Positions 1 to 64,000 are shown, counted from the first letter of the stretch. The stretch is DNA of 64,000 bases from Ignavibacteriota bacterium (GCA_963787835.1 CAWBEI010000002.1:1600001-1664000), one strand, 5' to 3'. The notes: generated by a model from the sequence alone, not told the origin. A program made the numbers and translations.

Positions 1-1772
1 GGATATGCTTCTGCTTTTTTCTTCTGCACTTCGAGTTCCGGTGCGAGGATGTCTTCCGGCGCAATGAGCGTGCCGGGTACTTTCGAGCTGAAACTGAACA
101 GCCCGCCGGAACCGGCGGAAATAAGCATGTTATGCGTTACGCTTTCTTTGGAAGCGATCATCTCGCGCAAATCGCGAATGGAGGGAAGCCCGATCTCTGC
201 GCCACGCACTAATTCTTCATGTCCATCGGCAAATACTTTATAGATCAGCGCGGGAATGATCATCTTCCCATTGGCAAGCAGGTCCTGAATGCTGAATCCG
301 GCATCCGAAGGCGGCGCACCAATATCGAGCGAACGAACGACGAGCCCAAAATCATAGCCATCGTCCTTGGCGCGTGTAAGGAGTTCCTGTTTCATGGTGG
401 AGAGCTTCATCGCCTTGGAATCTTTGTACTCGACAACGCCAGGAGCAGGTACATTATCTGTTAGCCCTGGTAAGCCGCTGGTAAGGGAGCGTGCGTGCCC
501 GTTGGGATCGAGGATCTCTTTGGTGGGAGTGCGGGTCATATAGAGGGTTTTAAGGATACCTTTATCCACCATAATCAGGTTCGCGGGCGGCACGACGCCT
601 TCATCATCGACAGGGTAATATCCGAGGAAATCAATACCGTTTCGAGATTTGGTAAGCGAAATATCGTTGATAGAAACCGTCGCGGGAAGAATGCGGGTGT
701 TCAGCTTCTCTTTGAGGGAGGCTCGCTTACCAGAAGAGAAGATCGAGGAGACGTCGTTGCCAAAAATATCCTCGCGAACGGCGAACATTCTTGAGATGAC
801 ATTCTCAGAAAGAAAATCGGCCGCCGCTTCGTTCTCGAAGAGGATCGGGCCGGTATATTCTTTATCGAAGAGCGGTGCAGCCTGCAAGGCGATAATATCA
901 TTCGCAAGCTCATCTACCCGCGATTGCAATTCGCGTTGGGAAGGAAGTTTATCGGGTGTCGTAGCATCGAAGCTTCGTGAAAGCACCAATGGCTCGCCAT
1001 CGGATGTTGCTTGCGAGGATGCTTCCATCGTGATCTCGCATAGTGTTATTGGCTTTCGCGTTTTTGTGCCTTCTGTATTCTGGATCCATTCATACGAGTT
1101 TGAGATCGAGAGCGAAACGCTTGAGGTCTGGATCTCCGGATGCAAACTGAAACCTATGCTCAAATTTTTCACCATTGTTTCAAGCGCGGCACGGTCGTAG
1201 TGCAGCGTAGCCGGTGGCACCGCGACCTGAACGGCGGGTGCTTGTGAAAAATCGGGAAGGTTTTTCAGATCGTCCGAAAGCTGTTTATGTTCCAGCGCAG
1301 CTTTTTTCTTCGAGAAGGTTTCGTTCGCTTCTTTGAAGAGGTCATCCGTCGAAAGCCACAGGACGCGCCGGATCCCGGTATAATCATCGTCGAGCGGGAG
1401 CGTATTATCCGGTGCACTGCTGAAGCTGAATAATCCGGTATTGTCCGAGAAATTTTCGTCGTTAAACTGATAATTGTTCAGAAGCAGGCGAACCGTTTCC
1501 TTGCGCTCGTGATGGTCGTTGGAGCGGGTAAGGGAACCATTAGATGCGGAAATATCCAGCTTCTGCTGATCGCTGACGGTATAGGCAATAAAGAAAGGAT
1601 CGATAAGACCGGCGAGATGTAATTCCGATTTGGCACGAACGAGTTCGTCGGTCATTGCTTTTTGAACGACGGAAATGGTTTGCTCAGAAACCTGTGCCTG
1701 TGCCGATCCGACCATGGCAATAACTGCAATACCGGCTACGATCCACTTTCGCATAGCTATAAACGTTCTCAT
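1..1772 (-). CDS. TldE/PmbA-like protein with signal peptide (3' end runs off window)
   Basis: Not in the ORF track (no stop in window). Hand-read from ATG 1772: MRTFIAMRKWIVAGIAVIAMVGSAQAQ...YTGPILFE...GYYPVDDEGV...PNGHAR...ELVRG...ELEVQKK, paralogous to the neighbouring TldD; no HExxxH motif. Confidence 0.85.
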   Translation of the reverse strand, partial: MRTFIAMRKWIVAGIAVIAMVGSAQAQVSEQTISVVQKAMTDELVRAKSELHLAGLIDPFFIAYTVSDQQKLDISASNGSLTRSNDHHERKETVRLLLNNYQFNDENFSDNTGLFSFSSAPDNTLPLDDDYTGIRRVLWLSTDDLFKEANETFSKKKAALEHKQLSDDLKNLPDFSQAPAVQVAVPPATLHYDRAALETMVKNLSIGFSLHPEIQTSSVSLSISNSYEWIQNTEGTKTRKPITLCEITMEASSQATSDGEPLVLSRSFDATTPDKLPSQRELQSRVDELANDIIALQAAPLFDKEYTGPILFENEAAADFLSENVISRMFAVREDIFGNDVSSIFSSGKRASLKEKLNTRILPATVSINDISLTKSRNGIDFLGYYPVDDEGVVPPANLIMVDKGILKTLYMTRTPTKEILDPNGHARSLTSGLPGLTDNVPAPGVVEYKDSKAMKLSTMKQELLTRAKDDGYDFGLVVRSLDIGAPPSDAGFSIQDLLANGKMIIPALIYKVFADGHEELVRGAEIGLPSIRDLREMIASKESVTHNMLISAGSGGLFSFSSKVPGTLIAPEDILAPELEVQKKKAEAY

Positions 1773-1773
1773 C

Positions 1774-3498
1774 TTAATTGCCCTCCTTCATTGCATCTGG
1801 CGCCGGGAGGATCGGCAGGCGCTCCTGTGACTTTTGCTTTTTCTGTACCTCAATTTCCCGCACCAGCAAACTGGGGCTCGATGCCGAGACCGGAACCCAT
1901 CCGGATTCCGCTCCGCAAATTCCATTAAAGGTTTCGCTATCATTCCCTGCTGCTACAATGCGCTCGAACGTTGAAAGCGGCGTGCCGATCAGATCGACTC
2001 CGCGCACAAGTTCATCAGGCCGCCCATCGGCATACACGCGATACACAAGCGTCGGAAGTACATTGAAGGCATTTGGGATCGTTCGGCCAGTGAGCGTGAA
2101 GCCACCCTCTACTTCATCGAACATAAGTCCGAAGGGCTTGTTCTGTTTTTTACATTCTGCAATAAGTAATTTGCGTAGCGAGTCCACGGGAACCGTCTGC
2201 CGCGCAACCACGACAAGATTTGATTGCCGGGCCACGGGCAGTTTGCCTGGCTCGGCGCGCCCATGCCCATTCGAATGCGCAAAACCCTCGATCGGCGAGC
2301 GGGACATCAGGAAATTTCTCAGCACGCCGCTATCGACAGCGTTAACGCGCTGGCCTTTCACGCCTTCATCGTCATACTTATAATACCCGAGCAGATCGGT
2401 GTTGCCATATTTCTTCTGATTGGGATCGAAATAGACATCGATAAAGCTTGGTAGTATCTGCTGGCCGATCTTTTTCTTGAAGGTTTGTCCTTCATCCTCG
2501 TTCTTTTCACGATGGCCTTCATCGCGATGGCCGAATATCTCATGAAAGAACACTCCGGATGCACCGCCCGAAAGGATCGCTGGACCGGCATAAGGATCGA
2601 CGATCGGCGCATCGCGCAGCTTTTCCAGCGTAGCGATCATAGTGCGCACATCCTGAATGATCGAATCGTCCGGTGGGAGATCGTCCGGAGTGTAGGCAAA
2701 ATAACTTTTATAGAGCGGCAATTCCATACCGTCGTCTGCTTTTGCGGTTGCCAGAACCATGAGGCGCACGTACAGCTGGTTCGAGGCGATCTCCCCGCCT
2801 TCGGTCGATACAAAATATTTTCGAACGATATTTGCGTCGAGCATAGCCTTGGCTTCGAAAATATCCTTCTTGCCTGCAAAGAGCGCTGAAATTTTGTTAA
2901 GACGAGCTTCCCATCCTTTGCGGTCTCGAAAGTATCCAGCCATTGCAATATCCGGCTCGTAATAATGATTTGCCGCATCGGCTTGGCTGAAATCTCCGGA
3001 AGTATCTTCCTCGGTAACTTTAACGGTCTTGTTCGTTCGAACTTGCTGAAGGCGTTCCGTAGCAGAATTATAACTTTCATTTGTAGCCCGCCAGAGCGCA
3101 AGTTTGAGCGATTGTGCATTGTCCTCGAACGGAATTGCGCGAGCGCCGCTGCGGGCGAACATGTCATTCGATGCTCGTATCTGATGCGTGTTGTCGAGCG
3201 AGTAATCGCCGACTCGAAGATCGACCAGTAAGGTACGGCGGTGAGTAGAATCGGACTTCGTGATCGCACCATAACTGGAGACGATACTGACATTTTGCTC
3301 GTCACCGATATTATAGCTCATATAATATGGTGGAGTCGGCTGCTTGGAAAGAGCGAATTGCTCGCGAGCAAGCTCCGACTTCATCGTCTGAATGACGACA
3401 TCGTTAGCGGCAGTCTCCTGGGCCCAAGCGGTCCCCGAGATACATAGAATAATTATAGAAAGAGCGAATACTCGCTTATTTAACGAAAATGAGTACAT
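1774..3498 (-). CDS. tldD: TldD-family metalloprotease with signal peptide
   Basis: HEIFGHRDEGH (HExxxH), YDDEGV, SNGHGR, C-terminal GICG cysteine; start moved to ATG 3498 (MYSFSLNKRVFALSIIILCISGTAWAQ). Confidence 0.9.
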   Translation of the reverse strand: MYSFSLNKRVFALSIIILCISGTAWAQETAANDVVIQTMKSELAREQFALSKQPTPPYYMSYNIGDEQNVSIVSSYGAITKSDSTHRRTLLVDLRVGDYSLDNTHQIRASNDMFARSGARAIPFEDNAQSLKLALWRATNESYNSATERLQQVRTNKTVKVTEEDTSGDFSQADAANHYYEPDIAMAGYFRDRKGWEARLNKISALFAGKKDIFEAKAMLDANIVRKYFVSTEGGEIASNQLYVRLMVLATAKADDGMELPLYKSYFAYTPDDLPPDDSIIQDVRTMIATLEKLRDAPIVDPYAGPAILSGGASGVFFHEIFGHRDEGHREKNEDEGQTFKKKIGQQILPSFIDVYFDPNQKKYGNTDLLGYYKYDDEGVKGQRVNAVDSGVLRNFLMSRSPIEGFAHSNGHGRAEPGKLPVARQSNLVVVARQTVPVDSLRKLLIAECKKQNKPFGLMFDEVEGGFTLTGRTIPNAFNVLPTLVYRVYADGRPDELVRGVDLIGTPLSTFERIVAAGNDSETFNGICGAESGWVPVSASSPSLLVREIEVQKKQKSQERLPILPAPDAMKEGN

Positions 3499-3602
3499 TT
3501 CTGAAATTAACGTGCAAAACCAGCGTCTGATCGACCGGAGGAATCTTTTGAATCGCAAAAGAGCGAGAAGAGTTCGGAAAAGCTTTGTAGCAGGAAGTGC
3601 TA

Positions 3603-4622
3603 CTATGTTGCTAACTCCGACATTGCAAGCAAAAATGCTCCCGTACCCCACCACCATTCGCCAGTGGAGAGGGATTTGTAATATTCGATCGTTCCAGGCC
3701 AGGTGCCTTCGGAAACTCCCAAAACACGACCAGCATCATCCACAGAATTTGCAATACCTCTCGTTGTTTTTTTAATAACTCCGGTATGATCCATCAGTCC
3801 CATTTTTTGAGCTTTCACGTAAGCAAAAAGGAACATGGCAGAAGCAGATACTTCCTCATAGCTGGTCTTGTCATCGAGGATGGTTCGCCAGAGGCCGTTC
3901 TTCGTTTGGAGCTTCGCGATCTCGGAACCAAGCTGCTGAAAAATGATAAGCAGGTTTTTATACCTTGCAGATTTTTTATCCAGCAAGGGAAGGATTTCAG
4001 CCAGTGTCATCATCACCCAGCCGTTTCCACGCGCCCAGCTTCCTTCGGAGCGTTTACCGCCAAGATTCTCCTCGCAATGGATGAAGAATGGTTTATCGCC
4101 ATCTTGTAACCTATCGAGATGAAGGACGATCTGTTTCACCGCTTCATCTTCCCAATCAACCCCGAGGAACGGTCCGATCTTTGCAAGAAGAGCAGAGGAA
4201 TAATAAACGGTATCGATGTAAATATGAGGGAGGTCGATATTGTGCAGCAAAAATCCCTCGCCATTGCGGAGGGCTTTGTCTCGCATGAATTCGTAAATGC
4301 GGTGCGCCGTGTCTTCAAGCTGCATTCTGAATTCTGGGAACTCACGAACGACGTCAGGAAACAGGAGCGCGAAGCTCCACGATCCGCAGAAATAATTCAC
4401 CCAAAGCCGTTCCGCAAGATGAAATGCAAGCCAGCGCCGAAGATAAGCTCGCACCTTGGGATTATCATCAATAGAAAGTCCTCGCAGCAAGCCATACATC
4501 GCCAGCGATTGTCCCCAATCGGTCGATTGTGATTCGGGGCGATAGCGTGCTATGAAGGATTCGCTCACCGTGCGAATGAACTTGCGAGCCTCTTGTGATT
4601 GGTCTTTATTTGGTTTTGCCAT
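3603..4622 (-). CDS. GH105/GH88 unsaturated glycuronyl hydrolase (YteR-like)
   Basis: WARGNGW, YIDT, GLWRTILDD...EVSASAMF motifs; no signal peptide; kdu context. Confidence 0.85.
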   Translation of the reverse strand: MAKPNKDQSQEARKFIRTVSESFIARYRPESQSTDWGQSLAMYGLLRGLSIDDNPKVRAYLRRWLAFHLAERLWVNYFCGSWSFALLFPDVVREFPEFRMQLEDTAHRIYEFMRDKALRNGEGFLLHNIDLPHIYIDTVYYSSALLAKIGPFLGVDWEDEAVKQIVLHLDRLQDGDKPFFIHCEENLGGKRSEGSWARGNGWVMMTLAEILPLLDKKSARYKNLLIIFQQLGSEIAKLQTKNGLWRTILDDKTSYEEVSASAMFLFAYVKAQKMGLMDHTGVIKKTTRGIANSVDDAGRVLGVSEGTWPGTIEYYKSLSTGEWWWGTGAFLLAMSELAT

Positions 4623-5259
4623 TCTTAAATTGTTGAACAGACGCCACGATTCTTTTCACGCGTTTTGTGATGAGATCCAAGTCTCCGATTTCCAGATCGC
4701 GATCACTTATGAGGGGAGTTCCAATTCCAACGGCAGATGCTCCGGCTTCGAACCACTCTGGAACATTCTCAATAGTCACCCCATTGGTGGGAACGAAACG
4801 AATATGCGGCAAAGGTCCACGCATGGCGCGAATATATTGTGGCCCAAGTCCGGCAAGTGGAAATAGCTTCACAAAATCCGATCCGGCTTGTGAAGCTTGC
4901 CATGCTTCGGTCGGTGTGAGTGCGCCCGCCATAGAAACTACTCCAACTTCGGTCGCCACAGCGAGCATATCAAGATCGGTTACCGGGCTGACGAGAAATT
5001 TTGCGCCGCTCTCTATCGCTTTCGTTGCAGATTCAACACCGATCACAGTTCCCGCACCGATGAGGTAATCTGGGAATGCTTTGCTTACGCGATAGATACA
5101 CTCCTCGGCATTCTTCGAATTCATCGTGATTTCGACGATTGAAATGCCGCCTTTTACGATGGCCTCAACCACTCGTTCAATCTCTTCCGTGCGCTGCAAA
5201 CGGAGCACGGCGAACACTTTCTCTTTCAGGATCCGCTGGATGACCGTTTCTTTAGTCAT
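4606..5259 (-). CDS. eda: KDPG/KHG aldolase
   Basis: AVLR, EITM, GAGTV, FLVSP, TPTEA, VKLFP motifs. Confidence 0.93.
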   Translation of the reverse strand: MTKETVIQRILKEKVFAVLRLQRTEEIERVVEAIVKGGISIVEITMNSKNAEECIYRVSKAFPDYLIGAGTVIGVESATKAIESGAKFLVSPVTDLDMLAVATEVGVVSMAGALTPTEAWQASQAGSDFVKLFPLAGLGPQYIRAMRGPLPHIRFVPTNGVTIENVPEWFEAGASAVGIGTPLISDRDLEIGDLDLITKRVKRIVASVQQFKNGKTK

Positions 5260-5705
5260 CGTGCTTTGGCGGATGATGATTTCGAGCGATTCACCGCGCT
5301 TGGACGAATTGACCTCGACAATGGCTTCGCTTTGCTCGTGTTAGCTAATCGTTTTGGTTTTGTTATTCGAATCGGCTTCAGTGGCTCAATCGACATACGT
5401 AGCCCAAGCGAGTGTAGAATCTTGGTGATGCTATCGAACCGAGGGTTCCCGTCCGGCGATAGTGCGGTGTAGAGGTTCTCACGGCTGAGTCCCGATCTTT
5501 GCGCGAGCTTTGTAAAACCACCTTGCGCTTTGGCAACCTTGTTGAGGGCGATGAGGATGTATTCCATTTCGCCGTCTTCAATCACCGAATTTAGATAGGC
5601 CCCAGCCTCAACCGGATCCCTCAGGAATTCAAGCTGAAGTGGTGCCCAGGGGAGGCTGCGTGGATGTGCCTCGTTGTTTCCAGTCTTTCCAATATGCTTT
5701 TGCAT
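5256..5705 (-). CDS. Addiction-module antidote (HigA/HI1420-like HTH antitoxin)
   Basis: AYLN...ALNKVAKAQGGFTKLAQRSGLSRENLYTALSPDGNPRFDSI; start uncertain (ATG 5705 chosen). Confidence 0.85.
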   Translation of the reverse strand: MQKHIGKTGNNEAHPRSLPWAPLQLEFLRDPVEAGAYLNSVIEDGEMEYILIALNKVAKAQGGFTKLAQRSGLSRENLYTALSPDGNPRFDSITKILHSLGLRMSIEPLKPIRITKPKRLANTSKAKPLSRSIRPSAVNRSKSSSAKAR

Positions 5706-5994
5706 TTCGAATATCCTTTCGTTGTGTTGTCTTATCTCCACCAACGAGTAGAATAACTACTCGCTGACCTTCTTGACCGTAATAAACGCGTAGCCCGCTT
5801 CCGACATGAATACGTAGCTCCGAAACACCTTCGCCTACAGGTTCCGAGTCGCCGAAGTTGCCGTTCTCAACTCGATCGAGTCGCTTCGAAATGATGAGAC
5901 GGTTCTCCGTGGTCAGCGTTCGATACCATTCCTCGAATGGCACGTGGCCATCTCGATTACAGTAATACTCAAGTTCTCTCGGAGACGATTCCAC
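5629..5994 (-). CDS. RelE/ParE-superfamily addiction-module toxin (HigB/HI1419-like)
   Basis: GNFGDSEPVGEGVSELRIHVGSGLRVYY...ILLVGGDKTTQRKDI; toxin-first order. Confidence 0.9.
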   Translation of the reverse strand: MESSPRELEYYCNRDGHVPFEEWYRTLTTENRLIISKRLDRVENGNFGDSEPVGEGVSELRIHVGSGLRVYYGQEGQRVVILLVGGDKTTQRKDIRNAKAYWKDWKQRGTSTQPPLGTTSA

Positions 5995-6059
5995 TGTCGT
6001 TGAATGTGTAAGTTATGTATTACAACAGCCTTCCGAGAGCGATGGTTGCAATGGCTTCG

Positions 6060-6848
6060 TTATCGAAGCCCCGTTGGAATGGCCTCGTATCCCGGCTGAA
6101 CGTTCACATCTGCAAGGGTGCGCCATGCGCCATCTTCCAGCGAGCAGAGGATCCAGACGAAATTAACAGGATAACCCGGTGCGGCAACATTCGGGTGGTA
6201 ACCCTTGACAATCGTTACCGCGTCGTTCTCATACACGGGGCGGACAAACTCCGGCTGATCAAGATTGGTGTAGATATATTGCGTGGCAAACGCGGGCGAT
6301 GGCATGTCGAAGAAAAGATAAAGTTCTTCACGTGTTGCGGCGTGTTCGTGCGGCGGCCAGCTTGTCCAGTTGCCGGGTTTTGACATCGTAAACCCGAGGA
6401 GCATGCGCGAACCCTCGATATTCTCGCACAATACTTTATTCAAATCGCGGTAATATGGTTCTTTCCCAACTTTAAGTGCAAGCGATTCTGTCGGTTTCAC
6501 GTCGTGCTCGTAGCTAACGAGCCGTGTTGGATGAGATATTTCCGTTTGCGCCGAAGCTTCGATGAGATCAAACGATTCATTGGTCGATACTTCAAATGTT
6601 TCCCCACGCGAAATATACATTCCATCGAATTTCTGAAGATCGAATGTTTTCTCCCCAACTTTCACGTGCCCTGCGCCATGCAAGCAAAGGAGGGTTGTCT
6701 CTCGGCCAGCATTTTGCGCGCTGACACTGGAAATTTCCTTATCAAGAATAATACGTCCGGCATGAAGCACTTTGAATGCCGATGTTTCGGGAGTGATCGT
6801 GATATTACGACCTTTTTTTGCTGCTGTGTTGCGAAATAGCCAATCCAT
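6060..6848 (-). CDS. IolB/KduI-family 5-deoxy-glucuronate-type isomerase
   Basis: GNWTSWPPHEH...EELYLF and KGYHP cupin metal motifs of IolB type. Confidence 0.85.
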   Translation of the reverse strand: MDWLFRNTAAKKGRNITITPETSAFKVLHAGRIILDKEISSVSAQNAGRETTLLCLHGAGHVKVGEKTFDLQKFDGMYISRGETFEVSTNESFDLIEASAQTEISHPTRLVSYEHDVKPTESLALKVGKEPYYRDLNKVLCENIEGSRMLLGFTMSKPGNWTSWPPHEHAATREELYLFFDMPSPAFATQYIYTNLDQPEFVRPVYENDAVTIVKGYHPNVAAPGYPVNFVWILCSLEDGAWRTLADVNVQPGYEAIPTGLR

Positions 6849-6880
6849 AATTCTTAATTGTTAATTTTCACTTCTTAATT
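6849..6880. repeat. Short AT-rich heptamer tandem (TTCTTAA/TTGTTAA) spacer
   Basis: ttcttaa-ttgttaa-ttttcac-ttcttaa between the kduD and IolB-like genes. Confidence 0.4.
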
Positions 6881-7661
6881 AATACGCCAGCCATCCGCCG
6901 TCGACAGCAAGGATGTGCCCGTTAACATAATCCGATGCCGCAGAAGCAAGATAGATAACCGCTCCCGCAAGATCCTCCGGTTCGCCCCAGCGTCCGGCAG
7001 GGATGCGAGAGAAGATCTGTGCGCTACGCTCGGAATTCGCACGGAGTGCTGCGGTATTGTCGGTTACCATATATCCGGGCGCGATGGCGTTCACATTAAC
7101 ACCATATTTTGCCCACTCATTCGAAAGCGCTTTTGTCAGTTGGGCCACGCCGCCTTTTGCGGCTGCATAAGCAACGACATTCAACCCTCCCTGAAACGCA
7201 AGCAGCGATGCGATATTGATAATCTTCCCGCTCCCTTGTTCGATCATCGCTTTCCCGGCCACTTGCGACCATTGGAACACGGCGTTCAGATCGGTATCGA
7301 TCACTTCGTTCCAATCGTGAGCGGTGTAATCAGATGCAGGGGAGCGGCGGATAATGCCAGCATTATTGACGAGAATATCAATGCTGCCATAACGCTGGAT
7401 GGTCGCGGAGATCACCTCCAGCGCCTTGGTCGGATCTTTTACATCGGCAATAATCCAATGGGACTGATCGGTCCCATGTGTCCCATCGGAATTAATAGCC
7501 TTTTGTACTTCCGCCAGTGCCGCTTCATCTCTTCCAACAAGCACTACGTTGGCCCCGGCGCCAGCCAGCGCAATTGCCACCGCGCGACCCAGCCCACGCG
7601 AGGCGCCGGTTACTATTGCTGTCTTGTCTTGCAGTGAAAATAGAGATTCGAGGAATGACAT
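6879..7661 (-). CDS. kduD: 2-dehydro-3-deoxy-D-gluconate 5-dehydrogenase (SDR)
   Basis: TGASRGLG, NNAGIIRR, IASLLAFQGG, YAAAKGG, RIPAGRWG, VDGGWL. Confidence 0.9.
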   Translation of the reverse strand: MSFLESLFSLQDKTAIVTGASRGLGRAVAIALAGAGANVVLVGRDEAALAEVQKAINSDGTHGTDQSHWIIADVKDPTKALEVISATIQRYGSIDILVNNAGIIRRSPASDYTAHDWNEVIDTDLNAVFQWSQVAGKAMIEQGSGKIINIASLLAFQGGLNVVAYAAAKGGVAQLTKALSNEWAKYGVNVNAIAPGYMVTDNTAALRANSERSAQIFSRIPAGRWGEPEDLAGAVIYLASAASDYVNGHILAVDGGWLAY

Positions 7662-7715
7662 GGGACAAAAATACGACAGCCAAAGGGACGATCTTCAACA
7701 TCCAAGAAGACAAGC

Positions 7716-8264
7716 TTAAAACATATAGCCGAGGCCAGCTTTAAAGCCCCTCCGAATGGTGAATGCAAGATCGAGATAGATGTGCCCATCGTCGAAACTG
7801 GAGAAGCGAAGGTCAGGCCCAATATTCAGAAAGCTTTTTGTAAATTGAACCCATCCGGAAACACTGTCGTAACGTTCCCAGGGCTGGTAGCTATTCAGAA
7901 CCACAATACCGAGGAATGTCGAGCTATGGTTCGTCGAATCATGTGGGAAGACGTACCCTACATGAATACCCCAATATTGTTCGATGGAGTTGGATACCGG
8001 TCCGGGTGGTGCTATATATCCGGGGAGATAGAGCACAGTGTTGACCCTTTGGATAGGGTACAAGATTCCATACTCAAGCCCTGCATAGAAGAATGGGGGG
8101 AAGCGCACCCCGGTTTCGACGCCCCAACCTGGGCCGCCATCTCCACCAAAATCTCCGCTCGCTCCGAGATACGGAGCAACGTTTCGTTCCTGCGCAAAGC
8201 TTAAGCTGCCGTGGGTTACAAGGCAAATTGCAACAATGCAACAAGAGAGCAGGGGCCTGAACAT
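7716..8264 (-). CDS. Hypothetical outer-membrane beta-barrel protein
   Basis: Signal peptide (SFA-QE), alternating beta strands, C-terminal GLGYMF. Confidence 0.6.
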   Translation of the reverse strand: MFRPLLSCCIVAICLVTHGSLSFAQERNVAPYLGASGDFGGDGGPGWGVETGVRFPPFFYAGLEYGILYPIQRVNTVLYLPGYIAPPGPVSNSIEQYWGIHVGYVFPHDSTNHSSTFLGIVVLNSYQPWERYDSVSGWVQFTKSFLNIGPDLRFSSFDDGHIYLDLAFTIRRGFKAGLGYMF

Positions 8265-8309
8265 GGGAAAGAGAACAAGGTCAGCAGAATATAGATTTAG
8301 AGGCTGTGC

Positions 8310-8693
8310 TCAGACTTCTCTTACTCGCTCGCGAAGCCAATGAGTAAGTTCATCCAGATTCCACTCTCCCGCAGCAACAGCAAGAATGGTTTTTTCCTGA
8401 TCGTTAATTTCCTTTATCATTTCAAACTGGTTTGCACGGAGAACCCACTCCATCATTGCATGGCCGATGCGCTTATTTCCATCGACAAAAGGATGATTTC
8501 GAATCAGGAAATAGCCAATCGCCGCTGCTTTGCTGATCACATCTGGGTATAGATCCTGACCTCCAAAAGATTGCAATGGCTGACCGAGTGCAGAAAGAAG
8601 TAAGTGCATGTCACGGACACCATGCAGGCCTCCGGCATCATCTACGATTTTTCTCTGCTCCCGTAAGACAAAATCGATCTCGGGGTAGCGCAT
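8310..8693 (-). CDS. doc: Doc (death-on-curing) Fic-family toxin
   Basis: HPFVDGNKR motif; GLHGVRD...LLSAL...P..SFGGQDLYP. Confidence 0.92.
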   Translation of the reverse strand: MRYPEIDFVLREQRKIVDDAGGLHGVRDMHLLLSALGQPLQSFGGQDLYPDVISKAAAIGYFLIRNHPFVDGNKRIGHAMMEWVLRANQFEMIKEINDQEKTILAVAAGEWNLDELTHWLRERVREV

Positions 8694-8891
8694 TAACTCA
8701 ATCGTTTATAAAGCTCTCGATTTTCTTCTCGAATCTTCGCGCCAATTTCGTCATCCGTTTGAAGATGAAGCGGCAGTTTTGATTTTATGGTCGCTTTAAT
8801 ATAATCCTCATCGGAAACTCCGGCGCGTTCGGGCAGCGACGTGAATTTCACGGATTTCTTCATTCGAGAATTCTATTGTTACCCGATCCAT
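8693..8891 (-). pseudogene. Antitoxin partner of Doc, +1 frameshift at 8831-8833
   Basis: Removing one base of the GGG run gives a 65-aa ORF MDRVTIEFSNEE...AAERAGVSDEDYIK...IREENRELYKRLS with a TAATG overlap into doc. Confidence 0.8.
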
Positions 8892-8959
8892 ATTAAAAAT
8901 AACTTTGGGGCATTGAGTCCGGTTCAGTTTTGAAATGAAGGACTCTTTAGGAGACAGCC

Positions 8960-9157
8960 TTACGCCGCGACCTTCTTCGTCAAACCCTCGATCGGCCACA
9001 TGGCTGCAGCCTGTTCGGCGCTTGCTTTTTGTACGGCGCTTCCATCGCGCATGACGATCTCGAAGGCGGTCTGGCGTTCGATATGGTCGAAAAATACGGG
9101 CTGGGCAAGACGGTTAAGAGCTTCGCGGGTGTCGATGGTCGGCTTTGTTACTTTCAT
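8960..9157 (-). CDS. Small hypothetical protein (65 aa)
   Basis: MKVTKPTIDTREALNRLAQP...KKVAA; plausible composition, AT-rich upstream region. Confidence 0.55.
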   Translation of the reverse strand: MKVTKPTIDTREALNRLAQPVFFDHIERQTAFEIVMRDGSAVQKASAEQAAAMWPIEGLTKKVAA

Positions 9158-9466
9158 TATAAGGTCGATTCTATAAGTAGTTGAACGAATCAAAGAGAAC
9201 TGCATTCACGATTCGGAATTACCCCTAAAAGGCTGCCGTTCGTTTAGATAAACAGTGTTACTTTGTGTCTAATATACAGCACATCCCACGAATGGCGACT
9301 CTGGTTCCCACTCATTTTAACAACGGTTCTATTATTGGAGATATGGCGGGGGTTGGGAGTATGCCGCCACGGAACTTCGATGCCCAAGAAACGGTTTGCG
9401 GCGTTTAGTTTGATTTCCGCCTTTCGTCATATTGCCACTGGCCGCCCGGCGCGAGAATTGCGTAAA

Positions 9467-9901
9467 ATGCAGCGCGTGGGCGCACATTTAGCACAGATCG
9501 GTGCATTTTTAACCGTTCTCATCTTTTTTGCCGATACGATCAATGCCGATATTCTCTACGCAGCGATCATTGGGGACGTCCAATTTCAGGATAATCCGCT
9601 TATCCTCGATTCGGCGACAGATTCCACCAGTGTAGTACCCGACGTGCTCCAGCCCCATGTCAACTATTTTGCGGCGGCGAAGTATGATGGGGGTGCCACC
9701 AATGTTCACCGGCACATCATACCACGTTTTTTCGGTACCACGATCATTGAGGATGCCGATAGTCCGGCTGTTCTCGATGGCGAATGCACCGCGAACCTCA
9801 CGTACGATTTACATACCTTTTTTATTCAGGACAAGATCGAATCCCGGAGCGCCGTTACTACGCTTAACCGGACGATCACCTATGGGCGTCTTCTGATTTA
9901 G
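9467..9901 (+). CDS. Hypothetical membrane-anchored protein upstream of RND operon
   Basis: N-terminal hydrophobic segment; start uncertain (ORF open from 9263). Confidence 0.55.
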   Translation: MQRVGAHLAQIGAFLTVLIFFADTINADILYAAIIGDVQFQDNPLILDSATDSTSVVPDVLQPHVNYFAAAKYDGGATNVHRHIIPRFFGTTIIEDADSPAVLDGECTANLTYDLHTFFIQDKIESRSAVTTLNRTITYGRLLI

Positions 9902-10053
9902 CAGTCGTCAACCGACTGGCCCTCTTCGCCGTGATATTCCTATCAAGGCATATTCATTTTTAGTGCATTCCACGCAGGTGCTCTGGCATAATGGCTATGG
10001 GCTTGTGCGAGAAATGCAGAGTTTCCTCAGGTATTATCAGAGAAATCTAGGCA

Positions 10054-11325
10054 ATGCCATATTCTAATCAATTTTTGAGACGAGCAGCACTCTCCGTGTT
10101 ACTTGCGCTTCTGGGATCTAATGTGGCCCACGGGCAAGCGGATACGATGTCGCTAAGTTTAAGTACCGCGCGCCAGATAGCACTATCCCGAAGCGCAGTG
10201 CTCGCCGGTGACCGCTATCGCTTGCATGCAGCCGAAGCAGATACGATGACGGCGCATCTATTCCCGAATCCAGAGCTTTCCGTGAATGCGGCGAGCTATG
10301 GTTTGTTCCAAAAACCGATCGATAACTCGCTTGCTACGACTTCGTACCGGCTTGACCAAACAATCCCGATCGCTGGGCAAATGAGCAATCATATTCTGAC
10401 CGCGAGAGAATCGACGGAAGCGGCGCGAAGGACTTACGATAATCAGGTCTTTCAAACGAAAGCTACTGTTAAGGATAGTTATATTGATGCGGCCTACGCT
10501 CAAGTCAATATCGATCTCGCTCGGCAGAATTACGACCTCTTTGCTAAACTGGTTGAGGGATCGAAAGCACAGCTTCATGCGGGAGCTATTGCGGAAGAAG
10601 ATCTCATCAAGCTTGAACTGACGGAGCTGACTTACCGCCAGGCTGTCAGCGATGCAGAGCAGAGCCTGACAGATGCGTTGAACTCACTCAAGCAAACGAT
10701 GGGGTTCGATACAACTCTCCCAATTAGGGTGCAATATGATTTCCAGTCTTCTGGATATCTGATGCCGCGAGACTCTCTGGAACATGTGGCCTATGCTGAG
10801 CGCGCCGATCTTAGCGCTGCCGAGCATTCCGTAAAAGCTGCGAAGCATCAGTCCGATCTTTCGCATTCCAACGCGTGGCCAGCCCCTACTTTGGGGATCG
10901 AGCTCGATCGGGATGGTCCGGACTTTCAGAACTATGTTGGCGGCGGGATCGGAATTTCGATCCCGATCTTCAACCAGAATCAGGATGATATTTATCGTTC
11001 CGAATCCAACGAGCGCGCCGCCGAATACGATTACGAGAATGCTCGCATTGGCGTCCATGGCGATTTCAATGCGGCCTACGATAAATACCGGAACTCGCTC
11101 AACACGTTTCGAGGGCTTCCGGCCGACCTTGTGAAAATGGCTACCGATGTGCGCGATAACGCCATTAAGAACTATTCTGCGGGGCGGATCGGTCTGATCG
11201 ACCTGCTCAGCTCCGAGCAAGTTTATCATGATGCCATTGCGAGCTATTATGGCTCGCTCTACACACTTGCTAAAAACCAATCACTGCTGGAACGCGCCGT
11301 TGGCGTAGAAATTTTTGAGAAATAA
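10054..11325 (+). CDS. TolC/CzcC outer-membrane efflux protein
   Basis: Signal peptide, FPNPEL, WPAPTLG, ISIPIFNQNQ, YSAGRIGLIDLL. Confidence 0.92.
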   Translation: MPYSNQFLRRAALSVLLALLGSNVAHGQADTMSLSLSTARQIALSRSAVLAGDRYRLHAAEADTMTAHLFPNPELSVNAASYGLFQKPIDNSLATTSYRLDQTIPIAGQMSNHILTARESTEAARRTYDNQVFQTKATVKDSYIDAAYAQVNIDLARQNYDLFAKLVEGSKAQLHAGAIAEEDLIKLELTELTYRQAVSDAEQSLTDALNSLKQTMGFDTTLPIRVQYDFQSSGYLMPRDSLEHVAYAERADLSAAEHSVKAAKHQSDLSHSNAWPAPTLGIELDRDGPDFQNYVGGGIGISIPIFNQNQDDIYRSESNERAAEYDYENARIGVHGDFNAAYDKYRNSLNTFRGLPADLVKMATDVRDNAIKNYSAGRIGLIDLLSSEQVYHDAIASYYGSLYTLAKNQSLLERAVGVEIFEK

Positions 11326-12451
11326 TGTTATGCAAAGAATAAAATTTTTAATCGTACTGCCGGCGCTTCTTGTGCTTGGCGCGTGCTCGAAAAAAACGGA
11401 TGAGCCCACGGAAGAATCGAAGGCATCATCGAAGGATATCATTACCGTCAGTGCAAAGATGGCGTCTCAGTTGCCGCTTGCGACAGCCCAGACGGAGCCG
11501 ATCAAGTTCATCACGTTGCTTTCGGGACATATTGATTTCGATCCGAACAAAGTGACGCACGTCGATCCGCTTGTGGGCGGAGTCATCAGTCATATTTACG
11601 TGACGCAAGGAGATGTTGTTCATAAAGGGCAAGTGCTCGCCGATGTCTATAGCGGAGATTTTGCGAGTGCGATCTCGGACTTTCAAAAAGCGAAGTCAGC
11701 CCGAACCCTTGCCGATAAAGCGCTCGCGCGCGCGCAGGAATTGCTCGACTCGAAAGTGGCCTCGAAACAGGAGGTGCAGCAGGCTGAGAACGATGATGCA
11801 CAAGCGAAGGCAGATTACAATCGAAGCCTCGATGCACTAAAGCTTCTTGGAGGCAATGAAAATTCAAACACCATGACGTTCCAGATCACCGCGCCGATCG
11901 AGGGCACGGTCGTCGAACGGCTGGCGCAACCCGGTTCCCAGGTTCGGAATGATGGTTCAACGCCAGCTTTTACTATTGGAAGCACATCAAGCCTTTGGGT
12001 TTCGCTCGATGCGTATCCGGAAAATCTCCGCTCGCTGAAAGTGGGGGATTCCGTCGTTCTAAAAGCTGCCGGTTTGGAGGATCATCCATTTAGTTCACAA
12101 ATAGAATACACATCTCCAACAGTCGATCCAACGACGTTTACAACCAAAATACGTTGTACGTTGCCTAATTCTGGCGGGCTATTAAAGCCTGCGATGTTCG
12201 TTGGTGCAACGGTCTATCACGCAGATGGTCAGGGACTCTATATCCCTGGATCGGCAGCATTCTATGACGCCGATGGCAAAGTGTACGTCTTTTTTCAGAA
12301 CGCTCCGCACACGTTCCGGAAACAAGAAGTGACGGTCGGTCAAACCGAGCCAGACCGTGTGCAAATCAACAGTGGGCTTAATGCTGGCGACACCATCGTG
12401 GGTGATAAGTCACTTTTTCTTAATGACGAACTTCAGTCAGATCAAAAATAA
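11315..12451 (+). CDS. RND periplasmic adaptor (CzcB-like lipoprotein)
   Basis: Lipobox LGAC, ITAPIEGTV, LKPAMF; start may be 11330. Confidence 0.92.
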   Translation: MRNNVMQRIKFLIVLPALLVLGACSKKTDEPTEESKASSKDIITVSAKMASQLPLATAQTEPIKFITLLSGHIDFDPNKVTHVDPLVGGVISHIYVTQGDVVHKGQVLADVYSGDFASAISDFQKAKSARTLADKALARAQELLDSKVASKQEVQQAENDDAQAKADYNRSLDALKLLGGNENSNTMTFQITAPIEGTVVERLAQPGSQVRNDGSTPAFTIGSTSSLWVSLDAYPENLRSLKVGDSVVLKAAGLEDHPFSSQIEYTSPTVDPTTFTTKIRCTLPNSGGLLKPAMFVGATVYHADGQGLYIPGSAAFYDADGKVYVFFQNAPHTFRKQEVTVGQTEPDRVQINSGLNAGDTIVGDKSLFLNDELQSDQK

Positions 12452-12487
12452 CCCATTGCTGATACACTCACAGAAGGGGAATTACCC

Positions 12488-15400
12488 ATGCTGAAAAAAA
12501 TTGTTGAACTCGCTCTTAAAGAGCGAATCGTCGTTTATTTTACAACAGCGCTACTTGTGGTTGCTGGAATTTATTCGTTCTCGCAACTTCCGATCGATGC
12601 CTATCCGGATCTGACCAACACGCGTGTCCAGATCGTTACGCAGTGGCCGGGACGGAGCACGGAGGAGGTGGAAAAATTTGTCACGATCCCAACCGAAACA
12701 GAGATGAATGGAATTCCGCATCTCATCTCGCTTCGTTCGACAACGCTATTTGGACTTTCGACGGTCTATCTCACGTTTGACGATGCGACCGACGATTTTA
12801 CTGCCCGAACGTATGTCAATCAGCAGTTGGCAGCGGTTGATCTGCCTGACGGAGTTACACCGTCGCTTGCTCCACAAAGCGGGCCGACCGGAGAGATCTA
12901 TCGTTACACCCTTCAGAGCAAGACGCGTTCGCCAATGGAACTGAAAGCGATCGAAGATTGGGTACTCGAACGTCAGTGGAAATCCGTGCAGGGGGTTGTG
13001 GATGTAACAAGCTTCGGCGGACCTACCAAGCAATATGAGGTTGCGATCGACCCACAAAAACTTGCCTATTACGGAATCGGCATTCAACAGGTATCCGATG
13101 CGCTGGCGGCCAATAATGCGAATGCGGGCGGTTCGCTGATCGAGCAAGGCGATCAGGGATATGTCTTCCGAGGGGTTGGCCTGCTCGCGAGCGTGAATGA
13201 CATTCAGAATGTGCTTGTAGCGAATTTAAATGGCACTCCGCTCAAGATTGCTCAATTGGGTGACGTTCGCATCGGACATGCCGTGCGACTGGGGAAAGTA
13301 GAAACGCCATTGAACCATGATGCCGTCGAAGGCGTGGTGATTATGAGGCGTGGTGAGAATGCTTCGCAGGTGATTGACCGGGTCGAGGACAAAGTGAAGG
13401 AACTGAATTCTACAATCTTGCCAAGAGATGTTAAAGTCGTTCCATATTACGACCGTGCGGATCTCGTGAGTTTAACGACGCACACGGTCCTGCACAATCT
13501 TGTGGTAGGGATGCTGTTGGTGATTATCATTCTGTTTATTTTTCTTGGGAACATTCGCAGCGCCTTTATCGCGGCATTGGTTGTACCGCTGTCCCTTTTA
13601 TTCGCGTTTGTTCTCATGCATCTCGCGGGGATGTCTGCCAATCTTCTTTCGCTGGGTGCCATTGATTTCGGCGTTATTATTGACGGCGCGGTGATCATGG
13701 TCGAGGCCATTTTTGCGCGACTTGCCATACAGCATATTGTAGATCGGGCTCAGCGGGAAACCCTCATTGAATCGACGGCCATGGAGATGAGCAAGCCGAT
13801 CTTTTTCTCCATCGTTATCATCATTGCTGCGATGTTGCCGATCTTCACCTTTCAACAGATCGAAGGAAGGATGTTTTCTCCGCTTGCGTACACGCTTGGG
13901 TTTGCGCTCGTAGGAGCGTTGTTGCTCTCGCTAACGCTCGTGCCGGTGCTTGCGCAGGATCTTTTGAAAGGCGAACTCCATGAGAAGAGTCCGCTCTTTG
14001 AATGGCTCAATAAAGTGTATGTCAAGGTGTTGGATACCTCGTTGCGGAAGGGCAAATTGATCTTCGGCATTTCGGTTGGGGTGCTGTTAGTGAGTCTGTA
14101 CCTCAGCCAATTCCTTGGAACGGAATTCCTTCCACATTTAAATGAGGGCACGCTATGGGTTCGTGCGTCGATGCCAATCAGCGTTAGTCCATCGACTGCC
14201 GATTCCACTTCGGAACACATTATCAATTTGTTAACGAGCTTTGATGAAGTCAAAAACGTGGTGCTGCAATTAGGCAGACCGGACGATGGCACCGATGCGA
14301 CTGGATTTTTCAATGCGGAGTTTTTCGTCGATTTGAAGCCGGAGGAGCAATGGAAAAAGCATTCCACGAAAGAAGCGCTTATTGCGGATATGAACGAAAA
14401 ATTTGCTGCTTTCCCCGGAATTGACTTCAACTTTTCCCAGCCGATCTCCGACAATGTGGAGGAATGGGTAAGTGGCGTTAAAGGCGAGCTTTCGGTGAAA
14501 TTATTCGGATCTGATCTGGGTGTGCTTCAGAAAGAGGGTGAACAAGTGAGCGAAATTCTGAATCGTATCACTGGGGTCACCGATGTAGGGGTCTTCACGG
14601 AGATCGGTCAGCCTACGTTGCAGGTCGATATCGATCGCATCCGGGCAGCGCAGTATGGTGTCAACATCAGTGATGTTCAACTATTGATCGAGTCCGCGAT
14701 TGGTGGTCACGTTGCCACACAGTTTTACGAAGGCGAGAAACATTTTGATGTCGTCATTCGCCTTGCCGAGCAATTCCGTAATGCGCCGGATAAGATCGGC
14801 GCGTTGCTTGTCTCGACTTCGAATGGTGCAAAAATTCCACTTTCCGAAATTTCTACCATCAGTGTGAAACCGGGCGCGGCTTTTATTTATCGAGAATCGA
14901 ACGGCCGCTATCTCGCCATTAAATTTAGCGTGCGCGGACGGGATATGGGTGGCGCGGTCGCAGAGGCGCGCGCGAAGGTCGCTAAAGAAGTCAAATTTCC
15001 TGGAGGAACCTATGCCGTATGGGGGGGCGAGTTCGAAAGCCAGCAACGCGCAATGGCGAGGCTCGCGATCGTAGTACCGCTCAGCCTGCTGCTTATTTTG
15101 ATATTACTCTATACGACGTTTGACTCATGGGGCTATGCGCTGATCAGCCTGGCGAACGTTCCTTTCGTGACTATCGGTGGAATTCTCGGATTGTTGGTAG
15201 CCGGCCTGCATTTTTCCGTTTCAGCGGGGATTGGATTCATCGCACTTTTTGGCGTGAGTATAATGAATGGCGTAGTGCTACTAACATTTGTGAAGCATCA
15301 TAAAGATGAATTCGATAACGTTGCCGATCTCTTACGTCATGCATGCATGAGTCGCGTCCGGCCGATCGTTATGGTCGCAGTACTCGCCATGATAGGACTG

Positions 15401-15577
15401 ATGCCGGCTGCGCTTTCGACCGGCATCGGTTCAGAGACGCAAAAACCTCTTGCGGTTGTGATCGTGAGCGGACTATTACTTACGGCATTTATTAACCTCA
15501 TTCTGCTACCGATCATGTATCAGGTATTTAGAATTGACCAACCCAGAAGAAAATTATTCCCTTCCAAGCAAAGTTGA
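12488..15577 (+). CDS. czcA: CzcA/CusA heavy-metal RND permease
   Basis: LPIDAYPD, ANLLSLGAIDFGVIIDGAVIMVE, GSETQKPLA; 1029 aa. Confidence 0.93.
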   Translation: MLKKIVELALKERIVVYFTTALLVVAGIYSFSQLPIDAYPDLTNTRVQIVTQWPGRSTEEVEKFVTIPTETEMNGIPHLISLRSTTLFGLSTVYLTFDDATDDFTARTYVNQQLAAVDLPDGVTPSLAPQSGPTGEIYRYTLQSKTRSPMELKAIEDWVLERQWKSVQGVVDVTSFGGPTKQYEVAIDPQKLAYYGIGIQQVSDALAANNANAGGSLIEQGDQGYVFRGVGLLASVNDIQNVLVANLNGTPLKIAQLGDVRIGHAVRLGKVETPLNHDAVEGVVIMRRGENASQVIDRVEDKVKELNSTILPRDVKVVPYYDRADLVSLTTHTVLHNLVVGMLLVIIILFIFLGNIRSAFIAALVVPLSLLFAFVLMHLAGMSANLLSLGAIDFGVIIDGAVIMVEAIFARLAIQHIVDRAQRETLIESTAMEMSKPIFFSIVIIIAAMLPIFTFQQIEGRMFSPLAYTLGFALVGALLLSLTLVPVLAQDLLKGELHEKSPLFEWLNKVYVKVLDTSLRKGKLIFGISVGVLLVSLYLSQFLGTEFLPHLNEGTLWVRASMPISVSPSTADSTSEHIINLLTSFDEVKNVVLQLGRPDDGTDATGFFNAEFFVDLKPEEQWKKHSTKEALIADMNEKFAAFPGIDFNFSQPISDNVEEWVSGVKGELSVKLFGSDLGVLQKEGEQVSEILNRITGVTDVGVFTEIGQPTLQVDIDRIRAAQYGVNISDVQLLIESAIGGHVATQFYEGEKHFDVVIRLAEQFRNAPDKIGALLVSTSNGAKIPLSEISTISVKPGAAFIYRESNGRYLAIKFSVRGRDMGGAVAEARAKVAKEVKFPGGTYAVWGGEFESQQRAMARLAIVVPLSLLLILILLYTTFDSWGYALISLANVPFVTIGGILGLLVAGLHFSVSAGIGFIALFGVSIMNGVVLLTFVKHHKDEFDNVADLLRHACMSRVRPIVMVAVLAMIGLMPAALSTGIGSETQKPLAVVIVSGLLLTAFINLILLPIMYQVFRIDQPRRKLFPSKQS

Positions 15578-15607
15578 AGCACACTTGAATGGTACAGATT
15601 CTATAAC

Positions 15608-16195
15608 ATGACTCAGCGTCTAACAGACCTTTGCGGATGGAGAATGAAGGCTGTCACACTCCTGCTCGTGCTTGTGACACAACGCCAGACGGCATCCGCG
15701 CGGGTGCTGGATAGTCTTGAAGTTTCTTCTCGTCCGTCTATGAAAGAATCGAATCTTTCGTTCCAGCTTAGCTCCGGTCTTGGGTACAATCCAGCTCAGG
15801 GGGGTAGTGAATTATGGAGCGTTAAGCTTATGCTTGGAACGCCGCTCTTTAGCACGGACGGCACGCTGTGGGCAGGGATCGAGCCAACAATGGTTCCGCA
15901 AAGCATAGGAGATGAAAATGCCGTAGATGGCTTCTCGCCATTTGTCATCGAGTACGAACATGATTTCCCTATTTCAAGAATGACGACCTTTTTGTATGCG
16001 AATGCCGGTGCAGGACCGCAGTTCGGAGATCGCTCGAACCATCTTCTGTTTCAGGCCGTGATGTTCTCGGCAGGAGCGGGGCTTCGCGATGGCGGAAGAT
16101 CTGGATTTTTCGGGCAATTAGGTGTAACATATAACAATGTTCCGATGACGAACGCCCGCGAGTTCCTGATCCTGAACGCCGGTATTTTCTTTTGA
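15608..16195 (+). CDS. Hypothetical outer-membrane beta-barrel protein
   Basis: Signal-like N-terminus, C-terminal LNAGIFF. Confidence 0.55.
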   Translation: MTQRLTDLCGWRMKAVTLLLVLVTQRQTASARVLDSLEVSSRPSMKESNLSFQLSSGLGYNPAQGGSELWSVKLMLGTPLFSTDGTLWAGIEPTMVPQSIGDENAVDGFSPFVIEYEHDFPISRMTTFLYANAGAGPQFGDRSNHLLFQAVMFSAGAGLRDGGRSGFFGQLGVTYNNVPMTNAREFLILNAGIFF

Positions 16196-16245
16196 AGTTC
16201 AGCGTTAAGTGCCACGATTTTTGGTAATTTCCTTCAAGCTCCTAC

Positions 16246-17352
16246 ATGATGCCTCTTAGAAGTTCCGCCTTTCTTCTCCTCTTGTGCCTTTTTGAGATAA
16301 GCATAGCTCACTCAGCTCCTGCGCTAGCGTCAAGCCCATCTTGTTTGTCCCACGATTCCTTGTTCCAACTACCTATTAAATTTGCATTTCCAACTCGTAA
16401 TGATTCCATCACAGTAGCTCCGAGGGATTCTTTACGATGCATTGGTGACACGAACAATGCATACACACTCGATACCTCCAGGTTCATCCCCTGGTCGCAA
16501 TATCGCTGGGCCGATCATCAGATGTACACACTTACAGGGGATCCACCACGCCGATATACCCAGATCCAGCCTATTCCGGCCTACACCTATCTTGGGACGT
16601 ATTTCGGGATACTTGCTGCGCTTCACCTTTATCAGGAGGAGACTTTTTGGCGATCGGGGCAATCGTTTCGTATTCGGGATAATTTTGATGAATCGTTAGG
16701 CGCAAATTACGGCGGTCACTTTGATGGTGGCTATTTTGTGTCCTACGTATCAGAGCAGGCTTTGATCGCTTCAGGAGTCAGCTACAAACTCGCTCCGATC
16801 TATGGTGCGATCGGTGGGCTGTTATATCAAACCTATGTCGAAGTATTAGATGGGTATGGTTCCGATTTTTCACTGTCGCCATTCGAAGTATTCTCCCAAA
16901 CGCTGGGATGTATCTATTTCGCTGCATCGCAATACTGCAGGACGCTGCAGGATCTATCGCCAAAGTTCAATTATTATCCTTCCTCCTGGTATGGAGATTT
17001 GCCGAAAGCAGGTTCCCTGACGCCTATTGACGATTACAGTGCCTGGAATTTTTGGATCAGCGCGAATATCAAGGATCTTTCTGGATGGGGGTTCTGGCCA
17101 AATTGGCTTAATATCGCAGCCGGATATGGCGCACGGAATTTAGACGATCCCGGAGAAACGAGAACGATCACCCTTGCGCTGGATTACGATCTGGTCAAGC
17201 TACTGCCCGGTGGATCGGAGCAATGGGACTGGTGGCGCCAAACCCTGGACTTTCTAAAGTTACCAGCTCCCGGTCTCGAATGGGATGTGACCAGAGGTGG
17301 CAAAAGTTTAGGAGTACATTTCTATCTTGCCTATCCATTCGTAAAATTTTAA
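16246..17352 (+). CDS. DUF2279/YfiM-like protein (divergent)
   Basis: YQTYVEVLDG, IDDY...FWIS, WPNWLNIAAGYG, LALDYDL, LKLPAP. Confidence 0.75.
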   Translation: MMPLRSSAFLLLLCLFEISIAHSAPALASSPSCLSHDSLFQLPIKFAFPTRNDSITVAPRDSLRCIGDTNNAYTLDTSRFIPWSQYRWADHQMYTLTGDPPRRYTQIQPIPAYTYLGTYFGILAALHLYQEETFWRSGQSFRIRDNFDESLGANYGGHFDGGYFVSYVSEQALIASGVSYKLAPIYGAIGGLLYQTYVEVLDGYGSDFSLSPFEVFSQTLGCIYFAASQYCRTLQDLSPKFNYYPSSWYGDLPKAGSLTPIDDYSAWNFWISANIKDLSGWGFWPNWLNIAAGYGARNLDDPGETRTITLALDYDLVKLLPGGSEQWDWWRQTLDFLKLPAPGLEWDVTRGGKSLGVHFYLAYPFVKF

Positions 17353-17362
17353 TGATCCGCCA

Positions 17363-18022
17363 ATGAGAACATTTTTTGCAGCATTCCTTCTTCTGTTAGT
17401 ATCCCATTTGGCGATGGCCCAGACCGATGAAAAGATTTCATTCGGAGTGGGGGTCAGCTATTTTCCCGCCGTTATTCCCGGTGATGATTCTTATGGCGGT
17501 CATTTTGGCGCTGCCGGACTGATGAATTTTTCGGTGCCGATGCAATTCGGACCGTACATTCGTTTCGAGCCGGAATTAGGCTTGTATTTCAAGGCGTATC
17601 AGCAGCAGGTGCCGGATTCGGCCGGTTCCTCGAGCACATTTCTAAGAACGGCGAACCAGCAAATTGTGCGTGCGGGATTTGGGGTGATCTACACCAAGCA
17701 AGTGGATTCCGTTTTTCAATTCGGCCTCGGTGCACGGTTGGGAATTATGTCGTCTGAATATGAGACCCATCAAGCGACCAGTGGCGTGCAAGATAGCGAT
17801 GTTCATTATGGAGTGTTCTATCTCGGTGCCGTCTTTTCGGTAGAATATTTTATATCAAAGCATTTCAGTATTGGCGGGGAACTGCAATTCATCCATTATG
17901 ACTTTGGCGCGCCGCTCGTTACGGTCGGCTCCAATCAGCTGAGTGGATATCTCTCACCAGACACCCCGCAACAAGGCGTCTGGAGCACCAATGAAGTGCT
18001 CTCGGCGAAGTTTTGGTTCTGA
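17363..18022 (+). CDS. Outer-membrane beta-barrel protein
   Basis: Signal AMA-Q, VEYFISKHFSIGGE, C-terminal KFWF. Confidence 0.7.
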   Translation: MRTFFAAFLLLLVSHLAMAQTDEKISFGVGVSYFPAVIPGDDSYGGHFGAAGLMNFSVPMQFGPYIRFEPELGLYFKAYQQQVPDSAGSSSTFLRTANQQIVRAGFGVIYTKQVDSVFQFGLGARLGIMSSEYETHQATSGVQDSDVHYGVFYLGAVFSVEYFISKHFSIGGELQFIHYDFGAPLVTVGSNQLSGYLSPDTPQQGVWSTNEVLSAKFWF

Positions 18023-18041
18023 TTTTTTATTATTTTTAATC

Positions 18042-18665
18042 ATGCAAATACGTTCACGCCATTTCACGGTGGCATTCTTCCTTGCTGCACTCGTCTATGG
18101 GAGCAGCGCGTTGGCGCAAGCGCCTTCCGATTCGGTTCTTGGATCCCGCTGGTTGCAGGATGCCTACGGCGTTCGGCTCGGCGCGATCGGGAATTATTTC
18201 GTGAATAAAAGCGTGCAGATCGAAAATCCGTTCGATGCGCCGCCGGTTAAAGGCGGTTGGCATCCGGTGCTCAACCCCTATTACGAAGTACCACTTACGC
18301 AAGGAGTGACTGCTTCGTACGAGCTGATGCTCGTCTATGAGAGCTGGTCTGTCTTCGGGCTTTCGGATTTCAACTTCCAAAGCTACGGATTCAATTGCGA
18401 GTTTCGATGGGATCCTTCGGCCAGCGCGGGAGACGCGCCGGCCATCCATCGGATGCACCCCTATTATTCCTGTGGGGCAGGATTCGATACCTACACAGAT
18501 CGGGTATCGATCAGTCTTCCGCTCAGCGCCGGCGAGCTGATCCCGTTCTCGAACAGAACGGAACTTGAATTGGCCGCTCGCATCACGCCGCAATTATTTC
18601 TTGGTAATGGTCTTGGTATGTCATACGGGATCACCGCAGGAATCCGAATGCTTAATCCCCAATAA
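18042..18665 (+). CDS. Hypothetical outer-membrane beta-barrel protein
   Basis: Signal ALA-Q, HPYYSCGAG, YGITAGIR. Confidence 0.6.
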   Translation: MQIRSRHFTVAFFLAALVYGSSALAQAPSDSVLGSRWLQDAYGVRLGAIGNYFVNKSVQIENPFDAPPVKGGWHPVLNPYYEVPLTQGVTASYELMLVYESWSVFGLSDFNFQSYGFNCEFRWDPSASAGDAPAIHRMHPYYSCGAGFDTYTDRVSISLPLSAGELIPFSNRTELELAARITPQLFLGNGLGMSYGITAGIRMLNPQ

Positions 18666-18688
18666 CCTTCTTAACCATTTTGAACCCT

Positions 18689-19678
18689 ATGAGATCATTA
18701 TGCCTTTTCATTTTCGTCCTGCTCGTTGTGCCTCCGGCTGCGTCAATAGCACAAGTGGATTCATCGCGCGCCGTTTCGGACACCACCTCCTATGCGCCAA
18801 AGCTTGACTGGGGTCGGGTTGGTGCTAGTGTCGGTGGGCTCACGGCTACAATCGTCGCCATTCATATTTATCAAAATAATGCCTGGTGGGCCAATGACCG
18901 AGAGGGATTTCATGTGATCGAAGATCCTTCCTATCAAGCGGATTTCGATAAGTGCGGCCACATGTTCGGAGCGGAATACAGTTCCTGGGTGTTCGATCAA
19001 GCCTACCGATGGGCCGGCATGGATACGATACAAGCCAATGTGTTCGGAGCGCTTTCGGGCGCCTTGTGGGAGTATTATGTCGAGATCGAAGATGGCTTTG
19101 CAAGCGCCTGGGGCTTCTCGCGTGGGGATGCGAAGAGCGATATTACAGGTGCTACTTTTTATCTGCTGAGCCAGCGAGTGCCTTACCTCGACGATCTTCG
19201 GTATAAATGGTTTTTTACGCCAACCAACAAGTTGCTGAAAGACCAGCCCGATATTCCCGGGCAGAGCGTCAATGCGATCGAAGATTATGGTGGGCAAACC
19301 TATTATCTGCGCGCTGATGTCGATGCAATGCTTCCGAACGACTGGAAGTGCTATTGGCCCAAGTGGTTAAACCTTGGTGTGGCAGTCAGCGGATATGATA
19401 TCAATACTGACGATGTCAATAGCCCGTCCGGAAACGTATTCGACCTACGCAAGAAAGCGTGGTACCTCACGCTGGATTACGACATCGAAAAGATCATTCC
19501 CAAGACCGGCATCGGCTTTGTGGATTTCCTGGTAAGTGCCCTTGGCTATTGGCATTTTCCGGCCCCGGCCTGGCGGTTCTATCCCGATAAGGTGTTCTAC
19601 TGGACCTTTCCGGTTAATATCTCGATCGATCATGGCCTCCACATTGGAGCGGAACCCTCCTTTGGAGGGACGAATTAG
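18689..19678 (+). CDS. DUF2279/YfiM-family protein
   Basis: DKCGHMF, VEIEDGF...WGFS.GD, EDYGGQTYYL, WPKWLNLGV, LDYD, HFPAP. Confidence 0.85.
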   Translation: MRSLCLFIFVLLVVPPAASIAQVDSSRAVSDTTSYAPKLDWGRVGASVGGLTATIVAIHIYQNNAWWANDREGFHVIEDPSYQADFDKCGHMFGAEYSSWVFDQAYRWAGMDTIQANVFGALSGALWEYYVEIEDGFASAWGFSRGDAKSDITGATFYLLSQRVPYLDDLRYKWFFTPTNKLLKDQPDIPGQSVNAIEDYGGQTYYLRADVDAMLPNDWKCYWPKWLNLGVAVSGYDINTDDVNSPSGNVFDLRKKAWYLTLDYDIEKIIPKTGIGFVDFLVSALGYWHFPAPAWRFYPDKVFYWTFPVNISIDHGLHIGAEPSFGGTN

Positions 19679-19738
19679 TTCAGATCAAGAAAATTCAAGG
19701 TGGCGTATAAATGATGAAGTGAATCATGTGGTGGGCAC

Positions 19739-21584
19739 TCACATCTTTTCGAGCGCATCTTTGATCTTTGGGCGCATTTGCTCATCCTGATGTTCGTTAC
19801 CTCCCATTTCAAATCCAAGTGTCTTGCCATCCTTGCCAATGATAATGTGGGTTGGGTAGCCTTCGACGCCAAGCTTCTGACAAATCTCGTATCCATTCGG
19901 TACGATCTGGAATTTTGATTCCGCATGTTCAAGGTATCGCCGGAGAGCTTGCTCGTCATTAGTCGCGATCGAGAGGAACACTACATTTGTGTCACCCTTG
20001 AACGACTCAACCAATTTATTAAGTGAATTCTTTTCGATCTCGCATCCCGCGCAGCTAATGAACCAGCAATCGAGTACAACGACTTTTCCACGATGCGCCT
20101 CAAGTGATCCTGTTACGCCGTCGAGCGTAGTGTAGGTGAAGTTAGGCACAGAAGGTAATTCGATCTTTCCGCCATACTCTTTAGCCAACCTGCTTGAAAA
20201 TTCCTGTTGTGTTTCGGTTCCTTCCTTGAATTTCTGATAAAAATCTCTTAATCCGCTCACGTGGCCGCCAGTTCCAAGCGCGATCACTTCACCATACGTG
20301 CGTTTTGCATCTTCGATGCGTCCGGCTTCGAAATAAGCATTTGCCAGCGCGCCACCGATCTCTTGTTTGTCAGTAATCTCGGTAGAGCTAAGAATTGCGC
20401 TCCGACCGATCGTTTCTGCTTCATCGAGGCGTCCTAACTTCGCCAATAAAGCAATTTTATTGGCAATGACATGCTTTAGCCGGCCCATGCCACCCCAAAT
20501 ATTATCGCCGGAATAAAAAGCAGAGAGACTTTTTGCACTTTGCTCCGCTCGTTCGCACCAGAACGAGTGCCTTATTAGGATCGTAGAGGGGCCCCTTCTG
20601 ATTGCCATAAGCATACGAAATGGAAAGAAGCAGATCGACATCATGGGAGCCATTTCCAGCTTCGGAGGCTGAACAGGCTCCGCAAACAATTTTAAAGGTG
20701 TTTACCGGAAGCAGCGTATCCCAAGCCATGTGCCGCAACCAGTTGCTGGCCATATAACTATTCGGGTTGCGCTCGACGAGAGGTGCAATGATTCGGCCAG
20801 GCACGATCGGAAAAGTCATACTGCCTCCCTTTGTCATGCTTGGCGCAAAAAAAGAATTCCAGAAATTGGCATCATTGAAGAGTGGATCGAATCCCTGTGT
20901 TTGCGCGGCAGACTGAAATTCCACGTTTGCGAGGGAGTCCTTTCTCTGACGCATGTAAATCTCGCCGAGCGTAAAATGCCAGGATGCAGTATTGTCCGGG
21001 GATGCTTTCAGGCGGTCAATGAGCGAGGCCATCCAAGGCTTCCACGCAGAGTCAGGCATTGCTTTTCCGCCTGACATTTCGATCTGGTTAGCCTGATCGT
21101 AAGCAGCAATGTAGGAAGAATAATGCTTCGGATATTCGTTGAGATCGGCGTTGAGTGCGCTATCTATATTGGATGTGGCAGCTTCAATGATCGAGCCTGC
21201 AGTCGGACGGCCATCCTTTGTGCGGCATGTAGACTGCGTTACGCCATTAGGCACACGGTCGGTTGGAACGCAAATATCTATCCATAAGGAGTGCGTCGAG
21301 TCCGGCACAGTCAATTCTGCCTCATAATGTGTGCCGCTGACGTGCCTCATCGGTAGCACCATTCCGTGCTCCGGACGTGAGCCTTGGACGATCACAGCAC
21401 AGAAAAGCGTGTCTTGTGAATCGGATCTTACAAAGGAGGAGGTGTCTTCAGTGATGTAACGAATCGTGATCTTTTCACCCCAGCGTGGGTCGTCATTGGA
21501 AACATGTACACCCTGTTGCGCAAATAAAGAAGAAGATGAGAAGATCATGAATACAGCCATGCTCAGCCGCAGAATGTTTTTCAT
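19739..21584 (-). CDS. Exported TPR + TlpA-like thioredoxin protein, split by +1 frameshift near 20562
   Basis: ORF 20502-21584 (signal LFA-Q) joins ORF 19739-20689 (TPR helices, WFISCAGC CxxC, GYPT cis-Pro); total span minus 1 is divisible by 3. Confidence 0.8.
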
Positions 21585-21759
21585 GATTATCAAGGAACGT
21601 GTGAGAGGATTTTGGAGTCTCATATCAGGTGATTCTTCTGATAGAAAGTACTATGATAAATGTAGTCTGATGTTCCGAAATAGATTTTTAGTGGCATTCT
21701 GCCCCATGAATGGTAGGAGGCATTAGACACGAAAAAGTCGCACGTTCCGATCAACCTTT

Positions 21760-24700
21760 TTACCGAGCCCGCACCGCAGTCTGTGTTACAGCATCAGAGA
21801 CGTTATCGCCATTGGTGCCATTGATAACGACGCGATAAACGTACGTTCCGTTGGCTACTTCGTTTCCATGTTCGTCTCGGCCATCCCATTCAACGGCGTT
21901 AAAGCCGGCGTGCGTTACGCTTGGAGTGAGTGTCCTAATCTTACGTCCGGCAATGGTATAGACAACAATTTTAATATCGGCTGATGCGTCTGATTTTAGG
22001 ATAAAGGTAAAATCCGTTGTTTCCTTGAATGGATTCGGATAATTCATCACCTCTTCGATACCGTTCACATCGCTGACGGTAAAACATTGTTGAAGTGTGT
22101 CCGTATTTCCGCTTGCATCGCGGAGATAGGCATGCATGATCCATGTTCCGGCAGTGAAGGGCGCATTAGGCGCTGGAGTGATCGTCAACTGTGCTTGCAA
22201 TGGGCCTCCTGGAAACGATTTAAATGTCACAGTAAGGCCGTGTGTATTGATCGTGGAAACTGGAAAAAACTGGTTGTTTTGCTCATCCAGAAAATCAGCG
22301 GTAATGGAACTTGTTGACGTGTCACGCAGCGGGTTTGAACTGATCATTTGGATCTGGATCGTCGAACGGCTCGAGACATATCCACAGTCCGCAGAAATAT
22401 GTTGAGGAACCATATCTGTCGGATCGACAAAAAGAATTTCGCCGGAGGGTGACATCGTATCCCTCGTGACGTTGTAGGAACCATTAATGGTGTTATTAAA
22501 GAGAAGCTGCTCGTTCTGCGCTTCGTTCGGGTTCACGGTGGCTGTAAGCGTGGCGTTGCCAAGCTCGTTCTGTGTTGAGATCGTGTCCTTAAAAGGTTGA
22601 ACTCCGTGGCCCGCGATCAGGGACACAAGATGCTCTGCTGAGGTATCCGTTTTTCCTTGATATTGCCGGAGCAGCAGGACAAGAACGGAATCGCCGGGTG
22701 TGCAAGTAAGCGTTGTCGCGGAGTAGTTCGCGATCGTCGAGCCGCCAGAGTTTATGGTCTGCGGAGTGCATGTGATCGAATCCGTAGCAAAAGTAAATTC
22801 GGGTGCGGGGTCGTATTGCAGAGCGATCCCAGAAAGTGCGGGACTAACAGAAGTATTTGCTGAGCGAGTAAATCCCATCTGCACCCCGAGCCGATCGTAG
22901 GTGCGGGGATTGATATTAGAGAGGCTAAAAGAATAGCCCGACGATGCTTTAAACGTATCGACGATGTCAACCCCGCTGCCATCGCGCCGCGAGCCGAGTA
23001 CCGTAAACGCAATATCATTCCCGCTCACGATGGGATCACCGGTCCAGGTGAGCGTCCCATAATCTTTTGCGACGGCCGTATAAGGGGTTTCTGCAAACCC
23101 GGACGTGCCGGCGGTAATAATTGTGTCGAATGCCATCGCCCCCCCCGATTGATATGGCGCGAATACTTCTTTCGCAGTTCCTGGCGCGCTGCCTTTTATT
23201 CCAATAAGAGAGTAGCTGCCATCATAGGCCATCGGCGACAAACCAATACGGGAACCGAGCGACTCCATTTGTCCCTGCACTGCAGGAAAGAAGTACTGAG
23301 GAAATTGCACCGATCCTACGGTCAGTACCATGACAAGACGGTTTTGCGGGATGGAAGATAGCACTGAATTGAACAAAACAGCCATCGAATCTTGGAACAT
23401 GGTATCGAGTTGCAGTTGCCACGGCATTTCGAACTCGAAGACAGAATCGATCTGGGTTCCGTCCGGTGTCCAGACAAGGACCGCATACCCGTTGTCGAAG
23501 ATCGAGCCATTATAATAGCCACTATCCTGCCAATAAAATCTGCCATTGAGAAAAACCTGCGCGTAGGGCGCATCTGCACGGATATTCGTATCACCAAGCC
23601 CGTGCGAGATCCCTTCAAGCCGCATTGTATCCTGTTGCGGGAGATAAAGCATTCCCCGCGTATTGATGGACAAGCCATTTACGATGGTAGTAGCCAATTG
23701 ATCCTGTGAAGTATAGCTGAACTCCGGCCTCGCCGCTGAACCGGTGCTGAAGCTCGCAGGCTGCCATGGGGTCGTATCTCCAGAAGCACGCACCACGCGC
23801 GTTCGCCACCAATATACAGAAGAGGAGGGGATGGGCGCCGAAGGCACCGTCACATCGAACGTGATGTAATAGGCCGAGCCAATGCTTGTTTTACGATCGA
23901 CAAGAATATTCGTAAACGCGATTGTGGTATCGAGCTGGAGTTCCACTTGATCGTTCGGGTTGCTTCCGGAGGGCGGGAGTACGATAAAATGAACGCTATT
24001 CGGCCCGATGTCGCAAAGTTGCCGTTCTCCCTCATAAGGAAAGAACGGGGTGGTCGAAAGTCCATTGATCTGGATCTGAATGCATGCTGAGTCATCGGAA
24101 CGGTAGGATTCCGGGAATTTATGATCCGGATCGATAACAACGCAAATTTCGTGCAGACCGATGGAGGTTGCGTTCAGCCCAAATACCGCAGAGGCCGATG
24201 CACTATCGTTGAGTCCGGCAAGGGTATCAAATCGTACGGTTGGAAACCCGCTTGGTCCTGCATCGGTAATGCGAATGACCACGGGACGATCCGCTGAATA
24301 TCCATAATTATGGATAAGCGCCTGAATGGTTAAAGTACTATCGCTAATCGTAAAATTTGTCTGGGGCGTGCTGCTTCCGGGGGCATATCCATGCACCTCG
24401 TTCGAATACACTGCGAACTCGGGCTGCGGCCGCAGTGCAAAGCCGACTGCTGCGTCCCCGAGCATAGAGTTCTGTAATACCTCATTATGGGTTATGCCAC
24501 CACCGAAATCGTATTGTGAGGTCAGCATCTTTGCAGCGGTCAGCATTTCGAGCATATTCATGCTTTCCGAACGTGTACTGTCGTGGCTGCTGTCGAAGGA
24601 CTGCATCATGCTGAACCAATCTCCGGTCAGGGTTCCATCGAAGTATTCTTCACCAAATCCCGTTGTGCCATAAGCCTGAACCGATCCGGCTTCTTGCGCC

Positions 24701-27700
24701 TCGATGTAGGATTGGTTCACCCCGATCTGATCGGGTTCCGCAAAGTCGCCGGTTCGGCATGTCAGTGTGAGGAGCAGCGGGTAAAGTCCTTTGTTTTGCA
24801 AGACGCTCGCATCGGGGAAGGCTACATCGGAGGTAAACGTAGCTCCATGTCCGCCAAAGTACATGATCGATTGTCCGCTCAATAGCAAGTTCTCTATTGC
24901 GCCGATATGCGTGGGATCGATGCCACCCATACCTCCAGGTGGCCAAACGTTTCGGTCAATGATCGTATCCTGAATGTTCATGGGCGGAGCGATCAGCCCC
25001 AGGTTTCCAACCGGAGGAGGAGGAAACAGCCAGGACTCATAATCCTGATCGAAACTTTCGTGCTCCAATCCGGTGCTATCCCCGCCGGCTATGAACATAA
25101 AATTCCGGTTCCACGATGCGGGTGGTTCGTTCTCATATTCCTGTAATTTCGAGATATAGGACTCCGCAGCCCCTTCGGAAGCGATCGGAATGCGGGAGAT
25201 CATCATGAGCGGCAGGCTGTCGAGATCGCTATCGGACTCCGGAATCGTGAAGTAGGAGTCGCTCGCAGGATTGCCAAAGGATGGCACGAAGGAGCGCTGG
25301 GAACTGCTTGGTAAAATAAATTTTGGATCCCACGAAGCATTCCCCAACAGCGTCACTAATCCAACGGGGGTATTTGAATAATTGTAGTACGCATAATTCA
25401 AATAGCGGCGGATCGCTTCGGGTTCATTGCTGCCATAATCGAACGCATTAAAGATCTCGTCGGTGGTGACTACTTTCGTTTTTAGTCCCTGATTTGCGCG
25501 AAGGGTAGTCAGCATTTGAGCAGCGCGCGTGAATGCAGGATGCGTGATCACAAGGTAATCCACCTGATTTTGCGGATTCAGTATTTGCCAGGAAAGTACG
25601 TTCGGAGATTTGGTATTCCAGGGTTGAATGTTATCGCATTTTAAAAGTGTGGCAGTCGTTGCGGCAGCATATTGCAGTGGATTGGAAGAAGTGGAATCTA
25701 TAAATTGGCCGGAAGGATCGAGAATGCGCGTGTTATCCGTCAGATTGTAAAGATGGACCGTTCCATCCGACATAGCAAGCTGGAACACGGTGTCCGTTTG
25801 TGCAATGGAAAAAAGCCACTGTCCTTTTGCAATCCCCGTATCGGTGCTTGGCACGAGTGCGTTTTCGATCCTAACCTCGTAATAGTCCAGATAAAACTGA
25901 TCGACGCTATCTCCGAGCGTAAGGGCGTTTATATTTACTGCGTTTGCACCAACGGCAAGCCGAGAGAGCGGAACTGTCATCGTGAGGGAATCATAGGTAA
26001 ATCCCAAAAAATTCGTTTGAAAGCTTTTAATTCCACCCACTTCCGCTTGCACGGTATGACCAAGGTTCGAGGCTTGATACGACATTCCCCGGAATAAAAA
26101 GCTTATCGTTGCAACCTTGCCAGAGGTATCGGAAGGGAGCTTAGAGATGTAGAATGTATCTGTAAAATGCGATAGCGCCGGATTGCCGTTATTGGCGTCT
26201 GTGCCATACAGTTCCGCCCATTCGAACCGTTCGCCGGGTACATATTCCGTCATTTGCTGCGTTTCAGTTTCATCTTCTCCTGCATCGCCGGTATAATAAT
26301 TGACATCCTTTTCATGATGCAGGAGTTCCATCCCCGAAGCAATTATGGGCGCGTTCGTTGGAACGACAGATTTAGCACTGTAGCGTAACGGAGGCGCGAT
26401 CCCGCCGGACGAAGTCAGCCAATACACATTGGTATCCGTTGCGACATTGTAGTATTCAGACATACTATAATTTTCTGACGGATTGTAATTTGGAGCATCC
26501 TGTACCTGGTAATCGTAGAGCAAGAAGGGATTCCAGAGCACCGTCGGCAGCGGGAACCCGTGAAGATGCTGGCCATAGAACTCGATGCCAGTAATGTTGC
26601 CGGAAGCATCGGTATCGATCCATATTGGGATCTCGACACCATGATTGTAGCAGCGAACATTTTTCGTGGTCCAGCCAGAAGTTGGAAGTGAAAAACCTTG
26701 GTTGGTAAAGTTGAGATCGCTGGCATTCACGCGGTACATCCCATCGTGGGTAACAGCAAGGCGAATATATGCTGCATTCGTATCGATCCAACGGGTGACG
26801 GAATCGAAATTATTTTGCAGGGTTGAAAATTTCAAATTTTTCGAAACCACAGGCCGCGCGGCAAGCGGTTTCTGCGAAGGCTTTTGCTTCAAGGGAACCG
26901 CGAAGGACGAGAGATCCCAGGTGTTCGTAACGAGCTTAGAATCGAGATCGGCGAAAAGAGGATCGTGCGTTGCAGCGGGTGCTATACTCGTTGCCTGCGT
27001 AGTATTAAAGTTGATCCCAACGGAGAATGTTTCGAGAGCTACCGAAGCACCTGAAAGAAGCGGCACGCTCACCGTTACCATTCGTAAGGAGCGAAAGGTT
27101 CGTGGTTTAGTTATGGTCAGGGTTGGGAATGATGAATACAAGTTTGCATCATAGACGCGCTGTAATTTCCCTTTAACGGTTTTTGCGGAAGGAGGGAAAT
27201 GAATGTTCCCGATCGGCGCCGTGGAAGTTGTTTTAAGAATGGGGGTAATATTACTTGCGTTTGCAGGGACCGCAAATGTAAAGGTAAGCACCGGATACTC
27301 CGGCGCTCCGCCGTGAGCCGAGAACGGTGTAACACCGGGGGGCAGCCCACGCGCAAGTGCGCGCCAACCGACTTTCGAAAACTTCATTCCCGAAGGCGCA
27401 TTCGCCACAGTTACAGATGAAGCGGATGTTGTGGGAGTGCCCAGATCCACGGCAAGCGTGACCGAGCCAGTGTTTGCAGTGACCGATGTTTTGTGAGATA
27501 CTATAATGGAATGAGCATGAGCCGCACTCCTAACGCCAAACCACTTTATGTGTGGCTGATGAGCACGGCGCTTCGTGGAACGGACGTGCGAGGATACTAA
27601 TGGGTGTAAATGAGCCGGTCGCGTTGTGTTTGCCGTTGCAGGACGATTTACTGCGAACTGTTGTGCGACTTTCGGCACGCTTTTCGGAAGCTGAAATCCG

Positions 27701-27780
27701 ACAGCTGCGCTCGACGCCGAGAGCAGGCAAATTAGAGAGAAGGATGTAAAACAGCGAGAGATCATTCGTTTAATCAACAC
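21760..27780 (-). CDS. PorU-like C25 (gingipain-clan) protein with T9SS/FlgD-Ig C-terminus
   Basis: DYLVITHPAF, IFNAFDYG, SDSYF, ISRIP, YFGGHG (His), LTC (Cys), MLGDAA, NYPNPF...WDGRD. Confidence 0.85.
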   Translation of the reverse strand: MLIKRMISRCFTSFSLICLLSASSAAVGFQLPKSVPKVAQQFAVNRPATANTTRPAHLHPLVSSHVRSTKRRAHQPHIKWFGVRSAAHAHSIIVSHKTSVTANTGSVTLAVDLGTPTTSASSVTVANAPSGMKFSKVGWRALARGLPPGVTPFSAHGGAPEYPVLTFTFAVPANASNITPILKTTSTAPIGNIHFPPSAKTVKGKLQRVYDANLYSSFPTLTITKPRTFRSLRMVTVSVPLLSGASVALETFSVGINFNTTQATSIAPAATHDPLFADLDSKLVTNTWDLSSFAVPLKQKPSQKPLAARPVVSKNLKFSTLQNNFDSVTRWIDTNAAYIRLAVTHDGMYRVNASDLNFTNQGFSLPTSGWTTKNVRCYNHGVEIPIWIDTDASGNITGIEFYGQHLHGFPLPTVLWNPFLLYDYQVQDAPNYNPSENYSMSEYYNVATDTNVYWLTSSGGIAPPLRYSAKSVVPTNAPIIASGMELLHHEKDVNYYTGDAGEDETETQQMTEYVPGERFEWAELYGTDANNGNPALSHFTDTFYISKLPSDTSGKVATISFLFRGMSYQASNLGHTVQAEVGGIKSFQTNFLGFTYDSLTMTVPLSRLAVGANAVNINALTLGDSVDQFYLDYYEVRIENALVPSTDTGIAKGQWLFSIAQTDTVFQLAMSDGTVHLYNLTDNTRILDPSGQFIDSTSSNPLQYAAATTATLLKCDNIQPWNTKSPNVLSWQILNPQNQVDYLVITHPAFTRAAQMLTTLRANQGLKTKVVTTDEIFNAFDYGSNEPEAIRRYLNYAYYNYSNTPVGLVTLLGNASWDPKFILPSSSQRSFVPSFGNPASDSYFTIPESDSDLDSLPLMMISRIPIASEGAAESYISKLQEYENEPPASWNRNFMFIAGGDSTGLEHESFDQDYESWLFPPPPVGNLGLIAPPMNIQDTIIDRNVWPPGGMGGIDPTHIGAIENLLLSGQSIMYFGGHGATFTSDVAFPDASVLQNKGLYPLLLTLTCRTGDFAEPDQIGVNQSYIEAQEAGSVQAYGTTGFGEEYFDGTLTGDWFSMMQSFDSSHDSTRSESMNMLEMLTAAKMLTSQYDFGGGITHNEVLQNSMLGDAAVGFALRPQPEFAVYSNEVHGYAPGSSTPQTNFTISDSTLTIQALIHNYGYSADRPVVIRITDAGPSGFPTVRFDTLAGLNDSASASAVFGLNATSIGLHEICVVIDPDHKFPESYRSDDSACIQIQINGLSTTPFFPYEGERQLCDIGPNSVHFIVLPPSGSNPNDQVELQLDTTIAFTNILVDRKTSIGSAYYITFDVTVPSAPIPSSSVYWWRTRVVRASGDTTPWQPASFSTGSAARPEFSYTSQDQLATTIVNGLSINTRGMLYLPQQDTMRLEGISHGLGDTNIRADAPYAQVFLNGRFYWQDSGYYNGSIFDNGYAVLVWTPDGTQIDSVFEFEMPWQLQLDTMFQDSMAVLFNSVLSSIPQNRLVMVLTVGSVQFPQYFFPAVQGQMESLGSRIGLSPMAYDGSYSLIGIKGSAPGTAKEVFAPYQSGGAMAFDTIITAGTSGFAETPYTAVAKDYGTLTWTGDPIVSGNDIAFTVLGSRRDGSGVDIVDTFKASSGYSFSLSNINPRTYDRLGVQMGFTRSANTSVSPALSGIALQYDPAPEFTFATDSITCTPQTINSGGSTIANYSATTLTCTPGDSVLVLLLRQYQGKTDTSAEHLVSLIAGHGVQPFKDTISTQNELGNATLTATVNPNEAQNEQLLFNNTINGSYNVTRDTMSPSGEILFVDPTDMVPQHISADCGYVSSRSTIQIQMISSNPLRDTSTSSITADFLDEQNNQFFPVSTINTHGLTVTFKSFPGGPLQAQLTITPAPNAPFTAGTWIMHAYLRDASGNTDTLQQCFTVSDVNGIEEVMNYPNPFKETTDFTFILKSDASADIKIVVYTIAGRKIRTLTPSVTHAGFNAVEWDGRDEHGNEVANGTYVYRVVINGTNGDNVSDAVTQTAVRAR

Positions 27781-27819
27781 AGCAACAACGCGGTAAATCC
27801 GCGCATTGTCCCTTAGGGA

Positions 27820-29205
27820 TTAATTTTTGACCATACGGGTATCGGGTGCATTCCACGGCCATTCCTGCTTTATCCTTGCCCATCCGAAATAAACTAAGAC
27901 ACCAATTCCTATTACTGAGGATGCACCGACAATGAATTTCAGTCCGGTGAAGTAGAAAACGAACAGCCAGATCGCGATCGAGAGAATCGCCGGTATCGGA
28001 AACAGAGGCATGCGATAGGGCAGTGATGCAGTCCTATCACGATCTCGGTGCCACAACATCAACCCCACGGTTTGTCCGATAAATTGGATGAGAATGCGCA
28101 TGGCGAGAATGGCGCTGATAACTTCGCTCATTCTATCGAAAAATACGCTGAAGATAAAGGCTAACGCGCCAAGCACAAGCAGTGACACCGTCGGAAAATG
28201 TTCGGTAGGATGCACTCGCGCGAAGATGCGAAAAAACGCTCCATCGTTTGCGGCGGCATACGGAATGCGTGAATACCCAAGCATTGCTGAAAAAAGAGAT
28301 GCCGCTGCAATGATCAGAATAAGAACAGTGCCAACGTTTGCCGCATTTGTGCCGTAAAGGTGTTCGAAGAAGGTGCTGAAAATAAAATCGGAGTGCCGCG
28401 ACGTTTGCCATGGCATCGTTCCCAGAATGCTAAGCTGCATCCCAATATAAATGATCGCAATGCCACCAATGGAAAGGAACATGCTGCGAGGAATATTTTT
28501 CTCCGGATCGCGTATTTCCGCACCCAAATGGCAAACATTATAATATCCCAAATAACTATACACCGATTTACCCATTGCCTGCCCCAATACCACAAAAAAG
28601 ATGGGCGAGAGCGTCCAGGCTCCGGGAGGATAATTAAAGGCAAGTTGTGGATCGAAATGGGTAGCTCCTGCAAAGAGGATCCAGGCGATGGTGAGGATCA
28701 GCACCGTCCAGAGAATGATCGAAATGCGCCCGGCTGTTGCGATCTTTCTGTATAAAACGATCGTGAGCAAGATCACAAGCGCGCCGGAAACGGCTTTGCG
28801 CGCAAACGGAGTCAAGGGAAGAAGGTAATTAAAATGCTCCGCAAAACCGATAGCGCCGGAAGCGACGACAAGCGGCGCCTGAAAAACAGTCTGCCAAATA
28901 AAGAGAAACGAGAATAACTTGCCCCAGGTATGCTCGCCGTAGAGTTTTCGAAGGAAGACAAAGCTCCCGCCTGCCTCCGGCCATTTCGCGCCAAGTTCCG
29001 ACCACACCATCCCATCGATCATGGCAAGCAGTGCGCCGAGCAGCCATGCAATGATGCACTGCGGGCCATTCATAATGTCGATGACGAGCGCCATCGTCAC
29101 GAATGGGCCGATGCCCACCATGTCGATCATGTTTAGCGCCGTTGCCTCGCGCAGCCCGATACCGCGAACGAGGGAGGGATGGGACTCGGACGCTATCTCG
29201 CTCAC
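27820..29205 (-). CDS. APC-family amino acid/amine permease
   Basis: MVGIGPF, WSELGAKWPEAGG, LGAEIRDPEKNIPRS; about 12 TM segments. Confidence 0.92.
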   Translation of the reverse strand: MSEIASESHPSLVRGIGLREATALNMIDMVGIGPFVTMALVIDIMNGPQCIIAWLLGALLAMIDGMVWSELGAKWPEAGGSFVFLRKLYGEHTWGKLFSFLFIWQTVFQAPLVVASGAIGFAEHFNYLLPLTPFARKAVSGALVILLTIVLYRKIATAGRISIILWTVLILTIAWILFAGATHFDPQLAFNYPPGAWTLSPIFFVVLGQAMGKSVYSYLGYYNVCHLGAEIRDPEKNIPRSMFLSIGGIAIIYIGMQLSILGTMPWQTSRHSDFIFSTFFEHLYGTNAANVGTVLILIIAAASLFSAMLGYSRIPYAAANDGAFFRIFARVHPTEHFPTVSLLVLGALAFIFSVFFDRMSEVISAILAMRILIQFIGQTVGLMLWHRDRDRTASLPYRMPLFPIPAILSIAIWLFVFYFTGLKFIVGASSVIGIGVLVYFGWARIKQEWPWNAPDTRMVKN

Positions 29206-30143
29206 TTCACGCCGGGATAGGTTAGCTCGGGGTAATCATTGATCGCGAGGCGGTCGAACAACGCTTTTGTTTTCGCGCGACCTTCGGGAGGGTTGATGTC
29301 GAAATAGTAGTATTCTTCCAGGTCGCCGCGATTCAATCCCATTTGCATGGTTCCCTGTGATTTGTGCTCGGCGATCTCCCAGTTTACGATTGTTTTATAG
29401 TTGAGTGCATGATGGAATCCGAAGCTTTGATTTAAGTCAAAAGAGTAAGCCGGCATCCCATCGGTGACTCGCGTGATGGGAAATCCTGCGAGTACCGTAA
29501 ACGGTGTCGGAGGTTTATCCTTCTCGGTGCCGCTGGCACACAGGACGATAGGATGCGCCACTCCTTTGGGTAGGTTCTGCACCGCAGTGAGCGCCAATAT
29601 TGTTGCGGCTTTATGATGTCCGTGCGTGGAATCGCTCGGCAAAAGCGTGAATACAAAATCGTAGTGTCCCGTAACTAAAATATGATTTAGTTCTGATTTT
29701 ACCTGCGGAATATTCCAATTGCTATCTAATACTTCGTGCGGATCGAGTGTGTAGCGGTTATCGCGCTGATTGAAAAAATAGATCTTATGAAGGCCGATGA
29801 TCTTGCCAGCGTTTACAAGCTCTTTGTGGCGAATTCCGGGCAGATATTTCCGTCCGACCTTCTCATCCGTCAGGTTCAGGTGATAATACTCATTGGCGAG
29901 CGTCGAATATTTATATCCCGCTTCGCCGTTCGTAATTACGACCAGATCGACCACGCCATGCAGATCATGTGTGATCTTATAGATGGCTGCTGCGTAAGCT
30001 GTTTCGTCATCGGGGTGGGCATCGACCACGAGCACATGTGGGCCAGGGGATGCTTTTGCAGGTGTATGGGCCTTCGAGCCAAGGGATAAGCCGAGCACAA
30101 GAAAGCCCGAGACAACGATCGAGATAAAATGGCGCTTCATCAT
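29202..30143 (-). CDS. PIG-L/LmbE-family de-N-acetylase with signal peptide
   Basis: AHPDDE, TNGEAG, HGHH, HKSQ. Confidence 0.9.
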   Translation of the reverse strand: MMKRHFISIVVSGFLVLGLSLGSKAHTPAKASPGPHVLVVDAHPDDETAYAAAIYKITHDLHGVVDLVVITNGEAGYKYSTLANEYYHLNLTDEKVGRKYLPGIRHKELVNAGKIIGLHKIYFFNQRDNRYTLDPHEVLDSNWNIPQVKSELNHILVTGHYDFVFTLLPSDSTHGHHKAATILALTAVQNLPKGVAHPIVLCASGTEKDKPPTPFTVLAGFPITRVTDGMPAYSFDLNQSFGFHHALNYKTIVNWEIAEHKSQGTMQMGLNRGDLEEYYYFDINPPEGRAKTKALFDRLAINDYPELTYPGVK

Positions 30144-30560
30144 TTGGAATTTGTAATAATTTTGCTTGGTGGAACAATGAATATTAGATGAGGGGTTGCA
30201 ATTCTGGTCGATTGTTGTGGATTAAATCATTATTATTTCGCAACAGGGGCTGAACTTATCTTGCTTTCAGGGCATTTGCGTTAATGAATTCATGCTACCT
30301 TTGGTTGTGTGTTTCGTGGATAAAAGAAGTTTCAGCATTTGGTTCGGTCAGTTTACGATCAGCGCACGCGTGAAGGGTCATGCGAAAAGCGCCGAGCGCA
30401 TCGCCCACGATGCTCGTTTGCCGTCTTTGAATCGTGTTGCGTTAATGGATGAGCGATCGGCTCACGAGCGATCGTCCAGCTTTGGTTCCCGTTTCAACAT
30501 CTCGAAGCGTAACGTTTCGTTTCCATTTCTTTTTGCATGAGCGATCATGCGTGTTAACAC

Positions 30561-30935
30561 ATGAGGATATATGTAGGTGGGCTTCCGTATCAAACGGACG
30601 ATGCCCAACTGACCCAGATCTTTGCAGCCTATGGCGAAGTTGCCAGCGCAAAGGTTATTACAGATCGCGATTCCGGTCGCAGCAAAGGCTTCGGTTTCGT
30701 CGAAATGAACGACGATGCCGCAGCAAAAAAAGCTATTGACGAGCTGAACCAGGCCGAACTCGGCGGTCGAACGCTTACCGTCAACGAAGCGCGCCCAATG
30801 GAGCAGCGCGATAATCGTGGCGGCGGCGGTGGTCGTGGCGGCTACGGCGGCGGTGGTGGTCGCGGCGGCGGTGGTGGCCGTGGCGGAGACCGCGGCGGCG
30901 ATCGTGGTGGAGACCGCGGCGGGAAACGCTGGTAA
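30561..30935 (+). CDS. RRM RNA-binding protein with RGG tail
   Basis: RNP2 IYVGGL, RNP1 KGFGFVEM, VNEARP, GGRGG/GGDR tail. Confidence 0.95.
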   Translation: MRIYVGGLPYQTDDAQLTQIFAAYGEVASAKVITDRDSGRSKGFGFVEMNDDAAAKKAIDELNQAELGGRTLTVNEARPMEQRDNRGGGGGRGGYGGGGGRGGGGGRGGDRGGDRGGDRGGKRW

Positions 30936-30957
30936 AACTCCCAACGAATTGTTGAGC

Positions 30958-30993
30958 ACGAGTAACGAGTTTTTAACTCGTTACTCGTTGGCG
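30958..30993. repeat. Hairpin repeat copy 1 (14-bp stem)
   Basis: ACGAGTAACGAGTT-TTT-AACTCGTTACTCGT. Confidence 0.8.
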
Positions 30994-31038
30994 TTCGTGT
31001 AATATGAACTTCCCTGTAACAGGAGTCGTTGAACGTAC

Positions 31039-31299
31039 ATGACTTCAAGAGCCATCGAATTGACGGAAATTAAACGCGATCTCGCCAATCTCCCAGCCGA
31101 CAAACTTGCGGAGGTAAGAGAATATGTGCGAAAACTTTTACAAAAAAGCCGTCCCACTCCAAGCGATGTTGAATCGCTCGAAGGAATATGGGAAGGCCTG
31201 GGTTGGGAAAAAATTGATGATCTGGAAGGTGAGGTTCGCAAGATGAGGAAAGAAATGTCCGAAAATATTCTTAAAAAATTCGATACGTGGAATTCTTAG
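31039..31299 (+). CDS. Putative antitoxin (DUF2281-like)
   Basis: LPADKLAEVREYV..L, SLEGIW; overlaps the PIN gene. Confidence 0.75.
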   Translation: MTSRAIELTEIKRDLANLPADKLAEVREYVRKLLQKSRPTPSDVESLEGIWEGLGWEKIDDLEGEVRKMRKEMSENILKKFDTWNS

Positions 31300-31676
31300 C
31301 CGATACGGTGACGATCGTTCGCCATTTCTCTCGAATTGGACGGATTGGCCAAAAGGCGAAGCTATTACTCCAATCGGCAGATCGAGGGGAGAATAAAATT
31401 GCGGTCTCCATCATGTCGGTAACGGAGATTCTGTATCTTTCCGAGAAGCAAAGAATTCCTCTGGACCTTGCACAATTTACCGAGAAAATGTTTGCGCTGA
31501 CAAACTATCGATTAGTTGACATTGATCTTGCGGTTATTCTGGAAGCACAAAACGTTCGTGGACTCGAATTGCATGACCGGATTATCGTTTCAACTGCCCG
31601 TGTGCTCGGTGTGCCGGTGCTGACACCTGACGAGGAGATCACCGATTCCGGTTTGGTGGAGATTATTTGGAAATGA
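31287..31676 (+). CDS. vapC: VapC/PIN-domain toxin
   Basis: LADT, SVTEILYL, ELHDRIIVSTA, LTPD acidic residues. Confidence 0.88.
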   Translation: MEFLADTVTIVRHFSRIGRIGQKAKLLLQSADRGENKIAVSIMSVTEILYLSEKQRIPLDLAQFTEKMFALTNYRLVDIDLAVILEAQNVRGLELHDRIIVSTARVLGVPVLTPDEEITDSGLVEIIWK

Positions 31677-31690
31677 TTTGCCGCGATGCA

Positions 31691-31723
31691 AGTAACGAGC
31701 TTTTAGCTCGTTACTCGTTGGCG
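31691..31723. repeat. Hairpin repeat copy 2
   Basis: AGTAACGAGCT-TTT-AGCTCGTTACTCGTTGGCG; 31/33 identical to 30961-30993. Confidence 0.8.
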
Positions 31724-31785
31724 ATTGAGCTTTTTAGCTGTGCATCTTTCCTGTAAACTCTGGGTTTGTAAGTGAGAGTATTATT

Positions 31786-32757
31786 ATGAAAAGACTCTTT
31801 GTGCTTCTCCTTTTTCTCCTGGTGCCGCTTGCACCCATTGGTGCGCAAGGGTTGCATGGGAAGATTTTGGTCTTTCGTGATTCGACGAGTTTTTCTGCTG
31901 CCTATAATTTCCTGCATTTACTCCCGAGCATCTATTCTGGCGAAGTTGACTCAGAGTCCATATTGCCGAGCGATTTGGACGGTTATGATGCGGTCTTTCT
32001 TTTCCCCGGATATCGAAGTGTTGCCCCTGATACGCTTACACACAGTAATGCATTGAGCCTCATTTCATACTTACGAAGTGGAGGCAAACTTTATGCTGAG
32101 AGCGGCTCCTTCCTAAGCAATAATTCATCAACCGATTCTCTTTCAGCCGACACTTTGTGGCATTATTTGGGGGTGGAATTAGAACTGTATCAGCAGACTG
32201 AGGTTTGGTTCGACAGTGTATATGGAGTTGATTCAGAATTTACTCGTGGGATCGAAGTTTCGTGGGTTCACTCGGATCCGCTTCAATTTGATTCGCCTGA
32301 TGTGTATGAAGCTGGAGGTAGCGTAATTCCGGTTCTCTATGTGTATGAAGGCAATGATGGTATTAGCGATGCGATTGGTTGGATTCCTTCCGACACCTCC
32401 ACTCATGCCGTGCTTTACCATCCAGCCGGGGAAGGTTACAATCTATTTTTCACTCGCGTCCTTTGCGATTACTTTGGCCTGTGCGTGGATGCGGTGAAGG
32501 AGACACCTCCAGCAATACCAACAGTCACGCTGCGAGTTGTGAATGATGGCTTTAGTACCAGTTGTATTATATCTGTTGATGAGACTGGCACCCTCGATAT
32601 AGCGAATGCGCTTGGCATTACGGTATTTCACGCTTCGGTCAATTCAGGCACGAGCCAAATTGAATTGCCGGAGACGCTTCGGAATGGCGTTTATTTCGTG
32701 CGGCTGCAAACGGGGCATGGCGGACAAGTGCAGCCGTTTGCGTTCGTTGCGAAATGA
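31786..32757 (+). CDS. Secreted protein with T9SS type A C-terminal domain
   Basis: Signal IGA-Q; LDIANALG...LRNGVYFVRL. Confidence 0.75.
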   Translation: MKRLFVLLLFLLVPLAPIGAQGLHGKILVFRDSTSFSAAYNFLHLLPSIYSGEVDSESILPSDLDGYDAVFLFPGYRSVAPDTLTHSNALSLISYLRSGGKLYAESGSFLSNNSSTDSLSADTLWHYLGVELELYQQTEVWFDSVYGVDSEFTRGIEVSWVHSDPLQFDSPDVYEAGGSVIPVLYVYEGNDGISDAIGWIPSDTSTHAVLYHPAGEGYNLFFTRVLCDYFGLCVDAVKETPPAIPTVTLRVVNDGFSTSCIISVDETGTLDIANALGITVFHASVNSGTSQIELPETLRNGVYFVRLQTGHGGQVQPFAFVAK

Positions 32758-32787
32758 TTCACCGCACTCCCTGCGTTTGAATCCTCG

Positions 32788-33678
32788 ATGAGATCTTTTT
32801 CGATTCCGTTCGCAATTTTGCTGTTTGCCGCGATTGGCATGTCCGGCTGCAAGGACGTTGGTTTCCGCGAGATCGATGTTTCGGCAAAGAGCCGTGCTTC
32901 GGTGCAGACGGCGCGGGATGTCATGGCGCAAATTCAGCAGGGGTTGCATTATTTCTACGAGTCGAAGCACCGTTATCCGGAAACGACGGAAGCGTATCTG
33001 TACGACTCCATTCGCAATTACATTCCCAATCAGATCGACCCGATCGACCTCTATCGCAACGATAACGGCAAGGGATATTTTATTGCGGTCGGTGCGCGTT
33101 CGGAGAAGATTGTTTATCGCTACCCTCCGACGATCGGGATTGGCGATTACACGCTCTACTGGGTTGGCCAGAACGGCGTAGATGAAGAAGGCGAGGGCGA
33201 TGACGTCGATGCGTGGCAGCCATCGGACACGGCCCGTCATTTCGAACGCCAGCGCCGTTTCGATCTGCAGAATGATGGCGTTGCCGATCAAATGCACCTC
33301 ATTCGTACCGGTCCGGATATCGATCGCGATTCGGTAGTATTCGAGATCACGCGGCATGATTCGCTGAAATATCGTGAGGAATGGCCGCTTTCCGAATATT
33401 TCAAAGACCGTCCTGAACTTAACAGCGATGAACGAAAACGACTCATCCGCTCGGAACTCGATCGCTTTTTCACCCCGGGCGCTTTTACACACACCGATTC
33501 CCTGACCTATCGTGCGTGGCCGCATTGGGGCGAAGTGCAGCCTGACTCGCCGGAGATGACGGAACTCGTTCGTTCGGGCGAAACCATGTTCAATTTCTAT
33601 GAAGGCGCTCGTGGCTCGAAGGGAATTGCATGGCTGCCTTCGGATAAGAAATTTGTAGTAGTATGGAATATTAAGTAA
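32788..33678 (+). CDS. Lipoprotein with GspG-like globular domain plus unknown C-terminal domain
   Basis: Lipobox MSGC; LHYFY...RYP...VYRYP...DYTLYWVGQNGVDEEGEGDDV. Confidence 0.6.
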   Translation: MRSFSIPFAILLFAAIGMSGCKDVGFREIDVSAKSRASVQTARDVMAQIQQGLHYFYESKHRYPETTEAYLYDSIRNYIPNQIDPIDLYRNDNGKGYFIAVGARSEKIVYRYPPTIGIGDYTLYWVGQNGVDEEGEGDDVDAWQPSDTARHFERQRRFDLQNDGVADQMHLIRTGPDIDRDSVVFEITRHDSLKYREEWPLSEYFKDRPELNSDERKRLIRSELDRFFTPGAFTHTDSLTYRAWPHWGEVQPDSPEMTELVRSGETMFNFYEGARGSKGIAWLPSDKKFVVVWNIK

Positions 33679-33775
33679 GAAGTAAGAGGTAATAAGTAAG
33701 AGGTATGAAGCATGAAAAATTTGGGATCGGTTGTATAATTTTCCTCTCTTACTTCTTACTTCTTACTTCTTACTT
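33673..33775. repeat. Inverted heptamer arrays (AAGTAAG)n ... (CTTACTT)4
   Basis: Six degenerate AAGTAAG units at 33673-33714 and four perfect CTTACTT units at 33748-33775. Confidence 0.85.
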
Positions 33776-34367
33776 CTCACCCTCCATGCGTGCGCAGCAG
33801 AGATCTGCCACCGATTCGCTTCGCGCACCCGCTCACTATATTGATTCCCTCCTCAAGCTCGATTCCATAGACCGAGCATTACAGCTTGCAGAAGAACGCC
33901 GCTTTCAGCGAACAAAACAACTCGCGACGCAGCGTGTACTCGATCTTACCGGCGATAGCATTCCAGAAGTATTGCGTCTGGAAGGATATGTGAAAGGGAA
34001 GGTGGACGATACAAGGCTGACCTTCACCATTAAATCAAAGGGTAAGACGCTGTTCGAGGATTCCTGGCTTGCAGGCGGTTATTTCGATACCGCCGATCAT
34101 TTGCCGGACAGTATCAAACTAAAGCGATTGCGAACCATCGTGACCGTCTTTTTCGCGAATGAAAATTTTGAAGTGGTGGATTCGAATGAATTCGATACGA
34201 TCTTGAAGCAAGTTGCAGAAGCCGATGTGCATCCGCATTCTTTCGAAGCATCCGAGATCTTTCGTGAGCCTCGTGTGATGTATAGCGTGTATCATAGCCG
34301 CGATTATTGGTACGGCCTGGTTTGGGATCCGAAGAACAATAAGTTTGTGAAGGCATGGAGGAATTAA
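33705..34367 (+). CDS. Exported hypothetical protein, paralogous to C-terminal domain of upstream lipoprotein
   Basis: DLTGDSIPEVLRL / GLVWDPKNNKFVKAW versus DLQNDGVADQMHL / GIAWLPSDKKFVVVW. Confidence 0.7.
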   Translation: MKHEKFGIGCIIFLSYFLLLTSYFSPSMRAQQRSATDSLRAPAHYIDSLLKLDSIDRALQLAEERRFQRTKQLATQRVLDLTGDSIPEVLRLEGYVKGKVDDTRLTFTIKSKGKTLFEDSWLAGGYFDTADHLPDSIKLKRLRTIVTVFFANENFEVVDSNEFDTILKQVAEADVHPHSFEASEIFREPRVMYSVYHSRDYWYGLVWDPKNNKFVKAWRN

Positions 34368-34369
34368 AT

Positions 34370-35086
34370 ATGAACGCTCGTAGGGACGTGCTGCGCACGT
34401 CCTCTTCGTCTGTCCCACGGCTGAAGGGGAAGGACGTGCACGGCACGTCCCTACGACTACGGCGTTTTCCTCGCACATTCTTTCGCCAAACCAGCACCCT
34501 TGTTGCGAAGGAAATTCTTGGCGCGTACTTGCATCGTGTATTGGATGGCGAAGAACTCATTGGTAAGATCGTCGAGACAGAAGCCTATTGCGTGGGTGAT
34601 GAGGCATGTCACGCCTTTCGTGGTACGACCCCGCGTAATGCGGTAATGTTCGGGGAGGGAGGGTTTTCCTATGTTTATTTCACCTATGGAATGCACCATT
34701 GCTTTAATATCACGGCGAACGAAGAAGGTGTTGCCGAGGCTGTTCTTGTTCGGGCCATCAAGCCGGTGAAAGGCATCGAAACGATGAGGGTATTGCGCTC
34801 CAAGGCAATTCGGGATCGGGATCTTACGAATGGACCGGGTAAGCTATGTCAGGCAATGTCGCTTTCACGAACGGAGAACGGAATCGACTTGGTCGAAAGT
34901 GACGAACTCTTTCTTACTCGTGGGGAGAGCCACACTCCGGCGAATCTTATAGGAGTTTCCACCCGTATAGGCATCAATGTCGCTCAGGATCGACTTTGGA
35001 GATATTATATAACAGGGAATGAATATGTTTCACGCACCAAGCCGTCTGTATCGGGTACCGTGGCTGGCCCTCGTCGTCGTAAGTAG
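34370..35086 (+). CDS. mpg: DNA-3-methyladenine glycosylase (AAG/Mpg family)
   Basis: GKIVETEAY, YVYFTYGMH, AVLVRAI, NGPGKLCQA, RIGI; start uncertain. Confidence 0.93.
   Translation: MNARRDVLRTSSSSVPRLKGKDVHGTSLRLRRFPRTFFRQTSTLVAKEILGAYLHRVLDGEELIGKIVETEAYCVGDEACHAFRGTTPRNAVMFGEGGFSYVYFTYGMHHCFNITANEEGVAEAVLVRAIKPVKGIETMRVLRSKAIRDRDLTNGPGKLCQAMSLSRTENGIDLVESDELFLTRGESHTPANLIGVSTRIGINVAQDRLWRYYITGNEYVSRTKPSVSGTVAGPRRRK
34380..34454. repeat. GTAG-type REP doublet (REPIN-like)
   Basis: GTAG-GGACGTG-ctgcg-CACGTCC ... GGACGTG-cacgg-CACGTCC-CTAC. Confidence 0.8.
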
Positions 35087-36197
35087 CTTGTGTATCACAT
35101 CATGCGGAAAGGGACAGAACGTGCCGAACGCATCGCCGACGATGCTGGATAAATTCCCGCCCGAGCGGGCTGCGCTTGCGAAAGAGATCGAAGATGTCGG
35201 CGGTCAGCACATTCACATGCCGCCGCTTCCGCAGGCGTATTCAGCGGATCGGTATCTCGGCGTTACTCCCGAATTTCTTCGTGATTCGCTGAAGGGAAAA
35301 GTTGTTCTTATCGACATTTGGGATTACACCTGTATCAACTGTATTCAAACGCTTCCTTATATCAAAGCATGGAACGACCGCTATAAGGACAAAGGCCTGG
35401 TGATCATCGGCGTTCATTCTCCGGAATTTGATTTTGAGAAAGATCCCAAGAACCTGGATAGTGCCGTGAAAGAATTCGGGCTCGATTATCCGGTCATTGC
35501 CGACAATGATTATGAGATATGGAACTCTCTTTCGAACCAGTACTGGCCGGCGAAATATTTGTTCGACAAAAATGGGATTCTTCGCGCCGAGCACTTTGGC
35601 GAAGGGGATTATGAATCGTTCGAGGCATTCCTGCAACAGATCCTCCTGGAACGCGATAGCTCGATCGATCTGCCCCTGCCGCTTGCACCCGTCCGGGAAA
35701 CCGATAAGCCGGGATCGGTCTGTTACCGCGCCACGCCGGAAACCTACGTAGGCTTTGCCCGAAATCATCTTGGCAATAGTATGAATGATACGGACATGAT
35801 TTCGCATGAGTATCATCTTCCACACATGATGAATAAGGATCTACTGTATCTCGATGGGAAATGGACTGTCAACAGAGAATATGCTCAGCCCAGCGGGAAA
35901 TCGGATGCAAGCCTTGTTTTCGATTATCAGGCAAAAGAAGCGAACCTTGTCATTCATCCGTTGGCGGAAAGTGGGTTCAAGGTGATGGTCACACAGGATG
36001 GTAAGCCGGTTCCGAAAGCGGACCGAGGCGCGGACATTCAAGAAGCGGACGGGAAGACATTCATTAAGGTACAAAATGCACGGATGTACCGTATCACGAA
36101 TAATCAGGGCTTCGGACGGCACACACTAAAGTTGACGGCCACGACACCAAGCTTCGGCGCATACGCCTTTACATTTACGACGGCCTGCAAGCATTGA
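35019..36197 (+). CDS. DipZ-like thioredoxin lipoprotein
   Basis: Lipobox ITSC, WDYTCINC, GVHSPEFDFEK, YWPAKY, TPETY, AYAFTF. Confidence 0.88.
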   Translation: MNMFHAPSRLYRVPWLALVVVSSLCITSCGKGQNVPNASPTMLDKFPPERAALAKEIEDVGGQHIHMPPLPQAYSADRYLGVTPEFLRDSLKGKVVLIDIWDYTCINCIQTLPYIKAWNDRYKDKGLVIIGVHSPEFDFEKDPKNLDSAVKEFGLDYPVIADNDYEIWNSLSNQYWPAKYLFDKNGILRAEHFGEGDYESFEAFLQQILLERDSSIDLPLPLAPVRETDKPGSVCYRATPETYVGFARNHLGNSMNDTDMISHEYHLPHMMNKDLLYLDGKWTVNREYAQPSGKSDASLVFDYQAKEANLVIHPLAESGFKVMVTQDGKPVPKADRGADIQEADGKTFIKVQNARMYRITNNQGFGRHTLKLTATTPSFGAYAFTFTTACKH

Positions 36198-36482
36198 TCG
36201 CATTCGGCGATTTCCCCGAAACGCTTTTACTGTCCTATTGTTATACACCGCAAGGTTTCGGAAAGTCCGAAACCCTGAATGCTGCATTCAGCGCCCCACG
36301 CATCGTCGACGATGCCATCGCCCCCGATGCACATTGGTAACGATGCCGGACGCTTCGTCGCCGATGTCCTCCCATCAAACACGATGTTCACATGGTATTT
36401 GATGGATGCATCGCCCCTTGGTCGCTGAGTGTTGTTCTTCATAGATGTACCACGCATCGCCCATGATGCTTGATCGCAATCG

Positions 36483-38402
36483 ATGCCACAACTGACGCTT
36501 CTGAAACGCATCCCCCGATGGGTGGCACGCATCGCCTACGATGCGTTTTGGCCTGACTTCGACCCCATTCAGATTTTCTCCAAATCCTTTATCCGGGCGC
36601 TGGTGTTCCTCGCGATCGCCTGTACGCTCGCGCAGCCGATCTATGCCCAATCCGGCGCAGCAGATACGAGCGCCAATAAGGTGCTGAATGCCGCAAAGGA
36701 TGATATTCGTCTCGAAAATCTCACCGATCTTAATTCGACGGGCGACGATGCGACCATGTTCGTTTCCCCTGCCGATGGCTCCATCTATTTTACAAGTTCA
36801 CGATCGGGCAAGCAAATTCTTTATGTTGCAAAGCGCGTCCCTGGTGCTGACCCTAAAGATCGCTCGACTCATTGGGGTACACCGGAGGTTTTCACCGAGC
36901 TTCCGGGTATGCAGAACATCAGCTCGCTTTCCATTGCGGGGGATGGTGTTACTGCCGTGGTCGGAATGTGTAACCGCCCGGATGCGATCTTGCAGTCCTG
37001 TGATATTTATCAAGGGCAGATTATAGGTGGCAAGCTGGATAATCTTACTCCATTAGGCGCACCTATTAATTCTGAATGGTGGGATGCCCAGCCCTGCATC
37101 AGTCAGGATGGTCAATTGCTGTTCTTTGCGAGTGATCGTAAAGGCGGTCATGGCGGTGTCGATATCTATATGTGCTCCAAATCTGTCGATGGCAAATGGG
37201 GTCCGCCGGTTAATCTGAGCTTTAATACGGGTGGTAACGAGCTTTCGCCTTTTATTGCGAGCGACAATCAAACGCTGTATTTCGCCGCAGACCATCTTCC
37301 GGGCGGTATGGGCGGATACGATATTTATGTCACGCACCGCCAGGGTGAAAACGAATGGACGGAGCCCAAAAATCTCGGGCCGGCAGTGAACTCGAAGAAT
37401 AACGATCTTTTCTTTTATGTGCCGCAGAATGAGAATGCCGTCTATTTTTCAAGTGACCGTCCTGGGGGGTTAGGCGGATACGATCTGTATCGCCTGTACG
37501 TTCAACCCGCTCCTCCGAAGCCAAAATATGTGACGCTTACCGGCCGCATCCTCGATGCCGAAACGAATCAGCCCATCACATCCAAGCCAGAAATTTCGAT
37601 CTCCTTCTCGGATAGTAAGCAACCCCTTGCAAACGATGCAACGGGAGCAGCGTACAGCGTGAAAGTTCTGGCCGGAAGCCTTGTGCATGTCAGCGCTGGT
37701 GCAGAAAACTATGTTTCCAATGCCCTCGAGATCCAGGCGCCACCGACGGATGTGCCGCCGCTCCTCTCTCAGGATATTATGCTTACTCCCTCTCATGCGA
37801 GGGTATATGGACATGTGACGAATTCTTATAAGAACACACCGCTTCAAGCGACCGTAACGCTGGAACAATTAGCCGGTGGTGTACCGCCGGTTTCTGTCGA
37901 GACCGATCCGGCCACCGGAGCTTTTTCTTTCAATGTCAATCCGCTCATTTCTTACCGGATCAGCACGACAGTAAAGGATTTCGAACCGTTCGAAGACAAG
38001 ATCGATGTTCCGAGCGCTCGTGAAAAACTTATTTCCATTCAAAAGGAGATCCGGCTCACCCCTGTGGCAACACAAAACGTTGTAATCTATTTCGATGTCG
38101 ATCATTCCGACATTAAGCCGGAAGAATTAGCGAAATTTCCTGAATTTATCCGACAGGTGAAGGAAAACCCAAGCGTTCGATTCGAGATCAATGGCCATAC
38201 GGATTCAACCGGCTCCGTCGCGTATAATCAGGCTCTATCGGAGCGACGTGCGAAATCGGTGGAAGACTATTTGCTCAATCAGCAAGTGCCGCGGGAGCAG
38301 ATCGCTGTGGTGCAGGGATTTGGTAAGTCGCACCAGCTCGACCCGAACGATTTAGCGAAGAACCGACGCGTCGAAGTACGAATTGTGGGAAGGAAGGACT
38401 AA
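36483..38402 (+). CDS. PD40-repeat beta-propeller + Ig-like + OmpA peptidoglycan-binding protein (PorE-like architecture, no TPR)
   Basis: FASDRKGGHGGVDIY repeats, GHTDSTG, YNQALSERRA, NRRVE; start uncertain. Confidence 0.88.
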   Translation: MPQLTLLKRIPRWVARIAYDAFWPDFDPIQIFSKSFIRALVFLAIACTLAQPIYAQSGAADTSANKVLNAAKDDIRLENLTDLNSTGDDATMFVSPADGSIYFTSSRSGKQILYVAKRVPGADPKDRSTHWGTPEVFTELPGMQNISSLSIAGDGVTAVVGMCNRPDAILQSCDIYQGQIIGGKLDNLTPLGAPINSEWWDAQPCISQDGQLLFFASDRKGGHGGVDIYMCSKSVDGKWGPPVNLSFNTGGNELSPFIASDNQTLYFAADHLPGGMGGYDIYVTHRQGENEWTEPKNLGPAVNSKNNDLFFYVPQNENAVYFSSDRPGGLGGYDLYRLYVQPAPPKPKYVTLTGRILDAETNQPITSKPEISISFSDSKQPLANDATGAAYSVKVLAGSLVHVSAGAENYVSNALEIQAPPTDVPPLLSQDIMLTPSHARVYGHVTNSYKNTPLQATVTLEQLAGGVPPVSVETDPATGAFSFNVNPLISYRISTTVKDFEPFEDKIDVPSAREKLISIQKEIRLTPVATQNVVIYFDVDHSDIKPEELAKFPEFIRQVKENPSVRFEINGHTDSTGSVAYNQALSERRAKSVEDYLLNQQVPREQIAVVQGFGKSHQLDPNDLAKNRRVEVRIVGRKD

Positions 38403-38407
38403 CACCC

Positions 38408-39295
38408 ATGACCGAACTACACGCCATTAAAAGTTACGAAGATATGAAGATGGATCGTCGGCGAGGATTTGAAATTATAAAGCGGTTTTCCGCCCTCGCA
38501 CTCGTGTGGGGTTTCGCAATGCTGTGTTTGCCTATGGGAACCGCTCATGCTCAGCTCCTGAGCCGAGGCGATCTGTTCGGACCCGGAGCGCCGCCGCCGC
38601 TTGCCGGTATCGAGATCGGCTTTGGCCAACATTCTGAAATGGGAGCGCTCGACTGCGACTGCGGTTCCCAATTTACCGGTGGTACCGGCACGGGATTGCT
38701 TGGGTCACTCTTCTTCGAACTACCGCTTGACTATCAATGGGCAATCGGGATCAAAGCCGGGATCGACTTCAAGAATTTTTCCACTACAACCCCCTTGAAC
38801 GATGTGGTTGCTGTTCAAGTCCCAAACGTCAGCACACCGGACACCGCTGTGCTGCCGGTGACCCGAACGGCGAATGTCAAAACAACCTATCTTGACTTTG
38901 CGCCATACGTTCAGTATCAATTTTTTAGAATGGGCCCATTCGTGCAAATGGGACTTGGGTTCGGATTTCTGGCATCGAACAGCCTTACGCAGAATCGGGA
39001 ACTTGCGGAGGGTGCTTCGATCCCTGCGCAGAACGGCCATGCCGCCATTACGAACCTGACCTTTACGAATGGAACTCTTACGGAAGTAATTCAAGGTGGC
39101 GCCACAACGGTGAATTCGCTCCGGCTGGGGATTTTACTTTCAGCCGGATATAACATTCAGGTTTCCGAGCGTTCTATATTCGCGCCATTGATCACGTACG
39201 ATTTTCCGCTCACGGTGGCTGGTAATACCGGTGGCGCAAACTGGAGGATCGGCTCTTTGTATGCTTCGGCTCTTCTTAAATTTCAACTGAATTAA
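38408..39295 (+). CDS. Outer-membrane beta-barrel protein (PorT-like)
   Basis: Signal AHA-Q, YLDFAPYV, C-terminal LLKFQLN; TAATG coupling to the next gene. Confidence 0.65.
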   Translation: MTELHAIKSYEDMKMDRRRGFEIIKRFSALALVWGFAMLCLPMGTAHAQLLSRGDLFGPGAPPPLAGIEIGFGQHSEMGALDCDCGSQFTGGTGTGLLGSLFFELPLDYQWAIGIKAGIDFKNFSTTTPLNDVVAVQVPNVSTPDTAVLPVTRTANVKTTYLDFAPYVQYQFFRMGPFVQMGLGFGFLASNSLTQNRELAEGASIPAQNGHAAITNLTFTNGTLTEVIQGGATTVNSLRLGILLSAGYNIQVSERSIFAPLITYDFPLTVAGNTGGANWRIGSLYASALLKFQLN

Positions 39296-42200
39296 TGGCA
39301 TTCTCTCAACGAATGAGCACTCTCGGTCGCTGGTTGCGAGCGCCATGGGCGTGGCTTGCCCTGCTCCTGCTTTTGTGCTCTGTTCCTTTGAAAGCGCAGT
39401 CCTCGCTGACAACAAGTAATGCGTTCGTCATGGCGGACGTGTCAACTGATGGTGAGGGTTTGGTTCGGTATTTTTATGCGAATGGCCAGGGTATCAGCTT
39501 TCTCGCTGCGCGGACATCCTATCTCACCGTGCTCGTGGATACGACCTACTATACCAATAACCCGAACCTTGTTGCCACTGCCTCTCCGAAGTATCCGGTC
39601 ATGCTGCAGGGCGGCAGCACGAAGAAGATCCAGGATACGATCGAGACCGTTTGGCAGCCTAACGGAGCGACCGGTTTTGATATTGTTCAGGATATTTATC
39701 CGGTCGCGTTTCCTATTATGCAATGTGGTCAGATCGTGTTCAAGTTCAAAATTCGCAATCACGAGAGCTCAACGATCTTTGCGCAAGCGCAATATATGAT
39801 CGAACGTATGCCTCACGGAAAATGTAAATACCTCCAATGATAACGCGCCTATCACCACGCGTTATGGCTATCTCTCAACCGCCTGGACTTCCTTCCCGGG
39901 TCCCGCGGGCTCTATTCCTCCGTACTACATTGGATCGTTAGCGACCTTGACCAGCGGAAGTTTCCCAACGCTTCTTTCGATGGGTTTCAATAACGACTCA
40001 CTCGCACCCGAGCCGATGGGACTGATGCAGCCCACTCTTTTTTCGTTCGTTGATTGGAGGGAAGTTGTTACCGATTGGACGTGGAGCGGGCCAGCAGTGG
40101 GAATCCAATACCCTATGATTGGAGACGAGGCGTTGATCCTTCAATGGGGCGCGAGCAACGTGGATGCTAATGATACTGTAGAACTTGGCTGCGATAGCTA
40201 TGGCATGCCTGGTTGTACACCGATCTGCCTTAGTAATTCTGTTGATGCAATGATCATCCACCCGGATCACATCATTTGGGATCCGAATACCGGCCCATCC
40301 GGCTCGTATATCCCAAATCACTTCCCCGTTGAAGGGGTTGTTTGGAATCAATTGGCTCAGACCGCAAACAATGTTACCGGTTTGCAATCGATCACGAATG
40401 ATGCCACGGGCGCAGCCGATGGCCCTGTCAAGATCGTTTCTCCGTTGCCCGTCACCAATAATGGATATTCTCAATCCCATGTGATGGCGGCCACGCTTAA
40501 TGGTGGGTTCTCAACTTCTGTTTCGTGGGAGGATACCGTACTCGCGGGTATTCTTACCAACTGCTCTACCGACTCTCTCTATGATCTTGCGCTTGGCATT
40601 ACGGCAGGCGGCGTTGGCGGAACGAATTGCCTGAACGGAACTTATTATTGTCCGATCGAGGTGGATTGCCAGTCGAAGGATGTTAATCCGCCACGACATT
40701 CCCCCCATGTGGTGGTGGGAAATCTGAACTCCTGCAATAATCCAAAGGAGTACAGCGATTCGGTTTTCGATAACCGTTCTACCGATCTGGGCTTGCAAAG
40801 CATTACCTGGACCGTTACTCCGAATGCGAATGCTGTTAAAGTAGTGGTCGGTGCTATCACGCCTTGCACCAATGCGGAAGTTCCTATTACTGTTACCCAG
40901 CTCGACACCCTTCACGCTCCATGTGTGAATTTTACTTTTACGGACTGTGCCGGCAATGTGAGCACCGATCAGATATGCTTTGAAGCATGTCTGCCTCCGG
41001 GCCCTCTCGATACGCTTTCGCCTCGTATTAGGCTCTTGAATCGCTACGATCAGAATATTAACATTCCCTCGGATTCTGCAAATGATGTCTGTGAATATCA
41101 ATGCAGCCAATGGGTTGTTACGGATTCTGTCATCAATGGGCGCCAGCAGGATGAAGGTCTTAAGTCGATCAGTGTTGTATCGGAGACGAATATGTCGTTC
41201 AATCTTCCGAATCCGGTTACGCCTGGAGTGAAGGAAGATACGTTCAGTGTCTGTGTGATGGATTCTTTGTTTGATGGCTCGATCATTATTGGCGCGAGCG
41301 ATATCACTGGGATCAATGCGGAAACGTTCGATACGATTACGTATTGCACGGTGGTTGATACCACACCTCCTGCAGTGGTTGTTTCTACCCCGCTCGCGAA
41401 CGATTGGTTAGTCACCGTTAGCGAAACGCACCCCTGGGATCGCGGCATCGACTCGGTCTTGTTGACCTTTGTCAGTAACTGCGCACCTCAACCAAATCCG
41501 GGCGTGATAAAGCTCTTCCAACTCAATCCGACGACATGGCTTATCCTTCCCGCCGATACGTGTGCGGATACGATCAACTTCAATGTTGAGATCACCGATA
41601 CCTTCCAAAGCGCTTCCTTCTCGATCGAATCCTGGGATTGCGTTGGGAATCATACCATTCCCCATAATATCAATATTACCAAGAAGAGCGATACCTACTG
41701 CCCAACCGATTCGATCATTCACATTGGTTCTGATGAAATAGAAGTCATCTTTTCGGACGTCCATCCAGGCATTACGTACGACGAGGGACTCGACTCGATC
41801 TGGTTCTACAATGTTCACAATATTACCATGTTGTATAAGGGAATTCAGACTGCACCCCATTCCATTCATGAGCCGCTGACCGGTATGACTACTCCGAAAT
41901 TCCCCCTGCGGGACACGGTGTACTTCTTCGTAACGGACACCACCATCCATGACACCCAGCCTGCAGAAGTATGTTGGGACGCCGTCGATGGATCGACGGT
42001 CAATAGTGGAGGAACCGGAAACCCACTCTGCGCAAATCCGGTATGTTGGAGTTATACACTGGTACAGGATACCACCCCTCCCATCGTCAAGGTTGGCTAT
42101 GAGCCATGCGATTCTCTCACCATCAACGTTACCGATACCCGCACCAATGACCGCGGTATCTATCGTGTATGGGATACGCTGACCGAAAATATCCAGCCCT

Positions 42201-43207
42201 TCTCCGAAATAGATTCCGGGGCCGCATCGCTGGCATTTAATCTCCCCATTACCGACCGCACAAAGTCCGCGAGCGGGAAGTTAGTTGCTAACGACGTTTG
42301 GGGGCATCAGTCAAGCGATCCCAGCACACAGGCGCAGCATACCGATACGGTCGGCATCGATGTCTATCGCCAGGATATGGCCATGATCGCCAGCGGGATC
42401 GTCAAGACCACCTCCAGCGTGACGTTTAACGTTCCCGTCTATCTCGATTCCACGGACGCGTTCCCGCTCAGCCAAAAGAATATCACGCAGTTCCAATTCA
42501 GCTTCCACATTACTTCATCGTCGGCGATGAATGGAAGCAATTTCCTCAAGTTTGTGGGCACGGCCAATGCACCGGCCATGCCCGCCGGATGGACCATCAC
42601 CCCGGCCCCGGGAACGGCTCCCGGCGCCGGACCTGATTACACCATTACCGGAACGAGCGCTGCGCCGCTCGGGAACCTCGACGCCCATGACACCATGCTC
42701 TATCTCGTCTTCTCCGGAAGCGAAACGCCCGATGTCGAGGAGGCGCAGATCGTCGTCGATCAGGATGCCTGTGGCGATGAACTCTCCTACAATGCCGGTA
42801 CACCAACCACCCTCGCAACGCCGAACTACAGCGTAACCCTCCCCGCGCCTGCCGGGCTGCTCACCGGCGGTACCATCCTCTTCATGGATTCCTGTGCTAC
42901 CATCGTCGGAAATAACCCGCACCCGACCATCCTGTCGCTCGCACCCGCCATTCCCAATCCGTTCTCCGGTTCTACCGTCGTGCAGTACACGGTTCCAAAC
43001 CAACTGCCCGCATCGCCGACGATGCTTGTACGACTGGAACTCTATAACGCGTTGGGACAAAAGATCAAGACCCTCGCCAACGAAACCGATAACCAGGGCA
43101 CCTATCAGGTTGTCATGGATGGCAGCACCCTCCAGGCTGGTACCTACTTCCTCCGGCTGCAAGCTGATGGCCAGGTTTGTTCACAAACCCTTATTCTCAA
43201 GCATTGA
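39295..43207 (+). CDS. Large Cys-rich T9SS cargo (tandem Ig-like repeats, cohesin-like domain, CTD); +1 frameshift near 39803
   Basis: Deleting one A gives QYMIDVCLTENVNTSNDNAPITTRYG... in frame with 39947-43207; CTD PNPF...YNALG...GTYFLRL. Confidence 0.82.
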
Positions 43208-43291
43208 GTACCGAGTAATGAGGTGTTAGAGCCGCACCGCATCATGGGTGATGCGTGCATCGCCGAAAGCATCCGCATCGCTGCTCGGTAC

Positions 43292-45004
43292 TCACCTTCG
43301 TTTTCCCGCAATGATAACGCCCGTCTCTTGTTTCAAGGATTGAGCGGGACTTTGGGAAGTAATTTGTACCAGTACACTATAAAGACCTGGCGGAAGGATT
43401 TGCCCATTATCTCGCTTCCCATCGAACGTCAGTGCAGATGCTCCAAGAACCGGAGTAGCATTCGCCAACGTGCGAACTATTCGTCCGTGTGCATCATAGA
43501 TACGCACTTGCATGGTCCATGAGGCGCTGGTACCCGTTTGTACGGTGAGAGTGCTGACGTCCTCGAAGCCATCGCCATCTGGCGAGAATGGATTCGGAGA
43601 AAAGCTTGCGTTGAAAACGGTTCCAATTGACGGTGTCACGATGGTGTCAGAGGTATTGACGGAGTTTTTAGCAAGGGGTGTTGCGCTATCGAGCGAGGCT
43701 TGCCAATTCTGAGGATCGTTGCTTTCCCCGCGGGGATCTTTGCGTTCTAAAGAAATTCCAACGAAGCTCTTTTTTAATAGGCTCTGCTGCCAGGTTTTAT
43801 AATAGTGCACTGAGTCGATCGAGGATGAATCGCGATTGTGCAAAACAACAAAGCACGAATCATTACCCAGATCGAGCGAGGAAGTTCCAAGTTGCGTGAT
43901 GCCGGTTCGGCCAGTAAGTGCAGGATAGGTTGTGTAAATGGAGTCATTAGCAGTAACAATACCGAACGAATCCGGGGCGATCATGAGTAATGGAACAGTA
44001 TGCGAATATTCACCGGGTTTTGATTCGCCCGTGATGAGCCGAGTAGAATCCAGTGAGATCCATTTGTCAGAAAGATTATAGACTTCAAACCATTCACAAC
44101 TACTCACTAACGGATCGAACATGATCTCGTTGATGACAACGCTATCCATTGGGATAGGCACCATGACGGTGCTTCGTAATGTATCATTTGCAGGATTCAC
44201 ATCTAAAGAATCCTGAATGTAAAGCGTGACCGGGAATAAGCCATAAAAATTATCAGGGAGCGGGATAGATACAACCAGCGAATGATTGCTCGGTAGATCG
44301 ATCGTCAGCTCTTGAAGCATTGGTGCAAATGTGCCAATTTGCATGATCAGCGAAGTATGCGTAACCGTATCCAGCCCCACATTTGCAATGGTAACTGAAA
44401 GAGAAGTATTCGAGGTGAAGGCACTCGTGAGCGCCAGATCGTAAGCTCGTTTCCGTACGGAATTTGGGCGTAGGATGGTCGAGCCGCTCGGATCTTTGCA
44501 CGCACTCCAGTTCGTTGAATCATATCCAAGGACGTAGGGATCTATTCGCTCGATGGAAATGCCATCCGATTTGATCCATTTCCCACTATACCATGCGCTG
44601 TCAATAAGATTTCCAAGAGGATCATGCAGCGAGATCGTGGAGCCGGTATTGTTCAGGTCCGGTAGGCTGAGGCGGATAATTCGCTCGATGTCCACATCAC
44701 GGATGGCAGCAAGTTCGGTATCATTACTCGAAAGGACGACTAGCGAATCGGGAGGGATGGTGGTATTCGTGTTGGGTACCATAACGGGGGTGTGACCCTT
44801 AACGGTGAGTACCCATCCGGCAATATTAATGGTGTCGGGGGTAGTATTCAGCAGCTCGATCCACTCCGGTTCTGGGCTTACCGGCGCGAACATGATCTCA
44901 TTAATGACGACACTCGAAACCGCTCCAAGGCTCTTCGTTTGTGCAGAAGCTATTTCCGGTATAAGGAATACAATGATAAGGATGAAAGCGAATTTTGGAG
45001 TCAT
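43292..45004 (-). CDS. Two lamin-tail domains + FlgD-Ig/gliding-motility C-terminal domain
   Basis: VINEIMFAP..EWIEL and VINEIMFDP..EWFEV; PNPFSPDGDGFED. Confidence 0.85.
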   Translation of the reverse strand: MTPKFAFILIIVFLIPEIASAQTKSLGAVSSVVINEIMFAPVSPEPEWIELLNTTPDTINIAGWVLTVKGHTPVMVPNTNTTIPPDSLVVLSSNDTELAAIRDVDIERIIRLSLPDLNNTGSTISLHDPLGNLIDSAWYSGKWIKSDGISIERIDPYVLGYDSTNWSACKDPSGSTILRPNSVRKRAYDLALTSAFTSNTSLSVTIANVGLDTVTHTSLIMQIGTFAPMLQELTIDLPSNHSLVVSIPLPDNFYGLFPVTLYIQDSLDVNPANDTLRSTVMVPIPMDSVVINEIMFDPLVSSCEWFEVYNLSDKWISLDSTRLITGESKPGEYSHTVPLLMIAPDSFGIVTANDSIYTTYPALTGRTGITQLGTSSLDLGNDSCFVVLHNRDSSSIDSVHYYKTWQQSLLKKSFVGISLERKDPRGESNDPQNWQASLDSATPLAKNSVNTSDTIVTPSIGTVFNASFSPNPFSPDGDGFEDVSTLTVQTGTSASWTMQVRIYDAHGRIVRTLANATPVLGASALTFDGKRDNGQILPPGLYSVLVQITSQSPAQSLKQETGVIIAGKRR

Positions 45005-45240
45005 GATGTAAGGGACTTTAAGACCGTCTGGTGGTCTTGAGAAGATTATTTCTCTACAAAGTTCGTGATTATTTTTCGCCAAACGGTGAAAAAGCCGATT
45101 TTAAAGTCTTTCGACAACGCCGCATCATGGGTGAGGCGCGCATGGTCCGCATCATGGTTGATGCTGCATCGCCCACGATGCTCACGATGCACAACGAGCC
45201 GGTAGGAACGGAGGCTGTTGCGGCGTGTTAAGAGCATACA

Positions 45241-46701
45241 ATGCCAGAAATAGAACTTGAAATAGCGCCACCTTCATCGCCCACAGCATCGTCGGCGATG
45301 CGGATGAAAGCCCGGTTACATCAGCCAAAGCAAGCATCGCCCACGATGCGCGTATCTATTGTGACGTTGGGATGCGAGAAGAACACGGTGGATTCGGAGG
45401 TGATCGGCGGGATGCTCTCGCGTCGGAATATAGCGCTCGCCAGTTCGCCAGAGGAGGCGGATACGGTAATCATCAATACGTGCGGGTTTATCGATCACGC
45501 AAAAAAGGAATCGATCTCTACGATCTTGGAGGCGATCGAACTGAAGAAACAAGGCGTGATCGGTACGCTGTATGTAGCGGGCTGTCTTTCGGAACGTTAC
45601 CGCTCGGAACTTCAAGCGGAGATGCCCGAGGTCGATCGTTTTTTCGGTACGCAGGATTTTGAAGAAATCTTGCATGAAGTCATTCCGGAAAGCATCGCCG
45701 AGGATGCTGGATCTTTCGATTTAAAGTATCATTTGCTTGATGAGCGATTAGTATCGGACCATAGACATTTTGCTTATTTAAAAATATCCGAAGGGTGCGA
45801 CCATCCGTGCTCGTTCTGCGCGATCCCGATCATGCGTGGGGGACATCGTTCCCGTGCGATAGATGAGCTGGAGTTCGAAACGATGATGCTTGGCAGTAAT
45901 GGCGCGAAGGAGATCGTGCTGATCGCGCAGGACTCGACGAATTACGGACTTGACTTGTACGGTGAGCGATCCATAGCGAAATTAGTTACACGTTTGGCGC
46001 GCATTCCGAGCATCGCATGGATCCGTTTGATGTATGCATATCCAGCTCAGTTCCCGTTCGATCTGCTGGATGTGATGGGCAATGAGGAGAAAGTGGTGCC
46101 GTATCTGGACATTCCGGTGCAGCATGCCTCGACGGCGGTGCTGAAATCGATGCGGCGTGGCATCACGCGCCGCGCAACGGAGGAACTAATTGCCACTATT
46201 CGAGAGCGGGTTCCAGGCATTGCGCTACGGACGACGCTTATCACCGGCTACCCCGCGGAAGGCGATCGGGAATTTGAGGAACTCGAAGAATTTGTCGAGC
46301 AGATGCAGTTTGACCGGCTCGGTGTTTTTACGTACAGTCAGGAGGATGGGACGACGGCGCACCCGCTCGGCGATCCCATTCCACAGGCTGAAAAGTTTGC
46401 CCGCCAAGCCAGACTATATGATATCCAGGCGGAAGTTTCGCGTTCGAAGAATCTCGCAAAAATTGGATCGGTCGAGAAGGTGCTGATCGAACGCATGGAA
46501 GTTGAAGACGGCAGAGAGTATTACTACGGCCGCACATCATCGCACGCGCCGGAAGTGGATGGGGAAATCCGTGTAACAGTTCCGGATACAATGGGCGATA
46601 GCACGAATACCCTGCTTGGCAGTTTTGTTCACGCGCGCATTATGGGCATCGGTGAAGAAGATGGATCCAGCGATTTCGAGCTTCAAGCGGAATTAGTTTG
46701 A
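45241..46701 (+). CDS. rimO: Ribosomal protein S12 methylthiotransferase
   Basis: LGCEKNTVDSE, NTCGFI, KISEGCDHPCSFC, APEVDG (TRAM domain). Confidence 0.96.
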   Translation: MPEIELEIAPPSSPTASSAMRMKARLHQPKQASPTMRVSIVTLGCEKNTVDSEVIGGMLSRRNIALASSPEEADTVIINTCGFIDHAKKESISTILEAIELKKQGVIGTLYVAGCLSERYRSELQAEMPEVDRFFGTQDFEEILHEVIPESIAEDAGSFDLKYHLLDERLVSDHRHFAYLKISEGCDHPCSFCAIPIMRGGHRSRAIDELEFETMMLGSNGAKEIVLIAQDSTNYGLDLYGERSIAKLVTRLARIPSIAWIRLMYAYPAQFPFDLLDVMGNEEKVVPYLDIPVQHASTAVLKSMRRGITRRATEELIATIRERVPGIALRTTLITGYPAEGDREFEELEEFVEQMQFDRLGVFTYSQEDGTTAHPLGDPIPQAEKFARQARLYDIQAEVSRSKNLAKIGSVEKVLIERMEVEDGREYYYGRTSSHAPEVDGEIRVTVPDTMGDSTNTLLGSFVHARIMGIGEEDGSSDFELQAELV

Positions 46702-46704
46702 CCG

Positions 46705-48240
46705 ATGATGAAAGGCCTTTTTTGCTTTTCGCTCTGCAGTCTTGCATTCATCCTCTGTGATGGGAGTACGTTTGTGAAGGCCCAGCGCAGGATGCCTTCA
46801 GAAGCACGCAGGCATGAGATCGAGGCGAAAGGTCCACGCGCGATGTTTGATCTGGTCGCATTTAAAGGTTCCAACTCCGATAGCACCCGAATGGATCTTT
46901 ATGTCGCACTTCCATATTCGTCCCTTGATTTTTCCTATGCCATCGATAAATATGTTGCCGATTACGCGGTTGGTGTTGTTGTAATCAACAAAGAACGAGA
47001 GCTTCTCAACCGATACGAACCCTATAATGTGCTTGAAACGACGACCGATCATCAAGCCCGTCTTCAGCGTGGCAGGGGACAAGCGGATGCCGAACAGATC
47101 TCATTCATGATGAGTCCTGGTGAGGACTATGAGTTGCGCCTTAGCGTCCGCGATCTCACCTCGCGGCGTGAGTTCGACACCATCGTTCTGTTCCATGTTA
47201 AGAATTTTTCTGGCGCCGCGCCCGGAATGAGCGATCTCCTGCTTTACCGAGAGAGAAGAGGGATGCGTATCGTTCCGTCTATTGGGCCGGATGTTTCGAG
47301 CATCATTGAGGATGCGGGCGAAGCACACATCGCCGACGATGCCCGCATCGCCGACGATGCTAATGCTGGTCTATTCGCTGAGCTATACAATCTTCCCGCT
47401 GATTCCACACTCGGGATAGTTACAGAAATCATTCAAAATAGATCCGAGGAGAACCCCGGTCAGCCAATAGTAGCAAGTCATACCACCTCCATTCTTCGAA
47501 CCTCACATTCTGGCGGTTCCGGATTTACAGCATCGCCCACGATGCTTGCTCCGGCTTCAGTCTCCGAGACTCCATTATTTGTCCCTCTTGAATTTAGTGA
47601 GTTGTGGATGGGCCGTTATACTATCCACACATTCATTCTTCCTTCCGTGAAAGATACAAATTTGACTGATCCATCCTCGTTGCAAAAAGAGGCGCTGACG
47701 TATGCCACACGCAGCATCCGTGTTCGCATCGCAAGAGGAATTCCATTCGCGGAGGCTGATCTCGATCAAGCGATCGATCAATTACATATCATAGCAAGCG
47801 GTGCTGAATGGGACTCACTCTCGAATGCGAAGACTACCAAGGACAAGCGGCAAGCGATCATGGAATTCTGGAATCGCAAAACTTCTGAAGCCGATCGCGT
47901 GTCGATCTTACATTCCACCAATAATCAAGGCCCCTCAAACCGTCCGATGGACGTCTTCTATGCAAGAGTGGATTATGCAAATACACATTTTGGGAATGAA
48001 CATACGTTATCATCGAGATCACAACAGGGATGGAAAACCGACCGTGGTCGCGTCTATATTGCTCTGGGCCCACCAGACTTTATCGATAGCCATCCCGATG
48101 AGACACTACAAAAGCCGTATGAAATATGGCAGTACTCTTCGCTCAATGTTCGATATACGTTTGTCGACGAATATATGCTCGGCGAGTACTACCTGAGGGG
48201 TGCTGCTCCTCCGCAAGGTACATTCATTTGGGACAAATAA
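46705..48240 (+). CDS. GWxTD-domain protein
   Basis: GWKTDRGRVYIALGPPD, YEIWQY; signal peptide. Confidence 0.92.
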   Translation: MMKGLFCFSLCSLAFILCDGSTFVKAQRRMPSEARRHEIEAKGPRAMFDLVAFKGSNSDSTRMDLYVALPYSSLDFSYAIDKYVADYAVGVVVINKERELLNRYEPYNVLETTTDHQARLQRGRGQADAEQISFMMSPGEDYELRLSVRDLTSRREFDTIVLFHVKNFSGAAPGMSDLLLYRERRGMRIVPSIGPDVSSIIEDAGEAHIADDARIADDANAGLFAELYNLPADSTLGIVTEIIQNRSEENPGQPIVASHTTSILRTSHSGGSGFTASPTMLAPASVSETPLFVPLEFSELWMGRYTIHTFILPSVKDTNLTDPSSLQKEALTYATRSIRVRIARGIPFAEADLDQAIDQLHIIASGAEWDSLSNAKTTKDKRQAIMEFWNRKTSEADRVSILHSTNNQGPSNRPMDVFYARVDYANTHFGNEHTLSSRSQQGWKTDRGRVYIALGPPDFIDSHPDETLQKPYEIWQYSSLNVRYTFVDEYMLGEYYLRGAAPPQGTFIWDK

Positions 48241-48245
48241 ATAGT

Positions 48246-49409
48246 ATGCGTGGAAAAATATTAGTTGCAGCACTTCCTATTCCAGGAATATGGAATGCAA
48301 CGGACGCCGCTTCTCAACTTGCTCGGATGATCCGAACGGAGGATCGGTCGCTGACAAGTTCTGATATTATTCAGCTTCCGGTCGTCGATGGAGGGTCGGG
48401 AACGATAGACTTTCTCGTTTCTCATACGCTTGGATCGTTCCTGGAAGTCGAGGCCTGTGGTGCTTTAGGGGTAGATCTGGTTGTGCCGATCGGATTTGCA
48501 GGGGAAGATGGAAAACTTGCTGTGATCGAAATATCGCGAGTATCCGGCGTTTCTCATCTTGGGGATTCCGGTACCACTGCCGGAATTGGCGAGCTGATTC
48601 AGGATGCGTTGGATGAAGGCGCGTTTTCTGTCATTCTTGGCCATGAAGAACCAATTGCATGCGATGCCGGGCTTGGGGCTGCTGCTGCCCTCGGTGTTCG
48701 TTTCTTCGATGATGCCGGTCGTGAGATCAATTTCGCGCGTCCCGGAACGAATGTTTCTACAATAGATCTCATTTCTAATATAGCGAAGGTAGATGCATCC
48801 GCCAGAAGCTTTTCGCTGCTGAGTTCGAGGATCTTTATTGCTCGCGCCTCGAATGTTGAACCATCGGGCGCTACGCTCGAAGATAAAGATCATCTGCACG
48901 CAGCGCTTGAAAAACTTGCGGACATCATTCATCGTGACATCGGGATTCGTCCTTCCACTACACGATTGAGCCCCAGCGCGGTGGAATTTGGACTTGTGGC
49001 ATTTCTTGGGGCCGAAGTTCGCGAGGGAGCATCACTGATTTTCGAAGCATCGAACATTGCAGAGAGTCTATTGCGCGGCGAGTTCTCGGAATTGATCGTT
49101 TTGATGCCATCCCTTGCCGCGATGGAGAGCCTTTCCATTGCCCCAATGCTCGCGCTGGCACGCGAAAAAGTGAAGCACCGCGCTATTCTTGTGAATGGTG
49201 GAAATGCGATCTCCTCAGAGGTTCCCGAACCGGTATTCTTTCTTCAGGATGTTACGTTGTTCCAGCCACCGGCCCATGAAACATCGGGTCTTGAAGCGAA
49301 ACGAAGGGATAGTACTATGCGTCTCGAAAAGATCATTCCATCCGTGTTGGAAGGGCTCCGGAAAAAGGCTACGTCGAAATCAACAGTGCCCAAAGGAAGC
49401 CGTGTATAA
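48246..49409 (+). CDS. Glycerate kinase (GlxK)-like protein, divergent
   Basis: LPVVDGGSGT, AVIEIS, GIGELI, DAGLGAAAALGVRF. Confidence 0.75.
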   Translation: MRGKILVAALPIPGIWNATDAASQLARMIRTEDRSLTSSDIIQLPVVDGGSGTIDFLVSHTLGSFLEVEACGALGVDLVVPIGFAGEDGKLAVIEISRVSGVSHLGDSGTTAGIGELIQDALDEGAFSVILGHEEPIACDAGLGAAAALGVRFFDDAGREINFARPGTNVSTIDLISNIAKVDASARSFSLLSSRIFIARASNVEPSGATLEDKDHLHAALEKLADIIHRDIGIRPSTTRLSPSAVEFGLVAFLGAEVREGASLIFEASNIAESLLRGEFSELIVLMPSLAAMESLSIAPMLALAREKVKHRAILVNGGNAISSEVPEPVFFLQDVTLFQPPAHETSGLEAKRRDSTMRLEKIIPSVLEGLRKKATSKSTVPKGSRV

Positions 49410-50094
49410 GGCAATTCTGCTTTTCGTTGTGTTTGCCGTAGTGCCGAGCGGCGTTATCACGGCACAAACTTTTAGAGGTGACGCTTCAAATTTAGCTCTT
49501 GCAGATCGTGAAGCGCGCAACACCATTCCGTTGCCTTTCTCACTGTTAGTTCCCAAAGGCATTCGTCTGGGGTATGATATGAGAGCTTATATTGCAAGTC
49601 CGGAATTTGGAGTCTTCGATTCCATCGCATCCTCGGAAGAGACCTTTGACGAGATCTATTTCGAGGCGCTTGCTATGGCGCATGGGGATCTGCCGGATGC
49701 CTTGCTTGCAGCTTCCTTCGGCTCGTTCGAGCATCAGTTCATTCCGTTGACATTATTTGGAGCGGAGATCGATCTGCCGCTCACCAATGAGGATGTTGCC
49801 CGCTTCCGGCTACGAGTTTCGCATCTTCCAGGGCACCTCTATCGCATTCCGGAAGGGGATAAAGACAAGATCCAGCATTTCTACGCAAGCGCCTGGCTGA
49901 AGTCCATCTTTGGCATGGACTGGCTGGTACACCTTGCCGGTGAAGCCGTCGAAGAAGGAGAAACTTTATTTGTGATCGGCGATTCGCGAGACCCGCGTGA
50001 CGTTCATGCTAATGCCGATGGCGTCCGGTTCGAATTGCAAGCCGAACGACATCACGATGCACTTCCTTCCAAAAGCCTTACGCCGAATCCTTGA
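49402..50094 (+). CDS. Exported hypothetical protein
   Basis: GTG start overlapping the upstream stop; signal ITA-Q; DKIQHFY motif. Confidence 0.65.
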   Translation: MYKAILLFVVFAVVPSGVITAQTFRGDASNLALADREARNTIPLPFSLLVPKGIRLGYDMRAYIASPEFGVFDSIASSEETFDEIYFEALAMAHGDLPDALLAASFGSFEHQFIPLTLFGAEIDLPLTNEDVARFRLRVSHLPGHLYRIPEGDKDKIQHFYASAWLKSIFGMDWLVHLAGEAVEEGETLFVIGDSRDPRDVHANADGVRFELQAERHHDALPSKSLTPNP

Positions 50095-50099
50095 TCTGA

Positions 50100-50128
50100 G
50101 CAGGAAGGCTAAGGGAATCCTTCCTGCG
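50100..50128. terminator. Hairpin between convergent genes
   Basis: GCAGGAAGG-N10-CCTTCCTGC. Confidence 0.5.
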
Positions 50129-50132
50129 CTCG

Positions 50133-52268
50133 TTATCGCTTGACGCGGTAGTCTTCGATGGTCGCATGTTCCTTCTGGTTCTCGACCCAATCGGTGAGTA
50201 GCCGCTGTTCCTTTTCACGCATCAGTTCTTTGACGATGGTCGGTTTTGCGGCAGCAAAATCTTTCTGTGTAGGAATATTTCTTCCCATGAGTTTTGCAAC
50301 ATAGTACCCGTGTTCCCCTTTGAGCGGCGGACTGATCGTGCCGGGCTGTGCGCTGTATGCCCAATTATTGATGACATACTCTGAGGTTGGAAGCCCGTTC
50401 ACGGATTCAGCCGGTCCCATGAGAACGCTAATAGGGGCGAGCGAGGGATCATTCAACGCCGTGGCGGCTGTGGCCAGATCGCCGGTAGTCGCCACAGCGG
50501 CAGCAACCTGCTGAGCGCGAGGCGCGAGCGCAGCCACTGTTTTGCGAAGCGCAAGATCCTGTACGATCTGCTGTTTCACCTCTGCGAGGGGCTTCGGTCC
50601 TTCCGGAATAATATCGGTAAGTTGCGCAACGACGATGGCTCCTGCTTTTAATAAGCGCATCGGCTGTGAAACGTCTCCTTTGGAGGCGCTGAACATCCAA
50701 TCCACAAAAATATGGCTGCTGAAAATAGGTGGTCCTTTTCTGCCGACGGCTGGGGCATCGGTAATGGCATGAAGTCCGGAGGAGGTCGCAGCGGCGTCAA
50801 AGCCATCTTTCTCTGCCTTTTCGCGGAAGATATTAGCCATTTGCGATTCGAGATCGAGCGTTTGATGGCTTGGCTTTACCACCAACGGTACGCCGACGAT
50901 TCCCCACGCTTTTCGAGTTCGCTCTAATACCTGAAGCACATCATACCCTCTCGGATTTTCTACCGGGCCTATAACATCCCCCGGATTAGAAGCAGCAATA
51001 GGTGCGCGAAAGGTAACGGGGAGCATTGCGGTATCCAGCCATCCCATGTCTCCGCCATTGGTGGCATTACGTGCATCGGAAGAACGCGTTCTTGCCATCT
51101 CCGCGAAATTTGCGCCGGCTTTGATCTGCTGGAAGATCTGTTCGGCAACGGCGCGGGCGCTATCCTGTTGCTGCTGCGTTGGGGTAACGACGGTCTGAGG
51201 ATATCCCACCTGGATATGCCGAATGTGATACATAATGTGGGTTGCAGTATCGAGCACTTCGATGACTCGGAACGCGGTGATCTTTCCATCGATCTTTGCG
51301 ATTAAGTTATCACCGGCTTTCGCAGAGAGGAGGGTGGTGTCACTCCCCATTTTGTTCACTGTAACGGCATGACGGGGCATGTACGGGGCATCGCTGTAAT
51401 CCGCGGTCAGTTGCTTGGCAACCGTGTCGATATCGGAAAGAGGCGTTTCGGCGAGTCGCGCTTTGAGCGTGTTAGCAGTCTCCATCACGAGTGCGGTATC
51501 TCGCCCATTTGGCGCAAGTGGAAACCGAACGAACTTGAACTTTCGCTGCTCCGGCTGCTTGTAAAGCCAGGAATGTGAATCGTAATAAGCTTGGATCTCC
51601 TGCTCGGACACCTGAGAGATCGATTGCGGGGTGGGCTGTGGTGCCGGAATTTTGATGACCTGAACGATGGCCTTGGCGCTGTCCGTCATGTAGCGGATGA
51701 ATGCTTCGGTATCGGTCACACGAACGGTCGCGGCCATGGCCTGTTGCCATTTCATTTGGCGAAGCTGATCTCGGGCACTTGCTTCCATGAGCCGAACCCC
51801 GGAATCGTTACGCGGATCTCTCAGGGCTTTGATATAGTCATCCTGATGGAACCTGCCGGTAGAATCGGTGAAACGCTGTTTAATGTCGGCAGGAGGGCTG
51901 TTAAATAGCATATCCCGCACCTCATCATTCGTGACGGTGATGCCCATCTTTTCAATGCTCTGGGACTCGATGGCCTCTGAAACGGCTTCATCCCAGGCAT
52001 TCTGGGAAGCATCATCTTCATCGGCCTCTGAGAGATTCTCTATTTTGTTCTTCGCCTTCATTTGAGCTACAACGGACTCATAGATCTTATTATAATCCTG
52101 TTGCGTGATTGCACGGCCATTGACCGTACCTAAGGTGCCAGTTTCGCCTTTGGGTGAAAAAATGGTCCCTTGACCGCCCCATTGGAAGATAATCATGAGC
52201 AGGAAGATGCCGGCGAGCACGGCGAACACCACCGGCATCGAATCGCGCATCTTGGTCATTACTGGCAT
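50133..52268 (-). CDS. PpiD/SurA-family membrane-anchored parvulin chaperone
   Basis: N-terminal TM, SurA_N (GITVTNDEV), rotamase FAEMARTRSSD..GGDMGW. Confidence 0.9.
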   Translation of the reverse strand: MPVMTKMRDSMPVVFAVLAGIFLLMIIFQWGGQGTIFSPKGETGTLGTVNGRAITQQDYNKIYESVVAQMKAKNKIENLSEADEDDASQNAWDEAVSEAIESQSIEKMGITVTNDEVRDMLFNSPPADIKQRFTDSTGRFHQDDYIKALRDPRNDSGVRLMEASARDQLRQMKWQQAMAATVRVTDTEAFIRYMTDSAKAIVQVIKIPAPQPTPQSISQVSEQEIQAYYDSHSWLYKQPEQRKFKFVRFPLAPNGRDTALVMETANTLKARLAETPLSDIDTVAKQLTADYSDAPYMPRHAVTVNKMGSDTTLLSAKAGDNLIAKIDGKITAFRVIEVLDTATHIMYHIRHIQVGYPQTVVTPTQQQQDSARAVAEQIFQQIKAGANFAEMARTRSSDARNATNGGDMGWLDTAMLPVTFRAPIAASNPGDVIGPVENPRGYDVLQVLERTRKAWGIVGVPLVVKPSHQTLDLESQMANIFREKAEKDGFDAAATSSGLHAITDAPAVGRKGPPIFSSHIFVDWMFSASKGDVSQPMRLLKAGAIVVAQLTDIIPEGPKPLAEVKQQIVQDLALRKTVAALAPRAQQVAAAVATTGDLATAATALNDPSLAPISVLMGPAESVNGLPTSEYVINNWAYSAQPGTISPPLKGEHGYYVAKLMGRNIPTQKDFAAAKPTIVKELMREKEQRLLTDWVENQKEHATIEDYRVKR

Positions 52269-52401
52269 AGAATCAAACTTTCTGTCGAATGTGAGTTAAA
52301 AATAAGACCTTTGGAGGCCTAAACGGTATATTGTAAACGAGAGCGAACAACAGCAACCACCCGCGAAAAAGTGCGCCTATCCATAGGATAATTGAGGAAT
52401 T

Positions 52402-53055
52402 CTATCGGGGGTCGATCGTGTCGTGTTGCTGGGAATGAGCCGGCGTTTCCAGCAAGTCCATAGTGCACAGCGGTTCCAGCAATCCGATCAACTGCCTGCA
52501 TTTTGCTTCGAATTCCTCCTGACTTCCCGAATTTTCGAGGTAAAAATCCGCTTCGGCATGTGCTTCAGGGCCATAATCCTGCTCAGCAAGGCGGGCCTCT
52601 GCCTGCGATCGCGTCAGGCGGCCTTCCTGAATTACCCGCTGTATCGATGCTTCCTCCGGCGATTCGATAAGCACGATATAATCGAATATCTCCTGAAATC
52701 GCGTCTTCAAAATAAGCGCCGATTCCACCGCGACCGGCCGGGGACTCTCGGCCAGAAAGATCTTCTCCACTTCCCTCGTAACTGCGGGATGAACCACGGA
52801 TTCCACCTTCGCAAGCAGCGATTTATCATGAAAAATTTGCGAGGCCACAAACGCTCGATCTAATTTTCCATCGAAATAAGTCTTTTGACCCAGAATACCA
52901 ATTAGCTGTTCGCGAACCGTGCCATCCCGCTCCATCAGCTCGCGGGCGAGATCATCCGAATGGATAATTTGGAATCCATGCTCCGCCATTAGCCGCAGCA
53001 GCACCGATTTCCCGCTGCCAAGCTTTCCTGTTATGCCGATTCGAACTGAGCGCAT
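52402..53055 (-). CDS. coaE: Dephospho-CoA kinase
   Basis: IGITGKLGSGKS, LDR, VHPAV, ESALI, ENSGS. Confidence 0.93.
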   Translation of the reverse strand: MRSVRIGITGKLGSGKSVLLRLMAEHGFQIIHSDDLARELMERDGTVREQLIGILGQKTYFDGKLDRAFVASQIFHDKSLLAKVESVVHPAVTREVEKIFLAESPRPVAVESALILKTRFQEIFDYIVLIESPEEASIQRVIQEGRLTRSQAEARLAEQDYGPEAHAEADFYLENSGSQEEFEAKCRQLIGLLEPLCTMDLLETPAHSQQHDTIDPR

Positions 53056-53438
53056 ACCAACTCAACAAACGCGCAGACGCTTATGTGCTTTTCGATATGG
53101 CGATTCCAAGCCGTTTTCGGCAACTGAACCCCCAATTTTTTTTACATATTCATTTAATGAACTTATGCAAATTCAATACAATTTTTCATGAATGTTGAAA
53201 TAGACATCTACGAGTTCCGCAAAAATCAAAATTTCGTATGTTTCAAAATTATACACCTGTCCCAAAATCGTACATTGCGAATTTAATATTTTTTCATTAA
53301 ATTTCAAAATAGTGTTGAAACATAGAATGTATTGCTTTTCTTCATGTTTGCATAAGGCATTTTGTCGATGAAAATTCAGCAGGATGCATACCGTCCCAGA
53401 ATAGTTCTCGTGTCTCGATACTGGAATTTTTCTGGAAT

Positions 53439-53473
53439 AAAAAAAGGGACAAGCAACTGTCATTGCTCGTCCC
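53439..53473 (-). terminator. Minus-strand intrinsic terminator with no upstream minus-strand gene
   Basis: Reverse complement GGGACGAGCAA-tgacag-TTGCTTGTCCC-TTTTTTT; the G-U pair forms only on the minus strand. Confidence 0.6.
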
Positions 53474-53500
53474 CGATTACTCTAAACAATCACGCTCAGT

Positions 53501-53573
53501 AACTGGATTCGTGACGTTTTCGAGTGACAGTCTAATCCGTCGCGAATCCAGTTTAGTTTCAACTAAACTGGAT
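53501..53573 (+). promoter_or_regulatory. 5' leader with two mutually exclusive hairpins
   Basis: 53501-16/53538-53 (16 bp) versus 53546-58/53561-73 (13 bp), sharing ATCCAGTT. Confidence 0.55.
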
Positions 53574-53575
53574 CT

Positions 53576-56332
53576 ATGAAAAACCATAAATACAAACACT
53601 TCGCAGCGGCTGCGATGACGCTGCTTCTCTTCGCGGGGATGGTGCATGCGCAACAGGCGCAGACCGTTTCTGCTCCCCGGACGCTCTCCTATCAGGGCGT
53701 TCTTTCTTCCAACGGCGCTGGCGGAAACATTTCTGCCGGAACCCGGTTATTAACAGTAACACTCTATGGGGATGCCAATGGTACCGTTAAACTCTGGCAA
53801 GGCGCTATGAATACACCGGTCGATGCGAACGGCGTGTTCAACGTCATGCTTGGCACGGCAGATAATCCTCTGCCGCCACCCGCCTCGATGGATCGAGCAA
53901 TTTGGCTCGGAGTTTCCATCGATAATGCGCCGGAACTGCGGCCACTTTCGGAGGTCACGGCTTCGGTGTATGCGATCAACGTCGCCGATAGTTCTATAAC
54001 GACTAGCAAAATCGTTGCCGGCGCAATTACTAGTGATAAGCTAGCTTCTGGATCCGTTACTTCCGATAAGCTGAACATGGACTATATTTCATCCATCACC
54101 GTAAACGGTGAACAGGTTACTTCGAAAGGGGCGAATCTTGACATCGAAGGCGGTCCGGGAATCATGGTCTCATTCGTGCGTGATTCAAACGAGTTAATAT
54201 TAACCAGCACTACTAACACTGGCCAGCCTGCGCCTATTGAGAATGGTACTGTGAATTGGGGTGAGACCGGGAACTATCAAATAGCGGTGCCAACGGAATT
54301 TCTTGGGACGACTGATACCAGTTCCGCCATGGAAATCCATCTTGAAGATGCCTCGAAAGGAGCAACGACAACCGATATTCAGAGGGTGGTTCATCTGCAA
54401 TATGAGGCTGCATCGCCTAATATCACCATGGGTTATGGTTCCGGTTCACTTACAGGAAACATTATCGGGAACGCCTCCGGCGGAAGCACTGTCAGTGGCT
54501 CAACAATCTCTGGCGGCGGACTTTCTGGTAAAATAAACTCCATTAATGGGAACTACTCGACTATTGGCGGCGGCGATACCAACGTTATAAACAGTAATCA
54601 CTCTTTTATCGGAGGCGGAGAATACAATCGTATTGATTCCATGCCTGTTTACTCATTCATTGGTGGTGGAGATAGCAATCACATAGGCCCTGGCCCAATC
54701 AGTTATTCTGTCGTTGGAGGTGGTCAATATAATACCATCACCAACATTGTGGGAACAAACCCATGGACTGAAGGAACAGAATGGCATGTGCTCTGTGGAG
54801 GGCGAAAAAATGCGATCATTACCGACATCAATGCGACCATGAATCCTCCGGGTGATACGGAGCAATATTTCATGGGTGCCGAAATGCTTGGTGGCGGAGA
54901 AAGCGATACGTTAGACGGACCCTGGGGATTTATTGGAGGAGGTAAAAATAACATTATCGCCAATGAGGTTCCACCTCTAGATGATGACGCAGGCGATCAA
55001 ATGACGTATGATGTTATATCGGGTGGTCAGCAGAACAGTATCGATACTCTATCTTCACAATCGTTCATCGGAGGAGGTTTTCGCAACCACATAGCAGGAC
55101 AAGGTTTGTACCCTGGCGGAACTGGTGGAAATTTTAATGATTCGGCATGGGCCAATTTGGATGTCATTGCTGGCGGCAGCCAAAACCGCATCCGTTCTGC
55201 CAATGAAGCCGCGATCACAGGTGGCTATACGAACCTGATCGACACCGGTGCCAATTATTCCTTCATTGGAGGAGGTTATAAGAACATTATTCAAGGGCCA
55301 CTATCTGTAATTGGGGGAGGCGAGAGAAATTACATCTACAACATCAATGCCGATCACAACGTCATTGGTGGTGGATTAAACAATATCGAACAAAATCCGA
55401 GCTATGGCGTGATTGCTGGAGGAGCCTACAATCTGCTGGATACGGCAGCATGGGGAAGTGGAATCCTGTCAGGAGACTATGACACGATTTATACGCAACT
55501 CGGTGCCATCGGAGGCGGACGCTACAACTCCGAGGACAATATCAATGATTACGGCGCCGGTATTGCATCTGGCGAGAGAAATCACACGAATGCGAATCTC
55601 GCGTTCATCGGTGGTGGCCAGTATAATCAGGCTTTTTCTGACTTTTCTACGGTCGGTGGAGGGCAGGATAACATCATCACTTCCAGTTCCGACCACGCAT
55701 CCGTCCCCGGTGGTGATAGCCTGATTGCCAATAGCTACGCCCAAACGGTCGTCGGATATAATAATCTGGAGACAAGCACGGCGGTCACTAAAGCACAAGC
55801 TGTGGCTGGTGTTGCTGGCAGCACGCTTGACAGACCGCTCTTCATTGTTGGCAACGGGAAAACTGCGAGCACTGGAAATCGTGCGAATGCCTTCGAGGTG
55901 TCTTACGATGGACACTCAGTTGTGCATGACGTTCTGGGCGACATCTCCAGTGCGAGGGTACCAGTTGTAGGAGGCGAATATAAGGATAATGTAATTGTTG
56001 CGTGGGCCGATGTAGCCGCAAACGCTACTATCAATCATAGCTTTGGAGTTGCAACTGTTGTTGAGGAGCCGTTCCCAAACACTAATGTTTACGTGGTAAC
56101 ATTGAATATTGTTGACCCCGAAACAGGCGCTGCGGTGATACTTAATGATGCATCAATCGTTGCTACACCGCAAGGCACGGGAGGAATTGGCGATGCGGAC
56201 GGTTGTATTACGCTTAATTGCTCTGAGATTGGAAATCCCGTCGCAGGAACCAATGAGTTCATCGTACGTACCTACTTGAGTTGCGCCGCCAATCCGGAGC
56301 CATTCTTCTTTCAGGTCGTAGGCCGTCATTAA
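53576..56332 (+). CDS. Secreted fibre/adhesin-like protein with IGGG-x-N beta-roll repeats
   Basis: Signal VHA-Q; LSYQGVL...GVFNVMLG...WLGVSI N-terminal domain; many S-F-I-GGG-x-x-N repeats; LFIVGNG...NAFEV. Confidence 0.75.
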   Translation: MKNHKYKHFAAAAMTLLLFAGMVHAQQAQTVSAPRTLSYQGVLSSNGAGGNISAGTRLLTVTLYGDANGTVKLWQGAMNTPVDANGVFNVMLGTADNPLPPPASMDRAIWLGVSIDNAPELRPLSEVTASVYAINVADSSITTSKIVAGAITSDKLASGSVTSDKLNMDYISSITVNGEQVTSKGANLDIEGGPGIMVSFVRDSNELILTSTTNTGQPAPIENGTVNWGETGNYQIAVPTEFLGTTDTSSAMEIHLEDASKGATTTDIQRVVHLQYEAASPNITMGYGSGSLTGNIIGNASGGSTVSGSTISGGGLSGKINSINGNYSTIGGGDTNVINSNHSFIGGGEYNRIDSMPVYSFIGGGDSNHIGPGPISYSVVGGGQYNTITNIVGTNPWTEGTEWHVLCGGRKNAIITDINATMNPPGDTEQYFMGAEMLGGGESDTLDGPWGFIGGGKNNIIANEVPPLDDDAGDQMTYDVISGGQQNSIDTLSSQSFIGGGFRNHIAGQGLYPGGTGGNFNDSAWANLDVIAGGSQNRIRSANEAAITGGYTNLIDTGANYSFIGGGYKNIIQGPLSVIGGGERNYIYNINADHNVIGGGLNNIEQNPSYGVIAGGAYNLLDTAAWGSGILSGDYDTIYTQLGAIGGGRYNSEDNINDYGAGIASGERNHTNANLAFIGGGQYNQAFSDFSTVGGGQDNIITSSSDHASVPGGDSLIANSYAQTVVGYNNLETSTAVTKAQAVAGVAGSTLDRPLFIVGNGKTASTGNRANAFEVSYDGHSVVHDVLGDISSARVPVVGGEYKDNVIVAWADVAANATINHSFGVATVVEEPFPNTNVYVVTLNIVDPETGAAVILNDASIVATPQGTGGIGDADGCITLNCSEIGNPVAGTNEFIVRTYLSCAANPEPFFFQVVGRH

Positions 56333-56356
56333 TACTTACTAATAACAATCACCGAT

Positions 56357-58237
56357 TTGCTGAAAAGAGAGTTCAACCAGTCGAATACCAGACCTACCAA
56401 AGTGGGTCTGGTATTCCTGTTTTTTAAGTTGTTTTCTTTGGTCTTCTTAACCTTTGTTCTGGAATATTCTTCCCCATGCCAGGCGCAATGGAAACAACTC
56501 TTGAATCTCGGAGAATTTGGTGGAACTTTATCTTTCAGTTGTATTTATTTTATCGATCTTCCTGGGCCGCCCAGAATTGGTTTTCTTGGTACAAACTTGC
56601 AACTTTATGGCGATTCTCTGGCAAGTTTAATATATAAAACAACCGATGGAGGTATGAGTTGGCATATTGTTAATATTGATTTCGCTTGCAATGACGTTAA
56701 CGATATTACATTCAAAGATTCCTTGATAGGATGGGTTGCGACTGGCGAAGGCGGCTGCTATAAAACTACAGATGGCGGCGAAACATGGTTCAATGTTACT
56801 ATTCCCCCTCCCGGCTACGGAAGTGGCATAGCAACTGGTGTATACTACGATCAAGGATCAGGTGGTCTTTTTCTTTCAACATTCGCAAGTGATGCACCAG
56901 TCTATTATGGACAAGATGAATTATCCTGGGATGAAGGAGCGACATGGCAGCCATTTGCCTACGTTGGAAACGAAGAATCGGGGGGGTTTGCATTTTCCAG
57001 TGGTGACACTGGACTAATGGCTTGGAATGATCTTTATCCCGCCTCGTGGTGGAGGACTACGGATGGTGGACAATCTTGGACCACACTTTCAATTGACTCC
57101 ATGTGCTGGCAACCACTCGCAATTCCTGAAACCCAAACATATTTTGCAAACACTCCATATGGCACGATCCTTCGCACAGATGACGCCGGTGTCACCTGGG
57201 ATTCAATTTACTCCTTTCCACCACAATATAGTCTCAATAGTGGTGAGTATATTTATGAACCGAACGGTAGTATATCAAGCGGTTGTATTCGCGGTACATT
57301 AGACAGTCTTTACGTGATGGTTTGTTCAGGTTGCTACCTTTCCACAGATCAAGGCTTATCGTGGAAATCCCTTTGCAGCCCGCCAATACTCAGGGAGCCA
57401 GTTCAGAGATTTTATGTAAAAAGCAACAGAATTTACATTATTGCAAATGAAGATACGACCGGAAATTCCACGCCTTCTCTTTGGATGTTGGATATGGATT
57501 CTCTCAATACGGTCGTATTAAGTTCGTCCGTGCAGTTGGGTAATGGGTTAAAGCAGGAAACCATTTATTCGGGGGATACGGTACAGGTGTATTATCTTTC
57601 TGATTCAGGGCTTGGTTCTGAGATTGGGAGCGATTCTATTTCCATTAGCATTTCATTCGATACGAATTCACTTTCACTCGTGCATTTCGAACTGGATTCC
57701 GGTTGGAGCATTAAAGATTCTTCCTACTCAAACGGAACGTATCATTTGCTGCTTGTCTCTTCGGATTCTTTGGGATTAGATAGTTCCGCCGTGATTCTTC
57801 GCGCGGATTTTGCATCGTATCTATCATCCACGCCCCAAAGCAAGGTATATCTGGATAGCGTGCATTTCTATGGTCGTCGCCTGAACTGCGATTGCGCAGT
57901 AGCTTCGGTCACCGGCGCTGATTCCGTCGAAATAGATTTCCAGGGTTGCGGTGATTCGCTTCTTCTTGCGGCGATGAGTGGCAAGCCGCTGTTCACGATC
58001 GAGAGCATTCAGCCGAATCCGGCAGCGAACCTCTTGCAGGTCAATTTTTCCAATCCTACTTCAGCGGCAATTTCTTATCAAATCATCGACGCTCTCGGCC
58101 AAACACGCCTGAATGGTATGACGTTAGGCGCTGCCTTATCGCTGGATGTATCCTCGCTGCCGGCAGGAATCTATTTCATTCGCGCTATAAGCGAGAACGG
58201 TTACTCCGTTTCCAGTAAACTGGCGATTGTGCGATAG
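56357..58237 (+). CDS. BNR/YCF48-repeat protein with cohesin-like domain and T9SS CTD
   Basis: TTDGG.xW repeats; PNPA...IDALG...LPAGIYFIR; start uncertain. Confidence 0.82.
   Translation: MLKREFNQSNTRPTKVGLVFLFFKLFSLVFLTFVLEYSSPCQAQWKQLLNLGEFGGTLSFSCIYFIDLPGPPRIGFLGTNLQLYGDSLASLIYKTTDGGMSWHIVNIDFACNDVNDITFKDSLIGWVATGEGGCYKTTDGGETWFNVTIPPPGYGSGIATGVYYDQGSGGLFLSTFASDAPVYYGQDELSWDEGATWQPFAYVGNEESGGFAFSSGDTGLMAWNDLYPASWWRTTDGGQSWTTLSIDSMCWQPLAIPETQTYFANTPYGTILRTDDAGVTWDSIYSFPPQYSLNSGEYIYEPNGSISSGCIRGTLDSLYVMVCSGCYLSTDQGLSWKSLCSPPILREPVQRFYVKSNRIYIIANEDTTGNSTPSLWMLDMDSLNTVVLSSSVQLGNGLKQETIYSGDTVQVYYLSDSGLGSEIGSDSISISISFDTNSLSLVHFELDSGWSIKDSSYSNGTYHLLLVSSDSLGLDSSAVILRADFASYLSSTPQSKVYLDSVHFYGRRLNCDCAVASVTGADSVEIDFQGCGDSLLLAAMSGKPLFTIESIQPNPAANLLQVNFSNPTSAAISYQIIDALGQTRLNGMTLGAALSLDVSSLPAGIYFIRAISENGYSVSSKLAIVR
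56383..56425 (+). terminator. Intrinsic terminator
   Basis: GAATACCAGACCTAC-caaa-GTGGGTCTGGTATTC-ctgTTTTTT. Confidence 0.7.
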
Positions 58238-58267
58238 GGCAGGAAGCGAATTGCCTCTTCCAGCGTT

Positions 58268-59881
58268 GTGTGTGGCGTGGAGGGTGTTCGCCCATATATC
58301 GTTGTCCTTGCCGTCGTCAGCGCCGTGATGCTGGTGGCTACGCTGTTCTATCCGTTCGGGTACGATCAGGCGGTGTTTAGCGTGGGCGGGGAGATGGTGC
58401 TGAAGGGCGCCGTCCCATACCGCGATTTTCTCGATACGAAACAGCCGCTCATCTTTTATATCTATGCGGTTGCGTTAGGGTTGTTCGGTCGGCATGAGTG
58501 GTCGATTCATCTTTTAGATATATGCTATCAGTTTGGCGCGGCATTTTACTTCTTCAGGATCTTGCGGCGGGAGCTTTCTTTTGAGACGTCGCTGCTTTCG
58601 GCATCGCTGATGCTTATGCTGTATGCCGGTTCCGGCTTTTGGATGACGTGCGAAGCCGAAAGCTTTGCGATCCTTCCCTCGCTGCTGCTTGTCGATGTTA
58701 CCCTGCGTACAGTCACCTCGAAGCGGCTCGCGAAAGACCGGTTTGCCTTTCAGTATGGATTGCTTGCAGGCGTGGCCGTCGTGTGGTTATTCGTGTTGAA
58801 GATCACGCTGGTCTTAGGTGGATTTGCCGCGATGGTATTCGTGCTTTCACGTCCGGGCATAAGTTCCAAGATGAAATGGAGAGCTTCCATTGCGCCGACA
58901 ACCTCCTCCCTGGCGCTGGGACTATTCTCCATATTTGCGCTGTGGTGGTTGGATGCGCTTGAACCATTCCTGCAATCGCTGGACTGGCTGCGCCATTACA
59001 GCTCGATCGGGGGTGGGGCTTCGATTTTCGAACTCGTCTTTCTTACGTTCCCGGAACGATTAGCGTATTCTACTTCCATCTCGCTGCTTGTATTTGCGGT
59101 GCTTGGCATCGTTCTCTGCGTCAAAAAGAAACAAGGAGACCAACGGCGGCCACTGTTAACCTTGTTATTGATGACGGGTATCATCCAACTCTTCGGTGTG
59201 CTGCTGGAGCGAAAAATAGAATTCCCATATCAATTTACACGGGCGCTCTGGGCATTTACCCCGTTCATGGCGCTGGGGCTGGAATCCTGCATCCGCTGGC
59301 TGCAGAAGCTTCGTAAACTGGGCGGGGCCGTTCGCATGGGGATCATAGCGGTATGTGTTGTGGCTATTCTATTACTTTCGCCGCTTCCGAGATTATTTAC
59401 ACAAACGATACCGTGGGCAACATTCGCCATATCCGGGAACGATGCGGACGCAGAAGTTCAGCGTCGCATTCCCGACTATTTTGCGGAGGAACAACACCAA
59501 GTGGCAGATTACTTAAGACCAAGTATGTCCAATAACGATCAATGTTTCTTTTGGGGGAATGATGTTGCGATTTATTTTTTCTCGAACACCCTTCCGCGAA
59601 CGATCTGCCTGACAGCCACGCCGTTTCGCAGCAGTTCCACGCCTCAACAATGGAAAACAAAACTGATTCAGCAGCTAACGGACACGCCGCCGAAATATTT
59701 TATTGTCGAGTTCGGTGACCCGCGTCCCTATATTACAGGAAGTCCGCTGGATTCGTATCAAGCACTGTTTGCATGGCCAAGACTTGAATCGTTCCTGACA
59801 TCAGATTACACACCGGACACTACGATCGGGCATTTTCATATTTTCTGTCAGGACCAAGATTTGGGGCGATTCAAAGATTAA
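58268..59881 (+). CDS. GT-C (ArnT/PMT-like) membrane glycosyltransferase
   Basis: DQAVF..G, PYRDFLDTKQPLIFY, EAESF; many TM segments. Confidence 0.8.
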   Translation: MCGVEGVRPYIVVLAVVSAVMLVATLFYPFGYDQAVFSVGGEMVLKGAVPYRDFLDTKQPLIFYIYAVALGLFGRHEWSIHLLDICYQFGAAFYFFRILRRELSFETSLLSASLMLMLYAGSGFWMTCEAESFAILPSLLLVDVTLRTVTSKRLAKDRFAFQYGLLAGVAVVWLFVLKITLVLGGFAAMVFVLSRPGISSKMKWRASIAPTTSSLALGLFSIFALWWLDALEPFLQSLDWLRHYSSIGGGASIFELVFLTFPERLAYSTSISLLVFAVLGIVLCVKKKQGDQRRPLLTLLLMTGIIQLFGVLLERKIEFPYQFTRALWAFTPFMALGLESCIRWLQKLRKLGGAVRMGIIAVCVVAILLLSPLPRLFTQTIPWATFAISGNDADAEVQRRIPDYFAEEQHQVADYLRPSMSNNDQCFFWGNDVAIYFFSNTLPRTICLTATPFRSSSTPQQWKTKLIQQLTDTPPKYFIVEFGDPRPYITGSPLDSYQALFAWPRLESFLTSDYTPDTTIGHFHIFCQDQDLGRFKD

Positions 59882-59968
59882 GTAGATGGGGAAATCCTAT
59901 TCTATTGCACAATCCTGAAAATCGATCCGCGTGATCGCCTCAAAATCCGAGTAATCCAGGTTCTTTCC

Positions 59969-60748
59969 CTATAGATGTGGCTTGCCTTCGAGTGGGTTGC
60001 TCCACAGATTTTGAGAGGGAGCGGTCTCGAACGCGGCTTCGGCTTCTACTTCGCGCCAGATAAGCTGGCATGGGAATCTATTCTCGTTCAGTGCCCGGCA
60101 CAGGACAATGGAATCGATCGCAGGATCGAGCGATTGGATCCGTTTAAGTTCCGGATAGCCACGGACGCCATGTAGTGCCGTGATGCGAATGTTGGCCGAT
60201 CGTGCAAGCCCGGCAACATGCTGAAGCCGATCCCAGTCGATCGTACCGGATTCGAGCGTGTCGCTCGGGGAAATATCGATGGCCACACGATCGATGCCAC
60301 TGGCGCGGTAGAGTGGAAGATGCGATTCGAAATCGAAGAGGAGGTCGACGGTGGGAATGATCTTTCGAGACGTGAACTGGTTGCAATACACGAGGAAGAC
60401 ACTGGCCGGGGTATCCTCTGGTAGAAAAACGCGCTGCACTCCGGCATCAAAGATCTGTTCAAACTCAGAGCTTCTCGGCGGTAACTCCGAGAGCGAAACC
60501 CCGAACGGAATATCGACGGCATCGCGCATTCTGCTGATTAGGTCGAGGCTGCTTTCATCCCACGGATCGCGGTCCAGAAATTGAAGATGAAGCATTTTCG
60601 CATTCTCTTTGCGAAACAGCCGCGCGCGATCTACCGGATCCTGCGTATAGATCTCTCGATCGGCGCGATGAAGCTCGTGCGCGAGCGGAGCGATCTGCGC
60701 GCCGCACACGCCATGCACGATGGGAATGGAGGGAATAATTAGCACCAT
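59969..60748 (-). CDS. HisA-like TIM barrel, catalytically degenerate
   Basis: IIPSI, DPVDRARLFRKENAKMLH, RALNENRFPCQLIWR. Confidence 0.75.
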   Translation of the reverse strand: MVLIIPSIPIVHGVCGAQIAPLAHELHRADREIYTQDPVDRARLFRKENAKMLHLQFLDRDPWDESSLDLISRMRDAVDIPFGVSLSELPPRSSEFEQIFDAGVQRVFLPEDTPASVFLVYCNQFTSRKIIPTVDLLFDFESHLPLYRASGIDRVAIDISPSDTLESGTIDWDRLQHVAGLARSANIRITALHGVRGYPELKRIQSLDPAIDSIVLCRALNENRFPCQLIWREVEAEAAFETAPSQNLWSNPLEGKPHL

Positions 60749-60832
60749 GACAGCAAAGGCTCCTTAAAAGGCTCGCCGTAACGCTGGTGAAGTATTGAAA
60801 GAATCCCTCTGCGAAATTTCTCGCATGGGAGC

Positions 60833-60858
60833 CACGCGGGACGCATGCGTCCCGCGTG
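60833..60858. repeat. Perfect 26-bp palindrome (terminator- or REP-like)
   Basis: CACGCGGGACGCA|TGCGTCCCGCGTG just downstream of the 60869 stop. Confidence 0.7.
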
Positions 60859-60868
60859 AAATCGCACA

Positions 60869-62779
60869 CTATCGAAGGATCGTCATGGCTTCGCGAACCA
60901 CTCCGAGATCCGATTCAAGATTGAGGTAATACACCCCATCGGGCAGATGGGAACCATCAAAGGTGAAATCGTGCTCGCCGGCTCCAGCCGTGCCATCATA
61001 CAGGCTTGCAACGCGCTGACCGGTGATGTTCGTAACAAACAACGCCGCATGTGCCGATGAGGCGAGCGTAAAGGAAACCTTCGTGGTTGTGCTGAAGGGG
61101 TTGGGATAATTGTCCGTAAGTGACACCCCTTCGCTCACACTCGAAATGCGCTGAACAGATGCAAGCGGGCTCCCAGAAAGGATCGCAGAATACACACGAA
61201 TTTTACCTGTGTTATCGCGTCCGTCCGACCAAACAGGAATAACATTATAGGGTGTGGTAAGGACTTGTGTGTATTCACCGATTCCGAAGTTCCCGTTCTG
61301 TAGGAACACATCGTTAAAGTCCATGGGTTGGCTGGCTACCGGCTCGTTTGTCCAGGTCTGCCCTTGGTCGGACGATTGCCCAATATAATAGCGGCCGATC
61401 TCATTATTGATATCTTCGCGACGGTCATACCAGGTTAGCGAAATGATGCCTTTCCCATTCACAGCGATGCTCGGGTAAAAATGGTCGGTATAGCCGAATA
61501 AGGTATCGAGATCGTTATTAATGATCATCGGCTGGCTCCAGTTTGCGCCATTATCCACCGATCGGCTGAAGTAAATTTCCGTTCCCATTTGGCTGTCCAC
61601 TTCAACTCCCAGCGCATTCCACACCTCGTAGAGATATCCGGTGCCTGCGGTATCGATCGAGAGGTGCGGGTCGGGATAATTCCCTGGCGCGCGAACACCG
61701 AATATCACATCGCCATTGGCGATCGCGTCTGCAGACTTTCCGGGAATGTCTGCATCGGCGATCTTTACCTCTGGGCCAAAATGTGCTCCGCCGTCGGAGG
61801 AATAAACGGTATAAATTCCGTAATCGGAGTCATTATACGACCCCATGAACGTCACATGCAATCCTCCTTTTTTATCGACCCCCAAATCGGAGAATTGCAC
61901 CACCATAAATTTATCGGAAGACGCTTTTACGGGCGGCAGCATGGAGTCTACACCGGCCGGCTTACGCGAGACGAGGATGTTGCTGGATGTCGTTCCAAGA
62001 TACGTCCACGCGGCATAGAGCGAATTACGATATTGGGAGTTCGATCTGTCACAGGCCATCCATTGCTTGTCGTTAAATCCGGTAGTCGAGTCGAGATGTT
62101 CCGCCGTTACTGTGAACGTAACGGTATCGATGAAATAGGCGATGGTCTCGATGCCTTTGCCTATGTAGCCGGTAGTAGGACGGGTCCAGGTTTGTCCGCC
62201 GTTGGTGGAGGAAGCCCAGTACGTTCCGCTATAATCGGATTCGATCGTCCAGCCTGCGGAGTCCGTGGGTTGACCGACGTTATAGGTGTCGATCCAGGAA
62301 ACATAAACCGTTCCATTCGCGTCATAAGCAAAGACGGGATCGCCGCCCCCATCTACCGCGGCACCTGATTCGTAGGGCAGAGGCTGATATGTACTCTTTT
62401 TCCAGACACTGCCGAAGTTCGTGGTGTAGTAGATCGGCAACGTCATTCCATCGTAAAGATGAATGGGGCAGACTACGATGTTCGTTGTGTCTGTGGGGTT
62501 GATCGCAGCATGAACTTCGGATTCCGGTTCGCTTGTACCGGCGGTGCTGATCGGTTTATCTCCAACCGAGAGCGGAAGTTCAAAATCCTGGCTCTCCGAT
62601 CCAATGCTTTTCATGGCGGGAGAGCCCACCTCTACATGGCGCTTTTCGGCGTAGGCGTCCATGATCTGTTTGAGATGGAAGGCGCGGAGTTCCTCTGCGC
62701 TTTTCGAGGTGGTTTGGCTTCGCAACGTGCCGAAGCTGATAAGAAGTAAGCACGAAAGCAGTGTAATGTATTTCAACAT
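60869..62779 (-). CDS. Sialidase-fold (BNR) protein with T9SS CTD
   Basis: S.DGG..W Asp boxes, DKQWM, WYDRR, IGEY, NYPNPF...GVYYL. Confidence 0.85.
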   Translation of the reverse strand: MLKYITLLSCLLLISFGTLRSQTTSKSAEELRAFHLKQIMDAYAEKRHVEVGSPAMKSIGSESQDFELPLSVGDKPISTAGTSEPESEVHAAINPTDTTNIVVCPIHLYDGMTLPIYYTTNFGSVWKKSTYQPLPYESGAAVDGGGDPVFAYDANGTVYVSWIDTYNVGQPTDSAGWTIESDYSGTYWASSTNGGQTWTRPTTGYIGKGIETIAYFIDTVTFTVTAEHLDSTTGFNDKQWMACDRSNSQYRNSLYAAWTYLGTTSSNILVSRKPAGVDSMLPPVKASSDKFMVVQFSDLGVDKKGGLHVTFMGSYNDSDYGIYTVYSSDGGAHFGPEVKIADADIPGKSADAIANGDVIFGVRAPGNYPDPHLSIDTAGTGYLYEVWNALGVEVDSQMGTEIYFSRSVDNGANWSQPMIINNDLDTLFGYTDHFYPSIAVNGKGIISLTWYDRREDINNEIGRYYIGQSSDQGQTWTNEPVASQPMDFNDVFLQNGNFGIGEYTQVLTTPYNVIPVWSDGRDNTGKIRVYSAILSGSPLASVQRISSVSEGVSLTDNYPNPFSTTTKVSFTLASSAHAALFVTNITGQRVASLYDGTAGAGEHDFTFDGSHLPDGVYYLNLESDLGVVREAMTILR

Positions 62780-62828
62780 AGCGAGTCCGATCTAAGCACT
62801 AATACAAGCGTTGGGGTCATCCGGATCA

Positions 62829-64000
62829 TCATGGTTTTGTCATCCGGTGTTTCATAAGAAGAATCTCATCTATCATACCCGAAGAATCGTAATAAAGTTC
62901 ATCCTTTTTGGCAAGGATGGCAATGTCCTCGATGAAAGGTTTATCATCGGCGATGTAGGTGAAATGCTCATCCCGTAAATAACCGGCAAGCCGGCCTTGC
63001 TGATGTGCCAGAAGCGCATCCGTATTCACCTTTCCATCGAGATTGATGATGTTCGGAGCAATGAAGCTCGCAATGCCAGATTGCAGCATGGCGATCTTTT
63101 CCCCGGGGTGCTGTTTGGCCCAAATACCCATCTCATAGAAACCCGCAGGCTTCTCGTCGGAAAAATAATAAAGAACGGTGTATCCCCGGATGGTGAAGAC
63201 AAGGCCAAGTATCGCAATACCAATGAGAACCGGGCGAACGATTCTTCTCTCCCATAGCACCGATGCCAAAGCAGCAAGTATTAGGGACCAAAGGATTCGC
63301 GCCGGCTGAAGATACCGTGCAATAAAATGCGGCGCCTTAAAAAGGACGGTATAGTACAGAATGAGCGCAATCGAAAAGAGGAGAAACGGGAGCAAGCCGT
63401 TCAATCGGAACGATGAGCGTATGGTGCTGACGATCGTTGTTCGATACCAGATGAATGCGATCGCGAAAATGAGTAGTATCGTCCACAGCACGAGCGCGGT
63501 AAGACCGATACTTCCCGGCAGATAAAAGATCAACATCAGAATATCTGAAATTGCTTTTATAGCCTGGTGAATGTTCCCCCATGGAGGGAGTGGCCAGCTA
63601 TTTTCGGCCTGCCCGCTGGTTGGCATCAGGCTGCCAAAATAGATCACATTAAAGATCCACCATGGGGCACTTACTAACATTGCAACACACCCTGTGATCA
63701 TAGCAGGCCTCCAGCGCTTTTGCCAAAGAAGCGTCAGAACGATAATTGCGACCAGGATGGCCGCATCGATCCGGGCGAGCACCGCAAGGCCAAGCACAAT
63801 GCCAAATACGACCCATCGTGTAGTGGGAATTATGTGCTTGCTTGCTTCATCCCTACCGATCTTCACGTACATCGTAATTGCTGCTATAAGAATGAGCGAG
63901 TACAATCCCGTCTCAAGCCCATTCGTCATTTGCCCGATGATCTCAAAAGTGAAGGTCCAGATCGCGGCTGCGATGATCGGGGCAGTGATGCCATTCTTTT
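62829..64000 (-). CDS. Polytopic membrane protein, GT-C-like (5' end beyond window)
   Basis: NGLETG, LARID, PWW...FGSLMPTSG, NLDGKVN; frame open to the window edge. Confidence 0.7.
   Translation of the reverse strand, partial: KNGITAPIIAAAIWTFTFEIIGQMTNGLETGLYSLILIAAITMYVKIGRDEASKHIIPTTRWVVFGIVLGLAVLARIDAAILVAIIVLTLLWQKRWRPAMITGCVAMLVSAPWWIFNVIYFGSLMPTSGQAENSWPLPPWGNIHQAIKAISDILMLIFYLPGSIGLTALVLWTILLIFAIAFIWYRTTIVSTIRSSFRLNGLLPFLLFSIALILYYTVLFKAPHFIARYLQPARILWSLILAALASVLWERRIVRPVLIGIAILGLVFTIRGYTVLYYFSDEKPAGFYEMGIWAKQHPGEKIAMLQSGIASFIAPNIINLDGKVNTDALLAHQQGRLAGYLRDEHFTYIADDKPFIEDIAILAKKDELYYDSSGMIDEILLMKHRMTKP

Follow-up and report, generated by a model that had tools for sequence, protein, structure and literature searches.

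A gene-less 18-base hairpin, very probably inserted as a unit, and its 17-kb hotspot in a genus of uncultured soil bacteria

Palindromes in the window

The locus studied here raises the question of why one 16-bp palindrome should recur many times within a single short stretch of a bacterial chromosome. The original prediction had offered two readings, a parS/ram/matS-like set of chromosome sites and a locally spreading hairpin element (micro-REP). An exact scan of the window, that is, the whole 64,000-nt stretch analysed, found 15 matches to GCATC-N6-GATGC spanning 30398-47545: ten copies of GCATCG-N4-CGATGC (30398, 35130, 36300, 36529, 43010, 45166, 45286, 45334, 47345 and 47530) and five other core copies (36454, 43239, 45149, 45692 and 47300). 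The original counts of ten and five were thus reproduced, and the core is indeed absent from 1-30 kb and 48-64 kb on the exact scan. Dinucleotide shuffles of the window (n = 100) gave a mean of 0.15 core copies and a maximum of 2. The description of the array as locus-restricted holds for the window and fails for the genome, which carries 90 copies. A relaxed scan with seven family variants and up to 3 mismatches yielded 26 sites, 25 of them within 30.3-47.6 kb, compared with 2 for the reversed control. Stretches across several copies were also recovered, with 0-1 other letters, from public contigs of 4 runs, all belonging to a single study; the source sample may be among them, and this recovery supports only the statement that the copies are no artefact of the present assembly.

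The features of the window are as follows.

30398..30413, +, intergenic core hairpin GCATCG-CCCA-CGATGC; the gene for an RRM RNA-binding protein lies downstream of it
30535..30550, +, sister hairpin GCATGA-GCGA-TCATGC; matching site filled in relative G006
35129..35146, +, in-frame insertion of 18 nt, ASPTML, within a thioredoxin-like protein (ORF 35019-36197), at its N-terminal tether
36300..36469, +, stack in the leader of an OmpA-like gene: core copies 36300 and 36454, decayed copies 36315 and 36352
36529..36544, +, core copy read as RIAYDA, N-terminal region of a PD40/OmpA protein (ORF 36483-38402)
42515..42530, -, stem variant TCATCG-CCGA-CGATGA within a T9SS cargo gene
43009..43026, +, 18-nt in-frame insertion, ASPTML, C-terminal sorting domain of the T9SS cargo protein (ORF 39947-43207)
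43239..43254, -, variant-stem core copy, flanking genes convergent
45122..45181, +, tandem pair 45149, 45166 (17-bp period) preceded by decayed copy 45122; flanking genes divergent, rimO downstream
45273..45308, -, nested insertion in the extended RimO N terminus; 18-nt unit 45285-45302, reversed loop
45333..45350, +, core copy, ASPTMR, immediately before the RimO UPF0004 domain
45692..45707, +, 18-bp in-frame insertion, SIAEDA, RimO linker from UPF0004 to radical SAM (ORF 45241-46701)
47300..47360, +, tandem pair 47327, 47345 (18-bp period) preceded by decayed copy 47300, variable loop of a GWxTD protein (ORF 46705-48240)
47529..47546, +, clean 18-nt in-frame insertion AGCATCG-CCCA-CGATGCT, ASPTML; G014 has the empty allele

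Insertion of an 18-base hairpin

Four genes in the window display six-codon gaps in orthologue alignments. When 47529..47546 is excised in silico, the codons that remain are those of the empty G014 allele, and this insert folds as a 7-pair hairpin of -7.0 kcal/mol as DNA. The insertion at 35129..35146 is present in G014, decayed in G006 and missing from G002 and G009, while G009 carries a copy at the place equivalent to 36529..36544. In G002, the loop holding the 43009..43026 insertion is occupied by a tandem run of decayed copies, and the RimO linker between UPF0004 and radical SAM bears different insertions in other relatives. Within the RimO N terminus, the 45285-45302 unit interrupts an older hairpin, TTCATCG-CCCA-CGATGAA. 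Relatives have a shorter OmpA-like gene leader, with fewer or other copies than 36300..36469; the conserved part of this leader consists of a promoter-like block and other hairpins, and a conserved master copy at this place was rejected because the motif copies differ between species.

Comparison with relatives covered 90 sites, 44 of which were alignable to the source genome (G000) over both flanks. A net gain of 18 bp was found at 18 of the 44 (16 distinct, two rows being duplicates), another 6 had a copy in each of the two genomes, and most of the others were longer host repeats carrying the hairpin or were poorly resolved. Independently of relatives, the flanks of 27 of the 90 G000 copies recur elsewhere in the same genome around a different central sequence, giving filled/empty pairs in at least seven unrelated hairpin-repeat families. 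The usual unit is C-GCATCG-loop-CGATGC-T, with the C...T ends present in 50 of the 90 G000 copies and in 127 of 231 copies lying outside the ends of Y1 elements. Direct duplications showed no excess over shuffles at 1 bp (12 vs 18.7) or 2 bp (6 vs 5.2) and a slight one at 3 bp (6 vs 1.4), partly due to tandem copies; sites within other hairpin repeats had lost 0-3 target bases. Many copies are decaying. These observations indicate that the palindrome is very probably the core of a gene-less 18-base hairpin inserted as a unit, and the filled and empty sites lend support to the locally spreading element that the original prediction had put second. A MITE of a DDE transposon was rejected, since there is no 1-2-bp duplication excess and the junctions are clean and blunt. 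Uptake sequences and HIP1-type motifs come about through substitutions that leave the length unchanged, and genomes carry hundreds to thousands of them at even spacing; the net +18 bp and the 90 clumped copies do not fit them.

Two sister stems occur with the same loops, GCATGA (n = 29) and GGATGA (n = 19), each with 0 reversed controls, and the loop is conserved as CCGA/CCCA/GCGA. Pairing is kept at stem positions 2/15 in 285 of 294 contexts and at positions 5-6/11-12 in 288 of 294. Judged from sequence, the stem covaries through compensatory sister hairpins, this evidence amounting to about three master variants and not to many events. The unit is free of stop codons in all frames and adds six residues (e.g., ASPTML, IADDA), with four peptide readings overall. 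Coding copies are restricted to two of the three frames, the HRRRC frame being avoided by all 38 tested (20 sense, 18 antisense), which implies that the insert would be translated. The earlier view that the constraint acts on the nucleic acid and not on the protein therefore stands as far as the stem is concerned and fails in its second half, because this use of two of three frames means that the protein filters copies too.

Several functional roles were rejected. Promoter or terminator counts in the window are at shuffle level (25 vs 21.7; 25 vs 18.7), and one of the 15 window copies has a terminator-like score. A type IIB restriction site, CGA-N6-TGC, was considered and fits only a few copies with an ACTA loop.

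Candidate movers of the hairpin

A dedicated enzyme for the hairpin was not found in the genomes and loci examined; since in 10 of the 15 genus genomes the end hairpin of an IS200-like Y1 element, or of gene-less copies of it, is capped by the 18-base hairpin, we tentatively regard the IS200-like Y1 enzyme as the likeliest mover. The low-copy genomes G010 and G008 are among those with capped ends, and the hairpin adjoins a Y1 ORF in G008 (2), G002 (2) and G000 (C5:292645). Copies at Y1 ends have the C|16|TT junction in 17 of 27 cases, as free copies do. Their loop is mostly oriented the opposite way (TGGG in 21 of 27, vs CCGA/CCCA in 72 of 127 free copies), and they may accordingly be recipients and not donors. 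One of nine Y1 loci in G000 has the hairpin within 1 kb, and a sister copy was found at 1 of the best 29 Y1 loci of the family. Y1 gene number does not track copy number (11 Y1 matches and 3 copies in G010; 2 matches and 80 copies in G014). No RAYT or Y1 gene carrying the hairpin as its own REP was detected in G000 or at the family Y1 loci; the RAYT-like genes of G000 are flanked by different GTAG repeats, and the stem has only C before it and TT(G) after it, with no GTAG or CGTC tag. Rfam gave zero matches in the window and, across five Y1-element loci, one Acido-Lenti-1 match away from the Y1 ORF.

Taken as a whole, the probable explanation is an 18-base hairpin inserted as a unit, at numerous unrelated positions across one genus, and likely copied in single-stranded form by a transposase encoded elsewhere. 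The folded single strand would be the mobile substrate, the transposase would act in trans and would most likely be an IS200-like Y1 (HUH) enzyme whose element end bears the same hairpin, and entry would occur where exposed single-stranded or hairpin DNA is nicked. New copies may preferentially land close to existing copies, or in loops and leaders that tolerate them, a preference that would make the 17-kb stretch a hotspot in several species. The most far-reaching version, in which the 18-nt folded strand is a complete transposable unit that a Y1 HUH enzyme lifts as a cap from its own end and pastes into nicked single-stranded DNA nearby, is speculative and rather unlikely.

Another explanation needs no dedicated enzyme: with a nearby copy as template, the hairpin would be copied at stalled forks through template switching or break repair. 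It is favoured by clumping at every scale (22 of the 90 G000 copies have a neighbour within 200 bp), by tandem runs with a 17-18-bp period, by nesting, by ragged ends replacing 0-3 target bases, and by RT and Ku genes not being found in G000 or G009. However, isolated clean +18 insertions have no other copy within tens of kb, and their empty sites have no consistent homology to the unit; the fixed loop and the C...T ends suggest recognition by a protein, and few of the many hairpins in the genome behave in this way. We consider this explanation doubtful. Capture through a retron/RT or NHEJ was rejected, as RT is missing from G000 and G009 and occurs in 6 of 14 relatives, and Ku in 1 of 14.

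Movement by a small GIY-YIG nuclease, Ssn-like or lodged in a tRNA, which would nick the DNA and leave repair to paste the hairpin, has an analogue within the same genome. G000 has five small GIY-YIG genes, one of them between two tRNA-Met copies, the second of which carries a different micro-palindrome (TCCGCCGCGGCGGA) in its D-loop. This palindrome occurs 14 times in G000 and occupies the same site in the Y1-end hairpin as the GCATC-N6-GATGC motif. The resulting tRNA-lodged palindrome cassette beside a nuclease gene (C5:66909-67328) belongs to this other palindrome, and such a cassette for the 18-base hairpin was not found in the contexts sampled. The hairpin brackets GIY-YIG genes at none of 30 small family loci and none of 30 genus loci. 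A flanking tRNA fragment was absent from 378 + 49 contexts, except for one array abutting an intact tRNA-Leu, and a T-loop/D-loop pattern search, whose matches were Y1-end copies and chance matches, showed no tRNA scar at any of 60 loci retrieved from the matches listed. No longer parent element bounded by half-sites emerged among 87 chance half-site pairs in G000, and G014 (80 copies) and G001 had no Ssn-like match with the query used. On balance, a GIY-YIG mover is unlikely. Copy pairs about 0.7 kb apart in relatives (12 loci) bracketed no common gene.

Hotspot, occurrence in the genus and related systems

The 90 core copies of G000 lie on 5 of 7 contigs, 75 of them outside the window. The window cluster is the densest in the genome, with 15 copies in 17.2 kb vs at most 6 in 2000 uniform simulations; once copies less than 300 bp apart are merged, it holds 7 of 75 events, matched by 2 of the 2000 simulations. 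Crude ORF calls cover 86% of the genome and leave 44 of 75 G000 sites outside them, and 28 of the 90 copies are inside other multi-copy repeats, vs 4.3% of random positions. Of 49 events on contig C2, 32 have the SCSA loop on the leading strand (p 0.044), a weak replichore bias that is mixed on contig C4 of G006.

At the syntenic locus of 13 relatives we counted 35 sites vs 4.8 expected, a Poisson figure that overstates the hotspot, since relatives have further clumps of 6-8 sites elsewhere, and that treats as independent genomes which are kin. Enrichment was seen in 6 of the 13, mostly at non-orthologous positions, and the adjoining 20-kb stretches have 1-4 sites; another 6 of the 13 had zero copies in the syntenic DNA fetched, several of those loci being partial. 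The window is a recurrent hotspot across several species, with individual positions mostly differing. The enrichment and the sparse neighbouring stretches could also be read as selected binding sites of a DNA- or RNA-binding protein, forming a functional array with turnover. We find this quite improbable, given the relatives without copies at the locus, the clumps elsewhere among non-independent kin, the many decaying copies, the absence of a strand preference relative to transcription, and genome G010, which has 3 core copies and 4 family sites in all.

The segregation or organisation reading shares with ParB/parS a 16-bp inverted symmetry and a local cluster, and deserves next to no credence: most copies lie outside the window, they are insertions gained and lost between relatives, 6 of the 13 having zero copies in the syntenic DNA fetched, copy number varies 35-fold within the genus, and the spacer is asymmetric and conserved. 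Canonical parS, whose absence had been raised as a point to check, is present as two TTCCACGTGGAACA sites, which we take to be the canonical consensus, at C2:990928 and 992782, 27-29 kb from dnaA (C2:1019967), and all 3 relatives searched have parS-type sites. ParB is encoded by an intact gene, and its HTH (DRTTVANSIRLL...GTGHAKAILG) presumably resembles those of parS-binding ParBs. The cluster (C2:1.630-1.648 Mb) has no origin link, being about 0.6 Mb from dnaA (C2:1.020 Mb); the skew switches near 0.95 Mb, not at the cluster, and stays near zero or positive through the end of C2. Three loose dif-like matches were found, none close to the cluster, and matS/ter-region sites were rejected because the 75 copies elsewhere show no confinement to a terminus. 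This is not a new chromosome-organisation system.

Core copies number 3-107 in all 15 genus genomes, a 35-fold variation, and 0-8 in the 26 other genomes compared; core and sister counts summed over the genus come to well over a thousand exact sites. A phylum survey found one copy in 12 of 400 genomes and none with more than one among the matches listed. Multi-copy carriers are confined to one Kapabacteria-like genus of uncultured soil bacteria. A 19-mer search of a genome collection returned at least 80 matches: 48 of those listed fall in four assemblies titled Ignavibacteriota, Ignavibacteriae or Ca. Kapaibacterium, one in a Bacteroidetes-titled chromosome, and 31 in other, mostly GC-rich taxa as single matches, one genome having two. 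At least 120 viral-contig stretches have one motif match apiece; those listed include one tRNA and neither GIY-YIG nor Y1 genes, and were judged chance matches, not true carriers. No RNA sequencing run carrying the motif was among the matches listed, and 4 DNA runs from a single study showed no empty allele, a result that does not demonstrate absence. In the accessible literature, which leaves aside the REP-family figures and supplements of PMC3733652, neither the motif nor any palindrome of Kapabacteria was found described.

Rickettsia palindromic elements (RPE), as portrayed in PMC10969869, are gene-less, bound to one lineage, and found both in intergenic DNA and in frame in unrelated ORFs, to which they add a short peptide. 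The 18-base hairpin is likewise gene-less, lineage-bound, in frame in unrelated genes and absent from their orthologues. RPE are given there as about 150 bp long. Coding palindromes of the RPE type have a length of about 100-150 bp and one conserved peptide, whereas the hairpin has 18 nt, six residues and four readings, occurs on either strand and in two frames, and is found nested within other repeats. REPs, as described in PMC3733652 and PMC8266576, span 20-40 bp, have known intragenic copies, and include families that insert inside other palindromes; the group 3 TnpA-REP enzyme reads a short perfect stem and loop. Like a REP, the hairpin is short, multi-copy, lineage-restricted, mostly extragenic and variable in copy number. 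Unlike the GTAG and CGTC REPs so described, it is untagged, shorter than 20-40 bp and without a flanked RAYT, and instead of forming REPIN/BIME dimers it parasitises the real GTAG and CGTC repeats of the genome. These same papers treat the spread of REPs as still open (PMC8266576) and report no transposase for CGTC REPs (PMC3733652).

Yeast mitochondrial GC clusters, as described in PMC8811140, are short palindromes rich in GC that merge and stack, are polymorphic through in-frame insertion, and code for no enzyme. The hairpin shares the short palindrome, in-frame polymorphism, stacking and lack of a coded enzyme; in contrast to the clusters, whose terminal repeats are there regarded as target duplications and whose loops change fast, it has no 2-bp duplication, its loop is its most conserved feature, and its host is bacterial. 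Ssn nucleases are described with NTS/SRM hairpins in PMC11893778. In G000, NTS-like repeats flank small GIY-YIG genes and the hairpin inserts into such repeats; unlike NTS/SRM as outlined there, it lacks the CGTCATT leader and flanks none of the GIY-YIG genes examined. The hairpin is a new, very small variant of the REP/RPE/GC-cluster kind of palindrome.

At 18 bases, it is among the smallest mobile-looking pieces of DNA in bacteria, close to the minimum size for a mobile unit. With its filled and empty alleles, its compensatory variants and its physical link to one Y1 element, it would allow a cheap oligonucleotide test of the mover. Through a stop-free hairpin filtered by reading frame, proteins gain six-residue loops. 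If the 18-nt strand were itself a complete transposable unit, it would be a parasite of REPs and IS ends, would keep supplying essential proteins (RimO, DnaA, transketolase) with six-residue loops, and would explain self-reinforcing hotspots that persist across species despite the turnover of sites.

Copies, chromosomal position and host

The window holds 15 exact copies of GCATC-N6-GATGC (0.15 expected), all within 30398–47545, and 10 of them carry the full GCATCG-N4-CGATGC stem, in agreement with the original prediction. Its claim that the palindrome is restricted to this locus did not hold: the genome containing the window (G000) has 90 copies spread over five of its seven contigs, with enrichment only at a spacer of 6 bases (90 copies vs. 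4–17 for other spacers). The window is the densest spot in G000, with 15 copies in 17.2 kb, a length in which none of 2000 uniform simulations placed more than 6; after merging copies less than 300 bp apart, it accounts for 7 of 75 events, a number reached in 2 of 2000 simulations. In four public runs belonging to a single study, contigs reproduce stretches that span several window copies.

The palindrome is a real feature that had been misread as a chromosome site. In G000, the window spans positions 1600001–1664000 of contig C2, on which dnaA lies at 1.020 Mb and the skew switches at ~0.95 Mb. Since the window cluster is ~0.6 Mb from the origin and coincides with no terminus signal, the parS/matS-type reading was rejected. 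Canonical parS, the absence of which was to be checked under that reading, is present near dnaA as two sites (C2:990928 and C2:992782), and parB is intact on contig C3.

Full-stem copies number 3–107 in each of the 15 genomes of a Kapabacteria-like genus and 0–8 in 26 other relatives; sister hairpins with variant stems are also almost restricted to the genus. Twelve of 400 phylum genomes had a match, none with more than one copy among the matches listed. A 19-mer version gave at least 80 rows in a species-wide collection, 48 of which, among the matches listed, came from four assemblies labelled Ignavibacteriota or Kapaibacterium. From the T9SS cargo genes and the labels of the multi-copy assemblies, we judge the host to be Kapabacteria-like and to belong to the Bacteroidota group.

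Other features of the window
36216–36290: promoter-like block CGAAACG...TGTTATA upstream of an OmpA-like gene, conserved across relatives
45200–45235: promoter-like block GGAACGG...GTGTTA upstream of rimO, conserved across relatives
34376–34452: GTAG-type REPs (GTAGGGACGTGC...) forming an inverted pair, flanked by hypothetical and 3-methyladenine glycosylase genes
30960–30990, 31685–31720, 33680–33775: heptamer tandem/inverted repeats (GTAACGA and GTAAGAA types) at gene junctions
31040–31676: PIN-domain gene preceded by a small ORF, likely a toxin-antitoxin pair

Both promoter-like blocks resemble ECF-sigma promoters. The GTAG-type REP family is multi-copy in G000, and a AAGAAAAAGAAATGGCACC-containing repeat with ~34–36 occurrences across this genome is possibly a CRISPR array.

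Insertion of an 18-nt unit and conservation of the hairpin

In orthologue alignments, copies in a thioredoxin-like protein (VPNASPTMLDKF vs. VPN------DKF) and a GWxTD protein (GFTASPTMLAPAS vs. GFT------APAS) face six-codon gaps, with corresponding gaps in RimO and a T9SS cargo protein; other positions in the same genes hold relatives' copies. Filled and empty states were compared for 90 sites from three relatives (G009, G014 and G006), 44 of which were alignable to G000 over both flanks. An exact gain of 18 bp was found at 18 aligned sites (16 distinct), six were filled in G000 too, and the remainder were mainly longer hairpin-carrying repeats or poorly resolved. These alignments indicate that the hairpin is an insertion.

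The cleanest junctions define the unit as N-GCATCG-loop-CGATGC-N. Its ends are C...T in 50 of the 90 G000 copies and in 127 of 231 free copies when these are pooled, T then G often following. Around the G000 copies (n = 90), target duplications of 1 or 2 bp showed no excess; 3-bp duplications numbered 6 vs. 1.4, tandem copies contributing in part. For 27 of the 90, an alternative centre between identical flanks was found within G000, and in at least seven unrelated G000 hairpin repeats the unit substitutes for 0–3 bases, frequently a GAA triloop. Copies lie inside other multi-copy repeats in 28 of 90 cases (4.3% of random positions), and at window 45273–45308 an older copy is split by another.

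Tandem and decayed copies in G000
C4:236697–236766: four tandem hairpin copies, 18-bp period, beginning 1 base 3' of an intact tRNA-Leu gene
C2:1019277–1019330: two decayed copies (ASTTMR twice) near the N terminus of the dnaA reading frame
C5:291593–291676: five tandem GCATGA-GCGA-TCATGC sister hairpins, 17-bp period, close to a broken Y1 gene

The dnaA position is also occupied by a copy in G006 (locus L231). A transketolase-like ORF of G009 (L160, L161; C9:32332 and 32812) contains two longer in-frame hairpin repeats with the 16-mer within each, and L511:1500–2700 (G011:C69) is a mosaic of ~220–500 bp repeated modules, three bearing the hairpin with a TGGA loop.

As DNA, the 18-mer is computed to fold into a 6–7-pair hairpin (−6.2 to −7.0 kcal/mol). 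Across 294 contexts, pairing was found at positions 2/15 in 285 and at positions 5–6/11–12 in 288. Sister stems GCATGA (29 copies) and GGATGA (19) share the CCGA/GCGA loops of the main hairpin, while reversed controls gave 0; the stem covariation amounts to about three master variants. The core is stop-free in all frames. Of the 90 sites in relatives, 54 had a homologous ORF across the site, and all 38 coding copies tested (20 sense, 18 antisense) gave ASPTM/ASSAM or IADD/IVGD readings, HRRRC being used by none. Window copies occupy N-terminal tethers, domain linkers and variable loops. From this pairing, frame usage and placement, we conclude that conservation concerns the DNA hairpin and that the protein limits the places in which a copy can persist.

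Candidate movers

The hairpin is very probably a non-autonomous micro-insertion, and an IS200-like Y1 element provides the sole positive link to a mover. In 10 of the 15 genus genomes, low-copy ones included, the hairpin caps the end hairpin of this element or of copies that lack its gene, and it adjoins the Y1 ORF in G008, G002 and G000; a C|16|TT junction is common to Y1-adjacent and free copies. In G000, six or more distinct small caps occupy one site in the end hairpin (e.g., C2:429460, 531267, 786179 and C5:292565): GCGAAGC, GCGAGCTTGCGAGC, TCCGCCGCGGCGGA, GCGCACC-ATT-GGTGCGC, CGCTTGCGGCG and the 16-mer. PMC8266576 describes single-stranded hairpins as substrates of Y1 enzymes, with group 3 TnpA-REP reading short perfect stems and loop bases. 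A Y1 enzyme would move the folded single-stranded hairpin into single-stranded targets, and the weak leading-strand bias of the loop (32 of 49, p 0.044) is compatible with such targeting. However, Y1 gene number and hairpin copy number do not go together, there is no guide tetranucleotide beside the hairpin, and the loop orientation in Y1 ends differs from that of most free copies. Weighing the end-hairpin link against these observations, we tentatively place Y1 as the likeliest mover, above enzyme-free copying and a small GIY-YIG nuclease; the 18-mer is unlikely to be a complete Y1 substrate.

Copying of the hairpin without a dedicated enzyme is rather unlikely. No RT or Ku genes were found in G000 or G009, nor a split parent element bounded by hairpin halves in G000. 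RAYT-like genes of G000 are associated with other GTAG repeats, not the hairpin, and Ssn-like GIY-YIG genes with NTS-type repeats. A small GIY-YIG nuclease is less probable still. Two tRNA-Met copies, the second with TCCGCCGCGGCGGA within its D-loop, flank a GIY-YIG gene of 91 aa (G000:C5:66909–67328; L263, L264; also L265, L266, L267), a layout also present in G002, G006 and G437. This micro-palindrome, occurring 14 times in G000, mainly within other repeats, favours the nuclease by occupying the same host site as the hairpin, but no tRNA scar containing the hairpin appeared among the contexts sampled.

The syntenic hotspot and known mobile palindromes

Syntenic DNA of 13 relatives contains 35 family sites vs. 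4.8 expected from genome averages: six loci are enriched, one has a single site and six have none (several of those being partial). Mapped onto the window, these sites are mostly at new positions, about three coinciding with window copies. Adjoining 20-kb stretches have 1–4 sites; the Poisson value for the hotspot is an overstatement, since the same relatives have clumps of 6–8 elsewhere and kin are not independent. We infer that the hotspot reflects local copying plus tolerant targets, a site array under selection being a minor rival.

RPEs are likewise in-frame coding palindromes, but of ~150 bp against a unit of 18 nt (PMC10969869), REPs can likewise be intragenic and nested (PMC3733652), and yeast GC clusters work like the hairpin (PMC8811140). 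The hairpin belongs to none of the three, differing from each in length, tag or target duplication, and no published description of its sequence was found in searches of article text. Mobile palindromes themselves are already known; this one is new, and unusually small.
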